Source: Chloroflexota bacterium (GTDB taxonomy: Bacteria > Chloroflexota > Limnocylindria > QHBO01). Taken from it: a stretch of 63,336 nt of DNA. Both the position numbers and the translations under genes were made by a program. Location: positions 1 to 63,336 of the forward strand of contig JBDTNK010000003.1 of NCBI GenBank assembly GCA_039933775.1, in the 5' to 3' direction. The number at the start of each line of letters is the position of its first letter. Positions within the stretch are counted from its first letter, which is position 1. Positions 1 through 63,336 of the stretch are shown here, piece after piece. Below the pieces are notes generated by a model, which saw nothing but the letters and a program-made list of their open reading frames with translations, made no database searches and had not been told where the DNA came from.

Positions 1-188
1 GGATACTGCGCATTGCGCGAGCAACGCACGCTGCTTTCAGTCCTTGACCTCGTACGCGATCGCACCAGACTGCGGGCTTGGCGTCGCGCGATCGCCGTCG
101 GTCGACAAGTTCCCGCGGCGGAATTGCTCCAGTGGTTCGGCAGGCGAAGCGCATTAGCTGCGCCGGAGCTGAACTAAGATTTCGCCCC

Positions 189-561
189 ATGCAGATATCG
201 ATCATCGGCGGCGGATACGCGAGGCATGTGGCTGTCACGAGCCCCGCGCGCAGCTAAGCAACGTCGGTTCGCCTACTCGCCGACACACACAAGGACGACG
301 TCCGCTCACCCCGTTAGCCGAAGACGGTGCTGCGGACCTGAGTCAGGTCCAGTCGGCCTGCGCCGACATTCGGCGCCAGGCGTTCGACGCCCCGGTCGTG
401 ATCCGAAGCACCCTACCCGTCGGGTCCACCTCGCGTCATTCTCGCAACTGAGTGGCCGCAATACCGAAACGTTTCCTGGGCTGACCTTCGGGCAAAGCCG
501 GGAGCTGGTCATTTTCGATGGCCGCAACGCGCTCGACCATTCGGTCATGCGCGCGGCCGGG
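189..561 (+). pseudogene. ugd: Relic of UDP-glucose/GDP-mannose 6-dehydrogenase, three collinear fragments in three frames
   Basis: ATG189 gives MQISIIGGGY (Rossmann start). Frame from 311 gives PLAEDGAADLSQVQSAC...VVIRSTLPVGST. Frame of ORF 226 gives VIFDGRNALDHSVMRAAG (511-561). All three resemble Ugd motifs, in order, within about 370 nt. Confidence 0.75.
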
Positions 562-575
562 TGCGCGCGTTGTCT

Positions 576-1727
576 CTATCTGGCGAGCCGCGTGAACTCC
601 GCCAAGAGGTCAAGGAACGACCAGGCCCGCGCATCCCAGCTGTTCGCCTCGGCGAGATGGCGTCGCGTCGCTGACGACTCGGGGCTATCGGCATCTATGG
701 CCGCCGCGACTGCTCGACCGAATTCAGCCGGCGAATTGGCGATGGTGCCAAGCCCCGGGATGCTGGAGAGCGGCGGCACGGCCGTCCCGACAACAGCAAT
801 CCCGTACGACAGGTAGTCCCACACCTTCATGGCGTCCTGGCTCACGGTGTAGTCATCCACCACATGCGGAACCAAACCGACAGCTGTGGATCGCAACAAG
901 CTGTCACGCCCGGCGCCGTAGCTCGGACCTGTGAAGTCCACCGCTGGATGCCGGAGGAGATCATCCCAGCCACGCGGTGCCACCTGCATCGTGCCGGCGA
1001 GGATCAGCTTGCTGTGGCGTTCTCGAGCGACGTCTGCTGCCGCACGCAGCAGATCCACTCGGATACGAGGCTGAATGTTCCCGAGGTAGGTGATGTCGGC
1101 GGCGGTTCGTTCGCGCTCACGTTCGCCATCGACATGTGCACCATTCGGCAGAAGGCGCACGTTCCTGGCACCAAGAGCCGACATTCGATCACTCATCGTC
1201 GGCGTATTGGCAGTAATCAAATCCGCGAATCGAGCCGCCGCAGCGTACCCGGCTCGGATGGCGGTGACGCGATGTTCTGAGCCTGAATACAACGGCGAGC
1301 GGTCCCACGCGTCATAAGCATCAAACACACGAAGAGGTCCCTTGATCCGGTCAAGCGCAGACGCAGACCGTGGGTCGGTGATAATCACCGCCGCAGGCGG
1401 TGGCACGACGTGCTCGGCGACCGCTCCGATCAATCGACCCTCCATGAAGCCCGATGGCGCGGCATGCTCCAGGAGTTTGATGCGTGCTTCGTAGGCCGCG
1501 CTGAAAATCGGCCAACCCCCAATGAATTCGAGCCGAAGCTTGCGCAAAGCGGCCAACGTGCGATGGGGCGGCGTCCTCGCCAGGATCGTGGTGTACAGGC
1601 CGCGGCGCGCTAGCGCTCTCGCGAGCTGTGCGGGGCGCGTAGACCAGCCGCGCTGCTCCGCAAGGTAGCGGCCGTGCGGCGTCACCCACAGCACTGCCTC
1701 CGAGCAGCCCACGGGGGCATCCGTCAC
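576..1727 (-). CDS. GT-B fold glycosyltransferase (GT4-like)
   Basis: 383 aa with DAYDAW, YLGNIQPRIRVDLL, MKVWDYLSYGIAVVGT and C-terminal NSWDARA, typical of EPS-locus GT4 enzymes. Confidence 0.75.
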   Translation of the reverse strand: MTDAPVGCSEAVLWVTPHGRYLAEQRGWSTRPAQLARALARRGLYTTILARTPPHRTLAALRKLRLEFIGGWPIFSAAYEARIKLLEHAAPSGFMEGRLIGAVAEHVVPPPAAVIITDPRSASALDRIKGPLRVFDAYDAWDRSPLYSGSEHRVTAIRAGYAAAARFADLITANTPTMSDRMSALGARNVRLLPNGAHVDGERERERTAADITYLGNIQPRIRVDLLRAAADVARERHSKLILAGTMQVAPRGWDDLLRHPAVDFTGPSYGAGRDSLLRSTAVGLVPHVVDDYTVSQDAMKVWDYLSYGIAVVGTAVPPLSSIPGLGTIANSPAEFGRAVAAAIDADSPESSATRRHLAEANSWDARAWSFLDLLAEFTRLAR

Positions 1728-1730
1728 GAA

Positions 1731-2660
1731 CTATCCGCCACTTCGTCCGCTCGCGTCGGCAGATCCGCCCGGCGTCACGGGCGCTGGGTATCGGTCGAAT
1801 TCAGATCCGTTGAGGCCATCGGGATCAACGGCGAGCGGGGCCGCGACGCACCGGAATGATCGCTCCTCGACTGCGCTCACGCCTGAAACCGCACCGTCTT
1901 CGCTCACCAGCAAGGTGATCAGCTCACCTCCTGACAATTGGATACTGTCGGTGTGCTCACCATCGCGATCGAAATTGATGTCATTCAACCCTCGAATAGC
2001 CCGAAGCTGTTGGACAGTCGCGAGCCGATACCGCCAGCCTGTGTCTGCGCCCAGAGCTTGACACGCGTCGGCGGCATCCCATGAGCTGGCAGCGGGATGC
2101 ACAACAGTTTCGAAGCAGAGCCCCTGCGAATAGATGGTCCCCTCTGGGCAGCCAATGCTCCACCCGTCCGTAGCGTCCGCATTGAGAAGATCAACGCGCC
2201 GCGCAGACGACACTGTCATCGGCGGCAATCGGTCTGGGCCGCGCAGAACAAGCGGCACGCTCCCGTCGCTCGTGGCGACAAGAGCTGGGTTCGCCTTGGC
2301 GCTCGCTCTGAGCCCTGCGCCCTGCCCCTTCTTGTCCGCCTCATTGGACGCAAAAAGGCCATAGGTATCGGAATTCGCAACGACGCCGCTGATCGCGGAA
2401 CCACCCGTACTTGTGAAGAAGCCCGCGGTCCCAATCTCCGCAATGCCGCGGATCGCGGTACCGGTGCCTTCCTGAGTCACCAGCACAGCCGCGGCCGCTG
2501 GCGTATTCGCATTCAGACTGGTCGTTTGGGTTCCTGCGTTGTTCGGACTGCCCAATAGAAGAGGGCTGCCGGCGCTCCCGCTCACCAGACCTCCGACGAA
2601 GAGTGCGAGCGAGACAGCTGCGACGAGTGCGAATCGGAAGCGAAACAGAATAGAAGGCAT
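1731..2660 (-). CDS. Secreted/membrane-anchored hypothetical protein with Cys-containing C-type-lectin-like C-terminal region
   Basis: N-terminal basic + hydrophobic signal. Gly/Ala/Ser-rich middle. C...C...W.A..AC...RLAT..QL...FRC pattern. Tightly packed with neighbours. Confidence 0.6.
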   Translation of the reverse strand: MPSILFRFRFALVAAVSLALFVGGLVSGSAGSPLLLGSPNNAGTQTTSLNANTPAAAAVLVTQEGTGTAIRGIAEIGTAGFFTSTGGSAISGVVANSDTYGLFASNEADKKGQGAGLRASAKANPALVATSDGSVPLVLRGPDRLPPMTVSSARRVDLLNADATDGWSIGCPEGTIYSQGLCFETVVHPAASSWDAADACQALGADTGWRYRLATVQQLRAIRGLNDINFDRDGEHTDSIQLSGGELITLLVSEDGAVSGVSAVEERSFRCVAAPLAVDPDGLNGSEFDRYPAPVTPGGSADASGRSGG

Positions 2661-2732
2661 CTCTAGGACCTCGGTATGGAGCGTGCCCGATGCACGATCA
2701 AGATGGCTTGCGGTTGAGAATGACCGATTGAC

Positions 2733-4163
2733 TCATGGCACCTGTTCGGTAGTAGCCGAGCGCGCAAGGCTCAGGACGATCCCCCAGGTGATAGCGACAA
2801 TGATTGCTGCCGCCGGGTCGAGCCAGAGTGACTCAGTAACGCCGGAAATCAGGGTGGTGATCATCGCGGCTACGGCGAGCCAGATCGCGAACTGCCGAGA
2901 GCTCAGCACGGCGCGCGCTGCGGCGAGCAAGAGGACGAGGATCGCTGCAAAGGCCACGAATCCGAGAGCACCCTGCTTGAACAAAATCCCGAGATACTGG
3001 CTGTGCGATCCGAGTGGAGGTGAGTCGGCTGCAGCCTCTCTGGTATCGACGGATATCTCGACCTCAGCGCCTGATTCGGGCACGTCTCGCAGCCAATCGA
3101 TCTCCGTCCCCCATCCGAGTATCGGGCGTTCAGACCAGCGCCTGAGCGTCTCCCCGTAGAGTTCCGCGCGCGGGCCAAGGCTCCGCGTCGTGGCGAGGCG
3201 CGCTGCTGCTTCGGCCACACCGGTTACGAGGGCGACACCAATGAGCGCCACGAATACCAATCCAATCGCGCCCAGGATCCGCTTATTCATGAGCGTCGCA
3301 GCGTTCAAATTGGCGACACGCAACGAGCGCAGAACAAACACGGCGGAGAGCACGATCACCAACGCAGCGATCGGTACACGCGTTGTCGTTGCTAGCAACG
3401 ACAACGCGCTCAAAGACGAGGCGACGATGAATCCCCACCGTACGGACGGGTACCACCACGTCGCGGCCATAAAGAGGGGAACCGCAGCCGCTTGAGCCAC
3501 GGCTTGAGACGTGCTGAAGAGAAATATGCCCTGCGCACGGACAAAGATGGCACCCAGGAAGTAGCTGGGAGTTCCAAGCGACCTGTCCGTGAATGTCAGC
3601 TCGCCCAAGCGCGTCGAGGAAATGACATCGGGAACGAGGCCTTCAATCGGCGTCTTGAACGGAAAGATGCTTTGCGTGGCGAATGCGAACAGTGACGCCG
3701 CCGACGACACCGTCATGACGAACGCAATACCAATGAGGAGAATCTTCAGGTGATCTCCCGACGGGCGTAATGCCGACGTGCCGAGGACGACGGCAAAGAA
3801 CACGGCAACGATTGCCATCTCACGTGCGAGCGTCAGCCATCGCTCGCCCGTCGCGCCCAGCACGCCCGAAACGATCATCACGACCGCGAACGCCGCGATG
3901 GATGCCACAAGCCGGCGAGAAGGTTGCGCACGCAGGGCATACACGCCGACGGCCGGTCCGATGATGAGCCATGCCACCTGATCAAGACCCAGCCGCCAGA
4001 GCCCGGGAATGGCGAGTAGCAGCAACAGGATGATCGAAGCCAGCGAAGCGCCCTCAGGCCTTGTCGAGTCACGCCGCCGATGCACCACGACAGCGGCGTC
4101 GTGGCTGCTCGCCTGCGGCCACGCGCAGTCTGCCACTACACTGCCGGCTGTGTCGCGCAGCAT
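2733..4163 (-). CDS. O-antigen ligase / Wzy polymerase family membrane protein (start uncertain)
   Basis: About 10-12 TM segments, large loop R.ELY...RPILGWG and HSQYLGILFKQGALGF (Wzy_C-type His motif). Confidence 0.8.
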   Translation of the reverse strand: MLRDTAGSVVADCAWPQASSHDAAVVVHRRRDSTRPEGASLASIILLLLLAIPGLWRLGLDQVAWLIIGPAVGVYALRAQPSRRLVASIAAFAVVMIVSGVLGATGERWLTLAREMAIVAVFFAVVLGTSALRPSGDHLKILLIGIAFVMTVSSAASLFAFATQSIFPFKTPIEGLVPDVISSTRLGELTFTDRSLGTPSYFLGAIFVRAQGIFLFSTSQAVAQAAAVPLFMAATWWYPSVRWGFIVASSLSALSLLATTTRVPIAALVIVLSAVFVLRSLRVANLNAATLMNKRILGAIGLVFVALIGVALVTGVAEAAARLATTRSLGPRAELYGETLRRWSERPILGWGTEIDWLRDVPESGAEVEISVDTREAAADSPPLGSHSQYLGILFKQGALGFVAFAAILVLLLAAARAVLSSRQFAIWLAVAAMITTLISGVTESLWLDPAAAIIVAITWGIVLSLARSATTEQVP

Positions 4164-4181
4164 TGAACGCTCGGCGCGCCG

Positions 4182-5645
4182 ATGACGGCGGGGGGAACCG
4201 CGGCGCCGCAGACGCCGGCCGATCGCATCGATAGCTCACGATCCGACCTGGCGGTCGGCATCGTTCGTCTGGTGATCGGGCGGGCGCTGAGCGTCGTGCT
4301 CAACTTCCTGGGGTGGGCCTTCATGGCGCGCGCCCTGGGTCCTGACGACTTCGGGATCGTGCAGTTCGGCATCTCGATCATGTTCTACGTCAGCTTCGTG
4401 ACCGATCTGGGTCTCACGACGCTCGGCACGCGCGATGTCGCCGCCAGCTCCCGCCCCGGGCAGCTGGTCCGCACGATCATGGGGCTGCGCATCGTGCTGG
4501 CGGTGGTTGCCACGCTCATCGCCGTCCTGGTGTCCGTGGCCGCGCCGGTACCGCCGCAGATCGCCGACGACGTGCGCCTCGTCGGACTGATCCTGAGCTC
4601 GACGATCGCGGCAGGCGCGATCAACGGCCTGTGGCTCCTCCGCGCGCAGGGGCGGGCCAGCGCCATCGCGCTGCAGGACGTTGCGGCGGCCTTCGTGCTC
4701 GTGGCCGGCGCCGTCCTGCTCGTTCGGCCCACCGACAGTGTGGCGCTGGCGGCGGCCACGTTCGCAGGGGCCCAATGGCTCGCGGCGCTGCTCAGCCTGC
4801 GCTCGGTGGGCGGGTGGCTGACGCTACAGCCGTCGCTCGACAATGCCGGCGCGATCCTGCGCCGCGCCCTGCCGCTGGGCGTCGCGGCACTGGCCGTGAA
4901 CGTCTACTACACCGCCGACACGGTCCTGCTCGGCATCCTGCGCGACAGCACCGAGGTCGGCCTGTACGGCGCGGCATACCGCCTCGTGACGCCCTGGCTG
5001 ATGCTCGCATCGGTCGCCGGGCTCCTCGCCATGCCCACCCTCGCGCGCCTCGTCGAGCAGCGCTCGTCGGACGTGGAGCGGACGCTCCTTGGCCTCTCGC
5101 GCGGCCTGCTGGCGCTGGGGATCCCGATCGCCGCTGCGACCACGATCGCCGCGCCGCAGGTGCTGCAGATCGTCTTCGGGCCGGCGTACGCGGATGCGGC
5201 GGCCCCGCTGGCGCTGCTCATCTGGAGCACCGTGACCGTCTATGCCAACGCCCCGTTTGGCTTTCTGCTCCTGGCGCGGCACGAGGATCGGCGCTACATG
5301 TGGATCGCGATCGTCGGTGCGGTGGTGAACCTGGGCATGAACGCGGTCCTGATTCCGACCATCGGCATGATCGGCGCGGCGACGGCAACACTGGGGGCCG
5401 AAGTCGCCGTCCTTGGATGCATGCTGTGGTTCACGCGCGATGTCTCCGTTGCCATCTTGCGCAGCAGCCTGCCGCCGGCACTGCTGCTCGCCGCGCTCAC
5501 ATCGGTCGCCGTGTGGCCGGTGCGCGACAGCGGCTGGGTCATTCCGGTTGGCGCTGCGGCGTTCCTGATCGGCGGGACCGTCTTGGGCGTGTTGCCAGCA
5601 CGCACCGTCATGGGCGCGCTGCGGCGCCCGGTGCATCGGTCCTGA
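4182..5645 (+). CDS. wzx: Wzx-type oligosaccharide flippase
   Basis: 487 aa multi-TM. ARALGPDDFG, DTVLLG...EVGLYGAAYRL and NLGMNAVLIPTIGMIGAA MOP-family motifs. Confidence 0.85.
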   Translation: MTAGGTAAPQTPADRIDSSRSDLAVGIVRLVIGRALSVVLNFLGWAFMARALGPDDFGIVQFGISIMFYVSFVTDLGLTTLGTRDVAASSRPGQLVRTIMGLRIVLAVVATLIAVLVSVAAPVPPQIADDVRLVGLILSSTIAAGAINGLWLLRAQGRASAIALQDVAAAFVLVAGAVLLVRPTDSVALAAATFAGAQWLAALLSLRSVGGWLTLQPSLDNAGAILRRALPLGVAALAVNVYYTADTVLLGILRDSTEVGLYGAAYRLVTPWLMLASVAGLLAMPTLARLVEQRSSDVERTLLGLSRGLLALGIPIAAATTIAAPQVLQIVFGPAYADAAAPLALLIWSTVTVYANAPFGFLLLARHEDRRYMWIAIVGAVVNLGMNAVLIPTIGMIGAATATLGAEVAVLGCMLWFTRDVSVAILRSSLPPALLLAALTSVAVWPVRDSGWVIPVGAAAFLIGGTVLGVLPARTVMGALRRPVHRS

Positions 5646-5703
5646 TGGGTGGGAGGCTGCGCTACCCTGTGAGCGCAACCCGGCCAGTGGAGGGGCGAAC
5701 CGC

Positions 5704-6177
5704 GTGAAAACCAGGCGCCGCGCGCAGTGCCGCATCGCCCTCGTCGGAAGCAGTGGCGGCCACCTCGCCCATCTCCTCGCGCTGCGTCCGTTCTGGGAGG
5801 AGCGCGATCGCTTCTGGGTCACCTTCGACACGCCCGATGCCCAGTCGCTGCTCGAGGGCGAACGACACTACTGGTCGCACCACCCGACGAACCGCCACGT
5901 GCTCAACCTCGTCCGCAACACGTTCCAGGCCGTGCAGATCCTCCTCCGGGAGCGACCATCGCTCATCGTTTCGGCCGGTGCCGCGACGGCGATCCCCTAC
6001 TTCTGGCTGGCGCGCGTCTTCGGCGCACGGACCGTCTTCATCGAGGTGCTGGACCGGCTCGACTCACCCACGATCACAGGCCGCGTCGTGGCCCCGGTGG
6101 CGCACACCATCTTGGTGCAGTGGACCGAGCAGCAGCGCTTCTATCCGCGCGCTCGGCTCGTCGGCCCCATCCTGTGA
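5704..6177 (+). CDS. pssD: PssD/Cps14F (Alg14-like) glycosyltransferase subunit
   Basis: ALVGSSGGHLAHL, WVTFDTPDA, PSLIVSAGAATAIP, TVFIEV, VQW..Q..FYP. Confidence 0.9.
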   Translation: MKTRRRAQCRIALVGSSGGHLAHLLALRPFWEERDRFWVTFDTPDAQSLLEGERHYWSHHPTNRHVLNLVRNTFQAVQILLRERPSLIVSAGAATAIPYFWLARVFGARTVFIEVLDRLDSPTITGRVVAPVAHTILVQWTEQQRFYPRARLVGPIL

Positions 6178-6665
6178 TCCTCGTGACGCTGGGCACCCAT
6201 CCGCAGCCCATGGATCGGCTGCTGCGGCGGCTCGACGAGCTGGTCGCGTCCGGGGAGATCAGCGACGAGGTGATCGTCCAGGCACCGGCCATCGACTATG
6301 TGCCCAAACACCTGGCGGTCAGGTCGGTCCTGCCCTTCACCGAACTCACCCGCCTCATCTCAGAGGCCGATGCGGTGATCAGCCATGCCGGCCCGGGCAC
6401 CCTGGCCACGATCCGCCTGGCGGGCAAGATGCCGGTCGTGGTGGCCCGCTCCCGCCGCCACCGCGAGCACGTCGACACGCACCAGGAGTTCTACGCCCGG
6501 CACCTGCGCAAGCTCCCCGGCTACATCGTGGTCGACGACCTCGACGGACTGGCCGATGCCATCCGCCGCGGCCGCAGCGAGACGCTCGAGGTCGGCGCGC
6601 CCGATGTCTCCGATGCGGTTGCCGCCCTTGACGAGGAGCTGCGCCTCGCCGGCTGCCCTCGATGA
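6174..6665 (+). CDS. pssE: PssE/Cps14G (Alg13-like, GT28 C-terminal) glycosyltransferase subunit
   Basis: GTGA overlap with pssD stop. ILVTLGTHPQPMDRL, VISHAGPGTL, EHVDTHQ. True start is GTG 6174 inside ORF 5727-6665. Confidence 0.9.
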   Translation: MILVTLGTHPQPMDRLLRRLDELVASGEISDEVIVQAPAIDYVPKHLAVRSVLPFTELTRLISEADAVISHAGPGTLATIRLAGKMPVVVARSRRHREHVDTHQEFYARHLRKLPGYIVVDDLDGLADAIRRGRSETLEVGAPDVSDAVAALDEELRLAGCPR

Positions 6666-7702
6666 CGACCACGCCTCAGGTGGCGATCATCACCGCCACG
6701 TACAACCACGAGCGCTTCATCGGCGAATGCATCGAGAGCGTGCTGGCGCAGACGTTCAGCGCGTGGGAGATGGTCGTCGTGGACGACGGATCGACCGATG
6801 CGACGCGCGAGATCGTCCAGGGCGCCTGCGCCCGCGACAGCCGCGTCACGCTCGTCGCGCAGCAGCGGTTGGGCCTGGAACGCCTGGCGGAGACGTATCG
6901 CGCCGCGCTCGAGCGCACGACCGCGCCGTTCGTGGCGATCCTGGAGGGCGACGACACCTGGCCCGCCACCAAGCTCGCGCTGCAGGTGCCGCGCTTCGCG
7001 GATCCCGCGGTCGTGCTGGCATACGGCGCCGCGGGGCTCGTCGACGCGCATGGCTGCCGGTACGCGACCTATCGCCGTCGCGCGAAGGAGCCAGGCGTCG
7101 AGAACCGGCCCGTCGGCTCGATTCTGCCCTCGCTGCTCGAGCAGAACTTCATCGTCGCGCCAACGGTGATGCTGCGCCGCAGCGCGCTCGATTCGATCGG
7201 CGGCTTCTGGCAGCCGGCCGGCGTGCCGTACGTGGATCACCCGACCTGGCTGCGCCTGGCGCTCGAGGGGCCATTCGCCTTCGAGCATCGCGTCGTCGGT
7301 AACTGGCGTCGCCATCCGGGCCAGTTCACAACCTCACGCGCCGTTGGCCCGCAGCCGGATAACCGTGCCTTTTTGCAGGAGATCGCGGACGAGGCCGCCC
7401 GGCGCGGCATGCTCGCCGAGCCCCAGGCGCGCGCTGCGCGCATCGCGTCAGGTCCGGGGCGCCACGAGCGCTGGTCGCAGGCGAGCGCGTTCCGCCTGGC
7501 GCTCCTCTCCGGGTCGATGCACGATGCCTGGCGCGCGGCTCGGCCGCTCATCGCGACCGGCGAGCCCAAGTGGATGGCGCTCGCGGCGACCGGGCTCGGC
7601 TCACGCCTCGCCGGCGGCGACCTCGAGTGGATCTTCCGGCGCACGCAGCGCTTCTCGTGGCCGTCGCGTCGCCATGCGCGGCGACACGAGGGCAATCAGT
7701 AG
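6662..7702 (+). CDS. Glycosyltransferase family 2
   Basis: IITATYNHERFIGECIESVLAQT, VVVDDGSTD, ILEGDD (DxD-like). Confidence 0.9.
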   Translation: MTTTPQVAIITATYNHERFIGECIESVLAQTFSAWEMVVVDDGSTDATREIVQGACARDSRVTLVAQQRLGLERLAETYRAALERTTAPFVAILEGDDTWPATKLALQVPRFADPAVVLAYGAAGLVDAHGCRYATYRRRAKEPGVENRPVGSILPSLLEQNFIVAPTVMLRRSALDSIGGFWQPAGVPYVDHPTWLRLALEGPFAFEHRVVGNWRRHPGQFTTSRAVGPQPDNRAFLQEIADEAARRGMLAEPQARAARIASGPGRHERWSQASAFRLALLSGSMHDAWRAARPLIATGEPKWMALAATGLGSRLAGGDLEWIFRRTQRFSWPSRRHARRHEGNQ

Positions 7703-8637
7703 GCGGGCGCCTCGCCCCGCAGCGCACGCCGCGCGACGCGAATAGCACGTCCGAACCAGCCGGGCCGCCGCAGTGCGACCTGCAGCAGGCGCAGGATCCA
7801 GAAGACCCGCAGCCAAGCCTCCAGGTAGGCGCGCGCCGGGCATGCTGCCTCGCGGAAGTAGTGGCGCACACCCCAGGTCAGGTCGTGCCGCAGCCGAAGC
7901 TGGGCAGCGGGATCATCAGTCCCAACACCGGCGCCCCCACGGGCGTGGTGCACGCGCACGTCATCGGCGACCACGATCGGGCCGTGGCGGCGCAGACGGC
8001 GGCAGAGGTCGACGTCGCTCATGTAGTTGAAGTATTCGGGCTCCAGCAGCTCGGTGCCAAGCAGGGCGCGTGGCGCCATGAGAAAGGCGCCCGGTGGCTG
8101 GTCGACCGGGGTCACGCCATCGAAGCGCTCATCGGCCATCAGGTAGCGTCGCCCGCGTGCGGTCCACGCCACCAATGCCCCGAGCAGCACGACCGGGATG
8201 TCGAGCGCGCCGGGCAGGCGGCGGTAGTAGCGTTGCAGTGAGCCATCGTCGTTGAGCAGGTAGGCCCCCTGCGCGGCGGGCGGCTGCTGGCCGTTGAACC
8301 GCGCCAGGGCGTTTGCGAGCGCATCCGGCTCGAGCTGGGTATCCGGGTTGAGCAGGAGCACGAAATCGCCGATGGCGCGCTCGTACCCGATGTTGCACCC
8401 ACCGGTGAAGGTGCGGTTCTCCGCTTGCGGCAGCCAGGTCACCCACGGGGAGGCGGCGGCCATCGCCTCGACATCGAAGCCAGCGCTGGCGTTGTCGACC
8501 ACGATCGTCTGGGTCTGCCCGAAGACCGATGACGCGGCGACCGACGCCAGGCAACGCCGCAGCAGCTCGGTCGACTCGTAGTTCACGATGATGATCGAGA
8601 CCGATGGCCGTCCTGCGGCCGGCGATTGCTCAGCCAC
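7696..8637 (-). CDS. Glycosyltransferase family 2 (WbbL-like putative rhamnosyltransferase)
   Basis: SIIIVNYES, IVVDNAS, FTGGCNIG, LLLNPDT, PPGAFL, YMSDVDLC. GTG start at 8637 or 8643 overlaps the rmlD stop. Confidence 0.85.
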   Translation of the reverse strand: MAEQSPAAGRPSVSIIIVNYESTELLRRCLASVAASSVFGQTQTIVVDNASAGFDVEAMAAASPWVTWLPQAENRTFTGGCNIGYERAIGDFVLLLNPDTQLEPDALANALARFNGQQPPAAQGAYLLNDDGSLQRYYRRLPGALDIPVVLLGALVAWTARGRRYLMADERFDGVTPVDQPPGAFLMAPRALLGTELLEPEYFNYMSDVDLCRRLRRHGPIVVADDVRVHHARGGAGVGTDDPAAQLRLRHDLTWGVRHYFREAACPARAYLEAWLRVFWILRLLQVALRRPGWFGRAIRVARRALRGEAPAY

Positions 8638-9475
8638 GCTCACCGGCCACCGCCAGCGACGGTGCCGCCCAGCCGCGCGGCGGGAGGCCGAGCGCCTGCG
8701 CCTTTGCCGTCGAGAGGACCGCCCGCGGCGGGACGCGCGAGGCGCGCTGGAAATCGCGCATGCTGATGGATTCGATGGGCATCGTCTCGCCAAGAAAGGT
8801 CCGTGCCCAACCGAGGCGGCTCGTGGCCGGCTCCCCGCCGAGGTGGTAGATGCCTCCGGCGCCGACGTCGACGAGGGCGCGCACGTCGTCGGCCAGGAAG
8901 GGCGTCCAGGTCGGGTTGCCCCATTCGTCGTCGACGACGCGCAGCGGTTCCCCTGCGACCCGCGCCCGGTCCGCCGCGGCAAGGATTTTCGTCACGAAGT
9001 TCGTTCCCCCCGGTCCGAAGAGCCACGCGGTGCGCACCACGATCGACCGCGGGTTTGCCGCGCGAGTCAGCTCCTCGCCGCGCAGCTTCGAAGCCCCGTA
9101 CGGATTGCGCGGGTCCGTGGGGTCGTCCTCGGCGTAGGGCGTCTCGCGCAACCCGTCGAAGACCTCGTTCGTGCTGATCTGCACGCTCAGCGCCCCTGCG
9201 CGTGCCGCGGCCGCGGCCACCGCCCCTGCCGCCTCGCCGTTGATGCGCAGGGCACGTTCCGGATCGCGAGCACAGCCGTCGACATCGGTCCATGCGGCAG
9301 CATTGATCACGACGTCAGGGGCCCACGCCGCAAGGCGGGTGAGATCGTCGGCTCGCTCAATGTCCCACTCGGGACGAACAACCTGGAGCACCTCGTCGCC
9401 GGCCTCGGCGAACGTGCGCACCAGCTGACGTCCAAGCTGGCCGGCGGCGCCGGTGACCGCAACGCGACGTGGCAC
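8630..9475 (-). CDS. rmlD: dTDP-4-dehydrorhamnose reductase
   Basis: VTGAAGQLG, INAAAWTDVD.CA, ISTNEVFDG, P.NPYGASKL.GE, VDDEWGNPT. Confidence 0.92.
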   Translation of the reverse strand: MPRRVAVTGAAGQLGRQLVRTFAEAGDEVLQVVRPEWDIERADDLTRLAAWAPDVVINAAAWTDVDGCARDPERALRINGEAAGAVAAAAARAGALSVQISTNEVFDGLRETPYAEDDPTDPRNPYGASKLRGEELTRAANPRSIVVRTAWLFGPGGTNFVTKILAAADRARVAGEPLRVVDDEWGNPTWTPFLADDVRALVDVGAGGIYHLGGEPATSRLGWARTFLGETMPIESISMRDFQRASRVPPRAVLSTAKAQALGLPPRGWAAPSLAVAGERG

Positions 9476-9479
9476 GCCG

Positions 9480-10514
9480 CTATTCGACCGCGGTCGAGGC
9501 CGCCAGGCGGTCGCCGTACTGCCGGCGGTAGTAGTCCAGGTACTCGCCGCTCTTCAGCGGACGCCACCAGTCGGCGTGATCGCGGTACCAGGCCACCGTC
9601 TCCGCGATCCCGTCGTCGAACGCATGGGCCGGCGTCCAGCCCAGCGCGCGCAGCTTCGAGCAGTCGACCGAGTAGCGCCGGTCGTGCCCCGGCCGGTCCG
9701 GCACGCGGCGCACGAGCGCCAGGTCGCGCCCGGTGAGCTCCAGGATACGGCGCGTCAGGTCGATGTTCGTGAGCTCGTTGCCACCGCCCACGTTGTAGAC
9801 CTCGCCTGGCTCGCCGCGCTCCAGCACGAGCTCGATCGCGTCGCAATGATCATCGACGTACAGCCAGTCGCGGATCTGCAGCCCGTCGCCGTAGAGCGGC
9901 AGCGGCTCACCGTCGAGCGCGTTGGTGACGAAGAGCGGGATCATCTTCTCCGGATACTGGTACGGCCCGTAGTTGTTGCTCGCCCGCGTGATCAGCGCGG
10001 GCAGGCCGTAGGTCGTGGAGTACGCCTGTACGAGCAGGTCGCCGCCCGCCTTGCTGGCCGAGTACGGGCTGCGCGGGCTCAGCGCATCGGTCTCAAGCGA
10101 GGAGCCCAACGGGACGTTGCCGTAGACCTCATCGGTGCTGATCTGGAGGTAGCGCTCGTGTCCATGACGCCGCGCAGCTTCGAGCAGCGTGAACGTACCG
10201 TGGACATCGGTCTGGATGAAGGCGTCCGGTTCCTCGATGCTGCGGTCCACGTGCGACTCCGCGGCGAAGTTGACGATGGCATCGACGCCGGCCGCGACCT
10301 CGTCCACGATCTCGGCGTCGTTGATGTCGCCCAGCACGAACCGATAGCGCAGGTCGTTCGCCACCGGCTCCAGGTTGGCCAGGTTGCCGGCGTAGGTCAG
10401 CTTGTCGAGCACGGTGATGCGCACCTCAGGATGCCGCCGCAGCGTGCGGCGCACGAATGCCGAACCGATGAATCCTGCACCGCCGGTGACGAGCAGTCGC
10501 CCGGGCAGGCTCAC
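9480..10514 (-). CDS. rmlB: dTDP-glucose 4,6-dehydratase
   Basis: LVTGGAGFIGS, DKLTYAGN, NFAAESHVDRSI, ISTDEVYG, SPYSASKA, RDWLYVDDH, DRPGHDRRY. GTGA overlap with rmlA stop. Confidence 0.95.
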   Translation of the reverse strand: MSLPGRLLVTGGAGFIGSAFVRRTLRRHPEVRITVLDKLTYAGNLANLEPVANDLRYRFVLGDINDAEIVDEVAAGVDAIVNFAAESHVDRSIEEPDAFIQTDVHGTFTLLEAARRHGHERYLQISTDEVYGNVPLGSSLETDALSPRSPYSASKAGGDLLVQAYSTTYGLPALITRASNNYGPYQYPEKMIPLFVTNALDGEPLPLYGDGLQIRDWLYVDDHCDAIELVLERGEPGEVYNVGGGNELTNIDLTRRILELTGRDLALVRRVPDRPGHDRRYSVDCSKLRALGWTPAHAFDDGIAETVAWYRDHADWWRPLKSGEYLDYYRRQYGDRLAASTAVE

Positions 10515-11311
10515 GGACGCACTCCCGCCGGATCCACGCGCTCGGCCTCGGTGCTCTCGACCCGCCATGCCGTCGCCTGCGGTGACTCGCCTGGGTGCTG
10601 CGCCGCAAAGGTGCTCGACTCGAGCAGCGCCTCGATGGTGCCGGCGTCCATCCACTCGCCCTCGAAGACCGTGTGCACCAAGCTCCCGAGCCGCAGGTAG
10701 TGATTCAGCAGGTCGGTGATCTCGAACTCCCCGCGCGCCGATGGCTTCAGCGTATGAATGACATCGAAGACCGATGGACGGAAGAAATAGACGCCGATCG
10801 GGATGAGGTCGCTCTTGGGGTGCTCCGGCTTCTCCTCGAAGCCGATGACGCGTCCGTCGGCGTCGAGCTCCGCGACGCCGAAGCGCTCCGGATCGGGCAC
10901 CTGCTTGAGGACCGCGCCGGCCTGTGCCTCCTCCGCCTCGAAGCTCCGCGCGAAGTCGGCCAGCGTGCCGTGCAGGATGTTGTCGCCGAGCACGATCGCG
11001 ATCGGATCGTCGCCCGCGAAATCCTTCGCCAGGCCGATGGCGTGCGCGATCCCCAGCGCGCCGCGCTGATATCGGTACGTAAGGTCGAGCTCGAACTCCG
11101 ACCCGTCGTGCAGCAGCTCCAGGATGTCGCCAACCGAGCGCCCACCGACGACGACCATCACCTCGCGGCAGCCCATCTCCTTGAGCGCGGCGAGCGGGTA
11201 GTAGATCATCGGCCGGTCATAGACCGGCAGCAGGTGCTTGTTGGTGACGAGCGTGAGCGGGAAGAGGCGCGAGCCGGAACCTCCCGCCAGCACGACGCCC
11301 TTCAGTGCCAT
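10511..11311 (-). CDS. rmlA: Glucose-1-phosphate thymidylyltransferase (short form)
   Basis: KGVVLAGGSGSRLFPLT..TNKHLLPVYDRPMIYY, LGDNI, PERFGV, EEKPEHPKS, RGEFEITD, WMDAGT. Confidence 0.93.
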   Translation of the reverse strand: MALKGVVLAGGSGSRLFPLTLVTNKHLLPVYDRPMIYYPLAALKEMGCREVMVVVGGRSVGDILELLHDGSEFELDLTYRYQRGALGIAHAIGLAKDFAGDDPIAIVLGDNILHGTLADFARSFEAEEAQAGAVLKQVPDPERFGVAELDADGRVIGFEEKPEHPKSDLIPIGVYFFRPSVFDVIHTLKPSARGEFEITDLLNHYLRLGSLVHTVFEGEWMDAGTIEALLESSTFAAQHPGESPQATAWRVESTEAERVDPAGVRP

Positions 11312-11411
11312 GGATGCGTGTCCCCGTGCGGCCATCAACGGCCCCATTTCGGCGCCGCTGCTCGTCAAGGATAGCCGGACGCGGTTGCCCGATGCGCCAT
11401 ACTCGATCGAC

Positions 11412-11957
11412 ATGAGCGAGCCACAGGCGAGGCCACCGATCGAGGTCGTGGTCGAGATCCCATCGGGGAGCCGCAACAAGTACGAGTACGACCACGTGCG
11501 TCATCGGTTCGTCCTGGACCGCGTGCTGTACTCGAGCGTCCATTACCCGTGCGACTACGGGTTCATCGAGGGCACCATGGGCGAGGACGGCGATCCGCTC
11601 GACGTGCTGGTCGTGATCAGCGAGCCGACATTCTCCGGCTGCGTGGTGCGTGCGCGGCCAATCGGCGTCCTCGACATGGTGGACGAGAAGGGTCACGACT
11701 TCAAGATCCTGGCAGTCGCCAGCGACGACCCGCGCTGGGACGGGATGAGCTCGCTCGAGGCGATGCGGCCGCATCGGCTGGTGGAGATCGAGAATTTCTT
11801 CCGCACCTACAAGACGCTCGAGAACCGCCAGACGGAAGTGACCGGATGGCTCGGCATGGACGACGCGTGGCGGATCATCGACGAGGCGATCGAGCGTGGC
11901 GCGCAGGTGCGCAGCGGCGAGGCCGCGGCGACCGTCGAGCCCGGCACCTGGCGCTGA
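11412..11957 (+). CDS. ppa: Inorganic pyrophosphatase (family I)
   Basis: EIPSGSRNKYEYD, LDRVLYSSVHYP.DYGFI, DGDPLDVLV, DFKILAV, FFRTYKTLE. Confidence 0.95.
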   Translation: MSEPQARPPIEVVVEIPSGSRNKYEYDHVRHRFVLDRVLYSSVHYPCDYGFIEGTMGEDGDPLDVLVVISEPTFSGCVVRARPIGVLDMVDEKGHDFKILAVASDDPRWDGMSSLEAMRPHRLVEIENFFRTYKTLENRQTEVTGWLGMDDAWRIIDEAIERGAQVRSGEAAATVEPGTWR

Positions 11958-11975
11958 TCCTTTGAGGAGCAGGCG

Positions 11976-13478
11976 CTGACGCGGGGCCCGGGGCTGCTGC
12001 GCGGCCTCTTCTCCGACGCCGCTGTCTACGGCATCGGCGGCGTCGCAAACCAGGCGATCGCGATCCTGCTCGTGCCGCTCTACACGCACGCGCTCGGCAC
12101 CGAGGGCTACGGCGTCCTGGGCATCATCAATCCGACCCTCTCGCTGCTGCTGATGGTCGCGGGTCTCGCCCTGCCTCAGGCCTTCTTCCGCTGGTACCTC
12201 AAGGAGTCGAGTAGCGATCGGGACCGCGCCCGCGTCGTGGCCGCGACGCTCGGACTGCGCCTCGCGGCGTCCGCGCTCGCGTTTGCCGCGTCGCTCCTCA
12301 TCGTCATCCCGCTCGCCACGCTGCTGTTCGATGGCGGCACGCCGAACGCCGGCGACGTGCTGCCAGCGTTCCTGCTCATCGCGCCGATCGTCCTCCTCGA
12401 CTCGATCGCCACCGTCCCGCTCTCGTTCTTCCGTGCCGAGCGCCGGCCGATGAGCTACAGCGCCATCAGCTTCAGCCGCGCCCTCCTCGGCACCGTGCTC
12501 ATCGTCATCGCGGTCGTCGTGCTCCAGCTCGGGGTCACCGGCGTCGTCCTGGGATCCGCCCTCGGTGCCGCGGTGAGCCTTTGGATCGCGATCGAGGCCA
12601 TGCGCCGCGCCGGCGTCCTGCGGGTCGCGTGGAATGCGCCTCTGTCGCGCGCCATGCTCGGCTTCAGCCTCCCGCTCGTGCCGGCCGCCATCGCCGGCTG
12701 GACGCTCAACCTTTCAGACCGATACTTCCTGGTCACCATCGGTCCACCCGCGGAGGGCCTGACGGTGACCGGCACGGTCGGGGTGTACGCGCTGGGATAC
12801 ACGGTTGGGCTCGTGATCAACGCCCTGCTGGTGGCGCCCTTCAGCCTTGCGTGGGGTGCCGCGTACTGGGAAATCGCGAAGCGGCCGGACGCCAAGGTCG
12901 CCTTTCGTCGTGTCCTCAGCGCGTTCGTCGTGATCGCCGCCTTCGTCGCCACCGGCCTCGCGACGCTCGGGACCGATGCCGTGCGCTGGTTCACCGCTCC
13001 GGGCTTCGAGCTGGCGCGTTTTGTCATCCCGTTCAGCGCCTTCGCCTACGTCGGCTACGGGATGTACACGATCCTCACGACCGGGCTGAACCTCGAATCG
13101 GAGACGCGGCGCGTGCCGCTCGTGATCGGGACGGCGGCGGTCGCCAACGTCGTGCTCAACCTTGTCCTGATCCCGCCGCTGGGGTTCATGGGCGCGGCCA
13201 TCGGCACGCTGCTCAGCTATGGCCTGCTAGCCTTGCTCGCCGGAGTGGTGACCCAGCGCGTGTACCCGGTGGCGTGGGACGTGCCGCGCGTCCTCGCGCC
13301 GCTGGCGATCGGCGGAATCCTCTCCGCGGCCGCGCTCCTGGGCCCCGACAATTTGCTGTGGCGGCTCGCCTGCCTCGCGACCTATCTGCCGCTGCTCTTC
13401 GTGTTCCGCGTGACCGATATCGAGGACCTGCGCGGCGTGCTCGCCATGATCCGCCGCCGTGGTGACCTGGCAACATGA
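11976..13478 (+). CDS. wzx: Second Wzx-type flippase, probable CTG start upstream of the predicted 12072 start
   Basis: Open frame from 11958 encodes LLRGLFSDAAVYGIGGVANQAIAILLVPLY (typical flippase TM1). GAGGAG at 11964-11969 lies 6 nt before CTG 11976. NLSDRYFL and NVVLNLVLIPPLGFMGAA motifs. Confidence 0.85.
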   Translation: MTRGPGLLRGLFSDAAVYGIGGVANQAIAILLVPLYTHALGTEGYGVLGIINPTLSLLLMVAGLALPQAFFRWYLKESSSDRDRARVVAATLGLRLAASALAFAASLLIVIPLATLLFDGGTPNAGDVLPAFLLIAPIVLLDSIATVPLSFFRAERRPMSYSAISFSRALLGTVLIVIAVVVLQLGVTGVVLGSALGAAVSLWIAIEAMRRAGVLRVAWNAPLSRAMLGFSLPLVPAAIAGWTLNLSDRYFLVTIGPPAEGLTVTGTVGVYALGYTVGLVINALLVAPFSLAWGAAYWEIAKRPDAKVAFRRVLSAFVVIAAFVATGLATLGTDAVRWFTAPGFELARFVIPFSAFAYVGYGMYTILTTGLNLESETRRVPLVIGTAAVANVVLNLVLIPPLGFMGAAIGTLLSYGLLALLAGVVTQRVYPVAWDVPRVLAPLAIGGILSAAALLGPDNLLWRLACLATYLPLLFVFRVTDIEDLRGVLAMIRRRGDLAT

Positions 13479-14650
13479 AGCGCCCGCATTTCGTGATCGT
13501 GGCGTGGGGCCTTGCGCCTGGCGGCACACTGAGCGTCCTGCGCGAGTGGGTGCCACGCCTCCAGGCCGCCGGGCGCGTCTCGGTCGTGACCCTTGGGCCG
13601 AATCGCGCGTCGCTCGATGTCCCGACGGTCGAGATCGGGCGGCGCTGGAGCCATCCGCTGCGCTTCCCGCAGATCGCTCCGTACATCCTTCGGATGGCGG
13701 TCGCGACTGTGCGCGCGGCGCGGCGCGGCGGTACGCCGATCCTCATGCCACAGGACAGCCTGGCCACCGGGGCGGCCGCGGCGATCGCGGCAAGATTCGT
13801 CGGTGCCAGGCTCGCCGTCATGGAGCACGGCTCGGCGGAGGCAATCGGCACTCGCCGCTTTTGGCGCGAGCGCTACCCACCAGCCGGGAAGCTCGGCGGT
13901 CCGCGCCATCGCCTCCTGCGCGCCATCGTGCGGCGCCTCAACCGCTGGGTCGTACACAGGACCGATGTCGCCCTCATCGCCGGGAACGAGGCGGAAGCGA
14001 CGTACCGAAGCCTCGGCATTGACCCGTCTCGGATTGCCCGCTACCGCTTCGCGGTCGACGTCGACCGATTCCGGCCCGCGACCGCCTCCGAACGCGCCCA
14101 TGCCCGTCAGCACTGGCGCATCGAGGGACCCGGTCCGGTCGTCGTCACGGTCGGGCGCCTGGCCGCCGAAAAGGGCGTCGACGACATCCTGGCGGCGATG
14201 ACGCGCCAACCCGCTGCCACGCTGTTGGTCGCCGGCGAAGGTCCCTTGCGCGAGAGCCTCGAGCGGTCGGCCGGCGAGAACGTCCGCTTCCTCGGCCGGC
14301 TCGAGGCCGACGAGGTCGCGTCACTGCATCGGGCTGCTGACCTGTTCGTGTATGCCGGGCGCCAGGGCGCGAATACGCCGTACGCCGTCCTTGAGGCAAT
14401 GGCCAGCGGTCTGCCAGTGGTCGCCACGACCGCGCCGGAGGTCCATCGGCCCATGCTCGCGGAAGGCCGCGGGATCGCCGTGCCGCCGGACGATGCAGAC
14501 GCCCTAGAGCGCGCCATCGGTAAGCTGCTCACCGATCCCGAGCGTCGGCTCGCGGCGGGCGCCAGGGCGCGCGTCTTCGTGGAAGCCAACCACACGTCCG
14601 AGATGCTGGACCAAGCCGTTGCGGCGTTCGTGGCGCGCATCCTCGGTTAA
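13475..14650 (+). CDS. Glycosyltransferase family 4
   Basis: VGRLAAEKGVD, VAGEGPLRE, FLGRL, LEAMASGLPVVAT. Confidence 0.9.
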   Translation: MKRPHFVIVAWGLAPGGTLSVLREWVPRLQAAGRVSVVTLGPNRASLDVPTVEIGRRWSHPLRFPQIAPYILRMAVATVRAARRGGTPILMPQDSLATGAAAAIAARFVGARLAVMEHGSAEAIGTRRFWRERYPPAGKLGGPRHRLLRAIVRRLNRWVVHRTDVALIAGNEAEATYRSLGIDPSRIARYRFAVDVDRFRPATASERAHARQHWRIEGPGPVVVTVGRLAAEKGVDDILAAMTRQPAATLLVAGEGPLRESLERSAGENVRFLGRLEADEVASLHRAADLFVYAGRQGANTPYAVLEAMASGLPVVATTAPEVHRPMLAEGRGIAVPPDDADALERAIGKLLTDPERRLAAGARARVFVEANHTSEMLDQAVAAFVARILG

Positions 14651-15840
14651 CGCTCGCCGATGCCTCGCGAGACCTCCACGCGGTCATACACATCGAGAAG
14701 TGCGGCGGCCGAGACCGACCAGTTGAAGCGCTCCTTCACGGCACCGCGGCCGCGTTCGCCTGCCTGAGCTCGAAGCACCGGATCGGCGAGGTAGCGTTCG
14801 ATCGCCGCCGCCAGCGCCGGGACGTCGCGAGGATCGACGGTCGTCCCCGCCCCGGTGTCATCGACGACCTCGCGCACCTGCGGGAAGTTGCTCGCGACCA
14901 CAGCCAATCCCGCCTGCATGTACTGAAACAGCTTGTTCGGCAACGAGTAGCGGTAGCTCAGCGAGGTCGGCGGGATTGGCGACACGCCGATCGTGGCCGA
15001 CGCGGCGTAGGCGACCACCTCCTCGGGTGCGACCCGGGGCAGGGCATGGACGCGATCGGTCACACCGTGCTGAAGCGCGCGACGTTGGACCGACTCGCGC
15101 TGCTCAGCCGCGCCGAGCAACACCAGATGACCGTCGGGGACGCGCGCCATCGCCGCGATGAGATGCTCGATGCCCCGCCCGGCCGTGGCATTGCCCAGGT
15201 ACAGCACGATCGGGGCGTCGCGCGGAATCCCATCCGCCCCAGGCAAGGAACGCAGCTCTCGCGGCGTGCCCGGCGGGGCATCCTCGGGGTAATTCGGAAC
15301 GACCGTCACCTGGTCGAGGGCATAGGCGCGCTCGAGATGGCGTGCGATGGGCGGGCTGACCGTGATGCACGCCGCGGCACGGTGGAGATAGCGGCGCTCC
15401 ACGCGCGCAAAATACCATTGGGCGAGCTCCCAGTACAGGTGCGAGCGATCCCGTCGCACCCGCTCGAGCCACAGCTCGTGGGCGTCGTACACGAACGGCA
15501 CACTCAGCCGTCCGGCGCCAATCGCCGCGACATCGAGTGTCTCCGTGTCGCCGGCATGGATGATGTCTGGCTTCAAAGCGCGGAGTGCGGCGAGCATCCG
15601 GCGGCGGTGGCTGAAGAAGCGCAGCACCGGCGGCCATGTTGGCCGCTGAATCCGATGGATTGCGATGCCCGCGCGGACCTCGATCCGGGGCAGATTATCG
15701 TCCGCCAACGCCAAGATCGTTACCCGGTAGCCCGCGTCGCGCAACGAGGCGGCTTCCTTTTCAACCCTCGAGTCGTGCGTATACGGGTTGAGCAGGAGCA
15801 TGACGACGTGCATTCCGCGATGACGCTCGCCGCCATTCAC
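14647..15840 (-). CDS. Glycosyltransferase family 4 (start 15840 or 15813)
   Basis: DSRVEKEAASL, FVYDAHEL, YLGNATAGRGIE, LPNKLFQYMQAGLAVVASNFP. Confidence 0.9.
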   Translation of the reverse strand: MNGGERHRGMHVVMLLLNPYTHDSRVEKEAASLRDAGYRVTILALADDNLPRIEVRAGIAIHRIQRPTWPPVLRFFSHRRRMLAALRALKPDIIHAGDTETLDVAAIGAGRLSVPFVYDAHELWLERVRRDRSHLYWELAQWYFARVERRYLHRAAACITVSPPIARHLERAYALDQVTVVPNYPEDAPPGTPRELRSLPGADGIPRDAPIVLYLGNATAGRGIEHLIAAMARVPDGHLVLLGAAEQRESVQRRALQHGVTDRVHALPRVAPEEVVAYAASATIGVSPIPPTSLSYRYSLPNKLFQYMQAGLAVVASNFPQVREVVDDTGAGTTVDPRDVPALAAAIERYLADPVLRAQAGERGRGAVKERFNWSVSAAALLDVYDRVEVSRGIGER

Positions 15841-15882
15841 GTCAACACGATACCGGCCACACGCCCGACGGTGACATGGCTG

Positions 15883-16821
15883 TCAGCCCGAGGTTCCGGA
15901 CGCAAATCGCTTGGCTTCGCTCTCGGCGATGAGCTTGCGTTCGCGAACGCGCTCACGATAGTTCGAGACGATCTCGGCGGGGCTGCCTTCGGCGACGATG
16001 CTCCCGCGCTCCATGAGGATTGCCCGATTGCAGAACTCGGTGACATACCCCAGATCATGAGTCACCACCACGACGGCCTTAGCCGTCTTGATCAGCTCGC
16101 GAATGCGCGCCTGGCTTTTCGCCCGAAACGTCTGGTCGCCCGTGCCGAGCACTTCGTCGAGCAAGAGGATGTCGGGAACGATCGAGGTCGCGATCGAAAA
16201 CCCGAGCCGCGCCTTCATGCCGGTCGAGTACGTTCGCAACGGCGCGTCGATAAACGGACCGATGTCCGCGAAATCCACGATCTCCGGCGTGACCCGCGCC
16301 ATCTCCTGGTGGGGAATGCCCAGGAAGGCACCCGCAAGGTCGATGTTGTCGCGGCCGGTCAGCTCGCCGTCGAATCCGGCCCCGATCGTGAGCAGCGTCG
16401 AGGTCCCACCGAACATCTCGACCTCGCCCTCGCTCGGAGCCAGGATGCCGGCCAAGGCGAGGAGCAGCGTCGTCTTTCCCGCGCCATTTGGTCCGACGAC
16501 GGCCAGGTTGTCGCCGTGATGAATGTCGAAGTCCAGGTTCCGGATGGCCCAGAAATGGGTCTGCTTCACGTCCTCGCTCCGCCGGACGAGGCCGGCGAGC
16601 GACTGCTTCAGCGTTGTGCGACGCGTCAGTCTCAGGTTGTATCGGATGCCCAGATCCCGGATGCTCACGGCCGACCGCCGGTCAGCGCTACCTCCCTTGT
16701 GGCGGCGCTCCATCTCCTGCTCCCACGCAGAGTCGTCGCGGTCGGCGGCCTCGAGTTCGGCATCGCTCAGCGGCGGCTCTTCGATGCGCGTTTCGTCAGA
16801 CGGTCGCTGCTCCGAGGTCAT
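15883..16821 (-). CDS. wzt: Polysaccharide/teichoic acid ABC exporter ATP-binding subunit (Wzt/TagH)
   Basis: GPNGAGKTT, RTYSTGMKARLGFS, LLLDEVLGTGD.FR.KS. No C-terminal carbohydrate-binding domain. Confidence 0.92.
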   Translation of the reverse strand: MTSEQRPSDETRIEEPPLSDAELEAADRDDSAWEQEMERRHKGGSADRRSAVSIRDLGIRYNLRLTRRTTLKQSLAGLVRRSEDVKQTHFWAIRNLDFDIHHGDNLAVVGPNGAGKTTLLLALAGILAPSEGEVEMFGGTSTLLTIGAGFDGELTGRDNIDLAGAFLGIPHQEMARVTPEIVDFADIGPFIDAPLRTYSTGMKARLGFSIATSIVPDILLLDEVLGTGDQTFRAKSQARIRELIKTAKAVVVVTHDLGYVTEFCNRAILMERGSIVAEGSPAEIVSNYRERVRERKLIAESEAKRFASGTSG

Positions 16822-16822
16822 C

Positions 16823-17698
16823 TCACACGACCTTCGCGAAAGCTGGCTCCATGCGCTTGAACAGCGCCACGGCGACCACGAGGAGGACGAGAGAGAATGC
16901 GAGCGCGATTCCGAGCCCGAAGAATTCAGGCGCGGCATGCGTCCCATCCTGGTTGCCATAGATCACGTTGCGGTACGACTCGAGGATCGGCGCCATCGGA
17001 TTAAGGCCCAGCACGGTACGGAGGAACGGCGAGTCCTGGAGATGATCCTGGAACGACCAGAGGCCCGGCGAGGCGTAGAACCAGAGGCGGAGCACGTGCC
17101 CCAGCAGGTTCTGGACGTCACGGTAGAAGGTGTTGACCGCCGAGAGTGCGATCGCGAGCGCCAGGCTGAAGACGAACTGAACCACGGCGATGACCGGGAT
17201 GAGGAGCAACCATGGGCTGAGGCGATCCAGGAAGAGCACGTACATCAGCGCCAGCGCGATCAGGCTGATGAAGAAGTTCACCGTCCCGGCCACGACGGCA
17301 GCGGCAGGCAGGACGATCTTCGGAAACTGCACCTGTCGAATCAGGCCTTCACGGCCGGTCACCGATCCCGTGCCGCCGCCAAGCGCGATCGTGAACCACT
17401 TCCACGGCAGGATCGCCGCGAACACGAAGAGCGGGTAGTCCGGCGTGCCGCGATTGAAGATGATCTCGACGAGCACGACGTAAATGCCCATCTGCATCAG
17501 CGGGTCGAGGACCCACCAGACCTGGCCCAGGACGGTGTCCGCGTGGGTCCGCTTCAAGTTAGCGACGACCATGTAGCGGATGAGCCGTCGCCGGTTCAGG
17601 AGCTCGAAGAATCCGTCGAGGACGAGGCCGAAAAACGACCGCCGCTGAACCGGAGCGCGCACCGTCGACCGGAGCGCGTCCGAAGGGGGGTTGGTCAT
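16823..17698 (-). CDS. wzm: Polysaccharide/teichoic acid ABC exporter permease (Wzm/TagG)
   Basis: TVLGQVWWVLDPL, AILPWKWF, LIRQVQFP, YRDVQNLL..LRLWFYASP, LNPMAPILESYR. Confidence 0.92.
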   Translation of the reverse strand: MTNPPSDALRSTVRAPVQRRSFFGLVLDGFFELLNRRRLIRYMVVANLKRTHADTVLGQVWWVLDPLMQMGIYVVLVEIIFNRGTPDYPLFVFAAILPWKWFTIALGGGTGSVTGREGLIRQVQFPKIVLPAAAVVAGTVNFFISLIALALMYVLFLDRLSPWLLLIPVIAVVQFVFSLALAIALSAVNTFYRDVQNLLGHVLRLWFYASPGLWSFQDHLQDSPFLRTVLGLNPMAPILESYRNVIYGNQDGTHAAPEFFGLGIALAFSLVLLVVAVALFKRMEPAFAKVV

Positions 17699-17752
17699 GT
17701 CGGACCGTACGGTAGCAGACGCGTATGCACTGTCATGCGCGCGGGCCGACGC

Positions 17753-17758
17753 TAGACT
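17753..17758 (+). promoter_or_regulatory. -10-like TAGACT 8 nt before ATG 17767 (candidate leaderless promoter)
   Basis: TANNNT hexamer with no SD before the ATG. Confidence 0.4.
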
Positions 17759-17766
17759 ACGAACGC

Positions 17767-19653
17767 ATGGCACCCGTGGAGCAGCGATCGGCGCCCATCC
17801 AGGCGATCATCGTCGCGACCTGGTATCCGGGCGTGGACGACCCTGGCAGGGGGCGGTTCGTCGCGGACCAGGTCGAGGCGCTCATCGGCACGGGCCGGGT
17901 GCGACCACTCGTTGCCTCGTTCGAGATCGCATACGTTGACAACGCGGCGGCGGCACACCGCTCCGACGCGGTCACAGAGCGTCTCCGCGACGCGTCAGCC
18001 CATCGCAACGACCTCGTCTCGCCGCGCGGCTGGTCGACCACGTCACCAATCGGCACCGCGCGACTGCCTGTACCGGAACCGTATGGGCGCAGCTCGCTGC
18101 CGGCCGGGGAAGAAGCGGATCGCAGGCGCGCGGCACTCGAGTTGCTCGCCGACCGCCTCGAAACCAGGGGGGCGCGGGGGGTGGTCCACGCTCACACCGC
18201 TTACCCTGACGGATACGCCGCAATCGGAATCGCGCAGCGCCTCGGCTGGCCACTCGTCATCACCGAACATGCCTCCTTCGTTGCGCGGCAGCTGCGTCAA
18301 CCCGAACACCGCTGGCGGTATCTGGAGGCGGCCACGGCGGCGGCCCGGTTCATCGCAGTCAGCGAGATGCTGGCCTCCGAGCTGCGATCTGCAATTCCCG
18401 AGTTGGATCCCAAGCTCACGGTGCTGCCGAACATCATTCCAGTGGATGATTTCGACGCGGCCACGCTGGACGAACGCACCCCCGATGAGCTGATCTTTGT
18501 CGGCAACCGCAAGGAACGCAAAGGGATGGTGGTCCTGCTTCGGGCGTTCGCCGACGTGCTGGAGCGGAGACCCAGCGCGACCTTGCGCCTCATCGGCAAA
18601 TCCCCGACCGACGCCGAGGAACAGCGCTGGCATGAGCTCGCCCGCGATCTCGGTATTGCCCACGCGGTCAGGTTCGATGGGCCGGCGGACCGCGCGGGGG
18701 TCGCGGCCGCCCTACGCCGTGCGAGCGTCTTCGTCCATGCCAGCCCACGCGAGACATTTGGAGTCGTGACGCTGGAAGCCCTCGCATCCGGATTGCCAGT
18801 CGTCGCGACCGAGTCCGGTGGGATCAGCGCCATCCTCCAGGACGAACGGCTGGGAGCGCTTGTGCCGCCTCAGGACCCGCGCATGCTGGCGCTCGCAGTC
18901 GTGCGGACACTCGAGCGACGACAGGAATTCGATCCGGAAACGCTTCGGTCGGCCGTGGAGCGCTTCTCGCCAGCAGTAGTCGCTCCGCGCCTCGCGGCGC
19001 TCTACGACGAGGTGATCACCGAAGGTGGCGATGGCGCTGCGGCCAACGGCGATCGGGTCAGAGCGCAAGACGTCGCGTGGGCGGGGCATACCGTCCCCGT
19101 TCAAGCGCGCATGGTGGTCGTGGCACATGACACGGTTCGTGCACTGCGATTCCTGTCCGGCATGCCCGATGACCTGCTGGCTCAACTCACGCTTGTCACT
19201 GATGGCGTCCCGGCGGGGGCAGAAGCGCCAGCGGCGATCCACCAGGTGGTTGAAGCCCAGGGCCACATCGCCGAGGAGCTGCGCCACCGCGGCCTGTTCG
19301 GCCCGCGGGGGCAGCTGTCCGAGCGATTGCGGCGACTCATCCGCAACCCCGTCGGACCGTTGCAGCGACGCCTTGTCAAGGGCGGCTTGGCAGAGCTTCG
19401 CTGGGAGGCGAACTCCGCGGGCCTTGCCCGCGCCCTGCAAGAGGCGCTTCGCTCCGACGGCGGGGCCGCGGAGGTCTACTGTCTGGATGTCCTCGACTAT
19501 GCCGTCACGCAGCCGTTGGTGGCGGCTGGCCGCCTGACATCAGTTCCTGGCGGTCTGCTCTGGCTCGCTGATCGCTGGAGTGCGCTGCAGGATGCGGAGA
19601 TGTCAACTTCACCAGCAGTCGACGCCCAGAGGTCAGTCTCGCCCATCGCCTGA
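17767..19653 (+). CDS. Glycosyltransferase family 4 with about 200-aa C-terminal extension
   Basis: HAHTAYPDG, VITEHAS, FVGNRKERKG, ETFGVVTLEALASGLPVVATESGG, then an unassigned domain. Confidence 0.88.
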   Translation: MAPVEQRSAPIQAIIVATWYPGVDDPGRGRFVADQVEALIGTGRVRPLVASFEIAYVDNAAAAHRSDAVTERLRDASAHRNDLVSPRGWSTTSPIGTARLPVPEPYGRSSLPAGEEADRRRAALELLADRLETRGARGVVHAHTAYPDGYAAIGIAQRLGWPLVITEHASFVARQLRQPEHRWRYLEAATAAARFIAVSEMLASELRSAIPELDPKLTVLPNIIPVDDFDAATLDERTPDELIFVGNRKERKGMVVLLRAFADVLERRPSATLRLIGKSPTDAEEQRWHELARDLGIAHAVRFDGPADRAGVAAALRRASVFVHASPRETFGVVTLEALASGLPVVATESGGISAILQDERLGALVPPQDPRMLALAVVRTLERRQEFDPETLRSAVERFSPAVVAPRLAALYDEVITEGGDGAAANGDRVRAQDVAWAGHTVPVQARMVVVAHDTVRALRFLSGMPDDLLAQLTLVTDGVPAGAEAPAAIHQVVEAQGHIAEELRHRGLFGPRGQLSERLRRLIRNPVGPLQRRLVKGGLAELRWEANSAGLARALQEALRSDGGAAEVYCLDVLDYAVTQPLVAAGRLTSVPGGLLWLADRWSALQDAEMSTSPAVDAQRSVSPIA

Positions 19654-19674
19654 CGCAACCCGATCAACTGCCGT

Positions 19675-20757
19675 TCAGCCCTCCCGCTCGAGGATCGCCG
19701 ACGCGATACGGTCGCTGACCTTCGGCCAATCGTAGACGCGCTCTGCGACCTCGCGGGCCACCGCACCGATTCGCTTCGCCTCGGTCTCGTCCCGGATGAG
19801 ACGGGCGAGCGCCTCGGCGAGGTCCTCGGTGGTGTCCCCGGCGGCCGCTACCCCGACACCGTGACGCTTGATGAGTTGTACCGTCTCGGTGCGGGGCGTG
19901 ACGACCAGCGGTCGTCCCGCGGCCAGCGCATCGAAGATCTTGACCGGCAGCGTTGCATCCCAGTACGCATGCGCAGGATGCGGAATACAGAACACCGTCG
20001 CCTGCCGAAGAGCAAAGCTGAGATCGTCTCGCCGTACGGCGTCAATCTCGATCCAGCGCTCGCGGCGGACACTCTCCGATAGGCTGGCGAGGTAGGCACC
20101 GCTGCGAGGGTCGGTAGCGATGAGCCACAGTTGGAGCCGCAGCTCGGGGATCTCGTCCCGGATCAGCCTGGCCGCATCGATGAGCCGCTCGATGCCGCGT
20201 GCCGGCGCCGCACCGGAAATGAAGGCGATGGCCGGATCCTCGGGCCAGACGCCAGGTCGAATGCCCTCCGCATCGGTGCCGTTCTCGCCCGGAATGATGT
20301 GCTCCAACGGCAGGCCAGCGAGCTCGGCCAGCGCCAGCGTCGGCATCACCTGCCATCGGAACGCTCGAACGTTTGCATCACGTCGCTTCCGAAGCGCTCG
20401 GGCTCGTTCCGGAGCGAGCTCGAATCCCAAGGCCGCATGGTGAGGGATGGGGTCATCGTAGATGGCGACTGCAACGAGGTCGGCGCGCCGCGCAAGACGA
20501 CGGATGACCGCCGCATCGAGCGTCTCCCCCGACACGAGCTTCGGACGAGGGCCCACATGCCCGATGAAGGGAATCGAGAGTCCAGCCGGCCCAAGGGTCG
20601 GTCGAATGGACGCCCAAGACCAGCCGGCAGCAATCTCGCCGCCGGTGCGCTCGGCGAGCGCCCGGAAGATATGACGTCGCCGGCGCTCGCCGCCCCACCG
20701 CTCCTCGCGTCCCTCGAGAATGGCGATCCAACGCTCTCGCGCCGCGCGTTCAGCCAT
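19675..20757 (-). CDS. Glycosyltransferase family 4 (tandem paralogue)
   Basis: SGAAPARGIERL, LPVKIFDALAAGRPLVVTP, YDWPKV. Confidence 0.85.
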   Translation of the reverse strand: MAERAARERWIAILEGREERWGGERRRRHIFRALAERTGGEIAAGWSWASIRPTLGPAGLSIPFIGHVGPRPKLVSGETLDAAVIRRLARRADLVAVAIYDDPIPHHAALGFELAPERARALRKRRDANVRAFRWQVMPTLALAELAGLPLEHIIPGENGTDAEGIRPGVWPEDPAIAFISGAAPARGIERLIDAARLIRDEIPELRLQLWLIATDPRSGAYLASLSESVRRERWIEIDAVRRDDLSFALRQATVFCIPHPAHAYWDATLPVKIFDALAAGRPLVVTPRTETVQLIKRHGVGVAAAGDTTEDLAEALARLIRDETEAKRIGAVAREVAERVYDWPKVSDRIASAILEREG

Positions 20758-21943
20758 TCAACGCGCCAGTGCCGCTGCTCGAAGAAAACACGGCTGCCGC
20801 ACTGAGCGCGCCCTCGCGTCGCAGAACCTCGAGTGCCAACCGTTCGCCGACGACCGGCCAGTCGTACTGCTCCACCGCCGCGGCGCGGGCGGCCTCTCCC
20901 ATGCGACGCGCGGCTGCCTCGTCGTTCAGCACCCGCACGAGCGCGGTCGCGATGTCTTCCGGCCGATCCCCACCAGCAACCTCACCCGCGGCGTGGCGCA
21001 GCACGAGGTCGCGGGTCTCGGTGCGCGGCGTAATGACGAGCGGCCGGCCGGCGGCCATGGAGTCGAAGACTTTGACCGGCAACGCGACGTCCATGTACGC
21101 GCCGGGGGGATGCGGAACGGCCAGCACGGTTGCCTGTGAAAGTGCGGCGCTGATCTCTGCGTAGTCCACGCTTGTGATCTCGATCCACGAATCCGCGGCA
21201 ACCGATAAGCGCAGCCGGGTGAGGTAGTCCTCGCTCTCGGGGCCAGTCGGGACGAGCCAGAGCAGCAGCCGGAGCTCCCGCATCTCCTCGCGGATTTCGC
21301 GGGCGGCCGTCACAAGGTTCTCGATCCCGCGCCCCGGGGCGGCACCGGATACCATGCCGACCGTGGGACGGGCCGGCCACGGTCCCGGGCGGATGTGCTT
21401 CACGTCAGTCCCGTTGCCGGCGACGATGGCCCGATCAAGGTCAAGGCCGATCAATGCCGCGAACGAGGCAGTCGGCACGGCATGCCATCGAAAGGCGTCG
21501 ATATTCCCCACTCGCCGTGCCGTGTACAGCGCAGTCTTCGGCGACGACATCCGCATGCCGAGCGACGCAGTCTGCGATACAGGATCGTCGTAGATCGCCA
21601 CGACGGCGAGGTCGGCAGCTCGCCGAATGACGCGCAGCATGTCGGGCCGCAACTGCTCCGATGATGCGAGCCTTGGTCGGGACAACCGGAACGGGATCGG
21701 CAGTGCACGGAGCGCGAATGGCACGCGACCCATGGCGTCGGCGAGCGCCCGAATCGACCACCCGTCGGCCGTCATTGCTCGCGTGTGGCGGGCAAGCTGG
21801 CGGAAGATCTGCCGACGTCGCAGGTCGCCACCCCAACGCTGACGGTGTTCTTCATGCATCACGACCCACGGCCCATACGGCCGCAGCTCCGGACGCGAAC
21901 GCGCAGGAGCAGTCACCTCGTTTGGCGACGCAGAATCGTGCAT
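20750..21943 (-). CDS. Glycosyltransferase family 4 (tandem paralogue; start 21943 or 21994)
   Basis: SGAAPGRGIENL, LPVKVFDSMAAGRPLVITP, YDWPVV. Confidence 0.85.
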   Translation of the reverse strand: MHDSASPNEVTAPARSRPELRPYGPWVVMHEEHRQRWGGDLRRRQIFRQLARHTRAMTADGWSIRALADAMGRVPFALRALPIPFRLSRPRLASSEQLRPDMLRVIRRAADLAVVAIYDDPVSQTASLGMRMSSPKTALYTARRVGNIDAFRWHAVPTASFAALIGLDLDRAIVAGNGTDVKHIRPGPWPARPTVGMVSGAAPGRGIENLVTAAREIREEMRELRLLLWLVPTGPESEDYLTRLRLSVAADSWIEITSVDYAEISAALSQATVLAVPHPPGAYMDVALPVKVFDSMAAGRPLVITPRTETRDLVLRHAAGEVAGGDRPEDIATALVRVLNDEAAARRMGEAARAAAVEQYDWPVVGERLALEVLRREGALSAAAVFSSSSGTGALNG

Positions 21944-22001
21944 GGAGTCCGAACCATAGCAACCGGCGCGCCTGCGCCTCGGCTGCGCGGTCAATTGAGC
22001 G

Positions 22002-22754
22002 TCAGTATGCCCCGCGGCCGCTCACCACGGCACCAAAGGTCAGTGCCGCGATCTTCGCGTCGAGCACAAACCCCCGCCGACGGATGTAGCTCAACTCGAG
22101 CCGCATGCGGTCTTCGAAGGTCCGGTCCGACCGACCATTGACCTGCCAAAGCCCGGTGATGCCTGGTCGGACACTGAGGAGCTCCACCGCTTCCTCGCGG
22201 CCACGAAGCTCATCGGCGAAGTAGGGGCGTGGACCGATGAGGCTCATCTCGCCGGCAAGGACGTTCACGAGTTGAGGAAGCTCATCGATGGATGTGCGGC
22301 GCAGGAACGACCCGATCCGGGTGATGCGTGGATCATCCTTCAGCTTCTTGTTGAGGATGTACTCCATCCGTCGTTCCTCGTCCACGCTGAGGAGCTCCTC
22401 AAGGTGCTTGTGCGCCCCATTTCGCATGGTGCGGAATTTCAGAACGGTAATCGGCTGGCCGTAGCGACCCAGTCGCTGACATCGGTACAGGATGGGCATG
22501 CCGGAATCCAACCAGATGGCGAGGGCCGCGCCAAGGAGGATAGGCGAGAAGAGAATCAGAAGCAGCGAAGCGGCCACGACATCGGCAAGCCGCTTGCTGA
22601 AGTAGTACAGAAGCTGCGGAAACGATGCACTCGCCGCCGCGGTCCGTCCTTGTTGCAGTTGCTCCAAAGGGCCCTCCACCCTGGCCGATGCGGGCACGTG
22701 AGAGCCGTCGGCCCAGATCGCGGTGCCCGCGCGATCCTGTCGAAGTATACGCAA
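22002..22754 (-). CDS. Priming polyprenyl-phosphate sugar phosphotransferase (WbaP/CpsE-type C-terminal domain); start may be GTG 22697
   Basis: KRLADVV, LKFRTM, DDPRITRIGSFLRRTSIDELPQL.NVL.GEMSLIGPRP, PGITGLWQV.GR. Confidence 0.92.
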   Translation of the reverse strand: MRILRQDRAGTAIWADGSHVPASARVEGPLEQLQQGRTAAASASFPQLLYYFSKRLADVVAASLLLILFSPILLGAALAIWLDSGMPILYRCQRLGRYGQPITVLKFRTMRNGAHKHLEELLSVDEERRMEYILNKKLKDDPRITRIGSFLRRTSIDELPQLVNVLAGEMSLIGPRPYFADELRGREEAVELLSVRPGITGLWQVNGRSDRTFEDRMRLELSYIRRRGFVLDAKIAALTFGAVVSGRGAY

Positions 22755-22843
22755 GCGTCAAGGCCATGGCGTGAGCCAATGGTCCCGGGTCGCGCTGTCA
22801 TTCGCTCCGGTCATGCCGCGACATCTGTCGCGAGAGACCGATG

Positions 22844-22877
22844 GCGAGACCGCGTCGCACAGCCGGCGCGGTCTCGC
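22844..22877. terminator. GC-rich hairpin downstream of the CWB2 gene pair
   Basis: Perfect 11-bp inverted repeat GCGAGACCGCG / CGCGGTCTCGC, 12-nt loop, no U tract. A second 7-bp hairpin lies at 22817-22832. Confidence 0.45.
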
Positions 22878-22917
22878 TAACCCCACCCAGACGCTCCAAA
22901 GCGTCGATCCGTTGCGG

Positions 22918-25674
22918 CTAGGTGCCCCGGATCTGCGCCATGACGGCGTCCGAGATGATGCCGGGGCCGCCGAGCACGTGCACGAGGCTCGGGTCGAGAC
23001 CGGCGATCGCAGCGAGGACGCCAGGCTCCAGTGATGTCACCTTCGTCAGGAGGACCGGCACGCCGCCCGGACCTGCGGCCAGTGCATCAGGGAAGTTCAG
23101 CCCGGTCGCAACGAACAGATGATCTCCCGTCGAGGCATTGAAGAAGGCCTGCGCGATCTTCACGGCGGTGTCATAGCGCGTGTCGCCACCCAGGCGCGTG
23201 ACCGTCGTCGCATAGCTGTGCAACTGCGTCTCCACTGCCGCGGAGATGGCGGTAGGCCCACCCGCGATGAAGATTTGGCCCGGATTGAGCCGATCGAGCT
23301 GCGCGACAGTCGCCGCGGGAATGTCGCCTGACCGGACCAGCAGGATCGGGATTCCGGCGTGCGCCGCCGCTGCTGCGCCAGAGATCGCATCGGGGAAGTT
23401 CAGCCCGGTCGCGACGATGACGGCCGCCGCGGTGCCCGGGAAGGCGTCCTGGACCGCGATGGCGGCCGTCTCGTATCGGTCAGCTCCGGCGAGACGGACG
23501 ACATTGCCGCTGCGCGCATGGGGCTTGAGCGCGTCCGCGACGGACTGGGGCACGGCATTCGTGCCGCCGAGCAGGTAAATCGTCTGCGGGTTGAGCCGGT
23601 TGAGCTCCGCGACCGTCTCAGGCGGAATCGTTCCGCCCTTCACGAGGAGCAAGGTCCCATTCCGTTTGGCGGCCAATGGACCGCCGGCCAGCGCATCGGG
23701 GAAGGCGACGCCCGTGGCGACGTAGACCGCGTTGACGCCAGTACCCACGCTGGGCTTGAGCAGCTGCGAGACCTGGGCAGCCGTACCGTATCGGTCTGCC
23801 CCGAAGAGGCGCACGACGGTCGGGGTCGCGGCCGGGGTAGGAGTCGCGGTCGGCACCGGCGTGGGGGTGGGCGTGCCCACCGGCGTCGGAGTGGGTACCG
23901 GCGTCGGCGTCGGGGTCGGGGTGGGCGTCGGTCCAGCGGCCGTGCAGGTGCCGCTCACGCGGACTTCATAGATCCGGCCATCGTTCTCCGTCTGATTGGG
24001 AGCGGCATTGTCGACGCCGCGGTCGACGATGTAAGCGCTCGTCCCAGGTCCCGTGGAGCACGGTGCGATGGTCACGCCACCGAGCGAATCGAGCGCTGAG
24101 ATGCTGCTGAGGTCGAACTCCTCAATGATGGTGCCGCTCGTGGAGACGTTGGAGAGCAGCTTGACGCTCTTGCTGTTGCTCACGATCCAGAGGGAGCCAC
24201 CGCTGTAGTCCACGCCCTCGGGATCAGGCTGACCGATGGCGGCCGTGTCGAAGTGGCCAACGACGACATCGTCCCCGCCATCTCCCGGGGTGCCGTCGAA
24301 TACCGTGTTCGCGCCGGGGGCTAGTTCCCAAATCTCGGCACCAAGGCCGTCGCCGATGAAGAGATGGCCGGCACCGAAGCCCAGGCCTTCCGGATCCTGG
24401 ACGCATGGGGCGCCACCGGAGTCGCATGCGTGGACGAGCGAAAAGTCATTGAGCAGCGTGTCGTTGCTGTTGTACGTTGCGTCAGATCCCGGATCGACGA
24501 CGTAGATATGCTTCTGGCTGTCGTTCGAGTTGTACTGGTACTTCGTGCCGGGGTCGACGGCGACGCCGACGGGCTCGGTCTGGTTGTAGTCAGTCGTGTC
24601 GAAGGTGCCCTGGAGAGCCCCCGCAGTCGTGGTCCGATAGCCATTCGCGTTGTTGAACCACGGCGGCGGCGATCCCTCCTCGATCTCGCCATCCACGACG
24701 ACCAATTGGCTGAGCCATGAAGCCCACGCAATGCCGGATGGATCCGTGCTCGACGGGTTCCATGATGAGTTGGAAGTATCGATGGTCCGGATCAGCGTCG
24801 CGGCCGTGGCCGTGGCTGTCAGTGCCTGTGCGGTGAGCTGCGGTTCGGTTAGGTCGACCTCGACGATCCCGGCGTCCTGTTGCGTCACACCCGCGTCTGC
24901 GATGAAGAGATTGTTGACCGATCCCTCGTCGGTCTGATCACCACTCGGCGCCAGCGTGATGCCTCGCGGGTCCGCGAGATTCGCGTCGTCGAGATTGCGC
25001 ACCGTCCGGGGGGTCCCATCGGAACCCAGCTCATAGAGCGCCGAGGTATCGGCGTCGAGGACGAAGATGGACCCGTCCTGCCCGATGGCCGGGCCGACAA
25101 GCCGGTGACCCGCGATATCGGTCAGTGAGGCCAGCACTGGGCCAGGAGCGAGCGTGCCATCGGGCGCCGTCGAGGTCCGCGTCAACGCGTTGGCATCCAG
25201 GACGACGTAGGTGCCATCACGCGGATCGACCGCGATGCCATCAGGCGAAGCCGCGGTGAGCTGTGGCGCGGCGCTGCTTGCCGCGAACGACTTGCCTGTC
25301 GGGATGGTACCGGTGCCGATGAGGAGCCGATGGGTGATCCGGTCGTACGCGAAGACGCCGTCCTGGCCTGGGGGGAGGGCGACAACGCTCGCGACCTCGC
25401 CGATGGGATCGACGTAGGTGACCTGGGAGGCGTCTGCGCCGGCGGAACCAAGCACCGCGAGCTCGCCGCGATCGGCCGCGTACGCAATGCCGGCCGGCGT
25501 TCCGATTCCAAGCTCGCCAGCTTCGATGAGCCTGACGAATCGGGCGTAGCCAGGCACAAACGATGTCGTGCTCGTCGGGCCTTGCGCCGCGACGGGCGCG
25601 GTGAGGCTGAATAGAAGACTCGCCACGACGGCGAAGCTCATGAGCGTGGCACTGCCCCGAGCAGCCTTGGGCAC
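22918..25674 (-). CDS. Secreted surface protein: beta-propeller-like repeats + Pro/Thr linker + 3 CWB2 (cell_wall_binding_2) repeats
   Basis: Signal peptide and SD GAGGGGAGG. Recurring DPxG/EPxG blades. Three RLxGxDRYxTA...ATGxxFPDALAG...LLV units. Confidence 0.88.
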   Translation of the reverse strand: MPKAARGSATLMSFAVVASLLFSLTAPVAAQGPTSTTSFVPGYARFVRLIEAGELGIGTPAGIAYAADRGELAVLGSAGADASQVTYVDPIGEVASVVALPPGQDGVFAYDRITHRLLIGTGTIPTGKSFAASSAAPQLTAASPDGIAVDPRDGTYVVLDANALTRTSTAPDGTLAPGPVLASLTDIAGHRLVGPAIGQDGSIFVLDADTSALYELGSDGTPRTVRNLDDANLADPRGITLAPSGDQTDEGSVNNLFIADAGVTQQDAGIVEVDLTEPQLTAQALTATATAATLIRTIDTSNSSWNPSSTDPSGIAWASWLSQLVVVDGEIEEGSPPPWFNNANGYRTTTAGALQGTFDTTDYNQTEPVGVAVDPGTKYQYNSNDSQKHIYVVDPGSDATYNSNDTLLNDFSLVHACDSGGAPCVQDPEGLGFGAGHLFIGDGLGAEIWELAPGANTVFDGTPGDGGDDVVVGHFDTAAIGQPDPEGVDYSGGSLWIVSNSKSVKLLSNVSTSGTIIEEFDLSSISALDSLGGVTIAPCSTGPGTSAYIVDRGVDNAAPNQTENDGRIYEVRVSGTCTAAGPTPTPTPTPTPVPTPTPVGTPTPTPVPTATPTPAATPTVVRLFGADRYGTAAQVSQLLKPSVGTGVNAVYVATGVAFPDALAGGPLAAKRNGTLLLVKGGTIPPETVAELNRLNPQTIYLLGGTNAVPQSVADALKPHARSGNVVRLAGADRYETAAIAVQDAFPGTAAAVIVATGLNFPDAISGAAAAAHAGIPILLVRSGDIPAATVAQLDRLNPGQIFIAGGPTAISAAVETQLHSYATTVTRLGGDTRYDTAVKIAQAFFNASTGDHLFVATGLNFPDALAAGPGGVPVLLTKVTSLEPGVLAAIAGLDPSLVHVLGGPGIISDAVMAQIRGT
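23822..23934 (-). repeat. Pro-Thr low-complexity linker (PTPTPTPTPVPTPTP...)
   Basis: Seen directly in the translation between passenger and CWB2 domains. Confidence 0.85.
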
Positions 25675-25734
25675 AGGTTCCCTCCCCTCAAGTTGGAGTG
25701 TCGGGCCAGGATCGCTCCTGGCCCGACATCGAGA

Positions 25735-27318
25735 TCAGCTCCCCTGCAGCTGGGTGATGAGGCTGTCCTCGAGCACCGTCGGTCCACCGAGGACGTGAAT
25801 CCGCAGCGGATCGAGGCGCTTGGCCTCGTTGAAGGCAGCTGTGGTCAACGGGCCGCCCTTGGAGAGCAGCAGCGGGTTGCCGAAGGCACCTGCCGCCAAT
25901 GCATCCGGGAAGTTCTGGCCGGTCGCGACGAACAGATCGTCGTACTCGGCCGGACCAAAGAATGTCTGGGACACCACGACCGCGGTGGCGTACCGATCGA
26001 TGCCGGAGAGCCGGGTCACGGTCGTCGTGTAAGCCTTCAGCGCATTGACCACGGTCTCGGGGATCACGCTCGGGCCGCCGAGCACGTAGATCGTGGTCGG
26101 ATTGAGCCGGTCGAGCTGCGTCGCCGTCTCGCCGGGGATCGTTCCACCCTTGACGAGCAGGATCGGTGCGCCCTGATCGCCCGCCGCGGCCGCTCCTGCG
26201 AGGGCATCAGGGAAGTTCACGCCGGTTGCGACGAACACGTTGGTCTCGGTGGTCGGGAAGATGGTCGCGGCAATGTCGGCCGCCGTGCCGTATCGGTCCG
26301 CACCGTCGAGCCGAGTGGCCGTTGCGCCACCCGCGGCCACCTGGAGCTGGGCGACGGTCACATCGGGAATTGCCGCCGGGCCACCCAGGATGTACAGCGT
26401 GGTCGGCGATAGCCGCGCCAGCTCGTTGCTGGTGAAGCTGGGGATGGTACCGCCCTTCACAAGGAGGATCGGCGCGTCGAGCTCGTGGGCCGCTGAGGCA
26501 CCCGCCAGCGCATCGGGGAAGTTGACACCGGTCGCAATGAAGGCCGCGTTGATGCCGCCGGTGGGAACCGTCGGGTACATCATCTGGGACAGCTTCGCCG
26601 CGGTCTCGTAGCGGTCAGCGCCGAAGGTCCGCGTCACCACCGGCGACGGGCGCGGCGTCGGCGTTGCGCTGCCGGTCGGGGTCGCGGTGGCAGTCGGCAC
26701 GGGCGTTGGGGTGGCCGTCCCGACTGGGGTCGGCGTCGGGGTCGACGTCGGAGGCGGCGCGCCGGTGCAGTCGATCGTCACCTTGTACGAGGGCTCCCCA
26801 ATGGGCGGATCCTTGATCGCCCACGATCCGTCTCCATCGGTCCATGACAGGTCTGCACGATTGAGGACCGTGTTGTCGATGCCACCGGTTCCGTTATCGG
26901 GGCACGCCTGAGCCAGAGGCTGCACGGTGACGTTCAGCGTCGCAACAACGGTTTTACCTGCACCCACGGTGCCGACGGTGCACGTGACGTCCACGCCGAC
27001 GACCGGGCAGGCAGTGTCGACGCCGCCATCGTTGGAGAATTTCGCCGACGTGACGACGATCTGGCCGGCGTCGAGTGAACCATCCCCGAGGACGACATTC
27101 GTGACAGCAGTCGAGCCCGTATTGGTGGCTGTCAAGCTATAGGTGTAAACATCGCCGGGAGCGACGTTCGTCGTGGATGACGTCTTGTCGAGCGTCATGG
27201 TGGTGATCGAGGCGCCGACCAGCTGCACGGACAGCAGCAGGAGCACGACGATTCCGAAGGCACTGATGACCCCGGCAAAGAACCGGAGCGTTCCAAAGGC
27301 AGCCAGGCGGGCAGTCAC
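25735..27318 (-). CDS. Secreted surface protein: DUF11-like Ig domain + Pro/Thr linker + 3 CWB2 repeats
   Basis: GTG 27318 preceded by AGGGGAG. TLDKTSSTTNVAPGDVYTYSLTATNTG (DUF11-like). Three FGADRYETA / LDGADRYGTA / LSGIDRYATA + FPDALA units. Confidence 0.88.
   Translation of the reverse strand: MTARLAAFGTLRFFAGVISAFGIVVLLLLSVQLVGASITTMTLDKTSSTTNVAPGDVYTYSLTATNTGSTAVTNVVLGDGSLDAGQIVVTSAKFSNDGGVDTACPVVGVDVTCTVGTVGAGKTVVATLNVTVQPLAQACPDNGTGGIDNTVLNRADLSWTDGDGSWAIKDPPIGEPSYKVTIDCTGAPPPTSTPTPTPVGTATPTPVPTATATPTGSATPTPRPSPVVTRTFGADRYETAAKLSQMMYPTVPTGGINAAFIATGVNFPDALAGASAAHELDAPILLVKGGTIPSFTSNELARLSPTTLYILGGPAAIPDVTVAQLQVAAGGATATRLDGADRYGTAADIAATIFPTTETNVFVATGVNFPDALAGAAAAGDQGAPILLVKGGTIPGETATQLDRLNPTTIYVLGGPSVIPETVVNALKAYTTTVTRLSGIDRYATAVVVSQTFFGPAEYDDLFVATGQNFPDALAAGAFGNPLLLSKGGPLTTAAFNEAKRLDPLRIHVLGGPTVLEDSLITQLQGS
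26642..26760 (-). repeat. Pro-Thr low-complexity linker
   Basis: APPPTSTPTPTPVGTATPTPVPTATATPTGSATPTPRPSP. Confidence 0.85.
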
Positions 27319-27612
27319 GGTGAGGTCTCTCCCCTGATGAGGACGGATGGGTGGAGCGGGCATCGTAGTACGCACGTCCCACGAATGCATAGTGCTCGAG
27401 GGCTTGCTTCCAAGCGTCGCCCGTGTGGCGCTGAGCGTGGTAGATGCCCGTCTGGTGCTGTCCGTCACCGGAAATCCGGAGATTAGCGCGACGGGCTCAC
27501 GCAGGGGTGAGCGACCCGCCAGCTGCAACCGACCGTGCCGAATGAGCCGATGCGCACACCGGCTGCGGCGCTGCCTCCCAGCCACTGGCGAAACCGAGCA
27601 CACAACCCGCGA

Positions 27613-28977
27613 CTAGAAGGCCTCGAGGTAGCGATCGACCTCCCAGGCGCTGACCTGCATGCGGTACTCGTCCCACTCGTTGTTTTTGGCCTCGACGAAG
27701 CGCTCGAAGATGTGCTCGCCCAGCGCTCCGGAGATGACCGGGTCGGCGGTGAGCTCGTCGATCGCCTCGCGCAGCGTGCCGGGCAGCTGCCGGATGCCAC
27801 GCGACTGCAGCGTCGCGGCGTCGAAGTGGTAGAGGTTCTCCTCCACCGGCTCCGGCGGGGTGAGCTCGCGCTCCACGCCGTCGAGGCCGGCGGCGAGCAT
27901 CGCCGCGAAGGCCAGGTACGGGTTCGAGGACGGATCCGGGCAGCGCAGCTCGATACGCACGCTGTTCGTCTGGCCGGCGCTGATCTGCGGGATGCGGACG
28001 AGGGCAGATCGGTTGATCCGCGCCCAGCCGATGTAGACCGGCGCCTCGAATCCCGGCACGAGCCGCTTGTACGAGTTCACCAGTGGGGCGAGGACCGCGA
28101 TCATGCCCCGCGCATGCTCCAGGATGCCCGCGATGTACGAGCGCGCCATCTCGGACAGCCCGTACGGATCCTTCGGGTCGCTGAAGGCGTTGCGCCCCTT
28201 CTTGTCGTCCCACAGCGACATGTGGCAGTGCATGCCCGAGCCGTTGATCCCGAAGAACGGCTTCGGCATGAACGTCGCGTACAGGCCGCGCGACGCGGCG
28301 ATGGCCTTGAGCGTGGTCTTGAAGGTGACCGCGTTATCGGCCGTGCGGAGCGCATCGGCGTACTGGAAGTCGATCTCGTGCTGGCCGGTTGCGACCTCGT
28401 GGTGCGCCGTCTCGACCTTGATGCCGAAGTCCTCGAGGCTGTTCATCATCTCCTTGCGCACCTCGGTGCCGAGGTCCTCGGAGAGGTCAAAGTAGCCGGC
28501 GGCGTCGTGCGGCAGCGGCTCGACGGTGCCGTCCTCGCGGCGCAGCAGGAAGAACTCCAGCTCGGGTCCGGTGTTGAACGTGAAGCCCAGCTTCTTGGCC
28601 CGCTCGACCTGGCGCTTCAGGACGCCGCGTGGATCGCCGGGAAAGGGGTCGCCATTCGGGTCGAAGACGTCGCAGATGACCCGCGCCGAGCCGGTCGTCA
28701 GCTTCGAACCATCCGGCGCCAGGCCGGGCTCCCACGGGATCGGGCTGAAGGTCGAGAGGTCCGGCTTGAGGAACATGTCGGACTCGGCGATGCGGGTGAA
28801 CCCCTCGATCGAGCTGCCGTCGAACCACTTGCCGTGCTCGACCGCCTCCTCCAGCTGGTGGATCGGCACCTGCACCGACTTGACGCTGCCCACGATGTCA
28901 GAGAACTGGAGGCTGATGAAGCGCAGGTTGCGCTCCTCGGCGACCTTCATGACGGCGGCGAGATCCTTGTTGGCCAT
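27613..28977 (-). CDS. glnA: Glutamine synthetase type I
   Basis: LQFSDIVG, FDGSSIEGF.RI.ESDM, GPELEFFL, HHEVATGQHEI, ATFMPKPFFGINGSGMH, NSYKRLVPGFEAP, NRSALVRIP, RIELRCPDPSSNPYL. SD AAGGAG. Confidence 0.97.
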   Translation of the reverse strand: MANKDLAAVMKVAEERNLRFISLQFSDIVGSVKSVQVPIHQLEEAVEHGKWFDGSSIEGFTRIAESDMFLKPDLSTFSPIPWEPGLAPDGSKLTTGSARVICDVFDPNGDPFPGDPRGVLKRQVERAKKLGFTFNTGPELEFFLLRREDGTVEPLPHDAAGYFDLSEDLGTEVRKEMMNSLEDFGIKVETAHHEVATGQHEIDFQYADALRTADNAVTFKTTLKAIAASRGLYATFMPKPFFGINGSGMHCHMSLWDDKKGRNAFSDPKDPYGLSEMARSYIAGILEHARGMIAVLAPLVNSYKRLVPGFEAPVYIGWARINRSALVRIPQISAGQTNSVRIELRCPDPSSNPYLAFAAMLAAGLDGVERELTPPEPVEENLYHFDAATLQSRGIRQLPGTLREAIDELTADPVISGALGEHIFERFVEAKNNEWDEYRMQVSAWEVDRYLEAF

Positions 28978-29075
28978 GGCGCGGCGGACTCCTTGCGGTG
29001 TGCTTCGGGAGTCTCAGGCTAGCCCGATGCCGCCTCCCGAACGCACGCAATCCCGGGTGGCGTCGCCGCCCTCCT

Positions 29076-29092
29076 TTGTGCACTTTGCACAA
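29076..29092. promoter_or_regulatory. Perfect palindrome TTGTGC-N5-GCACAA upstream of glnA, candidate PucR-family operator
   Basis: TTGTGCACTTTGCACAA in the pucR-glnA intergenic region, about 55-70 nt upstream of a TAGCCT -10-like box (29016-29021, minus strand). Confidence 0.7.
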
Positions 29093-29111
29093 TCAGGGAC
29101 CGATGGCGCCG

Positions 29112-30113
29112 CTACTCGCTCCGCTCGGCGGCGCGCAGGATGCGCAGCGCGTCGTCGGGTCGCCGCGGGTCGAGTCCGCGCTCGCCGTGCGCGATGCGCA
29201 GCCGATACAGCACGGTGTTGCGATGCACCCCGAGCGCGCGCGCGGCAGGCGCGATGCGCCCGTTTGCGCGGGCCACTGCCAGCAGCGTCGCGCCCAGCGG
29301 ATCGTCGGTGCGCGGAGGTTGCGGCGGCGCAGGAGCGTCGGCACGGGCGGTGGCGGATGGCGCCGGCCGGCGCAGCAGCGCACGGATCGTGACGGCCAGC
29401 GCCTCGGCGGCCGCGGCGTCGACACGCGCGAAGGGCACGTCGTCGAAGAGCCACAGCGCGGCGCGCTCGCGGATCGGCTGGTGGAGCACCCACAGCCCGT
29501 CACGCAGACGCCGCTGCGCCTCGGTCCCGCTGGCGTCGGCCAGCAGGCGGGCGTGCACGGCGGCGAAGCGCGCCGCAAGCGCGCGTCCGGCCGCGCGGGG
29601 GTTGAGCGCCAGCAGCTTGCCGTCCACGGCCACCGCGACGCCACGGCGCAGGCGCGCCGCCACCGCGCCGGCCGCCGCCCCGAGGCTCGGATCGGCCAAT
29701 GCCGCCTCGGCCGCCGCCAACCGGATCGAGACGGCCAGTCGCGCGAGGTGACCGCGCTCATCGGTCAGGTAGGCCAGGCCCGCGTCTGCGAGGCGGGCCG
29801 CGAGCAGGACGCTGGCGATGACCGGGACGTCGCCGCCGGGCGCCTCGAGCGATCGCGTCACGCCGCCGAGCAGGATCGCCGGCGGCGCCAGTCCGGCCTC
29901 CCCGATCGCGGCCAATAGGCCGTCGAGCGACGTGCCCACGACCAACGCCGCATCGGCGACCAGGAGCGCCCCATCCGTCGGCGGCGGCAGGTGCGGCGGT
30001 GCGGCGCGCGTACGATGCACGCCACGGACGGCGCTGCGCAGCGCCGCATCGGAGCCGGCGAGCAGTCGCGCATCGGGGTCCAGGGCGCGCCACAGGTCGA
30101 CGACCGATGTCAC
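29112..30113 (-). CDS. PucR/CdaR-family transcriptional regulator
   Basis: C-terminal HTH_30 TLLAVARANG.IAPAARALGVHRNTVLYRL and N-terminal PucR-like region. GTGA overlap with the resB stop. Confidence 0.8.
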   Translation of the reverse strand: MTSVVDLWRALDPDARLLAGSDAALRSAVRGVHRTRAAPPHLPPPTDGALLVADAALVVGTSLDGLLAAIGEAGLAPPAILLGGVTRSLEAPGGDVPVIASVLLAARLADAGLAYLTDERGHLARLAVSIRLAAAEAALADPSLGAAAGAVAARLRRGVAVAVDGKLLALNPRAAGRALAARFAAVHARLLADASGTEAQRRLRDGLWVLHQPIRERAALWLFDDVPFARVDAAAAEALAVTIRALLRRPAPSATARADAPAPPQPPRTDDPLGATLLAVARANGRIAPAARALGVHRNTVLYRLRIAHGERGLDPRRPDDALRILRAAERSE

Positions 30114-31399
30114 CGCAGCAGCCGCTCCAGGCGCGCCAGCTCAGGTCCCGGGTCGTCGAAACGCTCCGCGACGAGGACAAGCCGCGTGCCGTCAGCAGTG
30201 GCGCGCAACGTCAGGCGACGGCGCGGCAGCCACAGGGCCACGGCGAGCAGCGTCACCAGCAACGCCGAGCCGCCGAAGACGAGCCCCATCCCCGGGTCGT
30301 TGCGCGACAGGAAGGTGACGTAGGCGTCGAAGCGCACGAGCGTCACGTTGAGCGGCCCGATGCGCGTCGGCTCCCCGGGCGCAAGGACCGCGGTGTCGAT
30401 CGCGCCGCCGGCGCCCGCCACGGTCACGCCCAGCGTGTTCGCGTCCGCGTCGACGAGCGAGAGCCCCAGCGCCAGGCCGGTTCCCGGCAGGTCGGCGGCG
30501 CCCGACGGGCGGCCGGCATCGGTCCCGTCGAGCGGCACCCCGTTGTCGAGCAGCGGCCGTCCGGCGAGCGTCTCGACCCGCAGCCGAACCGCCGGGCCGT
30601 AGGTCCAGCCATGGACCAGGTAGCCGCCGAAGCTGCCCGGCCGGTTGACCTGCAGCAGCTCGCTGCCTGCCGGCTCGCCGTCGCGCAGAAAGGTGACCTG
30701 GGTGTCGAGGCGGCTCGGACGCCCATCGGTCCCGAATTCGGCGTCGAAACGGTCCAGGCGAACGGCATCGGTGAATCCTTCGCGTGCAGGACCGATGCGT
30801 GCCTGCTCGCCGGGAAGCAGGCTGAAGCTCGTCTCGGTGGCGAGCGCGCCGCCCAGGGCCACGCCCAGGACCACGAGCACGAGCGCCAGGTGGCTGCCGA
30901 TTCCGGCGATCCGGGCATATCCGCGCCGCACCGCGTGGAGCGTCCAGCGCTTCTCACGCCCGACTCGTCGTACGCGGTAGCCGGCGCGCTGCAGGACGCG
31001 CGTGGCGTCTGCGACGGCGAGCGGCGGCAGGCTCGCGCTGCGCTGCTGTGAATCGCCGGGTCGCTCCACGACGCCGGTCGGCGAACGCCACTCGCGCCAC
31101 GCGGCGGGCGTGCGCACCGCGACGGAGGCGAGGCCGCTGAGCAGCACGGCGCCGAGGAGGCCCAGGTAGATCGGAGAGTGCAGCAGCGTGGCGCCGTCGG
31201 GAATTGCGGCTGCGGCCGCGTTGGCGAGCCCGGTCAGGAGAAGGAGCGCGATCCCCAGGCGCGGGTCCCCGGCCACGCGCAGCAGACGATCGGCGCGGCG
31301 ATTCGCACGGTCGAGCCGCGTGGCGAACGCGGTGCCGAGTGGCGGTCGCTCAGTCGGGGCGTGCGGCGGCGGCGAGATCCGCGACGAGGTCATCGGCAT
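30110..31399 (-). CDS. resB: Cytochrome c biogenesis protein ResB/Ccs1
   Basis: N-terminal TMs, GIGSHLALVLVVLG (conserved His), FDAEF, QVNRPGSFGGY, DPGMGLVFGG..LLV..L..ALWLPRRR. Confidence 0.8.
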   Translation of the reverse strand: MPMTSSRISPPPHAPTERPPLGTAFATRLDRANRRADRLLRVAGDPRLGIALLLLTGLANAAAAAIPDGATLLHSPIYLGLLGAVLLSGLASVAVRTPAAWREWRSPTGVVERPGDSQQRSASLPPLAVADATRVLQRAGYRVRRVGREKRWTLHAVRRGYARIAGIGSHLALVLVVLGVALGGALATETSFSLLPGEQARIGPAREGFTDAVRLDRFDAEFGTDGRPSRLDTQVTFLRDGEPAGSELLQVNRPGSFGGYLVHGWTYGPAVRLRVETLAGRPLLDNGVPLDGTDAGRPSGAADLPGTGLALGLSLVDADANTLGVTVAGAGGAIDTAVLAPGEPTRIGPLNVTLVRFDAYVTFLSRNDPGMGLVFGGSALLVTLLAVALWLPRRRLTLRATADGTRLVLVAERFDDPGPELARLERLLR

Positions 31400-32528
31400 C
31401 CTCCAGCCCGATCGAGATGCGCACCGTGCCGCCGGTCAGGCCGGCGTCGGCCAGCCCGCGGTCATCGAGCTGGCGATGCGACGAGGACGCCGGGTGGCTG
31501 CACAGGGTTTCGGTGCCGCCCAGGCTCGTGGCGTGGACCGCGACCTCGATCCGGTCCAGGAGGCGCTCCCCCGCTGCGCGTCCGCCGGCCAGGTCGATCG
31601 CCAGCATGCCGCCCGCGAGGCCGTCGCGGAACTGCCGCTGCGCGACCTCGCGCTGCGGGTGGCTTGCCATCCCGGGGTAGCGGACCCGGTCGATCCCCGG
31701 CGCGCCGTCGAGCGCGGCGGCGACCGCCAGTGCCGTCTCGGAGTGCCGCTCCATGCGCAGCGCCAGCGTCTTGAGGCCGCGCAGCGCCAGGAATGCCTCG
31801 AGCGGCTGCGCGTTGCCACCGGCCGTGACGACCACGTGGCGGGCCGCGCCGACCAGCTCGGCACTTCCCAGGATCGCGCCCCCGATCAGGTCGGAATGCC
31901 CGCCGATGTACTTGGTCAGCGAATGCACGACGAGATCGGCGCCGTGCGCGAGGGGGGTGCACAGGTACGGCGAGGCGAACGTGTTGTCGACGCCGAGCAG
32001 CAGCCCGCGCCCGTGCGTGAGCGCAGCGAGGGCGGCGATATCGGCGACATCGGTCGTCGGGTTGGAGATCGTCTCGATCCAGATCAGGCGGGTGCGCTCG
32101 GTGATCGCCGCCTCGACCGCGGACGCATCGGTCGTGTCGACGAAGGTATGACCGATGCCGAAGCCGGCCAGCAGGCCGGTCAGCAGCCCGTAGGTGCCGC
32201 CGTAGATCGCCTTGGCGGCGATGACCTCGTCACCGGGGCGAAGCAACGAGGTGAGCGCGGCGTGGATGGCCGCCATGCCGGAGGCGGTGACGTGGGCCGA
32301 CTCCGCGCCCTCGAGCTCCGCCAGCGCCTCCTCGAGCGCGGCGTGTGTCGGGTTCGAGTAGCGCGTGTACGAGTGCCCGGAGCGGCGGAACTCGAGCAGC
32401 TCCTGGAGCTCGGCGGCGCTGCCAACCTCGAAGGTGCTGGCCTGGTAGATCGGCACGGCCAGCGGCGCCTGCGGCGCGTCGGGGACGCGGCTGGCACTGC
32501 GAATCGCACGCGTCGCGAAGCCCGGCAT
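31350..32528 (-). CDS. Cys/Met metabolism PLP enzyme (cystathionine gamma-synthase/lyase or methionine gamma-lyase)
   Basis: PIYQASTF, YTRYSNPT, SGMAAI, ETISNPT, DNTFASP, HSLTKYIGGHSD (PLP Lys), SLGGTETL, RISIGLED. Confidence 0.93.
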   Translation of the reverse strand: MPGFATRAIRSASRVPDAPQAPLAVPIYQASTFEVGSAAELQELLEFRRSGHSYTRYSNPTHAALEEALAELEGAESAHVTASGMAAIHAALTSLLRPGDEVIAAKAIYGGTYGLLTGLLAGFGIGHTFVDTTDASAVEAAITERTRLIWIETISNPTTDVADIAALAALTHGRGLLLGVDNTFASPYLCTPLAHGADLVVHSLTKYIGGHSDLIGGAILGSAELVGAARHVVVTAGGNAQPLEAFLALRGLKTLALRMERHSETALAVAAALDGAPGIDRVRYPGMASHPQREVAQRQFRDGLAGGMLAIDLAGGRAAGERLLDRIEVAVHATSLGGTETLCSHPASSSHRQLDDRGLADAGLTGGTVRISIGLEDADDLVADLAAAARPD

Positions 32529-32535
32529 GCGGCCG

Positions 32536-32541
32536 AGTCTA
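32536..32541 (-). promoter_or_regulatory. -10 TAGACT exactly 7 nt before ATG 32528 (leaderless promoter candidate)
   Basis: Minus strand reads TAGACT-cggccgc-ATG, no SD. Confidence 0.55.
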
Positions 32542-32563
32542 GCAGGGCGCCGCGCTCGCTCGG

Positions 32564-33907
32564 TCAGCGTGCCGTGGTCGTGGGCCCGCCATCGCCGAGC
32601 AGCTCGTCGGCCAGCTGGCGGATGCCCTCCATGTCGGGAATCAGGATGTAGCCGGAGACCGGGTCGCTGCTCGGCGTGACGAGCGGCGGCTGGATCACGG
32701 CGCGCTCGATGGCGCTCGTATCGGCCTCCTGCAGCGCAGCCGCCATCTCGGGCAGCCGCGATTCGGGGACATCGGTGGCGATCGTGTTCTTGACCGCGTC
32801 GAGCAGGCTCGGCAGCGAGAGGATGACGTTGCCGGCGGTCACCTTGTCGGCGATCGCGGCGAGGAGCTGCTGCTGGCGGTCCGAGCGCGTGAAGTCGCTG
32901 TCGCCGGCGCCGTGGCGCGATCGGGCAAAGGCGACCGCCGTGCTGCCGTCCATGTGATAGACGCCCGGCTCGAGGTAGAAGCCGGTGTGCACGTCGAACT
33001 CGTTCCAGTACGTCGGATCGTCGATGAGCCGCTCGTTGGTGATGTCGACCCCGCCGATGGCGTCCACCGCCTGCTTGAAGCCGATGATGTTGATCGCGGC
33101 GAAGTAGTGGATCGGGACGTCGAGCAGCTCGGAGACCGTCGCCTTCAGCGTCCCTGGCCCGCCGAGCGGGAACTGGCCCGGGTCCGCGTTGGCCGAGGCC
33201 ATGAGGCTGTTCAGCTTCGCGTCCCAGACGCGGCCGTCGGGCAGTGGCGCGCCGTACAGGTCACGCGGGACCGAGAGCATCGACGTCTTGCCCGTCTCCG
33301 GATCCAGGCTGACGATCAGCATCGTGTCGGTCAGCTCGGTCGTGCGGCCCGGCGCGAAGTCGACACCCACGAGCAGGATGTTGACGCGTTCGCCACGCGT
33401 CACCTCCGGCTGCTCCGATGGCGGCGGCAGCGGATCGAAGCCTTCGTCCGACCCACTGTCGCCGCCGGGATCGCCGGTGTCAGCGGCGACGGTGCTCAGC
33501 GTGTCGATCGCCAGCGTGGCGTACCAGGCCGGCACGAGATGCATGACCAGGGTCAGGACCAGCACGCCGGCCGTGGCCCACGTGGTCCAGCGGCGGGCGG
33601 CAAACGGCCTGCGCCGCAGATGCGCCTGCGCAATCGCCACGAGCCGCCAACCCAGGAGCGCCAGGTCGAGCACGACGAGTCCGATGAGGAAGCGCGCGTC
33701 GAGCAACCGCGCGATGACGCCGACCCGCGCCACGAGCACGACGATCAGGAGGGTGCCGATGATCGCCAGCACCGGCAGGGCCAAAATGGTGGCCAACGCC
33801 CGCTCGCCGTTGTACGCCTGTCCAAGCCCGGGAAAGAGGAACGACAAAAAGGCGGCCAGCGACGCGCGCGGCTCCTCGCGAGCGCCGCGACCGCGCGATC
33901 GGGTCAT
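32564..33907 (-). CDS. LCP (LytR-CpsA-Psr) family glycopolymer transferase with N-terminal membrane domain
   Basis: NILLVGVD, TDTMLIVSLD, LSVPRDLY, KLNS, AVDAIGGV, AFARSRH..DSDFTRSDRQQ. Confidence 0.92.
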   Translation of the reverse strand: MTRSRGRGAREEPRASLAAFLSFLFPGLGQAYNGERALATILALPVLAIIGTLLIVVLVARVGVIARLLDARFLIGLVVLDLALLGWRLVAIAQAHLRRRPFAARRWTTWATAGVLVLTLVMHLVPAWYATLAIDTLSTVAADTGDPGGDSGSDEGFDPLPPPSEQPEVTRGERVNILLVGVDFAPGRTTELTDTMLIVSLDPETGKTSMLSVPRDLYGAPLPDGRVWDAKLNSLMASANADPGQFPLGGPGTLKATVSELLDVPIHYFAAINIIGFKQAVDAIGGVDITNERLIDDPTYWNEFDVHTGFYLEPGVYHMDGSTAVAFARSRHGAGDSDFTRSDRQQQLLAAIADKVTAGNVILSLPSLLDAVKNTIATDVPESRLPEMAAALQEADTSAIERAVIQPPLVTPSSDPVSGYILIPDMEGIRQLADELLGDGGPTTTAR

Positions 33908-34046
33908 TGCGGTTCGGGGGAGCGGCCGGTCGAAGCGACGATCGGCAGCGATGATGAGGACATGGGCGAACCAGGTTGGAGGGACCGGCTGGGCGGCGCG
34001 GGCGAGTATAGCGAAATCGGGCTATGGGCCCCAGACGTCACTCAAG

Positions 34047-34052
34047 TAGCAT
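34047..34052 (+). promoter_or_regulatory. -10 TAGCAT exactly 7 nt before ATG 34060 (leaderless promoter candidate)
   Basis: TAGCAT-ctgttgc-ATG, no SD. Confidence 0.5.
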
Positions 34053-34059
34053 CTGTTGC

Positions 34060-35205
34060 ATGCCAACCCTGCCCCAGCGACGGGTGCTGATCGCCGTCGC
34101 CTGTGCTGCGCTGGTCATTGGCGGAGGCGCATATCTGCTTTTCGGACGATCAAACGTGCCGGTCGCGAGCGCCTCTCCATCGCCCTCGCCCTTGCCGTCA
34201 CCCACACCCTCGCCGCGGGCCACGCGCACGCCACGACCGTCACCGACGCCCTCACCGACCCCGGTCGAGGTGGCGCGCTGTCCCCTCACCGGCCTGCCGC
34301 TGGACGATCCTGCGAAGGCCGATGCCACCGCCATCCTGCTGCAGATCGAGAACCATCCCGAGGCGCGCCCCGCCTCGAACCTCAGCCGCGCCGACATGGT
34401 GTACGAGGCGCCGGTCGAGGGCGACACGACCCGCTACTCCGCCGTCTTCCTGTGCCAGGAGACCCAGGGCCTGACCGGTCCCGTCCGCAGCGCGCGCTAC
34501 TACAACGTGGACCTGTGGCAGGACGTGCACCTGCTGACGCTCGGCTTCGGCGCCTCGGCCGGCGCCGTGGCGCGCTTCGCCGCGGCGGGCATGCCATACC
34601 TCAACGGCATCAGCGGCACGTGGCCGTGGTACGTGCGCAGCTCGCAGCGCGCGGCACCGCATAACGTCTACGGAGACATGGAGGCGGCGCGGGCGGACAT
34701 CGCGGGCGACACGCTCGCCGGCCGCGTCGCGCGGACCGTCCCCGCGCTGCGGCCGCCACTCAGCTTCGATCCCGAACTCGAGATCGAGGGATATCGGGAC
34801 GTCGACAGCCTGACGATCCAGACGAACAGCTTCTGGGTCTTCGGCTGGGAATGGGACGGCGATCTTGGCGCCTGGCGTCGCAGCGAAGCCGGCGTGCGCC
34901 ACGTGGATGCCGCGACCGGCGACCCGGTGGCCGCGCGCACGGTGATCGTGCAGCGCGTCGTCGAGCGCGTCGTGCTGGGCGATCCCGATCCCGGCGGCAA
35001 CCCGCGGCGCGAGCAGGATCTCGTCGGTTCGGGCAATGGCACGGTCTACGTCGACGGCCAGGCGATCGATGCCACCTGGTCGCGCGCAACGGCCGACGAC
35101 GGCACGACCTGGACCGTCGCCGAAACCGGCGATCCGCTCGTCCTGCCGCCGGGCCAGGTGTGGTGGGAGATCGTGCCGCTCGAGGCGAGCGTCATCGAGG
35201 GTTGA
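34060..35205 (+). CDS. DUF3048 (YerB-like) membrane-anchored protein
   Basis: TM + SP/TP linker, CPLTGLP, QIENHPEARP, ADMVYEAPVEGDTTR, GPVRSAR, RAAPHNVY, LPPGQVWWEIVP. Confidence 0.85.
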   Translation: MPTLPQRRVLIAVACAALVIGGGAYLLFGRSNVPVASASPSPSPLPSPTPSPRATRTPRPSPTPSPTPVEVARCPLTGLPLDDPAKADATAILLQIENHPEARPASNLSRADMVYEAPVEGDTTRYSAVFLCQETQGLTGPVRSARYYNVDLWQDVHLLTLGFGASAGAVARFAAAGMPYLNGISGTWPWYVRSSQRAAPHNVYGDMEAARADIAGDTLAGRVARTVPALRPPLSFDPELEIEGYRDVDSLTIQTNSFWVFGWEWDGDLGAWRRSEAGVRHVDAATGDPVAARTVIVQRVVERVVLGDPDPGGNPRREQDLVGSGNGTVYVDGQAIDATWSRATADDGTTWTVAETGDPLVLPPGQVWWEIVPLEASVIEG

Positions 35206-35217
35206 GCGCAGTCGGCC

Positions 35218-36948
35218 TCAGCTGGCGCGCTGGTCGTCGTCGCGGTCGCGGTCGCGGCGCTCACGTCGTGGGCCGGGAGCGCCCAGAAATGCGTCCATGG
35301 CGCGGCGGATCTGGTAGTCGGGGTCGTAGCTGAGCGCCGCGATGCGCCGTCGCGCCTCCGCTGGATCCAGGTCCTCGTCGCCCGACGTGGTGGCCGGGTG
35401 CGTGCCGTTGGGGCGCAGCTCGGCGGGCTCGAGCTCCTCTTCGAACTCGTCGTCCGTCTCGAGGTCCGCGCTCATGTCGGGCGCAGCTTCGGGAACCTCG
35501 GGCTCGGCGACGGCCGTTGGCGCGGGCGGCGGCGTGATGATGACCGATGCCGTCTCGGGCGCAGCGACGGCGGTTGGCGCAGGCGGCGGCGTGATGATGA
35601 CCGATGCCGTCTCGGGCGCCGCGGCGGCGGCCTCGGGCGGCGGCGCTTCGGCCGCGATCGGCGGGGCCGGCTCCCCGACGGGGATGCTGGCCGGGACCGC
35701 GACCGGCAGCGCGCTGGTGGCCAGGCTGCGGCGCGGGCGCGGATTGCCGCTGATCTGGTTCTTGCCCAGGCCCTTCGCCGCGTACATGGCGCGGTCCGCG
35801 GCGATCATCAGCTCCTCGACCGTGCCGCCATCCTCGGGATGGGACACGAGGCCGATGCTGACGCTCGTCGTGGCATCGCCGCCGAAACCCTCGCCGATTT
35901 CCTCGGCCGAGGATCGAATCTTCTCGGCGACCACGAATGCGCCGACGATATCGGTCTCCGGAAGAAGGATGAGGAACTCGTCGCCACCGTATCGGTATGC
36001 CGAGTCGACGGTTCGGATCGAGCGCAGGATGACGCCGCCCAAGGCCCGCAGCACGGTATCGCCGCGATGGTGCCCGAAGGAATCATTCACCACCTTCAGC
36101 CCATCGAGATCAATCATCAGCAGGCAGAAGCCGCGGTCGCTGCGGCGGGTCCGGCGGATCTCGTTGTCGACCGTGGTGTAGATATGCGAACGGTTGAAGA
36201 GGCCGGTCAGCGGGTCAGTGACCGACATCTGCAGCATCCGTGCACGGATGCGCCGCTCCTGGCCGGCAAAGACCGATGCGATGAGCGTCAGCAGCCAGAT
36301 CGCACCGATGTGCAGGCCAAAGCCGAGCAGGTCCCCCGCCACGTAGGTCGAGCGCGCCGGATCGATGGCGAGAACGCCCACGTAGGCCAGCGACGCGATC
36401 GCCGCGAAGACAAAGGCGCCGCGTCCGCCACGAGCGAGCGCCACCGCCACGACCGCCACGTCGAAGCCGAAGACGAACGGTGAAGAGCCGTAGCCGGTGA
36501 GCACCAGCAGGGCGGCCGCCAACGCGAGGGCCACGAATGCCTCGACCAGGCCGACCGTGTTCGCGCGCCAGCCGCTGGGAATCACCTCGTGGAACACGAT
36601 CGCGGCGGCCACCGCCACGATGCCGAGCCCGAAGATGAGCTGCTCGTTCTGACGGAAGGCGCCGGAGAGGCCCACGCCGATGAGCGCCGCAGCGATGACC
36701 AGCCACCACAGGATGCGCAGGATGCGGCGGTAGTCGGCGCCACCACCGGCGTTGAGCTCATGGACGGTCGGGACCGCGCCGCTTTCGGCGTACTTGGTGC
36801 GCAGCTCTGGCGGCTGATGCGTCGGCAGGGCGACATCGGTTCCTGCCTCTTCTCCACGCTGGCCTCGCGGCAGCGCCACGAGCACGCCGATGACGAGCAC
36901 GTTGGCCACCACCACAGTGACGATGAAGAAGATGAGCTCTGGCGACAC
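35218..36948 (-). CDS. Membrane diguanylate cyclase with Pro/Ala/Glu-rich C-terminal tail
   Basis: About 6-7 TMs, TDPLTGLFNR, IDLDGLKVVNDSFGH..GD, RTVD I-site, RYGGDEF, ADRAMY.AK..GKN. Confidence 0.92.
   Translation of the reverse strand: MSPELIFFIVTVVVANVLVIGVLVALPRGQRGEEAGTDVALPTHQPPELRTKYAESGAVPTVHELNAGGGADYRRILRILWWLVIAAALIGVGLSGAFRQNEQLIFGLGIVAVAAAIVFHEVIPSGWRANTVGLVEAFVALALAAALLVLTGYGSSPFVFGFDVAVVAVALARGGRGAFVFAAIASLAYVGVLAIDPARSTYVAGDLLGFGLHIGAIWLLTLIASVFAGQERRIRARMLQMSVTDPLTGLFNRSHIYTTVDNEIRRTRRSDRGFCLLMIDLDGLKVVNDSFGHHRGDTVLRALGGVILRSIRTVDSAYRYGGDEFLILLPETDIVGAFVVAEKIRSSAEEIGEGFGGDATTSVSIGLVSHPEDGGTVEELMIAADRAMYAAKGLGKNQISGNPRPRRSLATSALPVAVPASIPVGEPAPPIAAEAPPPEAAAAAPETASVIITPPPAPTAVAAPETASVIITPPPAPTAVAEPEVPEAAPDMSADLETDDEFEEELEPAELRPNGTHPATTSGDEDLDPAEARRRIAALSYDPDYQIRRAMDAFLGAPGPRRERRDRDRDDDQRAS
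35507..35619 (-). repeat. Tandem 57-bp (19-aa) duplication in the DGC tail
   Basis: APETASVIITPPPAPTAVA twice. Copies start at 35507 and 35564 with few nucleotide differences. Confidence 0.9.
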
Positions 36949-37026
36949 CGGCCCTCCCGACCCTGAAATGGCAGATTCAGATTCCGACCGATCGTCGCGA
37001 TGCGCTCGGGACGCCTTTCGGGGCCT

Positions 37027-37055
37027 AGTCTAGGCGGGGCTTCGGGGTGGCGCAA
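37027..37055 (-). promoter_or_regulatory. Sigma70-like promoter for the DGC gene: TTGCGC-N17-TAGACT
   Basis: Both hexamers read on the minus strand with a 17-nt spacer, about 80 nt before GTG 36948. Confidence 0.45.
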
Positions 37056-37163
37056 AGGTACTAACCCCTCAGTACTGCCCAATGTGCGTGAACGCACCGG
37101 GGAAGCGGTGCGCGGAGGTCAAAATAGCCGCCGATTGAGCCCTCCGGAACGCCGGCCGCGGGT

Positions 37164-37172
37164 TGCTATACT
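37164..37172 (+). promoter_or_regulatory. Extended -10 TGcTATACT upstream of the second LCP gene
   Basis: TGn + TATACT about 40 nt before ATG 37213. Confidence 0.5.
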
Positions 37173-37212
37173 GCGACGCTCCGCCCCGTTCTCGCCTTCT
37201 GCCAGGGTGTCC

Positions 37213-38703
37213 ATGACCGATCTCTCGCGCCGCCGACACCCCGCTGTGGCCGCCGCCCTGTCGTTCCTCATCCCGGGACTCGGGCAGGCCTATTCGGGTC
37301 GCTGGCGCCTTGGATTGCTGCTCGGAGTGCCCTTCGTGCTGCTCGTGATCGCGGCGGTGGCGGCGTATTTCCTGGCCGCCGACGCGCTGCGCAACGCGAT
37401 CTTCAGCTCGACCTTCCTCATCGGTCTGTTCATCGCCAACGCGATCCTGCTGGTGTGGCGCGGCGCCGCCATCGGTCATGCAGGGTTGGCGGAGGAGAAG
37501 GAGGCGGCGGCGGTCGCGCCGCGCCATCGGTCGCCATGGGCGATTGGTGCGGTTGTCGTGCTGCTGGCCGCCACCGTCGGGATGCACGGCTACGCGGCAA
37601 TCGTGATCGACCGGCTCAACGGCACGCTGGAGCAAGTCTTCTCCGGTGGCCACCAGACGGAAGATGGTGACGGCGACGCGACCGGTAACCCGGACGATCC
37701 GCTGGATGAAGAGGCGCCTCTGAACCAGCCTGCCTACGAGTGGGACGGCACGGACCGGATAAACTTCCTGCTCATCGGCGTGGATTCCGGGCCGGGACGC
37801 GACCAGCAGCTGACCGACACGATCCTCGTCGTCAGCGTCGACCCGGTGAAGCAGGATGCGGTGATGGTCTCGGTGCCGCGCGATACCGGATTCATGCCGC
37901 TGCCCGATACGAGCGTGTACGCGGACGGGCGCTTCCCACAGAAGATCAACGAGCTCGCGACGACGGCCGATGCATCGCCGCAGGTGTGGTGCCCCGACCT
38001 GCCCGAGGGCGCCGACTGCGGCGTTCGCACGCTGGAGCGATCCGTGGCGCTCTACCTTGGCATCCCGATCCAGTACTACGCGCGGATCGACCTGGTCGGG
38101 TTCACGCAGCTCATCGACGCGGTGGGTGGCGTGAACCTGTGCCTGCCCGGGCGGCTGATCGACGAACAGTACCGACTCCCGGGGTCGCCAGAAATAGGGA
38201 TCGCGCTGCCTGCGGGCTGCCGGACATATGAGGGTGACGAGGCGCTCGCCTACGCGCGCATTCGGATGGGCTTCATCGAGCTGCCCGACGGCACGAGGGA
38301 GCAGCAGAACGACTTCAAGCGCGCCGAACGACAGCAGGAGGTCCTGCTCGCGCTGCAACGCGAGCTGACCGGTGGCGACCTCTTCTTTGAGCTCCCTGGC
38401 TTTCTGGATGCGGTGGCCGAGACGGTCCAGACCGATTTCCCGCGCTCAAGCGCCGGCGACCTGGCCACCCTGATGCCGCTGATCACGCGCGGCGATATCG
38501 AGCGCGTCGTGCTGGGCCTGCCCGAGTTCGTCGAGCCACCACTCGACCCGGTAAACAACTACATCCTCACCCCCATTCGCGATGCGATCGTGGCCGAGAT
38601 GCGGCGCCTCTTCGGCACCGATCTCCACGGATGGTATGTAGGCGGTCCCGATACGGTGCCACCGCCCTTCAGCCTCGATCAGTCGCCATCGCCGGGCACC
38701 TGA
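37213..38703 (+). CDS. Second LCP family protein with N-terminal membrane domain
   Basis: SFLIPGLGQAYSG, NFLLIGVD, TDTILVVSVD, VSVPRDT, KINEL, LIDAVGGV, ALAYARIR, NDFKRAERQQ. Confidence 0.92.
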   Translation: MTDLSRRRHPAVAAALSFLIPGLGQAYSGRWRLGLLLGVPFVLLVIAAVAAYFLAADALRNAIFSSTFLIGLFIANAILLVWRGAAIGHAGLAEEKEAAAVAPRHRSPWAIGAVVVLLAATVGMHGYAAIVIDRLNGTLEQVFSGGHQTEDGDGDATGNPDDPLDEEAPLNQPAYEWDGTDRINFLLIGVDSGPGRDQQLTDTILVVSVDPVKQDAVMVSVPRDTGFMPLPDTSVYADGRFPQKINELATTADASPQVWCPDLPEGADCGVRTLERSVALYLGIPIQYYARIDLVGFTQLIDAVGGVNLCLPGRLIDEQYRLPGSPEIGIALPAGCRTYEGDEALAYARIRMGFIELPDGTREQQNDFKRAERQQEVLLALQRELTGGDLFFELPGFLDAVAETVQTDFPRSSAGDLATLMPLITRGDIERVVLGLPEFVEPPLDPVNNYILTPIRDAIVAEMRRLFGTDLHGWYVGGPDTVPPPFSLDQSPSPGT

Positions 38704-38766
38704 AATCCGCGTGAGCCACCCGGAGAGCCGCTGCCATCCGAACGGGGCTCGTCTCGCCGGATTGCG

Positions 38767-39525
38767 TCAAAACTGGCGGCCCTGGGCGATCTGCCAGAGC
38801 GTGCGCAGGATGATCCGCACGTCGAGGCGGAATGAGCGGCGCTCGACGTAGTCGAGGTCGAGCTTCACGCCCTCGTCGAAGTTGAGTCGCCCCCAACCGA
38901 GCACTTGCCACAGCCCGGTCAGCCCCGGCGGCACGGAGAGCCGGCGCAGGTGCCACGGCTCGTAGAGGTCAACCTCGTACGGGATCGGCGGCCGGGGACC
39001 GACAAGGCTCATGTCGCCGCGCACGATGTTGAGCAGCTGCGGCAGCTCATCGAGGTGTGAGCGGCGCAGGAACCGTCCGACGTTCGTGACGCGCTCGTCG
39101 CCCTCGATGGGGACCCAGGCGCGATGCCGCATGCCGTCGGCGCGCTTGATGAGGCGGCTGATATGGCGCTGATGCCGGCCCTGGTCGGCGCTCATGTGCA
39201 TGGTGCGGAACTTGAAGCAGGCGAAGGGCCGGCCGCCCAGGCCCAGGCGCTCCTGCCGGAAGAGGATCGGCCCCGGTGAGTCCAGGCGCACCGCGGTCGC
39301 GATCCCGGCGAGCAGCGGGCTGAGCACGACCAGGCCGACCGAGCTCGCGGCGAGGTCCAGGGTCCGCTTCGCGATCCGATAGCCCAGCCTCGTGGACGCT
39401 TCGGGCACCTCGGCGCGCGTCGCCGGCGGCCGCGAGTCAGTCGTCGCGACGACGCCAACGCGCTGCGCGACGTCTGTCGTCTCTACGCTCACGGCGAGGT
39501 GCGGAAGATCCTTCGGCGGGTTCAT
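38767..39525 (-). CDS. Second priming sugar phosphotransferase
   Basis: KRTLDL, FKFRTM, DERVTNVGRFLRRSHLDELPQLLNI.RGDMSLVGPRP, PGLTGLWQV. GGAG SD before ATG 39525. Confidence 0.92.
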   Translation of the reverse strand: MNPPKDLPHLAVSVETTDVAQRVGVVATTDSRPPATRAEVPEASTRLGYRIAKRTLDLAASSVGLVVLSPLLAGIATAVRLDSPGPILFRQERLGLGGRPFACFKFRTMHMSADQGRHQRHISRLIKRADGMRHRAWVPIEGDERVTNVGRFLRRSHLDELPQLLNIVRGDMSLVGPRPPIPYEVDLYEPWHLRRLSVPPGLTGLWQVLGWGRLNFDEGVKLDLDYVERRSFRLDVRIILRTLWQIAQGRQF

Positions 39526-39548
39526 CTGCTCCGGTTCGGTGCGTGCGG

Positions 39549-39625
39549 TGGTCGGGGCGGCCGGATTCGAACCGGCGACTTCCTGCTCCCAAAGCAGGCG
39601 CGCTGCCAGGCTGCGCCACGCCCCG
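39549..39625 (-). tRNA. tRNA-Pro (anticodon TGG), CCA encoded
   Basis: CGGGGCGTGGCGCAGCCTGGCAGCGCGCCTGCTTTGGGAGCAGGAAGTCGCCGGTTCGAATCCGGCCGCCCCGACCA: 77 nt, acceptor stem CGGGGCG/CGCCCCG, TTCGAA T-loop. Confidence 0.97.
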
Positions 39626-39651
39626 ACCGAAATGAGTCCGGATCGGCTCGC

Positions 39652-39657
39652 ATCATA
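39652..39657 (-). promoter_or_regulatory. -10 TATGAT for the tRNA-Pro transcript
   Basis: Lies 26 nt upstream of the mature tRNA 5' end. Confidence 0.45.
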
Positions 39658-39852
39658 CCGATGTCGTGCCACCCGCTGCTCCGGGCGCGGAGCTCGTCCC
39701 CGGACGAGGAGGCGTCGAGCGGTCCAAATTCGCGCCGATGCTATCCTCCCTACCCGGCTCCGTCACGATCGAGCACGAATGTCCGGATTGATGCAGCTTT
39801 GCCGTCGATCCGTTTCCAGTATGGATGGCGCGAAAGCGGCCGGCGAGGAGCG

Positions 39853-40485
39853 ATGCCACAACCGACGCAGACCGATGACGCCGTCCTGGCCGTACAGATC
39901 GCCGCGGGTGATCGCGAGGCGCTCGGCGAGCTGTACGACCGGTATGTGTCTGTCGCGCTCGCAACCGCGCTGCGCGTGGTCTCAGATCGTCAACTCGCGG
40001 AGGACATCGTGCACGACGCCTTCGTGGCGGCATGGCAGAAGATCGGGCGCTATGACCCGGCGCGTGGCGCGCTGCGGGCGTGGCTGTTGACGATCGTCCG
40101 CAATCGGGCCATCGACCGCGTTCGATCCAGCCGCCCGTCGATGGACATTGACGCGGCCGATGCCCTCGCCCTGCTCACCAGCGGCCCGAACCCGACCTGG
40201 GACGCTGCCGTCGAACGCCTCTCCGCACGCGAGCTGCGGGCCGCGGTCGACAGCCTGCCGCCCGAGCAGCGCACCGCCGTCGAGCTCGCCTTTTTCGGCG
40301 GCCACACCTACCGCGAGATCGCGGACATGACCGGTGTCCCGCGCGGGACCGCGAACGGCCGGCTGCGGTTGGCGCTCGCGAAGCTGCGCAACCTGCTCAG
40401 CGTCGGCGACGCAGCGCCGCTCACCGAAGGCGGCAGCGGTCCTGGCATCGCATCCTCCGAAGTTGCGCACGGGCTCGACCGATGA
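39853..40485 (+). CDS. ECF RNA polymerase sigma factor (SigK-like)
   Basis: SD GAGGAG. GDREALGELYDRY, AEDIVHDAFVAAW, WLLTIVRNRAIDRVR, LPPEQRTAVELAFFGG.TYREIA, GTANGRLRLAL. Confidence 0.92.
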   Translation: MPQPTQTDDAVLAVQIAAGDREALGELYDRYVSVALATALRVVSDRQLAEDIVHDAFVAAWQKIGRYDPARGALRAWLLTIVRNRAIDRVRSSRPSMDIDAADALALLTSGPNPTWDAAVERLSARELRAAVDSLPPEQRTAVELAFFGGHTYREIADMTGVPRGTANGRLRLALAKLRNLLSVGDAAPLTEGGSGPGIASSEVAHGLDR

Positions 40486-41249
40486 ACTGCCGAGAGGTCG
40501 ATGAGTTCGGTGCGGCATTCGCGGCTGGTGCGCTCGACGAACGACAGCGGCGCGGAGCGCTCGCCCACCTTGCGACCTGCCGGCAGCCACACCCGGACGC
40601 TCGGATGGCACCCGCTCTCGCGACCGTCCTCGCGAGCTCGCTGGAGCCCGTGACGCCACCCCCCGCGCTGCGGCAACGGCTGATGGAGACAATCGAGGCG
40701 AGGCCGCAGGAGCATGCGGCCCAGCCGCGTCGGTCGGTACGCGACGCCGTTGCGCCTCTCTCGCCCGACATGAGTCCGCGACCATTTCTGGGCTGGCTGC
40801 CGCAATCGCTCGCTCGCGGCCTCGCCGTTGGCGGCGTCACTGCGGCGCTGGCGCTGGCGGTGGTCGGCGGCTCGCTGTATGCACAGCTTCGCGACCGCGA
40901 CGACGCGCTGCGGGCGCTCGCGACGACGATCGCCGCCGGGGATGCGGCGCTGCGCGTCAGCGGCGAGGCGGGCAGCGGCTATCTCGTGGACCGCCAGGGG
41001 ACAGGTGCGACGCTGATTCTGGCCGACGTGAAGGCCCTGCCAGCCGATCGGCTCTACGAGCTGTGGCTGATTCCGGAGCAAGGCGCACCGACGGCCGTCG
41101 GGACATTCACGCCGTCGGACGACGAGATCACGGTGGTGCCGGTCGAGGACGACCTCGACGGCTACTCCGGCTTCGCGATGACCGTCGAGGCCGAACGGGT
41201 CGACGCGCCGACGACCGACCCGGTGCTCGTGGCTCCGCTCGAGGGCTGA
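40482..41249 (+). CDS. Anti-sigma factor, RskA-like
   Basis: ATGA overlap with the sigma gene. Zinc-finger-like N-terminus, single TM, YELWLIP...P.AVG.F, FAMTVE..P.T.PVL. Confidence 0.88.
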   Translation: MNCREVDEFGAAFAAGALDERQRRGALAHLATCRQPHPDARMAPALATVLASSLEPVTPPPALRQRLMETIEARPQEHAAQPRRSVRDAVAPLSPDMSPRPFLGWLPQSLARGLAVGGVTAALALAVVGGSLYAQLRDRDDALRALATTIAAGDAALRVSGEAGSGYLVDRQGTGATLILADVKALPADRLYELWLIPEQGAPTAVGTFTPSDDEITVVPVEDDLDGYSGFAMTVEAERVDAPTTDPVLVAPLEG

Positions 41250-41257
41250 CACCACGA

Positions 41258-41287
41258 AGCGCCCGGAGCGGTGGGGCTCCGGGCGCT
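41258..41287 (+). terminator. Hairpin after the sigma/anti-sigma operon
   Basis: Perfect 12-bp stem AGCGCCCGGAGC / GCTCCGGGCGCT, 6-nt loop, 9 nt after the stop. No U tract. Confidence 0.6.
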
Positions 41288-41458
41288 CGTGATCGGTGCG
41301 GCGAACCGCGGCTCAGCGGTTCCGACGCCTCGCGAAGGCGAGGAGGCCGCCGAACGAAACGGCGGACGCCGAGGCGGCGATCAGGAGCCACGGAAGTGCC
41401 GGCCCCGAACCGGCATATCACTCGGTCTCACGGTCGAGCTGGCTTGCATAATCCGGCG

Positions 41459-42712
41459 GTGCTGCGGATCCTTCGGCAACCCGACTTCTCGAGGCTGTGG
41501 CTCGGCGGGCTGATCTCGATGATCGGCGACTGGATCCTGATCGTGGGCCTGCCGTTCGAGATCTACCGCCGCACCGGCTCCACGCTGGCCACCGGCGCCA
41601 TGGTGCTCGCCTATCTCATCCCCTCGATCACCCTCGGGTCGTTCGCCGGGGTCTTCGTGGACCGATGGGACCGTAAACGCCTCATGGTCGCGGTCAATGT
41701 CGTGCTCGCGTTGGCCGTGCTGCCGCTGCTGCTGATGGACACGCTCGGGATCTGGATCGCGTACCTGGTGCTCGTCATCTCGAGCAGCCTCGAGCAGCTC
41801 TTCTCCCCGGCAGAGACGGCGCTGCTGCCCAACCTGCTCGAACATCCCGATGACGACCTCGTGACGGCCAACGCGCTGAATGGCATGAACAACCACTTGG
41901 CGCGGCTCATCGGTCCGGCGGTGGGCGGGATCATCGTCGCGGTGGGCGGCATGACCGCGGTGGCGCTGATCGACGCGGTCTCGTTCATCATCAGCGCCGT
42001 GCTCATCGGGTCAATCCGTGCCACCCACACACGCGCCACGCCGGTGGCATCGCTCGAGCACGAGGCCATGACGGCCTGGACCCGGGTGGTGGCCGAGTGG
42101 CGCGAGGGCCTCCGGATCGTGCTCGGTCAGCCGGTGCTGCGGGCATTGCTCGTCTTCTTCGTCATCACTCGCATCGGCGAGGGATTGACCGCGACGCTGT
42201 TCGTGCCATGGGTGACCGATGCCCTGCACTCCGACTCGGCCGGCTACGGCGCGCTGCTCTCTACCCAGGCACTCGGGGGCCTCGCCGGGGCGGTGGTCAT
42301 CGGGCGCATGGGCGCGCGCTTGAACCCGCTGCGGCTGCTCGTCGTGGGGGCAATCGCGTTCGGGCTCATCGACCTGGCGCTGTTCACGTACCCGGTGCTC
42401 TACCCGTTCATCGGTCCGGCGCTGTTCGCGATGGTGATCGTGGGCGTCCCGGGCGCCGCCATGGTCGCGGGCTGGACAACGCTCGAGCAGACGCTGGCGG
42501 CCGACTCGCACCGCGGACGCGTGATCGCGGCGATCGGTGCCGTGGCCAGCCTGGGGTCGCTGGTCGGCGCGAGCGCCGCCGCCGTGCTGGGTGAGACGGT
42601 TCCGGTGATCCCGCTGCTCATCGTCCAGGGCAGCGGCTACGTCATCGGCGGCCTGGTCGTCGCCTGGATGACGCGCGTCGCGTCGGATGGGTCCTCGACG
42701 ACCACCGGATAG
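41459..42712 (+). CDS. MFS transporter (DHA3/H+ antiporter-like)
   Basis: GTG 41459 lies 6 nt after [37 protein letters not shown], about 12 TMs. Confidence 0.9.
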
Positions 42713-42998
42713 GGGTCACGCAGGTGCACCGGCTCCTGGTCCCGCTGGCCGCGAACGCGCGGGTTGATGAGCTCCACGAAGACGCTGAATGCCATCGCGA
42801 AGTAGATGTAGCCCTTCGGGATGTGGAACTCGAGACCCTCGGCGACCAACACGGTCCCTAAGCAGGAGGAAGCTGAGGGCGAGGATCTTGACGGTCGGGC
42901 GGCGGTTCAACGAAGTCGCTGATCGCGCCGGCGCTGATCATCATGACGCCGACAGCGATGACGACGGCAGTGATCATGACCCACAGATCGTCGGCCAT
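42637..42998 (-). pseudogene. terC: 5'-truncated, doubly frameshifted TerC-family membrane protein relic
   Basis: Three successive frames give MADDLWVMITAVVIAVGVMMISAGAISDFV / [15 protein letters not shown] / [32 protein letters not shown], the TerC/YkoY C-terminal half. Confidence 0.85.
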
Positions 42999-43122
42999 GA
43001 GGTTCAGCTCCTGCGGGAGAAAGCGTCGGCATCGCCGAAGAGGCAGGTAGCGTGCCGCATGACGCTGATGCCTGCTGCGGACCGCATCGCCTGCCGGCCC
43101 GGGTCAGCGACGGCTGGCCGAA

Positions 43123-45279
43123 TCAGGCGCGACCGGCGGCCGCCTCGTCGGATCGACGACGACCGGCCAGCCGGATGAGGTCCTCGTGAAGCTCGAACCA
43201 CACCCCGTGATAGCTGTCGACGCGTGGCGACGCGACGAAGCGCTGGTCACCACCGCGGGCGAGCTCCAGCGCTCGCTCCAGCCGCGATGCGTACGTCGCG
43301 AATCGATGCAGAACGTCCGCCGTCGGCGAGAGCCATGCGGCGGTCTCCGCATGCAGGGCGGCGAGGTCGTCCAGGACCCCTGCGTCGTACGCCGCGTCGG
43401 CATGATCGTTGATGGCCTGCGCACCGGCCACCTCGCGCACCTGCCAGGCCGTGACGATCTGCTTCATGCGCGTATCGAATCGGTGGAAGGCTTCGAGCAG
43501 CGCAGCGCTGGCCTCGTCGCCGATCTGGGCTCGATCGGCGGCCATGAGATCGAGACCTCGCAGCTTGCCCTCCGCCGACAGCCGCAGCGACCCGTCCCTT
43601 GACTCGACCAGCGCCTCGGCCGACAGCGCCTCCACGACGCCCGCCAGGCCGTCCGGCGCGACGAGGCGCGACTCCGCGAGCTGCTCGGGCGTCGCCGCGC
43701 CCTTGATCAGGAGGCCGCGCAGCAGATCGTCTCGGGATGCCGTGCCTTCAAGCGGCAGAGCAGTGGGGCCCGCATCGGCGGGGGCGCTCGAATCGTCGGT
43801 GCGCTGCTCGACCCGCGGCTCGATCCCCAGCTCCTGCGCCCAGGCGAGCAGGATCGCCGCCTCCGGCGCCACCTCGTCGCTGCCCTCCAGCCGGCCGGCG
43901 AAGACCTCGCCGGTCGAGCCGTCGATCGTCAGCTCCTCGCCGGCCGCGATGACCGTGCCCTCGATCTCGACGCTGTCGACACCGGGCCGCACGCCGGCGG
44001 CGCCAACCACGGCGGGAATGCCCCAGCCGCGCGCCACGACGGCGGCATGGCTGGCCAGGCCGCCCCGCGCGGTGAGCACGCCGGCGGCGCGCGACATGCC
44101 GCGCACGTCGTCGGGCGATGTCTCGGATCGAACCAGGATGACCGACCGCCCGGATTCAGCTACCGTCTCGGCAGCGTCGGACGAGGTGGCGATCACGCCC
44201 GTTGCCACGCCCGGCGAGGCGGGCAGGCCGCGCGCCAGCGGGGCGGGGACGCCGAGCGCCCGAACGAAGATGCGCGGTGGATGGGCCAGGTGCGCCGCGA
44301 CGCGCTCGACCGCTTCGGCACGCGAGCAGGCCATGCTCGGATCATCGGCCATGTCGATCGCGATCCGCAGCGCGGCGCGCGGGCTGCGCTTCCCGGCACG
44401 CACCTGGAGCAGCCACAGCCGGCCCTCCTCGATCGTGAACTCGATGTCGCACAGGTCGGCCACGTGCTGCTCGAGCGTCGCCGCGTGACGGTGGAGCTCG
44501 GCGGCGACATCCGGCAGGCGCTGCTCGAGGACCGCGATCGGCTGCGGCTGCTGACCGCCGGCCACGACGTCCTCGCCCTGCGCATCGAACATCACGTCGC
44601 CGTACGGGGTCGGCTCACCGGTGGATGGGTTGCGCGTGAAGAGCACCCCCGTGCCGGAGTTCGCGCCACGGTTGCCGAAGACCATGGCCTGCACCGTCAC
44701 CGCAGTGCCCAGGTCGTCGCTAATCTGCTCGCGCCGCCGGTAGGCACGCGCCCGCTCGCTGTTCCACGAGCGGAAGACCGCCTCGATCGCCGCGCGCAGC
44801 TGCTGCCAGGGATCGTCGGGCAGCGCGTCGGTGCCGATCACCGTCCGATATCCCTCGCGCAGGCGCCGCAGACAGTCGTCGGCGAATGCCGCGTCGCCGG
44901 TGGCCGCGGCGAGACCGGCGACCGATGCCTGGCTCAGGCCCAGGTCCAGGATCGTGTCCATCATGCCGGGCATGGAGACCGCGGCCCCCGACCTGACACT
45001 CACGAGCAACGGATCCTCGGGGTCGCCGAACCGATGTCCGACGCGCTCGCCGAGCCGCTCGATATGGTCGCGCAGCTCGTCGTCGAGCCCATCGGGCCAT
45101 TGGCCTTCCAGGAAGTGCGTGCTGGCCACGGTGGTGATGGTGAAGCCGGGCGGCACCGGCAGGCGAAGCTCGTTGGCCATGACGGCCAGGTTCGCCCCTT
45201 TGCCGCCCAGGAGCCGGGTCAGCTCTGCGTGCGAAAGCTCCGGCGGTGCGTCGAAGTCGTAGACGTAGCGGTTCGACAT
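43123..45279 (-). CDS. PPDK-like protein: ATP-grasp + phospho-His domain, no PEP/pyruvate TIM barrel, fused non-PPDK C-terminal domain
   Basis: LLGGKGANL, VPPGFTITT, VSVRSGAAVSMPGMMDT, VQAMVFGN, DIEFT, RGGLASHAAVVARGWG. About 200-aa tail ending DSYHGVWFELHEDL. Confidence 0.9.
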   Translation of the reverse strand: MSNRYVYDFDAPPELSHAELTRLLGGKGANLAVMANELRLPVPPGFTITTVASTHFLEGQWPDGLDDELRDHIERLGERVGHRFGDPEDPLLVSVRSGAAVSMPGMMDTILDLGLSQASVAGLAAATGDAAFADDCLRRLREGYRTVIGTDALPDDPWQQLRAAIEAVFRSWNSERARAYRRREQISDDLGTAVTVQAMVFGNRGANSGTGVLFTRNPSTGEPTPYGDVMFDAQGEDVVAGGQQPQPIAVLEQRLPDVAAELHRHAATLEQHVADLCDIEFTIEEGRLWLLQVRAGKRSPRAALRIAIDMADDPSMACSRAEAVERVAAHLAHPPRIFVRALGVPAPLARGLPASPGVATGVIATSSDAAETVAESGRSVILVRSETSPDDVRGMSRAAGVLTARGGLASHAAVVARGWGIPAVVGAAGVRPGVDSVEIEGTVIAAGEELTIDGSTGEVFAGRLEGSDEVAPEAAILLAWAQELGIEPRVEQRTDDSSAPADAGPTALPLEGTASRDDLLRGLLIKGAATPEQLAESRLVAPDGLAGVVEALSAEALVESRDGSLRLSAEGKLRGLDLMAADRAQIGDEASAALLEAFHRFDTRMKQIVTAWQVREVAGAQAINDHADAAYDAGVLDDLAALHAETAAWLSPTADVLHRFATYASRLERALELARGGDQRFVASPRVDSYHGVWFELHEDLIRLAGRRRSDEAAAGRA

Positions 45280-45344
45280 GTGCGTCTCAGATCGAAGGTT
45301 CAGCGGGTTTCCCGCCATCGGCCGATGCGGCTATGCTCCAGTAT

Positions 45345-45358
45345 GATCGATGATCGAT
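45345..45358. promoter_or_regulatory. Tandem GATCGAT x2 overlapping -10 TATGAT in the divergent dikinase promoter (candidate operator)
   Basis: Contains TCGATGATCGAT. An 11/12 copy (TCGATAATCGAT, minus strand) lies at 54309-54320. Confidence 0.45.
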
Positions 45359-45370
45359 ACTTGGGAGGTC

Positions 45371-47170
45371 ATGGCATTGCCTGTCGCTGCGGATGAGCCG
45401 ATCCTGGGCAAATTCCTCGGGAGCGGCGACTTTCCGATCGAATGGGCGTCCGACCAGGAACGGCAGCTGTTCTGGGTCTTCGACGACCTGCACTGCCCGC
45501 ACCCACTGAGCCCGATGTTCTACGAGATCGGCGGCTGGTGGCTGACCTGCGATCACATGTTCCGCCGCTTCGGGACGCCGTTTGCGTGCGACTGGATCAC
45601 CAAAAACGTCAACGGCTACCTCTACACCGCCGCCGTGCCGGCCGACCCTGCCCGGCAGGTCGACGCGATGGAGTACGGCGCCCGCTACGGCGCCCGCGTC
45701 CCGCTCGACCCCGAATACGGCGAGCGCATGGGTGCGTACCTCGACGCGGTGCTGCCGGTCTACGGCCAGCACTTCGCGGAGTGGTGGCGGGATCGGCTCG
45801 TCCCCGAGATGCAGGCCAACTTCGCCTTCCTGGAGCAGCGCCTCGAGCGCCAGGACGAGCTGTCGCTCATGGATCTGGCCGTCCTGTTCGAGGATGCGAT
45901 CGACATCCACGATCGGCACTGGAAGATCCACTGGATGCTGAACTTCTCGCAGCTCTCGGCGACGCTCAACCTGCGCGCGGTCATGGAGAAGACCCGCGGC
46001 ACGGTCGACGATGCGCTGCTCGGCCGGCTGCAGAACTCGGCGAACGACCGCAACTGGGACTCGATCCGGGCGCTCTGGGAGATGAAGGAGGAGGCGAAGG
46101 CCGACGGCGACCTCGCGACGGCCTTCAGCCACGACACCGCGGCCGAGATCATCGCCGCGCTCAAGCGGACCGAGCGCGGGGATCGGTTCATTGGCGAGCG
46201 GATCAAGCCGTACCAGCAGGAGTTCGGCTGGCACGCGGTCTGGAGCCACGAGTTCGTCTTCCCCACGGTCTACGAGAAGATGGAGCAGGTCGTGGAGCTG
46301 GTCCGCGGCTATGTCGAGAGTGACTACGACTATCCCGCCACGATCGGTGCGCTGAAAACCGATATCGAGGCCGCCTCACGGGAGATCCTGGATGGCCTCG
46401 ACGGCGAGGCGCTCGAGGAGATGCGCGCGGCGAACGAGATCAACCTGCAGATGGCACCGCTCACGCCGGACCACCACTTCTACATCGACCAGGGAGCGAA
46501 CGCACATCTGCGGCTGGTGCTCATCGCCATCGGCCGCAAGCTGGTGGCGGGCAAGGTGCTGGACCAGGCCGACGACGTGCTGTTCCTGCGCTACAACGAG
46601 CTGCGCGCCGTCATGGGCGATCCCGACGCCATCGAGGCGCGCTCCGTCGTCGCGCAACGCCGCGAAGCGCGCGAGGCGGCGTATGCCTTCCGGCCACCGG
46701 CATGGATCGGGACGGCCACCGAGAGCCAGCTCGCCTTCCCGTACCTGGTGAACTGGGGATTTCCCGAAAAGTTCTATCGCAAGGACGCGGTCGCGGGCGT
46801 GGTGGAGGGCATCGGTGGCTCCCCCGGCGTGGTCGAGGGGATCGCACGAGTCGTCCTGCGCGAGGATGAGTTCGATGCCGTCCGCGCCGGCGACATCCTG
46901 GTCTGCCACATGACGAATCCAGCTTGGGTCGTGCTCTTCACGAAGATCGCAGGCCTCGTCACGAACGCCGGCGGCCTGACCGGACATCCCGCGGTGCTCA
47001 GCCGCGAATTCGGCATCCCCGCCGTGGTCGGCACGCAGGACGGGACGCAGCGCATCAGCACCGGCGATCGCGTGCGCGTGGACGGGGCGACCGGCAGGGT
47101 CGAGGTCCTCGAGGCTGCGGGGAAGCCCCGTAACGACCTGTTCACGGTTCAGCCGCGGGCCGAGGCATGA
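45371..47170 (+). CDS. PEP-utilising-enzyme family: acceptor-binding domain + C-terminal phospho-His swivel domain, no ATP-grasp (phenylphosphate synthase A / RPH-like)
   Basis: SD GGGAGG before ATG 45371. FWVFDDLHCPHPLSP, NVNGYLY, DHHFYIDQ, GGSPGVVEGIARVV, LVCHMTNPAW, AGGLTGHPAVLSREFGIPAVVG. Confidence 0.88.
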   Translation: MALPVAADEPILGKFLGSGDFPIEWASDQERQLFWVFDDLHCPHPLSPMFYEIGGWWLTCDHMFRRFGTPFACDWITKNVNGYLYTAAVPADPARQVDAMEYGARYGARVPLDPEYGERMGAYLDAVLPVYGQHFAEWWRDRLVPEMQANFAFLEQRLERQDELSLMDLAVLFEDAIDIHDRHWKIHWMLNFSQLSATLNLRAVMEKTRGTVDDALLGRLQNSANDRNWDSIRALWEMKEEAKADGDLATAFSHDTAAEIIAALKRTERGDRFIGERIKPYQQEFGWHAVWSHEFVFPTVYEKMEQVVELVRGYVESDYDYPATIGALKTDIEAASREILDGLDGEALEEMRAANEINLQMAPLTPDHHFYIDQGANAHLRLVLIAIGRKLVAGKVLDQADDVLFLRYNELRAVMGDPDAIEARSVVAQRREAREAAYAFRPPAWIGTATESQLAFPYLVNWGFPEKFYRKDAVAGVVEGIGGSPGVVEGIARVVLREDEFDAVRAGDILVCHMTNPAWVVLFTKIAGLVTNAGGLTGHPAVLSREFGIPAVVGTQDGTQRISTGDRVRVDGATGRVEVLEAAGKPRNDLFTVQPRAEA

Positions 47171-47457
47171 CGTACGTGGTCACCGCCACGTGGCGTGCCC
47201 GCGAAGGCGAAGCCGAGCGCGTTCGCGAGATCCTCGAGGTGCTCACGCCTCTCTGCCGCGCCGAGCCCGGCTGCCGCCAATACCAGGCCCACCAATCGCT
47301 CGACGACCCGCGGCTCTTCTTCCTCTACGAGCAGTACGACGACGAGGCCGCGTTCCAGGCGCACGCGCAGACCGACCACGTCGAACGCCATGTCCGCGGC
47401 GATGCCGTGCCGCGGCTGGAGCTGCGCGAGCGCGCGATCTTCACGACGTTCGAGTGA
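47167..47457 (+). CDS. Antibiotic-biosynthesis-monooxygenase (ABM) family protein
   Basis: CRAEPGCRQY, FFLYEQYDDEAAFQAHAQTDH. ATGA overlap. Confidence 0.88.
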   Translation: MTYVVTATWRAREGEAERVREILEVLTPLCRAEPGCRQYQAHQSLDDPRLFFLYEQYDDEAAFQAHAQTDHVERHVRGDAVPRLELRERAIFTTFE

Positions 47458-48128
47458 TGCCTGACCTCAAGCAGCCCGCGGCCCCGCTCCCACGCAGCGT
47501 CCTTAGCGCCCAGGTCAAGGACAGGATGCTGCAGTGGGTCCTGCAGGGAGAGCTGGCACCGGGAGCGCGCATCATCGAGACGCGCATCGCACGACAGCTC
47601 GGGACGAGCCAGGCGCCGGTGCGCGAGGCGCTGCGCGACCTCGCGACGCTGGGATTGGTCGAGATGCACCCGTTCCGCGGGGCGCGCGTCCGCGAGCCCG
47701 CGCCCGACGAGCTCATCGAGGCTATGGAGCTGCGCGGCGAGCTCGAGGCGATCGCCGCGCGAAGCGCGGTGCTACGCATCGACGACGCCGGCCTGGCACG
47801 GATGCATGAGCTGCTCGACGAGATGCGCGCGAGCGCCGCCCGTGGTGACGCCCATGCGCAGGCGCTCCGCAACTCCGAGTTCCACTCCTGCATCATCAGC
47901 GCCTCCGGCAATCGGACCCTCCAGCGCCTGTGGTCGATGCTCGAGCCGTTCGCGCGCACCTACCTGACCGCCACGCTGCCGGGGGCCGACCTGCACTGGC
48001 TGGCCGAGCGCCACGTGGCCATCCTCGACGCCTTCACGGCCCGTGACCCGGAGCGCGCCGCCGAGACGATGCGGCTGCACGCCCGCGAGGCGCAGCGGCA
48101 GGTGCTCGAGCCGGACGAGACGGCCTAG
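47457..48128 (+). CDS. GntR-family regulator (FCD/FadR C-terminal domain)
   Basis: GELAPGARIIETRIARQLGTSQAPVREAL, NSEFH, GNRTL, H.AILDA...RD...A..MR.H. TGATG overlap. Confidence 0.92.
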   Translation: MPDLKQPAAPLPRSVLSAQVKDRMLQWVLQGELAPGARIIETRIARQLGTSQAPVREALRDLATLGLVEMHPFRGARVREPAPDELIEAMELRGELEAIAARSAVLRIDDAGLARMHELLDEMRASAARGDAHAQALRNSEFHSCIISASGNRTLQRLWSMLEPFARTYLTATLPGADLHWLAERHVAILDAFTARDPERAAETMRLHAREAQRQVLEPDETA

Positions 48129-48136
48129 ACGCACCG

Positions 48137-49000
48137 ATGTTCGACTACGCGCGACCGAAAAGCCTGAACGAGACCTTCGCCCTGCTGCGGGAGATGCCCG
48201 ACGCCAGGCTCCTCAGCGGGGGAACCGACCTGCTGGTGAACCTGCGCGGGGGCCGGGCGGCGACGCCCCTGGTCATCGATCTCAAGCGGGTCGCCGATCT
48301 CGAGGCGGGCATCACCCAGCGCGAGGGCTGGTTGCGCGTCGGCGCCGGCACGGTCATGACCGATCTCGCCGCAGACGACCACGTTCGCGACCGCTTCCCG
48401 TCCCTGGTGGGAGCCGCTCTGGTGGTTGGCTCGGTCCAGATCCGCAATCGCGCCACGCTGGCGGGCAACGTGTGCAACGCCTCTCCCGCCGCCGACACGG
48501 CTCCCCCGCTGTTGATCCACGACGCCGTCGTCGAGCTTGCCGGCAGCGCGGGCCTGCGGCGCGTCGAGCTGAGCCAGTTCTTCCTGGGACCCGGCCGTAC
48601 CGCGCTCCAGCCCGGCGAGCTGGTTGCCGCGATCGAGCTGCCGATTCCCGGCGGGCCGCTCGGGACGGCGTTCGCGCGCATGACGCGCCGCCGCGGCGTC
48701 GACCTCGCCACGGTCAGCCTGTGCTGCTCCGTCTCGGCCACCGGCGTCACCAGATTCGCCTTTGGCGCCGTCGGCCCGCGGCCCTTCGGGGTGACCGATG
48801 ACACCGGCATCCTGGCCGACCCCGCCGGCGACCCGGCGCTGCAGGACGAGGCGCTGCGCCGCCTGACCGGCCACGCCAGCCCGCTCTCGAACGTGCGCGC
48901 CAGTCGCGAGTACCGCGAGGCGATGCTGCTGGTCCTCGGGCGTCGGGCGCTCGAAGCGGCCAGGCAACGGCTGCGGGAGGCGCACCTTGCCGGGACGTGA
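48137..49000 (+). CDS. Molybdenum hydroxylase FAD-binding subunit (CoxM/CutM-like)
   Basis: LSGGTDLL, VGSVQIRNRATLAGNVCNASPAAD, GELVAAI. Confidence 0.92.
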   Translation: MFDYARPKSLNETFALLREMPDARLLSGGTDLLVNLRGGRAATPLVIDLKRVADLEAGITQREGWLRVGAGTVMTDLAADDHVRDRFPSLVGAALVVGSVQIRNRATLAGNVCNASPAADTAPPLLIHDAVVELAGSAGLRRVELSQFFLGPGRTALQPGELVAAIELPIPGGPLGTAFARMTRRRGVDLATVSLCCSVSATGVTRFAFGAVGPRPFGVTDDTGILADPAGDPALQDEALRRLTGHASPLSNVRASREYREAMLLVLGRRALEAARQRLREAHLAGT

Positions 49001-49475
49001 GCTGCGTGTCGGGCTCGGCGTCAACGGCGAGCAACGCAACATCGAGGTGTCGGTGGAGCAGACGCTGCTCGAGGTGCTGCGCGACCAGGTCGGACTCACC
49101 GGAACCAAGGAATGTTGCGCCGTCGGCGAATGCGGCGCCTGCACCGTCATGCTCGACGGCCGCGCGGTTAACTCATGCCTGGTGCTGGCAGTCGAGGCCG
49201 ATGGCGCGCAGGTCACGACGATCGAGGGGCTGACAGCGCGTGACGGCCTGAGCCCGCTGCAGGATGCGTTCGTGAGGCATGGTGCCGTCCAATGCGGATT
49301 CTGCACGCCGGGAATGGTCGTCGCCGCGCACGCGCTGCTGACCACCACGCTGCGGCCGACGATGGCCGAGATTCGCGAGGGCCTGTCGGGGAATCTCTGC
49401 CGCTGCGGCTGCTACAACCAGATCTGCGACGCGGTGGCCGAGGTCGCCGGCCTCGTGGCCGCGCCCGCGCGATGA
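48987..49475 (+). CDS. Molybdenum hydroxylase 2x[2Fe-2S] subunit (CoxS-like)
   Basis: TGTKECCAVGECGACTV, VNSCL, QCGFCTPG, NLCRCGCY. Confidence 0.95.
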   Translation: MPGRELRVGLGVNGEQRNIEVSVEQTLLEVLRDQVGLTGTKECCAVGECGACTVMLDGRAVNSCLVLAVEADGAQVTTIEGLTARDGLSPLQDAFVRHGAVQCGFCTPGMVVAAHALLTTTLRPTMAEIREGLSGNLCRCGCYNQICDAVAEVAGLVAAPAR

Positions 49476-51715
49476 TCGGCAGTTCGGAGCGGCGCATCGG
49501 CGGCGCTGATCGCGCCAGCGGGGCGCAGCGCTACGTGGCCGACGTCCGGCTGGGCGGCGCGCTGCACGTCGCGCTGGTGCATCTCGATTGCGCACGCGCT
49601 CGCATCGGTCCCATCGATGCGACCGCCGCGCTGCTGGCGCCGGGCGTCGTCGCGGTGGTCACCGCACAGGATCTCCCGCAGCCCATGCCCCGCTTCGGGC
49701 CCACGTACGCGGACCGGCCGCTGCTGGCGGTGGATGAGACAAAGTTCCACGGCGAGCCGGTCGCCGCGGTGTTGGCCGAGACGCACGAAGCCGCCCGCGA
49801 GGCCGCGGCGCTGGTGCGGGTCGAGCACGAGCAGCTGCCCGCGGTGGTGAGCATCGGGCAGGCGCTCGACCCTGGCGCGCCGCTCGTCCGCGATCCGGCG
49901 CTGCGCGCTGCCGACGACCCGCTGCGGAACACGAACAGGCTGTCCGAGTGGCACTTCGGCTGGGGTGACGTGGATCGCGCTTCCGCCGATACGGTGATCG
50001 AGCACGTGTACGGCGCCGCATCGACGACGCATTTCGCGATCGAGCCGCACGGCTTCATGGCCGCGCCCGACGGTGACGGCGTCGCCATCTGGAGCTCGAT
50101 CCAGCATCCCTATGTCCTGCAGCGGCTGGTGGCGGCGACCATCGGCCTGCCGGTCGCGAAGGTGCGCGTCTTCGCGCCGGACCCGGGCGGCGGCTTCGGC
50201 GGCAAGCAACATGCCAAGTACGAGCCGCTCCTCGCCGTCCTGGCGCTGCGCATTGGCCGTCCGTTGCGCCTGGTGCTGACCCTGGAGGAGACGTTTCAAT
50301 CGGTCCGCTCGCCCACCTTCGAGATCGCGATGCGCACCGGGTTCCGCGATGACGGCACGATCACCTTCCAGGACATCGTCGTGGACGGCATGCTCGGCGC
50401 GTACGCGGACATCGGCTACCGGGTGGTCAGCAAGGCCGCGTACCTGGCCTGTGGCCCGTACCGCGTGCCGGACGCGCGCATCGAGGTCCGAGCGCTGCTC
50501 TCCCACACGCCACCGGCCACCGCCCTGCGCGGCTTCGGCAGCCCGCAGATGGCCTGGGCCTTCGAGTCGCAGATGGACGCGGCGGCGGCGCAGCTTGGCC
50601 TGGACCGGGTCGCGATCCGGCTCGGCAACCTTGCCCGACGGGGCGAGGCCATCGTGCGCGGCGCCGGGGACACCCCCGTTGACGGCGACTGGGCGCAGAC
50701 GGTGCAGCGGGCCGTCGCCTGGATCGGCTGGGACACGCCGCTCCCCGAGGGCCATGGTCGCGGGCTGGCGCTGGGCATCAAGTCGTCGGCGACGACGGGC
50801 GCCTCGTACGCCATCGTGCGGCTGCTCCACGACGGCAGCGCGACGGTGATGGCCGGCACCTCGGACATGGGACAGGGCGCTCGCACCGTGATCGCGCAGA
50901 TCGCCGCACAGGAGCTCGGGATCGGCACGGAGCGCGTCAACGTCGTCATGGGCGACACCGGCGCGGCGCCGTACGACATGCAGACGTCGGCCAGCCGCTC
51001 GACCGTCTTCATGGGCACCGCGGTGCTGAACGCCTGCAGCGAGATCAGGAAGAAGCTGCGGCAAATGGCCGCCGAGACATACCGCATGCCCGAAGCGACG
51101 CTCGAGCTCGACGGTGGCAGTGTGCGGCTGCCCGATGGCGCTCGTTCGTTTGTCGAGATCATGGCCGATACCTTCGGCCCGATGCTGGGCGAGGTGATCG
51201 GCATCGGGGAGCGGCGCGGCGCCCACATCCCGGGCCATCCGCTCGGCGGACACGCGGCCTTCTACGAGTTCAGCTGCACCGCATCGGAGGTATCGGTCGA
51301 TATCGAGACCGGCGAGGTCCAGCTCCTGCGCCACGTGACCGTCTCCGACGTCGGCAAGGCGCTCAACCCGACGCACGTCGCGATGCAGGATGAGGGCGCG
51401 GCGATGATGGGCATCGGCCAGACGCTGATGGAGCACCTGCTCTTCGACCCGCAGAGCGGCCGGATCGAGAACCTCGGGGCGCTCGACTATCGGATCCTGA
51501 CCACCAAGGACGTGCCGCTCGAGATGGCGTCGCTGACCGTTGAAAACGAGGATGGGCCCGGTCCGTACGGCTCGAAGGGGACCGGCGAGAGCGGCCTCCT
51601 CTCCACCGCACCCGCGATCGCATCTGCGATTCGCGACGCGACCGGCGTGGCGATCCGCGACCTTCCGATCACCCCCGAGCGCATCTGGGCGGCGTTGCAG
51701 TCAGCTCGTCGGTAG
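49472..51715 (+). CDS. Xanthine dehydrogenase-family molybdopterin-binding subunit (substrate unknown)
   Basis: IEPHG, GGGFGGK, ALRGFGSPQ, DMGQG, TSASRST, KGTGE (catalytic Glu). Confidence 0.93.
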   Translation: MIGSSERRIGGADRASGAQRYVADVRLGGALHVALVHLDCARARIGPIDATAALLAPGVVAVVTAQDLPQPMPRFGPTYADRPLLAVDETKFHGEPVAAVLAETHEAAREAAALVRVEHEQLPAVVSIGQALDPGAPLVRDPALRAADDPLRNTNRLSEWHFGWGDVDRASADTVIEHVYGAASTTHFAIEPHGFMAAPDGDGVAIWSSIQHPYVLQRLVAATIGLPVAKVRVFAPDPGGGFGGKQHAKYEPLLAVLALRIGRPLRLVLTLEETFQSVRSPTFEIAMRTGFRDDGTITFQDIVVDGMLGAYADIGYRVVSKAAYLACGPYRVPDARIEVRALLSHTPPATALRGFGSPQMAWAFESQMDAAAAQLGLDRVAIRLGNLARRGEAIVRGAGDTPVDGDWAQTVQRAVAWIGWDTPLPEGHGRGLALGIKSSATTGASYAIVRLLHDGSATVMAGTSDMGQGARTVIAQIAAQELGIGTERVNVVMGDTGAAPYDMQTSASRSTVFMGTAVLNACSEIRKKLRQMAAETYRMPEATLELDGGSVRLPDGARSFVEIMADTFGPMLGEVIGIGERRGAHIPGHPLGGHAAFYEFSCTASEVSVDIETGEVQLLRHVTVSDVGKALNPTHVAMQDEGAAMMGIGQTLMEHLLFDPQSGRIENLGALDYRILTTKDVPLEMASLTVENEDGPGPYGSKGTGESGLLSTAPAIASAIRDATGVAIRDLPITPERIWAALQSARR

Positions 51716-52594
51716 GGCCGGCAGCGGCGTCGGGACCCGACGTCGAGCTTCGAAGCGCAGGTACTCGGTGTAACCCGCGCGCCGCGCAGCCGCCACGACG
51801 ACCTCGTAGCCGAGCGCCGCGTCGTCCGCCACGTGGGCGTCGCTGGCGAGCGTGATCGGCACCCCGGCCGCACGGAACCGCGCCAGGAAGCTCGGCGCGG
51901 GGTAGAGGCGCTGGACCCGGTGCCGCAGCCCGGCGCTCGACACCTCGATCGCCGTCCCACTTCGCGCAGCTGCCGCGACCACCGGACCGTACAGGTGGCC
52001 GAGGTCCCCGCCGGGCTGCAGCGCGTGGCGGGCAATGACGTCGGCGTGGGCCAGCACATCCACGAGCCCCGATCCGGCGAGCGCCGCCTCGAGCTCGAAG
52101 TACTGCGCGAAGGCCCGCTCGGTGCCCCGGCGCTCGTACTCGGCCCGGGCGCTGTCGCGCATGAAGTTCCAGGCACCGATCCAGTGGATCGAGCCGACGA
52201 GGTAGTCGAACGGGATGCCGGCCAGCAGGTCGAGCACCGCGACCTCGGTGCCGGGCACGAAATCGACCTCGAGGCCGAGCTTGACGGGCAGGCCGCGTGC
52301 CTTCGCGTCCAGCACGACCTCCACGTAGCGCGCCAGCGACAGGTTCCGCTCCGTGCCGATCCAGGCTGCCAGGTCCGCTCGAAGCCGCGCGTCGGGGTCG
52401 CGCTCCCACCATCGACCAAGAACCGGGATCGACTCGCGGCACCGATAGAGGTGCTCGGTGAAGCCGAGCTCGGTCACGCCGCGCGCCGCCGCCGCCTCCA
52501 TGTATCGGTCGATCCAACCATCGGGGTAGACCCCCATCGGTGGCGCGCCGGGCACCGGGCGGTGGGGATGGAGGTGAAGGTGGTAGTCGCTCAT
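51701..52594 (-). CDS. PHP-domain phosphatase, HisJ (histidinol-phosphatase) family
   Basis: DYHLH, GFTEH, GLEVDF, DYLVGSIHW, LAH.D, EVSSAGLR, TLASDAH. Confidence 0.88.
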   Translation of the reverse strand: MSDYHLHLHPHRPVPGAPPMGVYPDGWIDRYMEAAAARGVTELGFTEHLYRCRESIPVLGRWWERDPDARLRADLAAWIGTERNLSLARYVEVVLDAKARGLPVKLGLEVDFVPGTEVAVLDLLAGIPFDYLVGSIHWIGAWNFMRDSARAEYERRGTERAFAQYFELEAALAGSGLVDVLAHADVIARHALQPGGDLGHLYGPVVAAAARSGTAIEVSSAGLRHRVQRLYPAPSFLARFRAAGVPITLASDAHVADDAALGYEVVVAAARRAGYTEYLRFEARRRVPTPLPALPTS

Positions 52595-52625
52595 CGGTCC
52601 GTCCGCCAAGCTGAAACGGCCGCGA

Positions 52626-53492
52626 TCAACGAAAGCTGGCGCTGAGCCTGTCCCAGAGCGCGCCCGCGTTGTGCTTCTGGATGTATCCCATCATGTACTC
52701 CTGGCCGATGTCCACCGGGAAGCGCTCGGCGAAGTTGACGCGCTCGATGGTCTCATCGCGCGACCAGCCCTTCGCCACGGCATAGGCCACCGCGGAGGTC
52801 CACTCGAGCAGGACCGCCTTCTGCGTGGCGAGATAGCTCGTGGTCGTCACCGGCCCGTGCCCCGGGATGACGTGGTCCACGTCCAGCGCCGCGATGCGGT
52901 CGAGCGTCGCCAGCCACTGGTCGACATCCGAGCTCATGAGCCACGTCTGGACGTCGGAGAAGACGGTGTCGCCGGTCAGGACGACGCGCTCCTCGGGGAT
53001 ATGAACCGCCACCTGCCCCGGCGTGTGTCCCGGCGTGTGCAGCAGGTGAAAGGTGTGCTCGCCCACGTGCAGGGTCAGGTCGCCGCTGAACACGATCTGG
53101 CCGCGGTTCGGATCGGCCTCGTAGATCGCGCGGTCGGGGAAGATGTCCTGCCCGTCGGGGTCGTCGGTCGGCATCGCCTCGGCGGCGTAGGCGAACGGGT
53201 CCAGGATGGGGCCCACGACCATGAAGTTGTCGGCCACGCCCTGGTGGTGCACCACCCGACCCGCGCCCTTGAAGTAGTAATTGCCGAAGATGTGGTCGAC
53301 GTGGTGCTCGGTGTTCACGACGTAGCGGATCGGGCCATACGACTCCGCCTCGTGGCGCATCGCGACGGCTTTGGTCGGCAGCTGCGGCGTGTCGATCACC
53401 ACCACTCCGTCGGCGGTCGTGACGTAGCTCGGATTGCAGCCCCGGATCGTGGTGTCGGTGCGTACGTTGCTCGTGACGAGCTGCGTGCCCAC
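52626..53492 (-). CDS. Metallo-beta-lactamase-fold hydrolase (cyclase-like)
   Basis: VIDTP, NTEHHVDHIFGN, TPGHT, LTGD, IPGHG. Confidence 0.88.
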   Translation of the reverse strand: MGTQLVTSNVRTDTTIRGCNPSYVTTADGVVVIDTPQLPTKAVAMRHEAESYGPIRYVVNTEHHVDHIFGNYYFKGAGRVVHHQGVADNFMVVGPILDPFAYAAEAMPTDDPDGQDIFPDRAIYEADPNRGQIVFSGDLTLHVGEHTFHLLHTPGHTPGQVAVHIPEERVVLTGDTVFSDVQTWLMSSDVDQWLATLDRIAALDVDHVIPGHGPVTTTSYLATQKAVLLEWTSAVAYAVAKGWSRDETIERVNFAERFPVDIGQEYMMGYIQKHNAGALWDRLSASFR

Positions 53493-53505
53493 GCTCAGCG
53501 AGCCG

Positions 53506-54303
53506 TCACTGCGTCGCGGTCAGGCCGCCGTCGATGGTCAGGATCTGACCGGTGACGAAGGACGATGCATCCGAGCAGAAGAAGAGCACCGCGCCGACGA
53601 GATCGTCAGGGTCGGCGATCCGCCCGATCGGGATGCGGGCCAGCAGCCCCCTCTTGAAGTCCTCGTCCGCGAGGAGGGTCGCCACCTGTGGCGTCGCGAC
53701 GAAGGTGGGTGCGATGGCATTGACGGTGATCCCGTGATGCGCCCACTCGGTGGCCTGCTGGCGCATCAGCGCGTTGATCGCTCCCTTGGCTGCCACGTAG
53801 GCCGAGAAGCCCTGGTTGATGCCGAGCTGGCCGCGCACCGACGAGATGTGCAGCACGCGCCCGCCGCGTCCCCCGGTGATCATGGCGCGCGCCGCGGCCT
53901 GCGTCGGCAGCAGATCGCTGCGCAGGTTCAGGTCGAGGATGCGGTCCCACTCGGCCTCGGGATAGGACTCGGCCGGGTAGAGCGCGCCGCCCGCGCCACC
54001 ACCCACGGCATTCACGATGATGTCGATGCGGCCGAAGCGGGTCATCGCCTCGTCGATCGCGGCATCGACCGCGTCGTGCTTCGTGACGTCGACCGAGAGG
54101 AGGAGCGCCTGGGAGCCGAGGCGTTCGACGGCCTCCGCCAGGTCGACCTTGTCCGCGGCCGATCGACCCAGGACGACCACGTTCGCGCCGGCGCCGGCCA
54201 GGGCCAGCGAGATGCGTCGCCCGATGCCGCCGGCGCCGCCCGAGACGACCGCCACGCGGCCATCGAGGCGGAAGCGGGTCAGCTCATCGGTGGGGGCCGT
54301 CAT
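53506..54303 (-). CDS. SDR oxidoreductase (gluconate 5-/2-deoxy-gluconate 3-dehydrogenase-like)
   Basis: FRLDGRVAVVSGGAGGIG, GRIDIIVNA, ISSVRG, AYVAAKG (YxxxK), VNAIAPTF.T, RIPIGR. Confidence 0.9.
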   Translation of the reverse strand: MTAPTDELTRFRLDGRVAVVSGGAGGIGRRISLALAGAGANVVVLGRSAADKVDLAEAVERLGSQALLLSVDVTKHDAVDAAIDEAMTRFGRIDIIVNAVGGGAGGALYPAESYPEAEWDRILDLNLRSDLLPTQAAARAMITGGRGGRVLHISSVRGQLGINQGFSAYVAAKGAINALMRQQATEWAHHGITVNAIAPTFVATPQVATLLADEDFKRGLLARIPIGRIADPDDLVGAVLFFCSDASSFVTGQILTIDGGLTATQ

Positions 54304-54308
54304 GTCTG

Positions 54309-54320
54309 ATCGATTATCGA
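54309..54320 (-). promoter_or_regulatory. TCGATAATCGAT immediately upstream of the SDR start (second copy of the island motif)
   Basis: 11/12 identity to 45347-45358. Overlaps a GATAAT -10-like hexamer. Confidence 0.4.
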
Positions 54321-54374
54321 GGATCGTCGCGAACAGCGTCAAGGAAGCACGCCTCCGGCCGCGTCTGGACCGAT

Positions 54375-54388
54375 AGCAAACCTTTACT
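54375..54388. promoter_or_regulatory. LacI-type operator candidate AGCAAACCTTTACT upstream of the GMC operon
   Basis: Imperfect palindrome (5 of 7 pairs) resembling the LacI-family A..AAACGTTT..T shape. A LacI gene lies in the downstream operon. Confidence 0.45.
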
Positions 54389-54468
54389 GTACGGTTGGTC
54401 GCACTCGGCGCCCGGCGTTCCGTCGCCGGGCGGGTGCCCGGAACCGTCCCCTGCGAAAGGAGCCAACC

Positions 54469-56082
54469 TTGCCCGTCGAACCAGCGGATGTCCTCATCAT
54501 CGGTGCAGGCGCGTCCGGCGGCGTCGTCGCTCGCCGGCTGGCGGAGGCGGGGTTCGATGTCGTCTGCCTGGAGCAGGGCGACTGGCACGACAAGGGCGAA
54601 TTTCGCGGCGTGCACCCCGACTGGGAGCTGACCGCGCGGAAACAGTGGGCGACGAGCCCCAACATCCGCGGCCTCCCCGAGGATTACCCGATCGTCGAGG
54701 GCGACTCGCCGGTCTCGCCGCTCATGTTCAGCGGCGTCGGCGGATCCATGATCCTGTACGCCGGAGCCTGGCCGCGGATGCTGCCGTCGGACTTCCGGGT
54801 GCGGTCACTCGACGGCATCGCGGACGACTGGCCGCTGACCTATGACGAGCTGCTCCCCTACTTCCGCCAGACCGATCGCGACTTCGGCATCTCCGCGCTG
54901 GGCGGAAATCCGGCGTACCCGCCCGATGCGGAGGATCCGCCGCTGCCGCCGTTGCCCATCGGCGCCGGAGGGCTGAAGGTGGCGCGTGCGCACGCGCGCC
55001 TGGGCTGGCACTGGTGGCCGGAGTCCAACGCGATCCTGTCGGCTCCGTATGACGGCCGCCGGCCGTGCGTCCAGCGCAGCACGTGCCAGTCGGGCTGCAA
55101 CGAGGGGGCTAAGGCGTCGACCGATCTGACCCACTGGCCCAAGGCCATCGCGAAGGGCGCACGCCTCGTGACCGGCGCCCGAGTACGCCGCATCGAGACC
55201 AACGATCGCGGCCTGGCGACGGGTGCGACCTGGATCGACCGCGACGGCAACGAGCATCTCGAGCAGGCACGGGTCGTGGTTTTGGCCGCGAACGCGATCG
55301 GAACGGCGCGGCTGCTGCTGCTCTCCGCCAACGCGCGCCATCCCGACGGTCTCGCCAACTCATCGGGCCTGGTCGGAAAGCGGCTGATGATGCACCCGTT
55401 CGCCAACGTCGCCGGCGTCTTCGACGAGCCGCTGATGAGCTGGCAGGGCCAGTTCGGCGACATGATCGAGTCGCTCCAGTTCTACGAGACCGATGATCAG
55501 CGCGGCTTCGTCCGCGGCGCACGATGGGCGCTCGCGCCGACCGGCGGCCCGATCAACACGGCGCTGCCGAGCCGCGCCGGGACGCAGGTCTGGGGCCCCG
55601 ATCACCACCTCCACGTCAAGTCGCACCTTGGCCACGGCGCCAACTGGGGACTCTTCGGCGAGGACCTGCCCGACGAGGCGAACCGGGTCAGCCTGTCGGA
55701 CAGCGTCACCGACTCGTCCGGCATCGCGGCGCCCGAGATCCAGTACGCGATGAGCGACAACTCGCGACGCATGCTGGACTTTCACATCGAGCGCGCGACC
55801 GAGTCGCTGATCGAGGCGGGCGCGCGCACCGTCGAGGTCGATCGCCTCATGCGCTACTCGGGCTGGCATCTGCTCGGCACCGCCCGCATGGGTGACGATC
55901 CGGAGACGTCGGTTCTGGACCGATGGAACCGCACCCACGACGTGCCGAACCTGTACGTGGTCGACGGCAGCTGTTTCGTGACCTCGAGCGGCGTCAACCC
56001 GACCTCGACGATCGTGGCACTGGCCCTGCGCGCCGCCGATCGCATGATCGAGACGCGCTTCGCGCTGCAGGTCCCGGCATGA
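54469..56082 (+). CDS. GMC-family flavoprotein oxidoreductase
   Basis: SD AAGGAG + TTG. IIGAGASG (FAD), GVGGSMILY, C..RSTC.SGC, HLLGTARMG, NLYVVDGS.F.TSSGVNPTSTI.ALA. Confidence 0.92.
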   Translation: MPVEPADVLIIGAGASGGVVARRLAEAGFDVVCLEQGDWHDKGEFRGVHPDWELTARKQWATSPNIRGLPEDYPIVEGDSPVSPLMFSGVGGSMILYAGAWPRMLPSDFRVRSLDGIADDWPLTYDELLPYFRQTDRDFGISALGGNPAYPPDAEDPPLPPLPIGAGGLKVARAHARLGWHWWPESNAILSAPYDGRRPCVQRSTCQSGCNEGAKASTDLTHWPKAIAKGARLVTGARVRRIETNDRGLATGATWIDRDGNEHLEQARVVVLAANAIGTARLLLLSANARHPDGLANSSGLVGKRLMMHPFANVAGVFDEPLMSWQGQFGDMIESLQFYETDDQRGFVRGARWALAPTGGPINTALPSRAGTQVWGPDHHLHVKSHLGHGANWGLFGEDLPDEANRVSLSDSVTDSSGIAAPEIQYAMSDNSRRMLDFHIERATESLIEAGARTVEVDRLMRYSGWHLLGTARMGDDPETSVLDRWNRTHDVPNLYVVDGSCFVTSSGVNPTSTIVALALRAADRMIETRFALQVPA

Positions 56083-56702
56083 GCGAGTCCGGGGCGCCGA
56101 CCGACACGACCGGCGGCATGCCCGCGACGACATCGCGCGCTCCCCTCCAGGGGGCAGATGCCGCGCCCGGGACCGACCCGCTGATTCACCTCGATGCCGG
56201 TGCCCGGCAGCGTTTCGCCGCGATCGCCGAGCGGCTCATCCCGGAGGCACACGGGATGCCGTCGGCGGCCGAGATCGTCGGCGAGGTCCGCCTGCGTTTC
56301 GTGCTGCGGGCGCGACCCGATCTCGTCGAGCCGCTCGTGGCGGCGCTTCGGCCCGAGCTCGGAGACGATCCCGGGGAACGTCTCGAGGCGCTCGGGCGCG
56401 ACGAGGCGACCGAGCTCGCCGCGCTGCAGCTGGCGATCGTGGGCGGCTACTACACCGACCGCCGCGTCCGGCAGCTGATCGGTTATCCGGGCCAGATGGC
56501 CATCGAGGTCAGGTCGTGGGAGGTCCCGCCCTACCTGGAGGAGGGCCTCATCGACGCCGTGCTGGCGCGCGGCGCGGTGTGGCGCGATCCTGAGACCGGC
56601 ACCACGGCGGTCGTCGACGCGGCGCCGCGGACCTATGCAGAGCGATACGGGTCGACCGAAGGGCGCCCGGAAGGAGGAGACAATGGTAGCGACGGCTCCT
56701 GA
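56079..56702 (+). CDS. Gluconate-2-dehydrogenase subunit-3-like partner of the GMC enzyme
   Basis: ATGA overlap. IAERLIP...MPSA, GGYYT...V..LIGYPG. Function inferred from motif and position. Confidence 0.65.
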   Translation: MSESGAPTDTTGGMPATTSRAPLQGADAAPGTDPLIHLDAGARQRFAAIAERLIPEAHGMPSAAEIVGEVRLRFVLRARPDLVEPLVAALRPELGDDPGERLEALGRDEATELAALQLAIVGGYYTDRRVRQLIGYPGQMAIEVRSWEVPPYLEEGLIDAVLARGAVWRDPETGTTAVVDAAPRTYAERYGSTEGRPEGGDNGSDGS

Positions 56703-58170
56703 ATCGACGTCGGAGCGCGGCGCGCCCGGCTGGCTCGACGGCTTCCTGGCCGACTGGCACCCCGGCTCGGGCGAGGCCCGCGAGGTCCGCGAGCCGGCGA
56801 CCGGGCGTCTCCTGCTGACCATGCAGCAATCGACGGTCGAGGACGTCCGTCGCGCAGCCGCGGCGGCGGCCGCGGCGCAGCCGGCCTGGGCGCAGACCAA
56901 CTACCAGGAGCGCGCCGCTATCCTGCGCCGAGCGGCCGACATCTACGAGGCGCACCGCCCCGAGTTCGGCACCTGGACGCAGCGCGAGACCGGCGCCCAT
57001 TACAACAAGATGTATCACGAGGCGAACTTCACCGCGCAGGAGCTGCTGGCCGCCGCATCGATGCCCTCGCAGCCGCTCGGATCGGTCCTGCCGTCCGCGC
57101 AGCAGGAGCGGCTCTCGATCGTGCGGCGCGTGCCGATCGGGGTGGTCGGGGCGATCACGCCGTGGAACTCGCCGAGCGTCCTGGGGATGCGGGTGGTGGC
57201 CCCGGCCCTCGCGCTCGGCAACGCAGTCGTGCTCAAGCCGGACCCGCAGACGCCGGTCTGCGGGGCGGCCGTGTTCGCGGCGATCTTCCGCGAGGCGGGG
57301 CTGCCCGACGGGCTGCTCCAGATCGTCATCGGCGACGCGGAGGTCGGCGAGGCGCTGGTCACCGATCCCAACGTGCACATGGTCTCGTTCACCGGCTCCA
57401 CCGAGGCGGGGCGCCGCGTCGGGTCGCTGGCCGGCGGGCTGCTCAAGAAGGTCTCGCTGGAGCTCGGCGGCAACAACGCCTTCGTGGTCACCGACGATGC
57501 CGACCTCGAAGCGGCGGCATCGGCCGGAGCATACGGAACGTTCCAGTTCCAGGGGCAGGTCTGCTTCGCCGTCGGCCGCCACATCGTGCATCGCTCCGTG
57601 GCCGACGCGTACGTCGACCTGCTGGCAGCCAAGGCAAAGCGCCTCCGCCTGGGCGACCCGTATCGAACCGACGTGGACCTTGGTCCGATCGTCAACGAGC
57701 AGCAGCTGGCGCGCGTCGACTCGATCGTGCAGCGCTCGATCCAGGGCGGTGCGCGGCTGGCCGAGGGCGGCACGCACGAGGGCCTCTTCTACCGGCCCAC
57801 CGTGCTGGCCGACGTGACGACCGACCTTCCGGCATGGACCGATGAGACCTTCGGTCCGGTTGCCCCGATCATCACCTTCGACTCCGACGAGGAGGCGATC
57901 GCACTGGCGAACGCGAGCGAGTACGGGCTGGCAGGTGCCGTCTACTCGCGCTCCATCGCGCGCGGCCTGGCGATCGCGAACCGCATCAAGGCGGGCATGG
58001 TCCACGTCAACGACCAGACCGTCAACGACGAGGCGATCGTCCCGTTCGGCGGCACCGGCATGTCGGGCAACGGCGGGCGCTTCGGCGGGGAGGCGAACTA
58101 CGACACCTTCACGGAGTGGCAGTGGCTCACCGTCCGTGACGAGCCCAAGTCCTTCCCGCATCCGTACTGA
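56683..58170 (+). CDS. Aldehyde dehydrogenase (benzaldehyde/vanillin dehydrogenase-like)
   Basis: SD AGGAGG. ITPWNSP, LKPDPQTP, FTGST, LELGGNN, QGQVC (catalytic Cys), ETFGPV, PFGG.GMSG. Confidence 0.93.
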   Translation: MVATAPESTSERGAPGWLDGFLADWHPGSGEAREVREPATGRLLLTMQQSTVEDVRRAAAAAAAAQPAWAQTNYQERAAILRRAADIYEAHRPEFGTWTQRETGAHYNKMYHEANFTAQELLAAASMPSQPLGSVLPSAQQERLSIVRRVPIGVVGAITPWNSPSVLGMRVVAPALALGNAVVLKPDPQTPVCGAAVFAAIFREAGLPDGLLQIVIGDAEVGEALVTDPNVHMVSFTGSTEAGRRVGSLAGGLLKKVSLELGGNNAFVVTDDADLEAAASAGAYGTFQFQGQVCFAVGRHIVHRSVADAYVDLLAAKAKRLRLGDPYRTDVDLGPIVNEQQLARVDSIVQRSIQGGARLAEGGTHEGLFYRPTVLADVTTDLPAWTDETFGPVAPIITFDSDEEAIALANASEYGLAGAVYSRSIARGLAIANRIKAGMVHVNDQTVNDEAIVPFGGTGMSGNGGRFGGEANYDTFTEWQWLTVRDEPKSFPHPY

Positions 58171-58177
58171 TCGACCG

Positions 58178-59221
58178 GTGGCGTCGATGACCGAGGTCGC
58201 GCGGCGAGCAGGCGTCTCGATCGCGACGGCCTCGCGCGTCATCGGCGCGACCGACTACCCGGTCAGCCTGGCGACCCGGACGCGAGTGCTCGAGGCCGCG
58301 CGCGCGCTCGATTACGTCCCGAACGCCCTCGCCCGCGGGCTCCTGAAGAGCCAGATCGCGGTCGTGGGCGTGGTCGTCCACGACATCACCGACCCGTATT
58401 TCTCCGAGGTGGTGCGTGGCGTCGAGGATGCCGCCGCGCCCGACGGCTACCTGGTCATCGCCTGCAGCTCGGACCGAAGCTCCGAGCGCGAACGCTCGTA
58501 TGTCCGTCTGCTGCGTTCGATGCGGGCCGCCGCGGTGATCTTCGCCGGCAGCGGGATCGATGATCCCGTGGCGAACGAGGAGCTGGGACGCCACCTGGCC
58601 GGCATTCGTGAGAACGGATCGGCGGTGGTGCACCTGTCGCCGCATGCCTTCGGGGCGCCGCAGGTCGGCGTCGACAACCCGGCCGGCATCGCGGCCATGG
58701 TCGCCGCGCTCGCTGCGCTCGGCCACCGGCAGATCGCCTTCATCGCCGGCCCCACGGCGCTCTACGTCGCGTCAGAGCGGCTGGCCGGGTATCGGCGCGG
58801 CGTGGCAGCCACGGGGATCGGTGCCGAACCGCGCCTCATCGTGCACGCCAGCTTCGATCGCGGCGGCGGTGCCGCGGGCGTGGACGCGCTGCTGGCCGGC
58901 GGCGCGCCGTTCACCGCCATCTGCTGCGCGAACGACGTGCAGGCGCTGGGCGCGCTGCAGCGCCTCGCCGAGCTCGGGCTCCGCGTGCCCGACGACGTCT
59001 CGGTCGCCGGCTTCGACGACATCTCGGTGGCGGCCCTGACGGCGCCGGCCCTGTCGACGGTGCAGCTGCCCCTGCGCGAGCTGGGACGGCGCGGGTTCGC
59101 CCACGCTGTTCGGCAGCTGGCCGGCGAGACGCTCGCTCCCGAGCTGCTGCCGACACAGGTCGTCATTCGAGGCTCCATCGGTCCACCGCGAGTAGTCATG
59201 ACAAGAGGAGGCAGGGCGTGA
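58178..59221 (+). CDS. LacI-family transcriptional regulator
   Basis: SMTEVARRAGVSIATASRV, YVPNALARGL, TAICCANDVQALG, VPDDVSVAGFDD, LSTV. Confidence 0.93.
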   Translation: MASMTEVARRAGVSIATASRVIGATDYPVSLATRTRVLEAARALDYVPNALARGLLKSQIAVVGVVVHDITDPYFSEVVRGVEDAAAPDGYLVIACSSDRSSERERSYVRLLRSMRAAAVIFAGSGIDDPVANEELGRHLAGIRENGSAVVHLSPHAFGAPQVGVDNPAGIAAMVAALAALGHRQIAFIAGPTALYVASERLAGYRRGVAATGIGAEPRLIVHASFDRGGGAAGVDALLAGGAPFTAICCANDVQALGALQRLAELGLRVPDDVSVAGFDDISVAALTAPALSTVQLPLRELGRRGFAHAVRQLAGETLAPELLPTQVVIRGSIGPPRVVMTRGGRA

Positions 59222-60006
59222 AGCCGGCGACGGTATTCCTGGGAGAGATGACGAACCCCGAGGTGGAGGCCTTTCTGCGAGACCACCGCACGGTCATCGT
59301 GCCGACGGGGTCCACCGAGCAGCACGGGCCGCACGGGCCGCTGCTGACCGACGTGCTGGTGCCGCAGGAGGTGGCGCGCCGCATCGCCCCGGCGGTCGGC
59401 GCGCTCGTGGCGCCACCGATCAACTACGCGCTCTCCTACCCGCACGTCGGGTTCACCGGGGTGGTCCACATCCGGATCCCGACCTTCATGGCGCTCGTCG
59501 AGGACGTGTGCGTCTCGCTCGCGGCCGCGGGCTTCCGCCGGATCGTGTTCCTCAACGGTCACTACGACAACACCTACGCCATCGCCTACGCCTGCGCGAA
59601 CGCTCGCGAGCGTCTGCCTGCCGATGCGGTCGCCTTTCCGATCAACTACTGGGACGGCATGAGCCCCGAGGAGGCCGGCGAGTTCTTCGGTCCATCGACC
59701 GGCCTGCACGCCAACCGCGGCGAGACCTCCGCGGTGCTGGCCATCAACCCCGATCTCGTCGACATGGAGCACGCGAACGCCGAGATGCCGCCGTTTCCGC
59801 CGGTCACGAGCAGCCCACCGGTGCATACCGCCTTCTTCTTCTCGGCGCCCGGATCGGTGCATCGCGCATCCGCGTCGGGCACTTGGGGCGATGCGCGCGA
59901 GTCGACGCCCGAATTCGGCGAGCGCTACCTCGAGGTCGTCAGCCGCGCGACGATTCGGATCCTGGACGACATCGACCGCACCTTCGAGGCGATGCCGCCG
60001 CGCTGA
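59218..60006 (+). CDS. Creatininase-family amidohydrolase
   Basis: PTGSTEQHGPHGPL.TD, YALSYPH, LNGHYDN, HANRGETS, GTWGD. Confidence 0.92.
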   Translation: MKPATVFLGEMTNPEVEAFLRDHRTVIVPTGSTEQHGPHGPLLTDVLVPQEVARRIAPAVGALVAPPINYALSYPHVGFTGVVHIRIPTFMALVEDVCVSLAAAGFRRIVFLNGHYDNTYAIAYACANARERLPADAVAFPINYWDGMSPEEAGEFFGPSTGLHANRGETSAVLAINPDLVDMEHANAEMPPFPPVTSSPPVHTAFFFSAPGSVHRASASGTWGDARESTPEFGERYLEVVSRATIRILDDIDRTFEAMPPR

Positions 60007-60030
60007 GTCACCCGCCATGCTGGCCGGCGT

Positions 60031-60765
60031 TCAGGCGGAAGCGACCTCGACGTCGAAGCGGACGTTCATCGCGTAGCGGTCGCCGCCATAGCGTGACTCG
60101 GTCACCTCGATCGGGCGGCCCTGGGCGTCCAGGATGACGCGTCGCTCGACGAGGATCGGCGAGCCCTTCGGCACCTCGAGCAGCCGGGCATCGTCGGCGG
60201 TGGCCGGCACGGCGTTCACGATTGCGGTTCCCCGGCGCAGAATCCAGCCTGCCCGGACGAGCGCGGCGTGAAGCGAGTCGTGGCGCAGGTCGGCGGCCAT
60301 GACGGCAGGGGACGTCTCGCCGATGAGGACCGTCGTCTCCAGCGCGATCGGCACCTCGTCGGCGCAGCGCACTCGCCGCAGATAGACGATCGCCGCGCCT
60401 TCCGGGACGTCGAGCTCGGTCGCGATCAGGCGCGGGGCGGGCCGGATCTCGCGGTTGACGATACGCGAGGTCGGCCTGCGGCCGCGACGCGCCATCTCGG
60501 AGGTGAAGCTCATGAGCCGATCCGCGCGCCGGTGCGTGGCTGGCTCGGCCACGAAGCTGCCGCGGCCGGGCAGCCGCACCACGAGCCCCTCGTCGGCGAG
60601 CAGCTGCATCGCGCTGCGGGCGGTCATTCTGCTCACGCCGAACTCGGCACACAGGGCGGTATCCGACGGCAGCGCGTCACCCGGGCGCAGCGTGGCGATG
60701 CGCTCGCGCAGCGACTGCTCGATGGTGCGGTATCGCGGGATGGCGAGATCCGTCACTGCCCCCAC
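60031..60765 (-). CDS. GntR-family regulator, HutC/UTRA subfamily
   Basis: LPSDTALCAEFGVSRMTAR, PGRGSFV, LMSFTSEM, RVRCAD..PIALE, IEVTESRY.GDRY. Confidence 0.92.
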   Translation of the reverse strand: MGAVTDLAIPRYRTIEQSLRERIATLRPGDALPSDTALCAEFGVSRMTARSAMQLLADEGLVVRLPGRGSFVAEPATHRRADRLMSFTSEMARRGRRPTSRIVNREIRPAPRLIATELDVPEGAAIVYLRRVRCADEVPIALETTVLIGETSPAVMAADLRHDSLHAALVRAGWILRRGTAIVNAVPATADDARLLEVPKGSPILVERRVILDAQGRPIEVTESRYGGDRYAMNVRFDVEVASA

Positions 60766-60829
60766 TTCCGGTTCGTCGCGCCGACGCCGCGTCCCAGGTG
60801 CCGCGAGCTGGCCGCGGGCTGCATGTGCC

Positions 60830-61819
60830 TCAGGACTCCCCGGTGACGCGCGTGTAGGCGGCAGCCACGACCACGATGATCGCGCCGAACAGGATCTGGC
60901 GGCTGGGCTCGGGAAGTCCCAGGACGGTGAGCAGGGCGGTGAGCACGGTCAGGATCAGGGCGCCGACGATGGCCCCGCCGTAGCTGCCGCGTCCGCCGAA
61001 GATCGATGTGCCGCCGATGACCGCCGCCGCGACCGAGGGCAGCAAATAGGACTCCGCGAGCGACACGCTGGCCGTGTTCGTCAGCCCCGAGACGAGGAGA
61101 CCGGCGATCCCCGCCAGGACCGCCGAGATGACGTAGAGGGTGATGAGGACCTGCCACCCCCGGACCCCGGAGAGCCTGGCGGCGACCGGGTTGTCGCCGA
61201 TCGCATACAGCAGTCGTCCATAGCCGGTGCGACGCAGGCCGAGCAGGATCACCAGGGCCAGCGGCACGAAGATGATGAGGCTGTACGGGAGGATGCCGAA
61301 GAGGCTGCCGGAGCCGATCCAGCGCAGCTCGTCGGGCACGCCAGACCCGGTCTGCACCGTCTGCAGCTGCCAGACGTTGGCGAGCCCCAGAACCACGAAG
61401 CTCATGCCCAGCGTCATGATCAATGGGTGCACCTTGAAGACGCCGACCCCGATGCCGGTCACCAGGCCCGCCAGCGCCGCCGCGACGAGGGCCACGCCGA
61501 TCGCGAACGGCAGTCCGCCGGGGCTGTTGACGAGTGTCGCGGTTACGAAGCCGGCCATCGACGCGACGGTCCCCACCGAAAGGTCGATGCCCGCGGTGAG
61601 CATCGTCAGGGTCTGGCACGCGGCCAAGATCGCCAGCGGCACCGATGCCCGCAGGATGACGCCCGCCCAGCCCGGACCGACGATCCCCGGGCGCACCACC
61701 TCGATGATCAGGACCAGCAGCGCAAGCAGCCCGATGAGCGGGATGATCGGCCGGTCGCGGAGGAGAGCGCGCCAGGGCGGCACACTGAGCTGGGAACGGG
61801 CTGGCGCGACCGTGCTCAC
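60830..61819 (-). CDS. Sugar ABC transporter permease (RbsC-like)
   Basis: LTAGIDLSVG, PLIMTLG, GRLLYAIGDN..AARLSG, VAAAVIGGTSIFGGRG. GTGA overlap. Confidence 0.93.
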   Translation of the reverse strand: MSTVAPARSQLSVPPWRALLRDRPIIPLIGLLALLVLIIEVVRPGIVGPGWAGVILRASVPLAILAACQTLTMLTAGIDLSVGTVASMAGFVTATLVNSPGGLPFAIGVALVAAALAGLVTGIGVGVFKVHPLIMTLGMSFVVLGLANVWQLQTVQTGSGVPDELRWIGSGSLFGILPYSLIIFVPLALVILLGLRRTGYGRLLYAIGDNPVAARLSGVRGWQVLITLYVISAVLAGIAGLLVSGLTNTASVSLAESYLLPSVAAAVIGGTSIFGGRGSYGGAIVGALILTVLTALLTVLGLPEPSRQILFGAIIVVVAAAYTRVTGES

Positions 61820-62820
61820 CCGCGCGCCCGCCGCAGCTCGATCAGGCTGCCCACCATGACGACGACGATGAGGATGATGCCCTGCGAGACCACGGCCAGG
61901 TTGGTGTTGACCCGCAGGAATGTCATATCGGTCCTGATCAGCTGCAGCACCACCACCGCCACGATGGGCCCGAAGACGCCGCCGCGGCCACCGGCCAGGC
62001 TGACGCCACCGAGGACGACCGCCGCGACGCTCATCAGGGTGTAGGGCCCCGGCACCGGCGTGCCGATCCCCGTGCTGGCGGTGAGCGAGAGACCGCCGAG
62101 CGCGGCGAAGAGGCCCGCCAGCATGTAGGCGAAGACCTTCGTCCATCCGATCGAGATCCCGCTCCGGAACGCCGCCAGCGGGTTGCTGCCCACGGCGTAC
62201 AGCGACAGTCCGGCCCGGGTCCGCATCAGCGGCAGCCAGATGATCCCCACCATGACGACCAGGACCACCGCCGCGCGGGGCAGCCAATCGAACACGAGGG
62301 AGCCGCTGACAAGCTCCCGTAGCCAGGGCGCCGCGCTGCCGCCGGGTGCCGACCGCACGATGAGGGCAACACCGGCCCAGACGAAGAGCATGGCGAGCGT
62401 GACGACGATGTCGGGCACCCTGGTGACCACGACCACGATGCCGTTGATCGCGCCGATCACCAGGCCGAGCACGAGCACGCCGACGACCACCACGATGGCG
62501 AACTCGGGGCTCTGGCCCTCCATCAGCGTCGCCGAGATGACGCTGGTCAGTGCCATGACCGAGCCGATCGAGAGGTCGATGCCGCCCGCAATCACGACCA
62601 CGGCCTGCGCGACCGCCGCGAGGGCGAGCGGAAAGACCGAGATGGCGAGGCCCTGGATCCCGGCGATCCCGTACCTCGGCTGGATGACCCTGGTGAAGAC
62701 AAGGAAGAAGATGAGCAGACCGATGAGCCCCAACGTCCAGGCGTTGCGCCGGGCCCATCCGGCTACGGCGTCAGCCCACTGTGCGCGTGATGCCGAGCGC
62801 GCCCCGGCAACGACGCTCAC
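61816..62820 (-). CDS. Sugar ABC transporter permease (RbsC-like)
   Basis: IAGGIDLSIG, PDIVVTL, LYAVGSN..AA..SG, VAAVVLGGVSLAGGRG. Confidence 0.93.
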   Translation of the reverse strand: MSVVAGARSASRAQWADAVAGWARRNAWTLGLIGLLIFFLVFTRVIQPRYGIAGIQGLAISVFPLALAAVAQAVVVIAGGIDLSIGSVMALTSVISATLMEGQSPEFAIVVVVGVLVLGLVIGAINGIVVVVTRVPDIVVTLAMLFVWAGVALIVRSAPGGSAAPWLRELVSGSLVFDWLPRAAVVLVVMVGIIWLPLMRTRAGLSLYAVGSNPLAAFRSGISIGWTKVFAYMLAGLFAALGGLSLTASTGIGTPVPGPYTLMSVAAVVLGGVSLAGGRGGVFGPIVAVVVLQLIRTDMTFLRVNTNLAVVSQGIILIVVVMVGSLIELRRARG

Positions 62821-63336
62821 AGCGCCGCTCCTGCGCCCACGGTCGCCGCTGCCACGGCGCTCGGCTCCAGGTTGTGCGCCGCGCGCAGCAGCGCCGGCTC
62901 ATCCGCGTCCGCTGCCTCGATTTCGTCGACGATCTGCCCGCCGAAGATCACGATGGCCCGGTCACAGGCGAGCTGGATCTCCTTGAGCTCCGACGTATAG
63001 AAGAGGACCGATGCGCCCGCCTCGGCCAGGTCGCGCAGGAGATGGTAGATCTGGCTCTTGGTGCGAATGTCGATGCCCCGCGTCGGGTCGAAGCAGAGCA
63101 TGGTCTGCACACCGCCCGCGACCCAGCGCCCGATCGTCACCTTCTGCTGGTTGCCGCCGGAGAGGCGACGCACCTCGTTGCCCGCCCGCGCATCGATCTG
63201 CAGCATGCGGACCGCCTCCGCGATCCGGCCCTGCTCGGCTCGGGTGTCGATGAGGCCCCACGAACGAAGGCGCGCGCTGACCGGCAGGGCGATGTTCTCG
63301 CGCACCGAGCGCTGCATCAGGAGCGCCTCGGCCCGG
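62817..63336 (-). CDS. Sugar ABC transporter ATP-binding protein (RbsA-like), C-terminal part; runs off the window edge
   Basis: SVRENI, LSGGNQQKV, PTRGID, SSEL-like YTSELKEI..CDR. Confidence 0.9.
   Translation of the reverse strand, partial: RAEALLMQRSVRENIALPVSARLRSWGLIDTRAEQGRIAEAVRMLQIDARAGNEVRRLSGGNQQKVTIGRWVAGGVQTMLCFDPTRGIDIRTKSQIYHLLRDLAEAGASVLFYTSELKEIQLACDRAIVIFGGQIVDEIEAADADEPALLRAAHNLEPSAVAAATVGAGAAL

Follow-up and report, generated by a model that had tools for sequence, protein, structure and literature searches.

Gene organization of the locus

The window, that is, the whole stretch of 63,336 nucleotides analysed here, contains two tandem genes, P0001 and P0002, flanked by glycan-synthesis genes on one side and by core genes and LCP-type ligases on the other (Table 1). 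The N-termini of both products, read directly by eye, resemble signal peptides with basic, hydrophobic and AxA segments. In the case of P0002, translation likely starts at the GTG at 27318, which is preceded by a GGGGAGAG RBS, and not at the longest-ORF start, and the 527 aa version already stands in a database record. By Pfam, neither the DUF11 nor the propeller passenger carries an obvious catalytic signature. P0001 was modelled with AF2 (pLDDT 88) and compared by Foldseek, and many Asp, Glu and Asn residues are invariant in its propeller family, which suggests a possible metal site or enzyme.

Table 1. Features of the window. Coordinates are counted from its first nucleotide.
Feature	Coordinates	Strand	Description	Basis
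GT4	576-1727	-	Second, Wzx/Wzy-type glycan module (576..11479)	Pfam
Unknown protein	1731-2660	-	Second glycan module
Wzy-like	2733-4163	-	Second glycan module	Pfam
Wzx	4182-5645	+	Second glycan module	Pfam
Alg14-like	5704-6177	+	Second glycan module	Pfam
GT2	6662-7702	+	Second glycan module	Pfam
GT2	7696-8982	-	Second glycan module	Pfam
RmlB-like	9480-10655	-	Second glycan module	Pfam
RmlA-like	10511-11479	-	Second glycan module	Pfam
Pyrophosphatase (PPase)	11238-11957	+	Conserved glycan-region flank (11238..14650)	Pfam
Wzx-type flippase	12072-13478	+	Conserved flank	Pfam
GT4a	13475-14650	+	Conserved flank	Pfam
GT4b	14647-15840	-	ABC-transporter glycan cassette (14647..22754)	Pfam/NCBIfam
TagH/Wzt ATPase	15883-16959	-	ABC-transporter cassette	Pfam/NCBIfam
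Wzm/TagG-like permease	16823-17773	-	ABC-transporter cassette	Pfam/NCBIfam
GT4c	17725-19653	+	ABC-transporter cassette	Pfam/NCBIfam
GT1d	19675-20757	-	ABC-transporter cassette	Pfam/NCBIfam
GT1e	20750-21994	-	ABC-transporter cassette	Pfam/NCBIfam
Small polyprenyl glycosylphosphotransferase	22002-22754	-	ABC-transporter cassette	Pfam/NCBIfam
P0001	22918..25674	-	918 aa: signal peptide, two tandem NHL/YjiK-type beta-propellers (aa ~31-610), Pro/Thr linker, three CWB2 repeats	Pfam, translation, homologues, AF2/Foldseek, repeat anatomy
P0001 CWB2 triplet	~22918-23817	-	aa ~620-918
P0002	25735..27318	-	527 aa from GTG start (longest ORF reaches 27603): signal peptide/anchor helix, DUF11 (CLIPPER-type) domain, Pro/Thr linker, three CWB2 repeats
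glnA	27613-28977	-	Core gene between pair and LCPs	Pfam
PucR-type regulator	29112-30113	-	Core gene between pair and LCPs	Pfam
ResB-like	30110-31399	-	Core gene between pair and LCPs	Pfam
Cys/Met PLP enzyme	31350-32528	-	Core gene between pair and LCPs	Pfam
LCP1	32564..33907	-	LCP-family glycopolymer-peptidoglycan ligase	PF03816; TIGR00350, 106 bits
DUF3048 protein	34024-35205	+	Conserved between LCP genes	Pfam
GGDEF diguanylate cyclase	35218-36948	-	Conserved between LCP genes	Pfam
LCP2	37000..38703	+	LCP-family ligase	PF03816; TIGR00350, 75.8 bits
Second small polyprenyl glycosylphosphotransferase (Bac_transf)	38767..39672	-		Pfam, NCBIfam

The glycan genes begin 163 bp downstream of P0001, just beyond its left coordinate, with the ABC-transporter cassette. 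Beyond it lie a flank whose PPase, Wzx and GT4a orthologues adjoin the pair or glnA in relatives, and a Wzx/Wzy-type module whose Wzy end has a very low GC3. On the opposite side, the block from glnA to the PLP enzyme (27613..32528) probably lies outside the surface system, and the LCP genes are found at about 5.2 kb (LCP1) and 9.7-11.4 kb (LCP2) from P0002, both products passing TIGR00350. The wall-polysaccharide locus next to the pair and the two LCP ligases at about 5-11 kb are thus where a preliminary description of this DNA had placed them. With two of the three LCPs, two of the three priming transferases (PGTs) and the sole Wzm-type permease of the assembly, the window contains the main wall-glycopolymer region of the genome. 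Besides Wzx flippases and an ABC exporter, Pfam identifies enzymes of the RmlA and RmlB types in the window, but neither a phosphomannomutase nor a UppS. A chemistry like that of PSII, evoked in the same description, would involve manC, pgm2, an MviN-type flippase and a second uppS, and it has no clear pointer among these matches.

The genome (G000) is a MAG, 87% complete and with 69% GC, of an uncultured soil-type member of the class Ca. Limnocylindria, phylum Chloroflexota. The nearest named relatives of its GlnA are Ca. Limnocylindria/Limnocylindrales/Chloroflexota MAGs (82-85% identity), which agrees with the lineage outside Firmicutes proposed earlier. The outer-membrane assembly protein Omp85 was detected in none of the 13 genomes searched; all seven diderm controls gave matches.

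A nine-member family of CWB2 proteins

PF04122 (CW_binding_2) recognizes three stretches in each protein of the pair, with 171.9 bits for P0001 and 176.7 bits for P0002 against a gathering cut-off of 24.9 bits. Sequence searches of the PDB matched P0002 to Cwp6 (2e-26), Cwp8 (3e-13) and SlpA (1e-11). Its AF2 model (pLDDT 92.7, pTM 0.91) was compared by Foldseek, giving TMq values of 0.89 for 5j72, 0.87 for 7acy and 0.86 for 5j6q, and of 0.83-0.89 over Cwp6, Cwp8 and SlpA; all 11 significant matches were C. difficile CWB2 modules. The three repeats are predicted to fold as one pseudo-threefold unit, like those of Cwp6, Cwp8 and the SlpA HMW subunit.

The ILL core of the PILL motif (P[ILV][ILV][LV]) is needed for anchoring in C. 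difficile (Willing 2015, PMC4973711). The [ILV][ILV][LV] core is present in all 27 repeats of the genome and the preceding Pro in 24 of them, the first repeat of P0001 having TLLL at this position. Mean lengths of the first, second and third repeats in the nine proteins are 101.8, 100.2 and 92.9 aa, the third being both the shortest and the most divergent (~41% identical to the other two, versus ~49% between these). Profile scores, motif, repeat lengths and predicted fold all bear out the original description of three CWB2 repeats in each of the two tandem proteins.

The genome-wide count amounts to 27 repeats, all above the cut-off, in nine proteins with three repeats apiece, the triplet being C-terminal in eight of them and N-terminal in the other. 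These genes are scattered over five contigs, and the seven encoded away from the pair carry varied passengers: two S8 proteases, a GH18, a CAP, a PQQ-type dehydrogenase propeller, a pectate-lyase-like enzyme and one domain unmatched in Pfam. In a sample of 401 Chloroflexota genomes CWB2 was uncommon (10 genomes), and it occurs in 11 of the 25 genomes of the family; B. subtilis, a control genome, also scores over the PF04122 cut-off.

The net charge of the triplets spans from -11 to +9 (-9 in P0002), and this lack of a uniformly basic character gives no indication of an anionic polymer being bound simply by electrostatics. It also counts against another candidate, the anionic and probably sulfated polysaccharide whose genes lie on contig C1 of this genome; as the ligand, this polymer is highly improbable. 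Such a polymer would parallel PSII, and the C1 island does encode the pectate-lyase-like CWB2 protein (C1:43756-46011) together with a paralogue of the P0001 propeller (C1:28421-30676, 37% identity). However, sulfotransferase orthologues are found only in G000, G001, G011 and the CWB2-negative G003, so that eight of the 11 CWB2-positive family genomes lack them, and the island shows no co-occurrence with CWB2 among the 25 genomes (p = 0.29).

A conserved position next to an exchangeable glycan cassette

The order glnA, pair, glycan genes is kept in at least seven independent contigs, which makes the arrangement more than a matter of chance. The pair holds its position in G001, L039, L040/L041, L042, L043 and L044, with 37-71% identity. 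Gene order from glnA to the PLP enzyme is the same in L039, L042, L044, G002, G006 and G023, the DUF3048/GGDEF block is conserved in G002, G006, G011, G023, L039 and L042, and LCP2 orthologues in relatives show 48-55% identity.

The ABC-transporter glycan module is, in contrast to the position of the pair, a variable, swappable and compositionally atypical cassette. As in the window, it comes after the pair in L040 and in G001, a sister species, but it is missing from the orthologous loci L039, L042, L043 and L044, where other glycan genes come after the pair or Wzx-GT4-PPase adjoins it directly. The cassette has a GC3 in the 1st-5th percentile, with most of its genes between the 1st and 14th percentiles, so low that it has probably been exchanged.

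This turnover bears on the most immediate interpretation of the locus, in which the ligand would be the polymer of the adjacent PGT, GT and ABC-exporter cassette, attached to peptidoglycan by the nearby LCPs, and the window would be self-contained in the manner of cwp/AP in C. difficile. The closeness and common direction of the cassette, the presence in it of the assembly's sole exporter of the Wzm/TagG type, the nearby LCPs, its recurrence after the pair in G001 and L040 and the similar layout in C. difficile (PMC4973711) speak for it. The reading is nonetheless rather unlikely, given the other glycan genes in four related loci, the signs of exchange and the seven CWB2 proteins encoded elsewhere. 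Moreover, GT1e orthologues occur in the CWB2-negative G009 and G013 and are missing from eight of the 11 CWB2-positive family genomes, suggesting that CWB2 triplets are at work where the cassette does not exist. Across the 25 family genomes, neither GT1e (p = 0.62) nor the conserved Wzx (Wzx2, p = 0.43) co-occurs with CWB2. Co-location and conserved position therefore remain from the complete glycan, LCP and CWB2 system that had been put forward, but not the adjacent glycan as ligand, since its cassette is swapped and does not co-occur with CWB2. The data argue for a conserved feature of the wall as the ligand rather than for the product of the adjoining cassette.

A natural swap between CWB2 and SLH anchors

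At the site of the pair, the related contig L058 encodes two proteins with three SLH repeats apiece, one with DUF11 as its passenger and the other with a propeller that is 38.6% identical to its counterpart over 568 aa. This SLH pair lies upstream of orthologues of BacTransf1 (73%) and PPase (77%). The presence of SLH triplets on the same passengers in an orthologous locus argues strongly for the CWB2 module as a wall anchor, and this natural swap of anchors, with passengers and site unchanged, seen in one related contig, is new here.

Genes of the type of CsaB, an SLH-specific pyruvyltransferase, are located within the envelope locus of the SLH-rich genomes G002 and G024 and beside SLH genes in G019, and SLH is associated with strong CsaB matches (Fisher p = 0.009). 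The window's genome has no match to the SLH domain, and its locus lacks CsaB, the genome having only a weak PS_pyruv_trans paralogue on contig C6, outside the locus. Among the 25 family genomes, CWB2 and SLH (11 and six genomes) coincide in a single one and nine have neither, so mutual exclusion of the two modules is only a trend (p = 0.18, with genomes counted as independent). The SLH-tagged pair at the same site, together with CsaB in SLH-rich relatives, ties the locus to polymer-dependent anchoring.

The same observations weigh against peptidoglycan itself, or a universal wall component, as the ligand, with the closeness of glycan and LCP genes reflecting a general clustering of envelope genes. 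None of the glycan genes tested tracks CWB2, CWB2 genes are dispersed over contigs, and the CWB2-positive genomes G006 and G023 have an orthologous glnA/glycan junction without any CWB2 gene, all of which would suit this reading. In addition to the SLH pair and CsaB, however, about 15 kb separate the main CWB2 clusters of G006 and G011 from the LCP2 block, and the characterised ligand in C. difficile is a polysaccharide (PMC4973711), which makes a peptidoglycan ligand quite unlikely.

A related question is whether the pair forms the S-layer of the cell, as SlpA does in C. difficile, instead of being ordinary wall-associated proteins, an idea compatible with CWB2 anchoring. The two genes stay together and keep their place beside a glycan locus, as is slpA (PMC4973711), their SLH versions resemble typical S-layer proteins, and the passengers lack an evident catalytic signature. 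Nevertheless, this role is decidedly improbable: no lattice-forming homologue was found, the invariant propeller residues point to a metal site or enzyme, and several CWB2-positive relatives lack the pair.

Comparison with known anchoring systems

The C. difficile Cwp family (SlpA, Cwp2, Cwp6, Cwp8, Cwp66, Cwp84), PSII and the anionic-polymer (AP) locus were described by Willing et al. 2015 (PMC4973711); further sources on CWB2 are Usenik et al. 2017 and the structures 5J72, 5J6Q and 7ACY. As in the window proteins, the CWB2 repeats of Cwps number exactly three, differ from one another and stand together at one end, with a PILL motif in each, the shortest repeat in third place and, as predicted here, the same pseudo-trimeric fold. 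Both organisms have a multi-member family with varied passengers, including proteases and glycosidases, some members of which adjoin a wall-polysaccharide locus with LCP genes. They differ in phylum, in the number of CWB2 proteins (nine versus 29 in C. difficile) and in the glycan module, here an ABC exporter in a variable cassette with no clear sign of PSII-type genes, and the triplets are only 21-24% identical in sequence to the C. difficile modules.

The SLH/CsaB system with pyruvylated secondary cell-wall polysaccharide of Bacillus anthracis Sap/EA1 (Mesnage et al. 2000, as cited in PMC4973711 and PMC8559796) likewise relies on a triple-repeat module and on non-covalent anchoring of surface proteins to an LCP-attached wall polysaccharide. 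In the Limnocylindria family, SLH is found on the same proteins and at the same locus in L058, and with CsaB in G002, G019 and G024, whereas the window's genome uses CWB2. To our knowledge, no CsaB-like ligand-marking enzyme has been described for CWB2. The wall-binding repeats of Bacillus subtilis LytC/LytB belong to the same Pfam family, but they are N-terminal on an amidase and its modifier, with a different ligand and genomic context.

The nearest relatives of the triplets (35-55% identity) are automatically annotated 'cell wall-binding repeat-containing proteins' (PF04122/COG2247) from Actinomycetota such as Microbacterium and from Acidimicrobiia, Actinomycetia and Chloroflexi MAGs, with similar passengers (S8, GH18, CAP, GSDH, amidase, DUF11). 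Thousands of such triplet proteins outside Firmicutes already stand in databases, and no experimental study of them was found in the literature searched; calling the system not well characterised is consequently fair for experiments, but not for annotation. What is added here to a module already known outside Firmicutes is the comparative context at the family level, that is, the cassette hot-spot and the SLH swap.

Altogether, the most likely reading, with a probability of roughly 0.7, is that the pair is exported and held outside the cell by the CWB2 triplet on a wall polymer, within a conserved envelope locus. The double beta-propeller P0001 and the DUF11 protein P0002 would leave the cell through Sec, and their C-terminal triplets would keep them outside a presumably single-membrane, peptidoglycan-walled Ca. 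Limnocylindria cell. The folded triplet would bind non-covalently to a wall-linked polymer, which we infer to be an LCP-attached glycopolymer. Both proteins belong to the nine-member, Cwp-like family, and their genes would be an insertion in a locus where glnA lies on one side and a hot-spot for the exchange of glycan-synthesis cassettes on the other, with the main LCP ligases of the cell at 5-11 kb. In this bacterial family, CWB2 may thus represent one of two interchangeable anchor modules, the other being SLH.

The CWB2 pair and its passengers

The preliminary description had proposed two tandem secreted proteins with exactly three CWB2 repeats each, and this is borne out by P0001 and P0002, which lie co-directionally on the minus strand of a window with a GC content of ~69%. 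Their PF04122 (CW_binding_2) scores are to be read against a cut-off of 24.9 bits; ORFs were called with GC3 guidance and domains were taken from Pfam. The translation of P0001 begins with a basic/hydrophobic/AxA segment. The start of P0002 is most likely a GTG at 27318, 8 nt downstream of GGGGAGAG, which yields a protein of 527 aa with an N-terminal hydrophobic helix; the protein is on record at this same length, and its orthologues measure 503-530 aa. The repeat triplets span aa ~620-918 of P0001 and aa ~226-527 of the 527-aa P0002. The signal peptides of both proteins were judged by eye, and a promoter and terminator scan around the pair performed no better than on shuffled sequence.

Features of the envelope locus (positions in the window unless preceded by C1, another contig of the same genome)
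Feature	Position	Strand	Description	Source
Outlying glycan cassette	576-4163		GC3 in 0th-5th percentile
Wzx/Wzy-type module			With RmlA/B-like genes; farther left than the ABC cassette	Pfam
Wzx2/GT4/PPase	11238-14650	+	Conserved flank
ABC cassette	14647-22754		After the small glycosylphosphotransferase, four GT1/GT4 genes and a TagGH/Wzm-Wzt-type ABC exporter; GC3 in 0th-5th percentile	Pfam, NCBIfam
GT4c	17725-19653		642 aa; GT4 domain at ~aa 134-430; ~130 N-terminal and ~210 C-terminal aa without Pfam match
BacTransf1	22002-22754	-	Polyprenyl glycosylphosphotransferase
P0001	22918-25674	-	918 aa; PF04122 in three stretches, 171.9 bits	Pfam
Invariant propeller positions	23845-25584		23 positions	Alignment A2
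P0002	25735-27603 (longest ORF)	-	PF04122 in three stretches, 176.7 bits	Pfam
LCP1	32564-33907	-	LCP ligase	TIGR00350
GGDEF, DUF3048	within 32564-38703		Diguanylate cyclase and DUF3048 protein between the LCP genes
LCP2	37000-38703	+	LCP ligase	TIGR00350
ECF sigma factor	39499-40485		Adjoins second priming transferase
Anti-sigma factor	40482-41249		RskA-type; adjoins second priming transferase
Propeller paralogue	C1:28421-30676		751 aa, 37% identity to P0001 propeller

Extended to the whole genome (G000, a MAG of 2.29 Mb in 125 contigs, 87% complete, with the window as contig C3), the PF04122 search returned nine CWB2 proteins with 27 repeats, every protein having exactly three, at the C-terminus in eight cases and at the N-terminus in one. 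The core [ILV][ILV][LV] is present in 27/27 repeats and preceded by Pro in 24/27, and repeat 3 is both the shortest (92.9 aa versus 100-102) and the most divergent. The testable features of the C. difficile CWB2 module (Willing et al. 2015, PMC4973711) were all found in these repeats. By sequence, the triplet matched Cwp6 (2e-26), Cwp8 (3e-13) and SlpA HMW (1e-11) in the PDB, and the AlphaFold model of the P0002 triplet (pLDDT 92.7, pTM 0.91) superposes on the complete three-repeat unit of Cwp6/Cwp8/SlpA with a TMq of 0.83-0.89, and a structure search with this model gave no significant score for any other fold. With features, PDB matches and model superposition taken together, computation could hardly place the P0001 and P0002 modules more firmly in the CWB2 triplet family. 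Among the remaining seven proteins, Pfam assigns GH18 to one, CAP to another and S8 protease domains to two, one of these also having Big_5; two more carry a PQQ-type glucose/sorbosone dehydrogenase propeller and a pectate-lyase-like domain, respectively, and the last has a domain without a match. This mix is much like that of the C. difficile Cwp repertoire. By its predicted gene content, this Chloroflexota genome holds a complete Cwp-like family.

The P0002 passenger is a DUF11/CLIPPER-type domain, and that of P0001 is predicted to fold into two tandem six-bladed propellers (pLDDT 88), for which Foldseek retrieved only generic double propellers and no specific function. This passenger belongs to a large family of SdiA-regulated/YjiK and NHL proteins (216 hits), whose C-terminal module varies: CWB2 in the nearest relatives, SLH in P0015, and CBM, PKD or T9SS signals elsewhere. 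The family shares 23 invariant positions, mostly acidic or polar (among them D281, D298, E300, E303, E337, D355, D397, E399, D438, D439, D446, N534 and D535), and a conserved end motif, DRGVDN...DPNENDG; the invariant residues of this widespread family look like a putative metal or active site. A paralogue of the double propeller on contig C1 shares the Pro/Thr linker of P0001 and ends in another type of C-terminal module, which is CBM-like. Its gene lies within a sulfated-polysaccharide island, which suggests a role of the propeller in binding surface glycans or acting on them.

The envelope locus in the window and in relatives

All the elements named in the preliminary description are present in the window (Pfam, TIGR00350). 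The adjoining wall-polysaccharide locus starts with a polyprenyl glycosylphosphotransferase 163 bp downstream of P0001, and both proposed LCP ligases pass TIGR00350, 5.2 and 9.7-11.4 kb away, on the side opposite the glycan locus. As the window contains 2/3 of the LCP genes, 2/3 of the Bac_transf priming enzymes and the sole Wzm-type permease found in the assembly, it represents the main wall-glycopolymer region of this genome.

The family conserves a frame of LCP2-GGDEF-DUF3048-(LCP1)-Cys/Met PLP-(ResB)-PucR-GlnA followed by glycan genes, including Wzx2/GT4/PPase. In contigs that carry an orthologue of P0001, with identities ranging from 71% to 37% (the sister species G001, L040/L041, L039, L042, L043 and L044), the pair, or three CWB2 genes, always stands directly after glnA. 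The genes downstream of the pair are the same ABC cassette as in the window (G001, L040), RmlAB/Wzx/GT4 genes (L039, L043) or directly Wzx-GT4-PPase (L042, L044). No CWB2 gene separates glnA from the adjoining glycan genes in G002, G014, G015 and G024, which are CWB2-negative, nor in two CWB2-positive genomes, G006 and G023; the main CWB2 clusters of G006 and G011 lie ~15 kb beyond LCP2. In L039 (ENA ERZ25039577 contig_86894), many genes of the locus (GlnA, LCP1, Cys/Met PLP, RmlB-like) are split into fragments, which look like frameshift errors of a long-read assembly and not real pseudogenes.

Composition varies along the locus. Among 1,073 long ORFs of the genome, the GC3 of BacTransf1, GT1e, GT1d and GT4c falls in the 1st-5th percentile and that of the Wzy end in the 0th, while Wzx2, LCP1 and GlnA reach the 80th-100th. 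The glycan cassettes are thus strong compositional outliers, consistent with serotype-like cassettes that undergo horizontal exchange. A recent foreign origin of the CWB2 genes themselves was rejected: their GC3 ranks at the 11th-68th percentile, and outliers are confined to the glycan cassettes. Both the variable downstream genes and the outlying GC3 indicate that the pair borders a hot-spot of glycan cassettes and that the cassette beside it is exchangeable.

Conservation of the LCP-GGDEF-DUF3048 block in G002, G006, G011, G023, L039 and L042 hints at a possible control of wall-glycopolymer attachment by c-di-GMP. The ECF sigma factor and the RskA-type anti-sigma factor possibly regulate the locus in response to envelope stress.

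The host lineage

All organism-named relatives of the GlnA encoded in the window (82-85% identity) are MAGs of Ca. Limnocylindria, Ca. Limnocylindrales or Chloroflexota, so that the placement of the system outside Firmicutes was correct and the lineage is Chloroflexota, not Actinomycetota. GlnA itself had no exact match on record, and RpoB, recovered only as a fragment at the end of a contig, did not enter this placement. Omp85/BamA was found neither in G000 nor in 12 relatives, with matches in 7/7 diderm controls, an absence consistent with the accepted status of Chloroflexota as monoderms. Size and composition of the MAG agree with the mean genome of the class Ca. Limnocylindria (2.39 Mb, 68.9% GC; PMC10608941).

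Exchange of CWB2 and SLH anchors

A metagenome contig, L058 (ENA ERZ27297473 k141_2506653; 70% GC), encodes two proteins, one with a DUF11 passenger and one with a propeller of the P0001 type (38.6% identity over 568 aa), and each ends in three SLH-type repeats. Next to them come orthologues of BacTransf1 (73%) and, after GT4 genes, of the PPase (77%). Judged from the sequence of this single, short contig of 8.5 kb, the pair and its site are those of the window, SLH taking the place of CWB2.

Among the 25 genomes of the family, 11 have CWB2 (5-33 repeats) and six SLH (6-32), with both occurring together in one, and nine are devoid of either, absences being affected by MAG incompleteness, as several relatives are only 55-88% complete. 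With a p of 0.18, not significant and calculated without regard to phylogenetic non-independence, the mutual exclusion of both anchors counts only as a trend. Anchors also differ within genera: in g2, G002 shows 25 SLH hits and no CWB2, and its congeners G227 and G368 at least 14 CWB2 repeats; in g14, G014 is devoid of CWB2 and G154 has three. Each of the three SLH-rich genomes (G002, G019, G024) contains a high-scoring CsaB-type pyruvyltransferase, inside the envelope locus in G002 and G024 and beside the SLH genes in G019, and none was found at the envelope locus of CWB2 genomes. The association between SLH and CsaB in the 25 genomes has a Fisher p of 0.009, phylogenetic non-independence again being ignored.

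The SLH swap and CsaB offer the best available evidence that the locus would serve polymer-dependent surface display, with CWB2 acting as the anchor here. A more general proposal, to which we give roughly one chance in four, is that orthologous surface proteins of one conserved locus can take either CWB2 or SLH as an exchangeable cassette in this family, each anchor being matched to its own wall-polymer marking: CsaB pyruvylation for SLH, and a separate determinant for CWB2.

Candidate ligands

Three candidates for the CWB2 ligand were examined through their phyletic patterns across these 25 genomes, with statistics that ignore phylogenetic non-independence, and all were rejected. GT1e, which stands for the adjacent cassette, has an orthologue in G001 and in G023, yet two CWB2-negative genomes, G009 and G013, have one as well (p = 0.62). 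The conserved Wzx2 occurs in five CWB2-positive and four CWB2-negative genomes (p = 0.43). As for a sulfated polysaccharide, the island on C1 encodes one CWB2 protein together with the propeller paralogue; sulfotransferases are restricted to G000, G001, G011 and the CWB2-negative G003 (p = 0.29), and CWB2 triplets are not uniformly basic.

The adjacent glycan locus had been seen as the source of the ligand, a view that the missing association of GT1e and the exchangeability of the cassette do not support; the exchange of anchors and cassettes at this locus likewise warns against assuming that a neighbouring glycan locus plays this role. Our preferred guess is a conserved part of an LCP-attached polymer, the main alternative being peptidoglycan itself.

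Distribution and significance

In an even sample of the phylum, CWB2 was detected at E <= 1e-8 in 10/401 Chloroflexota genomes, of which six belong to the family of the window and three to a second family within its class; the tenth, a weak match, falls outside that class. Within Chloroflexota, CWB2 is thus essentially a patchy trait of Limnocylindria. In bacteria as a whole, more than 6,500 proteins match the P0002 triplet at E <= 1e-20, and cell wall-binding repeat-containing proteins are already annotated in Microbacterium species and in MAGs of Acidimicrobiia, Actinomycetia and Chloroflexi. A Sumerlaeota MAG (L015/G043; 2.1 Mb) has 51 CWB2 repeats in ~17 proteins, and an Actinomycetales MAG (L016/G044; 2.0 Mb) at least 30.

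Experimental work on CWB2 comes almost entirely from C. difficile, and this anchoring is called a clostridial trait in reviews (PMC8559796, PMC4973711). A literature search found no published study of CWB2 in Chloroflexota or Actinomycetota, the hits being reviews and papers on strains that bear the name CWB2, and nothing on the cell wall in the Limnocylindria literature. The opinion that the system is not well characterised in such lineages holds, then, for experimental work, of which no paper was found, but not for annotation, given the thousands of non-Firmicute CWB2 proteins on record. The module is already known outside Firmicutes, and what is added here is the comparative picture.

By its presence in a class of Chloroflexota that is abundant and uncultured, the Cwp-like family would extend the CWB2 mechanism to another monoderm phylum, and it offers a first starting point for seeing how Limnocylindria may show enzymes at the cell surface. 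Of most use is a natural experiment, in which the same two proteins carry either CWB2 or SLH at the same locus. Because anchors swap, cassettes exchange freely and CWB2 flips within a genus, CWB2 recognition becomes approachable by comparative genomics. If the proposed matching of anchors to wall-polymer markings is true, a full comparison of gene content between sister genomes that differ in their anchor could show which factor does for CWB2 what CsaB does for SLH, and with it what the module recognises outside C. difficile.

Follow-up and report, generated by a model that had tools for sequence, protein, structure and literature searches.

The window analysed here (63,336 nucleotides from a soil Chloroflexota genome) contains two neighbouring genes, A and B, both of which were confirmed as open reading frames. 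Gene A (P0001, 731 aa; 43123..45318, minus strand) encodes a VadK-type truncated PPDK fused to a C-terminal module that we refer to as A_C. Gene B (P0002, 606 aa; 45350..47170, plus strand) encodes an acceptor subunit that resembles rifampin phosphotransferase (RPH) and PpsA, and it has its own swivel domain and no ATP-grasp. In the initial annotation, A had been assigned a PPDK ATP-grasp and a phospho-His with no pyruvate barrel, B had been assigned an acceptor domain and a second phospho-His with no ATP-grasp, and each chain was proposed to supply what the other lacks. These assignments were reproduced by the domain, codon, and conservation analyses that follow.

The Pfam domains of A were limited to PPDK_N, with an E value of 2.7e-46, and PEP-utilizers, with 1.1e-22; the PEP/pyruvate TIM barrel was absent from the Pfam matches. 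In this genome, PEP-utilizers_C (the pyruvate/PEP barrel) was found only in the full-length PPDK on contig C5 and in PtsI on contig C10. When A was scored against NCBIfam models, it passed the cut-off of NF004531/PRK05878 (500.2 bits vs 456) but did not reach that of the full PPDK family TIGR01828 (524.8 vs 843). The PPDK-type ATP-grasp (residues ~20-345; 44284..45261, minus strand) was covered by three PPDK_N stretches, and its catalytic motifs (GGK, VSVRSGA..SMPGMMDT, D-IEFT, and Q-R-GK) were invariant or nearly so among 45 sequences. A fold search showed this grasp to be 35-40% identical to solved PPDKs, and 1jde was matched with an rmsd of 3.3 A over 537 columns. The swivel (PEP-utilizers mobile) domain (43828..44241, minus strand; PF00391 at residues 392-470) contains His424, encoded by the CAT codon at 44047-44049 on the minus strand, within GGLASHAAVVARGWGIP. 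Both His424 and Ser423 were invariant in 43/43 orthologs, and His424 was near-invariant also in the wider family; the position of the PPDK regulatory Thr (-2 from His424) was occupied by Ala in 41/43. Orthologs shared 52-67% identity with A across residues 14-731, and given that their alignments begin at residue 14-18, the start of A is probably Met14 (45279). The AF2 model of full-length A had a pTM of 0.67. Between the swivel and A_C lies a variable linker (43738..43827, minus strand) that is probably disordered: pLDDT fell below 50 at model residues 492-507 (P0001 505-520), and the stretch was without conservation among A orthologs.

The sole Pfam domain of B was PEP-utilizers at the C-terminus (E 2.5e-24), corresponding to a swivel (46793..47113, plus strand; PF00391 at residues 512-582) in which the CAT codon at 46985-46987 encodes His546, within AGGLTGHPAVLSREFGIP. 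This His was invariant in an 11-sequence alignment (A1). Judging from the alignments, the swivel His residues of A and B are both under strict selection. A putative substrate-binding region, similar to the 'rifampin-binding' region of RPH (Rph_4th), was delineated at 45395..46789 (plus strand) from NCBIfam matches (RedH, residues 222-588; PRK08296, residues 35-588) and conserved motifs. The full-length NCBIfam matches, to the PRK08296 families and RedH/PigC, were weak, and the PRK08296 score was far under its cut-off (174 vs 578 bits). Moreover, residues 388-588 of B aligned with residues 681-867 of Listeria RPH (a PDB match). HWKIHW and PLTPDHHFYIDQG were among the invariant B motifs, retained among orthologs of 51-81% identity. 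Hundreds of metagenomic relatives of B (75-91% identity) carry the precomputed Pfam labels PF27448 (Rph_4th) and PF00391. B probably starts at Met8 (45371), which is preceded by a ribosome site, GGGAGG; the product reported by the gene caller was 599 aa.

Directly downstream of B lie genes for a GntR/FCD-family regulator (47430..48128, plus strand; Pfam GntR and FCD) and a three-subunit XDH-family molybdenum hydroxylase (48137..51715, plus strand), none of which figured in the initial annotation. The hydroxylase comprises an FAD subunit (48137-49000; Pfam FAD_binding_5/CO_deh_flav_C), a 2Fe-2S subunit (48987-49475; Fer2_2), and a Mo subunit (about 49472-51715; Ald_Xan_dh_C/MoCoBD_1/2), all on the plus strand, and its NCBIfam scores were under all equivalog cut-offs. 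On the minus strand follow genes assigned by Pfam and NCBIfam to a PHP-family phosphoesterase (51701-52609), a metallo-beta-lactamase (MBL)-fold hydrolase (52626-53492), and an SDR (53506-54285). The MBL and SDR genes were found with the cluster in most loci and the PHP gene only in the arrangement of the window; the PHP and MBL accessory genes may encode phosphate-removing enzymes. Most related loci have the GntR gene after B, an order seen in distant Chloroflexota as well, and the hydroxylase shares the A/B cluster in essentially all related loci. The divergent promoter region between A and B contains an operator-like palindrome (GTATGATCGATGATCGATAC, 45341..45360), also present in the locus of genome G006, and several related loci contain the motif TATCGAT-N-ATCGATA, either between the two genes or upstream of B. 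This palindrome may be the operator of the GntR regulator.

A_C (residues 528-731; 43126..43737, minus strand) is a winged-helix plus helical-bundle module. It is a conserved module of ~200 aa that lies where the pyruvate barrel would be; this third module of the system (A residues ~528-731) had been omitted from the initial annotation. Its AF2 model was of high confidence (pLDDT 95.7, pTM 0.91), and no family match was obtained in local copies of Pfam and NCBIfam. An A_C profile retrieved 1856 representative clusters, which comprised stand-alone proteins of ~200 aa as well as C-terminal fusions. By BLASTP, A_C matched a stand-alone Mycolicibacterium protein of 201 aa at 38% identity (E 1e-41), and the gene for this protein adjoins a truncated PPDK; in mycobacteria and proteobacteria, A_C occurs as a separate gene in this position. 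From comparison with the stand-alone Mycolicibacterium and M. branderi homologs, A_C is presumed to belong to the Rv1126c partner family. In A, a VadK-type truncated PPDK and its small partner protein are joined in a single chain.

The sole structural or sequence similarity of A_C was to winged-helix regulators of the MarR/MntR/DtxR type (PDB matches to the wHTH part only, E about 0.02), and NCBI annotates the M. branderi stand-alone homolog as a 'MarR family transcriptional regulator'. Together with the intergenic palindrome, these similarities would be compatible with a reading in which A_C binds DNA through its winged helix and A regulates transcription from the divergent promoter under the control of phosphorylation. 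We consider this very unlikely. The matches were weak (E about 0.005-0.02 over 60-110 residues) and confined to the N-terminal third, whereas the invariant residues (motifs including WQ.R, NDH.D..YD, and ASPRVDSYH..WFELHE) lie in the helical bundle and not in the winged helix. The cluster already has a dedicated GntR regulator, A_C is also fused to B-type and AMP-binding enzymes, and many loci lack a divergent promoter, A being placed there at the far end of a co-directional operon. Furthermore, washes with 2 M NaCl were needed in the published purification of VadK to separate it from Rv1126c, which is presumed to be of the A_C family (PMC13400623).

The co-occurrence of A and B, which the initial annotation had suggested as a check, was borne out in a 401-genome Chloroflexota sample, in which every Limnocylindria-type genome that carried a B ortholog contained A too (15/15); sampled relatives without B contained only full-length PPDK. 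In the nine sampled genomes that lack A, seven of them with no B and two of the grasp-only type, A_C was absent too. The neighbourhood likewise proved to be conserved, in that A and B lay in one cluster with the molybdenum hydroxylase and the GntR regulator in 61/80 related loci; three different gene orders were seen among these 61, and in each of the remaining 19 loci, where A is missing, the contig ends within the cluster. The adjacency of A and B is more than chance. That two genes of unrelated function came to lie side by side by accident is scarcely credible, given that they co-occur, that their clustering persists through three arrangements, and that several independent fusions exist.

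In other Chloroflexota families, orthologs of B (50-62% identity) adjoin a classical ATP-grasp-only gene of ~300 aa, and neither A nor A_C was found in these genomes. Conversely, no grasp-only gene was found in the present genome or in the near-complete (95%) Limnocylindria genomes G006 and G289, in agreement with the expectation that B has no separate ATP-grasp-only partner elsewhere. The set of parts seen in A and B is also present in mycobacteria, Rhodococcus, and proteobacteria. A Mycolicibacterium operon encodes B, a 315-aa protein, stand-alone A_C, and a truncated PPDK, and plasmids of Diaphorobacter and M. branderi carry B, A_C, and truncated PPDK as a triad of separate genes (the M. 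branderi A_C homolog was identified by tblastn coverage). In one arrangement a B-A_C fusion is followed by a truncated PPDK, and a single chain of 1256 aa unites Rph_4th, swivel, PPDK_N, swivel, and A_C, with both swivels kept. An A-type gene adjoins a B-type gene on metagenome contig L158, and in genome G405 a highly divergent B-like protein is encoded directly upstream of an A-like protein of 42% identity. On plasmids of Rhodococcus and on one metagenome contig, AMP-binding (adenylate-forming) enzymes are neighbours or fusion partners of A_C, in some cases with no B within 5-6 kb; the truncated PPDK and A_C module are not exclusive to B-type partners.

Taken together, these data suggest that A and B most likely form the two halves of one enzyme that uses ATP to phosphorylate a small molecule, and there is a high probability that they constitute one dikinase. 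In the mechanism that we propose, the PPDK-type ATP-grasp of A would bind ATP and phosphorylate its own swivel His424; autophosphorylation on the equivalent His has been shown experimentally only for the related M. tuberculosis VadK, the solubility of which improved when its operon partner Rv1126c was co-expressed (PMC13400623). The flexibly tethered A_C could act as a docking or dimerisation element that holds A on its partner, replacing the lost pyruvate barrel. The phosphoryl group would pass from His424 to His546 on the swivel of B, and from there to a hydroxyl (enol or phenol-type) of a substrate in the RPH-like pocket of B. The phosphorylated compound would be part of the pathway of the co-encoded molybdenum hydroxylase, the substrate of which is probably a hydroxylated N-heterocycle or aromatic compound, and the phosphate might later be removed by a phosphoesterase encoded nearby (PHP or MBL-fold). 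This connection with the hydroxylase is drawn from gene order and one published analogy, the 3-hydroxypyridine system of Ensifer, the mechanism of which is itself unexplained. UbiD-type genes had been noted as lacking nearby; none was found in the whole assembly (87% complete), and phenol carboxylation is therefore unlikely. We infer every step of this chain for A and B, and the full chain, including the His-to-His relay, appears about evenly poised between right and wrong.

The relay from ATP through His(A) to His(B) that the initial annotation suggested is plausible. Transfer from one His to another is established in the PTS, where enzyme I, with a homologous swivel domain, passes phosphate to HPr. 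No precedent for swivel-to-swivel transfer was found in the literature. Alternatively, the ATP-grasp of A might (pyro)phosphorylate His546 of B directly, as PpsB, CreI, and HpeI do on their partners, with His424 and A_C serving for self-priming or regulation, for a second acceptor, or for holding the complex. For every two-component dikinase characterised so far, the mechanism published is direct grasp-to-swivel transfer (PMC12167813). Direct charging is somewhat favoured by the finding that the swivel sequence of B is nearly identical in those Chloroflexota lineages that use a grasp-only partner; the His of B could therefore be charged directly at an ATP-grasp site, and the His of A would be unnecessary for that step. 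Nevertheless, we regard direct charging as rather unlikely, given that the swivel His of A is invariant (43/43) and kept even in the single chain of B, grasp, and A_C, that the intramolecular swivel of A would compete with that of B for the same grasp site, and that VadK-type proteins autophosphorylate on this His.

Another possibility is that A does not provide the substrate phosphate and is instead a VadK-like ATP/energy-sensing histidine kinase, which would control enzymes of the pathway (B, the hydroxylase, or others) by phosphorylating or binding them; in that case the phosphate of B would come from a different donor, or B would only shuttle it between phospho-metabolites. In M. tuberculosis, VadK is reported to regulate the methylcitrate cycle post-transcriptionally and to interact with enzymes of that cycle (PMC13400623). 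HpeH alone can move phosphate among phenolic compounds, and AMP-binding enzymes, too, are found together with A_C and truncated PPDK. However, near-complete genomes contain no other ATP-grasp partner for B, A substitutes for the grasp-only gene exactly in lineages lacking that gene, and the covalent fusion of B, grasp, swivel, and A_C resembles one enzyme and not a regulator with its target, all of which makes a purely regulatory role improbable.

In comparison with canonical PPDK, the first ~500 residues of A share 44-54% sequence identity with full-length PPDKs of Chloroflexota and, in a fold search, 31-40% with solved PPDKs, and they can be modelled on the structure from C. symbiosum; A differs in lacking the PEP/pyruvate TIM barrel, in falling under the TIGR01828 cut-off, and in forming a clade separate from the genome's true PPDK. 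VadK (Rv1127c) is, like A, a truncated PPDK with ATP-grasp and swivel and no barrel (NF004531 is built on the VadK family), and it likewise has Ala at the regulatory Thr position of the His motif. Its partner of ~200 aa, Rv1126c, is encoded in the same operon, whereas A carries the partner module as its own C-terminal part. Moreover, A adjoins genes for a B-type acceptor and a molybdenum hydroxylase and not the methylcitrate genes that accompany VadK, for which no B-type partner is named in PMC13400623. RPH and PigC/RedH share with A and B the ATP-grasp, substrate domain, and swivel His, but combine them in one chain with one His, whereas A and B have two chains, two His, a PPDK-type grasp, and the added A_C.

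HpeHI, CreHI, and PpsAB are two-component dikinases (PMC12167813) in which, as in A and B, an RPH-like substrate domain and C-terminal swivel His form the acceptor subunit, the ATP-binding function resides on a second polypeptide, and the genes lie in catabolic clusters; their type of grasp-only subunit actually partners B orthologs in other Chloroflexota. In contrast to their PEP-synthase-type ATP-binding partner, A is PPDK-type, with its own invariant swivel His and the added A_C, and at position -2 from the His, B has Thr where HpeH, CreH, PpsA, and RPH have Met (PMC12167813). The 3hpd cluster of Ensifer adhaerens HP1 encodes HpdA1-4 (3-hydroxypyridine dehydrogenase), a PPDK-like protein (orf9), and a PEP-utilizing protein (orf10), the latter two both essential for conversion of 3-hydroxypyridine by the molybdenum hydroxylase (bioRxiv 10.1101/2020.01.08.898148). 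By description rather than by sequence, it resembles the A/B cluster in its XDH-family molybdenum hydroxylase, GntR regulator, and PPDK-like/PEP-utilizing pair; unlike the A/B cluster, it encodes, within HpdA, an SRPBCC protein as a distinct subunit bearing a signal peptide, as well as maleamate-pathway genes, which were not seen at the A/B locus. The initial annotation had proposed a candidate new phosphotransferase. This holds insofar as the set of parts was nowhere found described in the literature as one unit; however, partial precedents have already been published in HpeHI/CreHI/PpsAB (PMC12167813), VadK (PMC13400623), and the 3hpd cluster (bioRxiv 10.1101/2020.01.08.898148), and A and B are therefore better viewed as a variant of the known two-component dikinases than as a wholly new kind.

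The two genes examined here are divergent: A (P0001; 43123-45318, minus strand) is an open reading frame of 731 aa, and B (P0002; 45350-47170, plus strand) is one of 606 aa. The true starts are likely Met14 in A and Met8 in B, in which case the divergent intergenic region would be ~90 bp. Both reading frames, and the two histidine codons (CAT) named in the initial annotation, were confirmed in the window sequence; they encode His424 of A (motif GGLASHAAVVARG), invariant across orthologs, and His546 of B (motif AGGLTGHPAVLSRE), invariant in the alignment. In Pfam, A consists of three PPDK_N stretches and one PEP-utilizers (PF00391) swivel domain, and nothing further. The catalytic motifs of its ATP-grasp are intact, and PF02896 (PEP-utilizers_C, the PEP/pyruvate TIM barrel) was not found in A by Pfam; in the window's genome (2.29 Mb, 125 contigs, 87% complete) this barrel occurs only in a 936-aa PPDK and in PtsI. 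In NCBIfam, A passed NF004531/PRK05878, the model of the truncated mycobacterial 'PPDK' (500.2 bits, cut-off 456, residues 35-496), and failed TIGR01828, the model of true PPDK (524.8 bits vs a cut-off of 843.45). The view of A as a grasp and phospho-His without a barrel was thus borne out by Pfam and NCBIfam, but it had left out a further, conserved domain after the swivel, here called A_C (residues ~528-731). That A arose by recent truncation of the PPDK encoded in the same genome was considered and rejected, because all full-length PPDKs fell into one separate clade (100/99) and the A_C-fused truncated forms made up another (99/96).

For B, Pfam detected only the C-terminal swivel (PF00391, residues 512-582), and the newer Pfam label PF27448 (Rph_4th) is precomputed on its relatives. 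The last ~200 residues (388-588) align with residues 681-867 of rifampin phosphotransferase (RPH), and a weak alignment to PRK08296, RedH and PigC in NCBIfam extends over most of the length of B; the RPH, RedH and PigC models scored 58-134 bits, far under their cut-offs of 999-1350. That B has an acceptor domain and its own phospho-His without a grasp therefore held up; what had been overlooked is that a GntR/FCD regulator lies directly downstream of B, followed by a three-subunit XDH-family molybdenum hydroxylase. Close relatives of the window proteins are labelled Candidatus Limnocylindria (phylum Chloroflexota), and hundreds of near relatives of B are present in soil and freshwater metagenomes.

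A_C alone gave no match in local copies of Pfam (even at E<=10) or NCBIfam. Its model, generated from 43 orthologs (pLDDT 95.7, pTM 0.91), shows an N-terminal winged helix and, after it, a long helical bundle that includes a beta-hairpin. In PDB sequence-profile and Foldseek searches, solved relatives were found only for the winged helix, and weakly (MarR/MntR/DtxR-type, E about 0.02); none was found for the helical bundle, in which most of the invariant residues lie (D..K...T..Q.R, N.H.D...D and ASPRVDS.H..WFELHE). In the full-length AF2 model of A (good per-residue confidence, pTM 0.67), residues up to ~500 can be superposed on the PPDK of C. symbiosum, and the linker between A_C and the rest (residues ~505-520) is disordered in the model and unconserved. 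An A_C profile matched 1,856 representative clusters, 443 of them at E<=1e-30. Family members are either stand-alone proteins of ~200 aa or the C-terminal part of longer ones, and among 32 long members a swivel was found in 28 and PPDK_N as well in 23.

Full-length B orthologs (65-84% identity) were found in 11 of 61 relatives searched. When ten of these 11 were re-searched, every one possessed an A ortholog that was full-length and included A_C; ten relatives without a B ortholog had ordinary PPDK only. Of 401 evenly sampled Chloroflexota genomes, 31 had a B ortholog, and A was also present in all of the Limnocylindria-type genomes among these (15/15). A locus scan with one genome per species yielded 80 loci with B at 67-81% identity. 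A lay within the cluster of B in 61 of these, and each of the remaining 19 is cut off by a contig end within the cluster; A and B are thus clustered in 61/61 informative loci. Co-occurrence across genomes had been set beforehand as a test, and it was upheld in both counts. The predicted functional pairing of A and B is strongly supported by these comparative genomic data.

Three cluster arrangements were distinguished: the window type, with A and B divergent; a co-directional series B-GntR-X414-XdhM-XdhS-XdhL-(cyclase-ADH)-A; and A-XdhLSM-TAL, divergent from B. The constant core comprises B, the GntR regulator, the FAD, 2Fe-2S and Mo subunits of the hydroxylase (XdhM, XdhS and XdhL) and A; genes for an MBL-fold hydrolase and an SDR go with it. 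The hydroxylase scored under every NCBIfam equivalog cut-off (xanthine dehydrogenase, 4-hydroxybenzoyl-CoA reductase, glyceraldehyde dehydrogenase and CO dehydrogenase). The A-B intergenic region contains a near-palindrome, TATCGAT-N-ATCGATA (GTATGATCGATGATCGATAC in the window, 45341-45360), which recurs upstream of B in L074, L078, L080, L082, L083, L086 and L092, mostly loci of divergent arrangement; it is a candidate operator, perhaps bound by the GntR/FCD regulator of the cluster. In the two-contig relative G289, A is seemingly split (C1:2558366-2560535), with a 624-aa frame for grasp and swivel and another, of 344 aa, for A_C, which could reflect an assembly frameshift or a genuinely unfused version within Limnocylindria.

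Several cluster genes vary among loci. X414, a conserved protein of ~300 aa, is encoded between GntR and XdhM in most related clusters (L055:11241-12251, minus strand, and the equivalent site of about 53 related loci); neither the window nor the relative G006 has it. It had no match in Pfam (even at E<=10) or NCBIfam, and carries an invariant Walker-A-like GGESNHGKS with a faint match to the P-loop region of PEP carboxykinase (E 0.13). Because B retains a Thr at -2 from its His, X414 could regulate a swivel Thr in the manner of HprK/PDRP. A PHP-family gene (51701-52609, minus strand) adjoins the hydroxylase and is present only in the window-type arrangement; at 197.8 bits vs 202 for the NCBIfam histidinol-phosphatase subfamily cut-off, it could encode a pathway phosphatase or simply be hisJ. 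A transaldolase/FSA-family gene, which scores well under the transaldolase cut-offs, adjoins B in most related clusters (L055-L058, L074-L153) and is missing from the window.

The ATP-grasp partner of B differs between lineages. In three other Chloroflexota families, B orthologs at 50-62% identity occur without A and without A_C, and each has, no more than a few kb away, a ~300-aa gene that is covered by PPDK_N over its whole length and lacks a swivel; this gene comes directly after B in G067. Its product is the classical subunit of PpsB/CreI/HpeI type. A GntR regulator and an XDH-family enzyme are retained at these loci too, but the enzyme is a different one (31-37% identity). A separate grasp-only partner of B elsewhere had been named in the initial annotation as evidence against the pairing; no such gene was found in the window's genome or in the 95%-complete two-contig relatives G006 and G289, in which the only PPDK_N domains belong to the real PPDK, A and, in G006, a single-chain RPH-like enzyme. 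A second RPH/PEP-synthase-like gene of the window's genome (G000 C98:4389-5720, minus strand; 444 aa visible, C-terminal swivel) is cut by a contig end. This partial gene was rejected as an alternative source of a free grasp subunit, because the homolog in G006 is complete and has both grasp and swivel on its single chain. From this pattern, A holds the place of the grasp-only donor of sister lineages, and the partner swap is the strongest evidence that A would supply ATP-derived phosphate to B.

Outside the window lineage, the same modules were found in other combinations. An operon of Mycolicibacterium sp. XJ1819 encodes a B-type protein (532 aa), a 315-aa protein, a stand-alone A_C (201 aa; 38% identical to the window's A_C, E 1e-41) and a truncated PPDK (488 aa; 46% identical to A). 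Plasmids of Diaphorobacter and M. branderi carry a B/A_C/truncated-PPDK triad; the 200-aa gene after the truncated PPDK in M. branderi, annotated 'MarR family regulator', is matched by A_C (tblastn coverage). In assembly L156 a B-A_C fusion is followed by a truncated PPDK, in metagenome contig L157 all modules form a single 1256-aa chain that keeps both swivels, and in contig L158 an A-type gene adjoins a B-type gene. In the Chloroflexota genome G405, a 42%-identical A-like protein is encoded directly behind a B-like protein whose acceptor domain is unrelated to B at the BLAST level, and no hydroxylase was found near this pair. A protein of 300-340 aa accompanies the triad in Mycolicibacterium (L154:7042-7989), the metagenome contig (L157:3753-4736), Diaphorobacter (L159:6371-7285) and M. 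branderi (L160:10930-11946); the four are 22-24% identical, and two bear PF23213/DUF7064. The idea that X414 and the 315-aa PF23213/DUF7064-type Mycolicibacterium protein are a common fourth component was dropped, since BLASTP shows no similarity between them.

The truncated-PPDK/A_C module also occurs with AMP-binding (adenylate-forming) enzymes, either beside it or fused to A_C, on plasmids of Rhodococcus sp. ZPP (L161) and Rhodococcus sp. LW-XY12 (L162) and on a metagenome contig (L155), often with a histidine-phosphatase-family gene; no B-type gene was found within 5-6 kb of the module in L161 and L155. AMP-binding enzymes may thus be a second kind of partner. The occurrence of the module beside or fused to such enzymes in Rhodococcus, sometimes without B nearby, is consistent with a reading in which grasp-swivel and A_C may work with partners of more than one type, or have a regulatory role.

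For the window pair, a two-histidine relay is a reasonable candidate mechanism. By analogy with VadK (Rv1127c), a truncated PPDK of M. tuberculosis with ATP/Mg-dependent autophosphorylation on His422 (Pascoe et al., PMC13400623), A would use ATP to phosphorylate its own His424. The motif of VadK, taken from a primer, is GAASHAAVVSREL (PMC13400623), and the position of the PPDK regulatory Thr is Ala both in this motif and in 41/43 A orthologs. A_C would anchor A to its partner. It takes the place of the barrel, on a flexible tether; in other lineages it is a protein of its own, and in some cases it is joined to B. Phosphate would then pass to His546 of B and on to the hydroxyl of a substrate in an RPH-like pocket of B. 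Transfer from His424 to His546 is the weak step of this proposal. A serious rival is that B may be charged directly at the grasp of A, as direct grasp-to-His transfer has been described for two-component dikinases (PMC12167813) and the swivel of B is nearly unchanged in lineages with a grasp-only donor; the single-chain form still has both swivels, which argues instead that each is needed. In the two-histidine relay, the phospho-compound would belong to the pathway of the co-encoded hydroxylase, and the PHP or MBL-fold phosphoesterase of the cluster may later strip the phosphate. Such removal would resemble the Cre pathway, where phosphate serves as a temporary protecting group.

With respect to substrate, phenol had been considered an improbable acceptor, and no UbiD carboxylase was found anywhere in the 87%-complete assembly, in agreement with that view. 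Given this absence and family scores far under cut-off, a phenylphosphate synthase proper is unlikely. The gene context (hydroxylase, SDR and MBL; in relatives also a cyclase-family hydrolase, a Zn-ADH and a transaldolase-family protein) and analogy with the 3hpd cluster point to a hydroxylated N-heterocycle or aromatic compound as the putative substrate.

If A and B work as proposed, they would constitute a third architecture in the PEP-synthase/PPDK/RPH dikinase superfamily, with two mobile phospho-His carriers in series and an adaptor module, and would give the VadK family, newly tied to tuberculosis virulence and lacking a known phosphoryl acceptor, a concrete biochemical partner. The A+B system is widespread and mis-annotated: A_C-family genes currently appear as 'pyruvate, phosphate dikinase', 'MarR family regulator' or 'hypothetical protein', and better annotation would mend central-metabolism reconstructions that count them as PPDK. 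A broader reading, which we put forward tentatively and rate somewhat below even chances, is that a VadK-type truncated PPDK and an Rv1126c-type module form a general, portable unit for ATP-dependent phospho-His charging of grasp-less RPH-like swivel proteins in Chloroflexota, Actinomycetota and Pseudomonadota, operating from one swivel His to a second. If so, no His-to-His phosphorelay would have preceded this one among small-molecule kinases, VadK of mycobacteria would be derived from a catalytic donor subunit, or still act as one, and not be a regulator alone, and phosphorylation would be a common priming step in molybdenum-hydroxylase and oxygenase pathways acting on hydroxylated (hetero)aromatics.

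Comparison with known systems places these findings as follows. A_C was likened to Rv1126c through the stand-alone Mycolicibacterium and M. branderi homologs, and HpeH, CreH, PpsA and Ensifer orf9/orf10 were compared through family models and the statements of the papers. A lacks the PF02896 barrel and the TIGR01828 score of canonical PPDK and lies outside the full-PPDK clade. RPH, PigC and RedH carry grasp, substrate domain and a single swivel His together in one polypeptide, whereas here these parts are split over A and B. In Ensifer, PPDK-like and PEP-utilizing genes beside a molybdenum hydroxylase and GntR are both needed for hydroxylation of 3-hydroxypyridine, for which an intermediate was not found (bioRxiv 10.1101/2020.01.08.898148). 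The window cluster likewise unites an XDH-family hydroxylase, GntR and a PPDK-like/PEP-utilizing pair; Pfam scans of the ORFs neighbouring the window pair detected no SRPBCC subunit (HpdA3-like) or hpdBCDE genes. An A+B-type mechanism may help explain the requirement for a dikinase pair in this molybdenum-hydroxylase-dependent degradation. VadK shares with A the PPDK_N-plus-swivel architecture without PEP-utilizers_C, and A passes the family model. Its co-expressed operon partner Rv1126c improves VadK solubility, and 2 M NaCl is needed for separating the two (PMC13400623). VadK is described as a regulator of the methylcitrate cycle, and a B-type acceptor is not named (PMC13400623); the context of A, in contrast, is a molybdenum-hydroxylase cluster. 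In our literature search, no account was found of a donor subunit with its own swivel His, of A_C in a dikinase or of three-way fusions. The two-component dikinases HpeHI, CreHI and PpsAB are defined by a grasp-only subunit and a subunit with an RPH-like substrate domain and swivel His (Dexter et al., PMC12167813). Enzymes of this type turn ATP into AMP + Pi and place the beta-phosphate on a phenolic or enolic hydroxyl. B has the features of their acceptor subunit, an RPH-like domain and a C-terminal swivel His, and the clustering and co-occurrence of the two subunit genes are likewise shared. Their grasp-only partner is ~40 kDa, with a PEP-synthase-like motif and no swivel His; A differs in its size of 731 aa, its PPDK-type grasp, its own PF00391 swivel with the invariant His424, and A_C. 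Taken together, the sequence comparisons indicate that the A+B system is a variant form within the two-component dikinases, in which the donor is of VadK type, has a His of its own and is joined to a putative Rv1126c-type module.

Follow-up and report, generated by a model that had tools for sequence, protein, structure and literature searches.

The closest described counterpart of the gene analyzed here is VadK of Mycobacterium tuberculosis (Rv1127c, formerly PpdK), whose operonic partner is Rv1126c (Pascoe et al., EMBO Rep 2026, PMC13400623). In the 2026 description, VadK is a histidine kinase that derives from PPDK, is linked to virulence, and might serve as a drug target; its ATP- and Mg-dependent autophosphorylation on a histidine has been demonstrated, and His422 has been mapped by experiment as the phosphorylation site (PMC13400623). 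Co-expression of Rv1126c solubilises VadK, and separating the two proteins takes a 2 M NaCl wash, after which VadK freed of Rv1126c still autophosphorylates on His422 (PMC13400623). In the published model, VadK regulates methylcitrate-cycle enzymes by protein-protein binding and not by phosphorylation of a small molecule (PMC13400623). No function has been published for Rv1126c.

In the window, the whole 63,336-nucleotide stretch of Chloroflexota DNA that was analyzed, a single reverse-strand gene is almost certainly a one-chain version of this mycobacterial pair, and we hold its two parts to be obligate partners with the same near certainty. No paper describing the fused form was found in the literature. 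The fusion corroborates the link between VadK and Rv1126c and is not its first discovery, because a physical partnership was already implied experimentally in 2026 (PMC13400623).

The fusion gene and its kinase part

The open reading frame extends from 43123 to 45318 on the reverse strand (731 aa), and translation from the likely start, ATG 45279, yields 718 aa; this shorter form is favored by the alignment, in which homologues open at xxxxYVYDFD. The PPDK_N and PEP-utilizers matches of Pfam are confined to residues 1-470, and no match to PEP-utilizers_C (PF02896), the PEP/pyruvate barrel, was found anywhere in the open reading frame. Beyond residue 485, the AlphaFold (AF2) model consists of a linker, a winged helix (wHTH), and further helices. 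The linker EQRTDDSSAPADAGPTALP, which is flexible and spans about 20-25 residues, is unconserved in alignment A3. More than 1785 fused proteins of the same architecture are present in databases, so an assembly or frameshift artefact was ruled out.

The front part aligned with Rv1127c/VadK at 45% identity over 449 aa (E 1e-99), in agreement with the sequence-only reading, which had taken it for a ppdK truncated in the manner of Rv1127c. Its score against NCBIfam NF004531 was 500.2 bits (cut-off, 456), a value that does not discriminate by itself because the full-length PPDK of the same genome likewise exceeds the cut-off. Against TIGR01828, the model of canonical PPDK, the score of 524.8 bits fell below the cut-off of 843.45, and the profile was covered to position 526 of 865 only. 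The nucleotide-binding and swivel part matched PPDK structures with an E value of 1e-120. The front part is thus shown to consist of a PPDK-derived ATP-grasp domain and a swivelling phosphohistidine domain, with the PEP/pyruvate barrel absent.

The catalytic histidine closes the motif GGLASH (residues 419-424 in the 731-aa numbering), in which the threonine targeted by PDRP is replaced by alanine. The replacement, pointed out from the sequence alone, is real: the same alanine occurs in 54 of 61 fused-family sequences, and M. tuberculosis VadK also has it (GGAASH). The accompanying suggestion that the protein would escape PDRP control is moot, since PDRP (PF03618) was not detected in the genome, which is 87% complete, and many actinobacterial VadK-type proteins retain the threonine. 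The genome also encodes a separate full-length PPDK with the motif GGATSH.

Features of the fusion gene and of the genes beside it (positions in the window)
Feature	Position	Strand	Basis
Fusion gene, VadK-type truncated PPDK plus Rv1126c-type domain	43123..45279	-	ORF list; gene-caller version P0121, 718 aa
PPDK-type ATP-grasp (nucleotide-binding) domain	44254..45279	-	Pfam PF01326, E 2.7e-46
Phosphohistidine swivel domain	43864..44253	-	Pfam PF00391, E 1.1e-22
Catalytic His424 codon, motif GGLASH	44047-44049	-	Aligns with GGAASH/His422 of M. tuberculosis VadK
Disordered low-complexity linker EQRTDDSSAPADAGPTALP, kinase part to tail	43753..43809	-	pLDDT <50, residues 491-509 of the 718-aa model
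Tail, 205 aa, residues 527-731	43123-43740 including stop codon	-	ORF translation
Acidic winged-helix (wHTH) subdomain of tail	43573..43734	-	AF2 secondary structure, profile matches
All-helical subdomain of tail	43126..43572	-	Alignments A1, A2; AF2 pLDDT 95
Partner candidate, 599 aa: swivel domain (GGLTGH, His539) and Rph-like region, without ATP-grasp	45371..47170	+	Pfam PF00391
Conserved gene set downstream of the 45371 gene	47167..51715	+	Pfam
ABM monooxygenase-like	47167-47457	+	Pfam
GntR/FCD regulator	47460-48128	+	Pfam
Three-subunit Mo hydroxylase, xanthine-dehydrogenase family	48137-49000, 48987-49475, 49292-51715	+	Pfam

The Rv1126c-type module and its partnership with VadK-type kinases

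The motifs singled out for the tail in the sequence-only reading (LLIKG, LSAEG, FHRFDTRMKQIVTAWQ, NDHADAAYDAGVL, and DSYHGVWFELHEDL) all lie within residues 527-731, and the resemblance to Rv1126c that it had suggested proved to be homology over the full length of both proteins: BLASTP aligned tail residues 6-205 with residues 6-200 of Rv1126c at 66/200 identities (33%; E 2e-30). The Rv1126c reference was the 201-aa open reading frame downstream of rv1127c in a mycobacterial chromosome of 4,411,532 bp that contains an exact match to the published rv1127c qPCR primer. Identity to a Mycolicibacterium homologue was 38% (E 4e-42). Among 1.84 billion representative proteins, phmmer found similarity to the tail in 1396 clusters at E<=1e-3, of which 837 reached E<=1e-10. 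Neither Pfam nor NCBIfam holds a family that covers the tail or a curated model for the Rv1126c-type family; when 39 members of the family were scanned at E<=1, nothing emerged beyond wHTH families below threshold and a lone hemerythrin match (E 0.049).

About 18 polar and aromatic residues are invariant despite the overall identity of 33% (alignments A1 and A2). In the tail's numbering, those of the helical subdomain include K93, W99, Q100, N111, H113, D115, Y118, and D119, and further along S176, Y177, H178, W181, F182, E183, H185, and E186; the pairwise alignment places the same invariant residues in Rv1126c. The signature motifs W-Q, N-x-H-x-D-x-x-Y-D, and D-S-Y-H-x-V-W-F-E-L-H-E are all present in the tail, both in A1 and A2 and in the pairwise alignment with Rv1126c.

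The AlphaFold model of the tail is confident (pLDDT 95) and comprises an acidic winged helix followed by an all-helical domain. The winged helix that had been surmised at the start of the tail is borne out by the model (helices 3-13, 18-24, and 29-41; hairpin 45-54) and by profile matches to the wHTH of DtxR/IdeR/MntR at tail positions 5-71, with E values of 4e-4 to 4e-3. The helix presumed to serve for recognition shows little conservation and is acidic, with a mean net charge of -2.5 and a pI of 4.3-4.6. A Foldseek comparison with the PDB found no structure matching the tail model at E<=1e-3; MntR heads the list of weak matches, with alignments that extend beyond the wHTH. Since the profile similarity stops at residues 5-71 and superposition on MntR/DtxR gave global TM-scores of about 0.3 and an rmsd of about 12 A, the helical domain is not the DtxR/MntR dimerisation domain. 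A degenerate PEP-utiliser barrel was likewise ruled out, the model being all-helical with two short hairpins; Pfam, AlphaFold, and Foldseek thereby uphold the view that the barrel of PPDK has been replaced. In the full-length AlphaFold model the domains are confident, and with a pTM of 0.65 and a disordered linker there is no confidently predicted docked arrangement of the tail on the kinase.

Among the 101 genomes of a Mycobacterium co-occurrence survey, the tail gene was present in all 51 that carry a short VadK-type gene (adjacent in 49, fused in one) and in none of the 6 with a full-length PPDK (Fisher p = 3e-28). At 80 actinobacterial loci, the VadK-type gene lay directly upstream of the tail gene in 55 and directly downstream in 14 (69/80). 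Split pairs with a 4-bp ATGA overlap were found in M. tuberculosis and in the close relative L006, and the fused and split forms have interchanged on the family tree at least 17 times, with at least 6 of the changes forced by well-supported branches. These genomic patterns show that, as far as gene content tells, VadK-type kinases have the Rv1126c-type module as an obligate companion, which is encoded alongside them in every case, mostly with translational coupling, and in many cases within the same chain. The proposal that the fusion amounts to Rosetta-stone evidence for a partnership with truncated PPDKs is therefore strong, given the many natural fusions, the overlapping split pairs, the co-occurrence in 51/51 Mycobacterium genomes, and the recurrent fusion and fission. 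Natural fusion, co-occurrence without exception, and the recurrent switching between joined and separate genes mark Rv1126c as effectively the third domain of the kinase, and it therefore belongs in any biochemical or structural study of VadK. For structure determination, the environmental single-chain proteins come as complexes already fixed at 1:1, and the wide spread of the system in catabolic clusters of soil Chloroflexota and Actinomycetota qualifies the published origin of VadK in pathogenic mycobacteria and their relatives.

Neighboring genes and the proposed role of the tail

The fusion gene is divergent from the gene that starts at ATG 45371, which is preceded by the ribosome-binding site GGGAGG; about 90 bp lie between the two. 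The 45371-47170 protein (P1 type) gave PRK08296-like and Rph/PigC-like NCBIfam matches, all under cut-off, and its residues 388-588 matched the C-terminal part of rifampin phosphotransferase structures (E 1e-26). The divergent pair is kept at loci L093, L094, and L095, where the ABM, GntR/FCD, and Mo hydroxylase set also stands beside the fusion; in L006, Mo hydroxylase genes lie directly upstream of the split pair. A 1256-aa protein found on two contigs (P0277) joins VadK, the tail, and a 45371-type protein in one chain. In Mycolicibacterium an operon runs P1/DUF7065/tail/VadK, and in L096 the order is P1/HAD-tail/VadK, with the tail fused to a HAD phosphohydrolase. At L056, a P1-like gene is the immediate neighbor of the tail gene, and a VadK-type gene is absent within 6 kb. 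The recurrence of this ATP-grasp-less phosphohistidine neighbor makes it a specific candidate for the protein that originally accepted the phosphate. A P1-like gene was found within 6 kb in only about one-third of the 80 actinobacterial loci, and M. tuberculosis has no homologue of the N-terminal domain of the 45371 protein; both observations count against a phosphoryl relay to this neighbor, as does the published model of VadK as a regulator that binds enzymes.

VadK is charged without Rv1126c, so the tail is unneeded for charging and therefore acts afterwards or as a regulator. The reading we prefer, to which we give an even chance, is that the tail may be an acceptor-side or docking module in phosphotransfer, forming part of a multi-part ATP-driven dikinase. 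ATP would charge His424 on the swivel domain, as described for His422 of VadK, and the tail would be the docking station on the acceptor side, in the role that the barrel has in PPDK. The invariant His, Asp, Glu, Tyr, Lys, and Arg residues that cluster in the tail could form a hand-over site. The phosphoryl group might then pass to the ATP-grasp-less phosphohistidine protein at 45371-47170, which would phosphorylate a small hydroxylated substrate tied to the adjacent molybdenum hydroxylase. By analogy with split dikinases, this onward relay and its small-molecule substrate are possible, at somewhat less than an even chance. That a Mo hydroxylase reaction can depend on a split dikinase has been seen before: the orf9/orf10 pair of Ensifer is genetically required for such a reaction (bioRxiv 10.1101/2020.01.08.898148). 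The mechanism of split dikinases has been described (bioRxiv 10.1101/2022.04.28.489975). The fusion has a swivel histidine of its own, whereas PpsB, CreI, and AcvB, subunits of the classical two-protein dikinases, have none, and for this reason a His-to-His relay is an added assumption.

A broader and rather doubtful proposal is that the Rv1126c-type module would be a phosphotransfer domain of a new kind, in which a histidine accepts or relays the phosphoryl group or the invariant His, Asp, and Glu cluster forms a site of catalytic hand-over. Together with VadK and the ATP-grasp-less swivel protein, it would make up an ancient three-part dikinase (ATP to His, optionally to a second His, to substrate) at work in gene clusters for the breakdown of hydroxylated aromatics and heterocycles; the pair in M. 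tuberculosis would then be what is left of this enzyme after it lost its substrate-carrying partner and was co-opted for regulation of the methylcitrate cycle.

The tail may alternatively be a purely structural subunit for solubility, dimerisation, or scaffolding, with no part in phosphotransfer, which we consider unlikely. Winged helices are often dimerisation modules, for example in small-molecule O-methyltransferases, and the N-terminal wHTH dimerisation domains of O-methyltransferases are among the weak Foldseek matches of the tail. The flexible linker and the moderate pTM would suit such a subunit, as would the improved solubility of VadK with Rv1126c and its autophosphorylation without it (PMC13400623). 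In contrast, the invariant polar residues, three histidines among them, are kept from Chloroflexota to M. tuberculosis, which is unexpected for a scaffold, and elsewhere the tail is joined to a HAD phosphohydrolase or lies beside a P1-type protein with no VadK-type gene nearby.

It is quite unlikely that the tail senses a ligand or metal, as a regulatory domain with distant origins among the DtxR/MntR metalloregulators, and gates the kinase allosterically while receiving no phosphate. The DtxR/IdeR/MntR profile matches and the first place of MntR in the Foldseek list, with alignments past the wHTH, point in this direction; the conserved His, Asp, and Glu residues could coordinate a metal, and the related AcvAB and phenylphosphate synthases are stimulated by Mn2+ (bioRxiv 10.1101/2022.04.28.489975). 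However, the sequence similarity is limited to the wHTH region, the superposition is poor, and metal-binding families were not detected in the scanned members save for the lone hemerythrin match. Finally, the wHTH fold and the divergent position opposite the partner operon could suggest a DNA-binding winged helix, the fusion being a one-component, phosphorylation-controlled transcription factor at the divergent promoter region, but this is very improbable given the acidic, poorly conserved recognition helix, the absence of inverted repeats resembling an operator from the sequence between the two divergent genes, the cluster's own GntR/FCD regulator, and M. tuberculosis RNA-seq in which VadK exerted no transcriptional control of methylcitrate-cycle genes (PMC13400623).

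Comparison with known dikinases and phosphotransferases

The fusion has the same two building blocks as M. tuberculosis VadK/Rv1126c, at 45% (kinase) and 33% (module) identity, and shares with VadK the catalytic histidine in GGxASH and the exchange of the regulatory threonine of PPDK for alanine. In M. tuberculosis the genes overlap by ATGA and the proteins co-purify, whereas in this environmental bacterium, whose best database homologues carry the annotation Limnocylindria (Chloroflexota), they are one polypeptide. The fusion adjoins the ATP-grasp-less phosphohistidine protein and a Mo hydroxylase; the M. tuberculosis pair adjoins prpR/prpDC. With canonical PPDK (TIGR01828; PDB 1DIK, 1KBL, and 5JVJ) the fusion has homologous nucleotide-binding and swivel domains in common, and the first partial reaction, from ATP to phosphohistidine, is presumably the same; unlike canonical PPDK, it is without the PEP/pyruvate TIM barrel and has lost the regulatory threonine.

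The split small-molecule dikinases compared were phenylphosphate synthase PpsAB(C), CreHI, AcvAB, and orf9/orf10 of the Ensifer adhaerens 3-hydroxypyridine (3hpd) cluster. These systems pair an ATP-binding PPDK_N protein with a second protein, about 600 aa long, on which the phosphohistidine resides and the substrate binds. PpsAB has a further component, PpsC, an accessory CBS-domain protein that stimulates the reaction and is unrelated to the tail. By architecture and conserved gene pairing, the window resembles the Ensifer arrangement: the same three kinds of gene (PPDK_N, putative phosphohistidine partner, and Mo hydroxylase) stand side by side in it. In contrast to the split dikinases, the protein on the ATP side is here of the PPDK lineage, has its own swivel histidine, and bears the Rv1126c-type module in addition.

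Rifampin phosphotransferase (RPH; PDB 5FBS and 5HV1) is matched by the 45371 protein at the end of its substrate-binding domain and at its swivel histidine domain. In RPH a single chain runs from ATP-grasp through the substrate domain to the swivel, without a second swivel and without an Rv1126c-type module; the same three kinds of module, namely ATP-grasp, substrate-binding region, and swivel histidine, are shared by RPH and P0277.

Domain composition and relation to the mycobacterial pair

The fusion is listed in the table from its first ATG; gene callers and the homologue consensus (xxxxYVYDFD...) favored the ATG at 45279 as its start, giving a protein of 718 aa. Pfam identified PPDK_N (E value, 2.7e-46) and the PEP-utilizers mobile domain (residues 392-470; E value, 1.1e-22), with the PEP-utilizers_C barrel absent and no Pfam match in the last 205 residues. 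NF004531, an NCBIfam model based on the short mycobacterial "PpdK," scored 500 bits (cutoff, 456), and TIGR01828, the model for canonical PPDK, scored 525 bits, below its cutoff of 843, in an alignment ending at profile position 526 of 865. In most entries, PPDK crystal structures aligned no further than query residue 497. The catalytic histidine is His424, in the motif GGLASH.

Rv1127c was renamed VadK in 2026, and a native qPCR primer for it has been published (PMC13400623). This primer matched exactly at one site, on a 4,411,532-bp mycobacterial chromosome, within a 492-aa ORF whose GGAASH histidine is residue 422 in the annotated protein (490 aa), in agreement with the published VadK phosphorylation site. 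The 201-aa ORF downstream, on the same strand with an ATGA overlap, is Rv1126c by gene order; on the tail tree, it paired with M. szulgai (70% identity). The tail aligned with Rv1126c over residues 6-205 versus 6-200 (66/200 identities; E value, 2e-30), and the N-terminal part aligned with Rv1127c (202/449 identities; E value, 1e-99). These alignments bear out the resemblance that the sequence-only reading had pointed out, and every tail motif it quoted was found (residues 527-731). The VadK and Rv1126c building blocks and their pairing are already known (PMC13400623); our literature search found no paper mentioning the fusion, the Rv1126c fold, or a link to P1, the ATP-grasp-less phosphohistidine protein encoded beside the fusion.

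The same reading had noted Ala in place of the PPDK regulatory Thr in GGLASH and proposed escape from PDRP control. The substitution is real, occurring in 54 of 61 fused homologues and likewise in M. tuberculosis VadK. However, many actinobacterial VadK-type proteins retain Thr, and no PDRP (PF03618) was detectable in the 87%-complete genome, so the substitution says little about regulation here and the proposed escape is moot. The genome also encodes a full-length canonical PPDK outside the window, and the fusion is therefore not its sole PPDK-family enzyme.

Coordinates of the genes and sites discussed (in the window unless prefixed by a genome or locus)
Feature	Position	Strand	Details
ECF sigma factor, anti-sigma factor, MFS transporter	39499-42712		upstream of fusion; sigma/anti-sigma assigned by eye from translations, MFS transporter confirmed by Pfam
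Fusion ORF	43123..45318	-	731 aa counted from first ATG
Two tandem ATCGAT palindromes (GATCGATGATCGATA)	45344-45358		just 5' of P1 RBS
P1	45371..47170	+	599 aa; RBS GGGAGG
Junction of P1 and ABM genes	47170		ABM gene directly after P1; ATGA overlap
Full-length PPDK, own genome	G000:C5:41128-42792		936-aa frame; GGATSH
VadK-type and tail matches, Mycobacterium genus	G037:C37:56607-58163		one 720-aa open frame
Partial VadK-type match and adjacent tail match, Mycobacterium genus	G049:C13:115127-116295		in-frame TGA within tail match
P0277, P1-like/VadK-type/tail protein	L097:7001-10771		1256 aa
P0359, HAD-family hydrolase/tail protein	L096:4201-5517		between P1-like and VadK-type genes

Fold and conserved residues of the tail

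AlphaFold2 modeled the tail with high confidence from a 47-sequence alignment (pLDDT, 95.1; pTM, 0.90). Residues 3-54 form a winged helix of three helices and a hairpin, as the sequence-only reading had suspected, followed by long helices (56-73 and 75-100), a second hairpin (101-110), and further helices (116-141, 146-162, and 177-191). The model contains no beta/alpha barrel, ruling out the degenerate PEP-utilizer barrel that had been named as the outcome contrary to an Rv1126c-like tail. Foldseek found no PDB match at an E value of ≤1e-3; weak matches (global TM, ~0.3) were to MntR, DtxR/IdeR, and MarR wHTH regulators and to O-methyltransferase wHTH dimerization domains. The family profile matched DtxR/IdeR/MntR wHTH domains at positions 5-71 only (E values, 4e-4 to 4e-3), and 39 family members gave solely subthreshold wHTH families in Pfam. 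The helical part carries a dense invariant polar and aromatic set that includes K93, W99, Q100, N111, H113, D115, Y118, and D119, as well as S176, Y177, H178, W181, F182, E183, H185, and E186 (tail numbering), and Rv1126c has identical residues at the invariant positions. The full-length model (pLDDT, 88.9; pTM, 0.65) has a disordered linker at residues 491-509 (718-aa numbering) and thus does not fix how the tail lies with respect to the kinase.

Distribution of the fusion and the partnership

The tail family comprises 1396 representative clusters at an E value of ≤1e-3. With candidates limited to full-length sizes, more than 1785 fused proteins of ~710-730 aa were found, mostly annotated "pyruvate, phosphate dikinase" in the source databases; the named ones come from Limnocylindria, other Chloroflexota, and Dormibacteraceae. 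Within the phylum to which the window belongs, the module was present in 5 of 201 genomes, each time as a fusion and each time in the same class as the window; the window's own genome has one copy. A close relative (L006) has the split form, in which a 496-aa PPDK_N and PEP-utilizers gene shares 4 bp with the gene for a stand-alone homologue of 210 aa, 53% identical to the window tail. The tree of 99 tail domains requires at least 17 changes between fused and split states, at least 6 forced by well-supported branches; the labels derive from metagenome-contig gene calls, and a few may be wrong.

The genome collection contained 594 loci with a tail relative. Among the best 80, from Mycobacterium, Nocardia, Nocardioides, Streptomyces, and similar genera, a VadK-type gene lay directly upstream on the same strand in 55 and directly downstream in 14. 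Of 101 Mycobacterium species genomes sampled without bias, 51 had the short VadK-type gene, and all of these had the tail gene (adjacent in 49 and part of a single 720-aa open frame in one, G037); one further genome had the tail gene alone, and none of the six with full-length PPDK (frames, 908-942 aa) had it (Fisher P = 3e-28). This co-occurrence, with the fusions, upholds the Rosetta-stone partnership proposed for truncated PPDKs and the Rv1126c family. The single open frame in G037 shows that the fused form exists within Mycobacterium too; the G049 pair is possibly a decaying copy.

Three actinobacterial loci (L009, L012, and L029) hold tail paralogues that lack a VadK-type gene within 6 kb, beside SDR, enoyl-CoA hydratase, family III CoA-transferase, acyl-CoA dehydrogenase, and TetR genes; in one of these MAGs, another locus (L057) encodes an ordinary VadK-tail pair. 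P0249 (448 aa), a Transketolase_N fragment followed by an Rv1126c-type module on a single 1.5-kb metagenome contig, may be a chimera or frameshift.

Gene neighborhood and possible role of the tail

The fusion and P1 genes are divergently transcribed, ~90 bp apart. The tandem palindromes between them are a possible operator, and no longer inverted repeat was found in this region. P1 has a swivel domain (GGLTGH; His539) and an Rph-like region without ATP-grasp, its residues 388-588 matching the C-terminal part of rifampin phosphotransferase. Downstream lie genes for an ABM protein, a GntR/FCD regulator, and a three-subunit Mo hydroxylase; three long-contig relatives share this arrangement, with an extra transaldolase/FSA-family gene between the P1-like and ABM genes, and the L006 split pair directly follows Mo hydroxylase genes. 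P0277, found on two contigs, joins a P1-like part (Rph_4th and swivel His) to VadK-type and tail parts, in a cluster with Rieske oxygenase, DUF7064/7065, aldehyde dehydrogenase, SDR, and P450 genes. The gene order is P1, HAD-tail fusion, VadK in the L096 operon and P1, DUF7065, tail, VadK in Mycolicibacterium L008, and in L056 the tail gene adjoins a P1-like gene of 684 aa, and the 6 kb around it contain no VadK-type gene. A P1-like gene lies within 6 kb in only about one-third of the 80 actinobacterial loci, and the P1 N-terminal domain has no homologue in M. tuberculosis.

Given ATP and Mg, VadK phosphorylates itself on His422; Rv1126c raises its solubility and is removed only by a 2 M NaCl wash, after which autophosphorylation is retained (PMC13400623). 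The tail is thus a tight partner that is dispensable for histidine charging. It occupies the position of PPDK's acceptor-side barrel, which, together with the conserved polar cluster and the recurrence with phosphoryl-transfer proteins (P1 and the HAD hydrolase), suggests, with about an even chance of being right, that it serves the phospho-His swivel domain as an acceptor-side or docking module. A pure scaffold, holding the kinase without a part in transfer, is unlikely beside that conserved cluster; a ligand or metal sensor, to which the DtxR/IdeR/MntR resemblance might point, is likewise unlikely, that resemblance covering positions 5-71 only. A DNA-binding regulator is very improbable despite the winged helix, since the presumed recognition helix is acidic (mean charge, -2.5; pI, 4.3-4.6 in two alignments).

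In the window's cluster, the phosphate might then pass to P1 and on to a small hydroxylated substrate, a relay we propose tentatively. The split dikinases PpsAB, CreHI, and AcvAB are precedents, as is Ensifer adhaerens, in which genes for a PPDK-like protein and a "PEP-utilizing mobile subunit" are genetically required for the 3-hydroxypyridine Mo hydroxylase.
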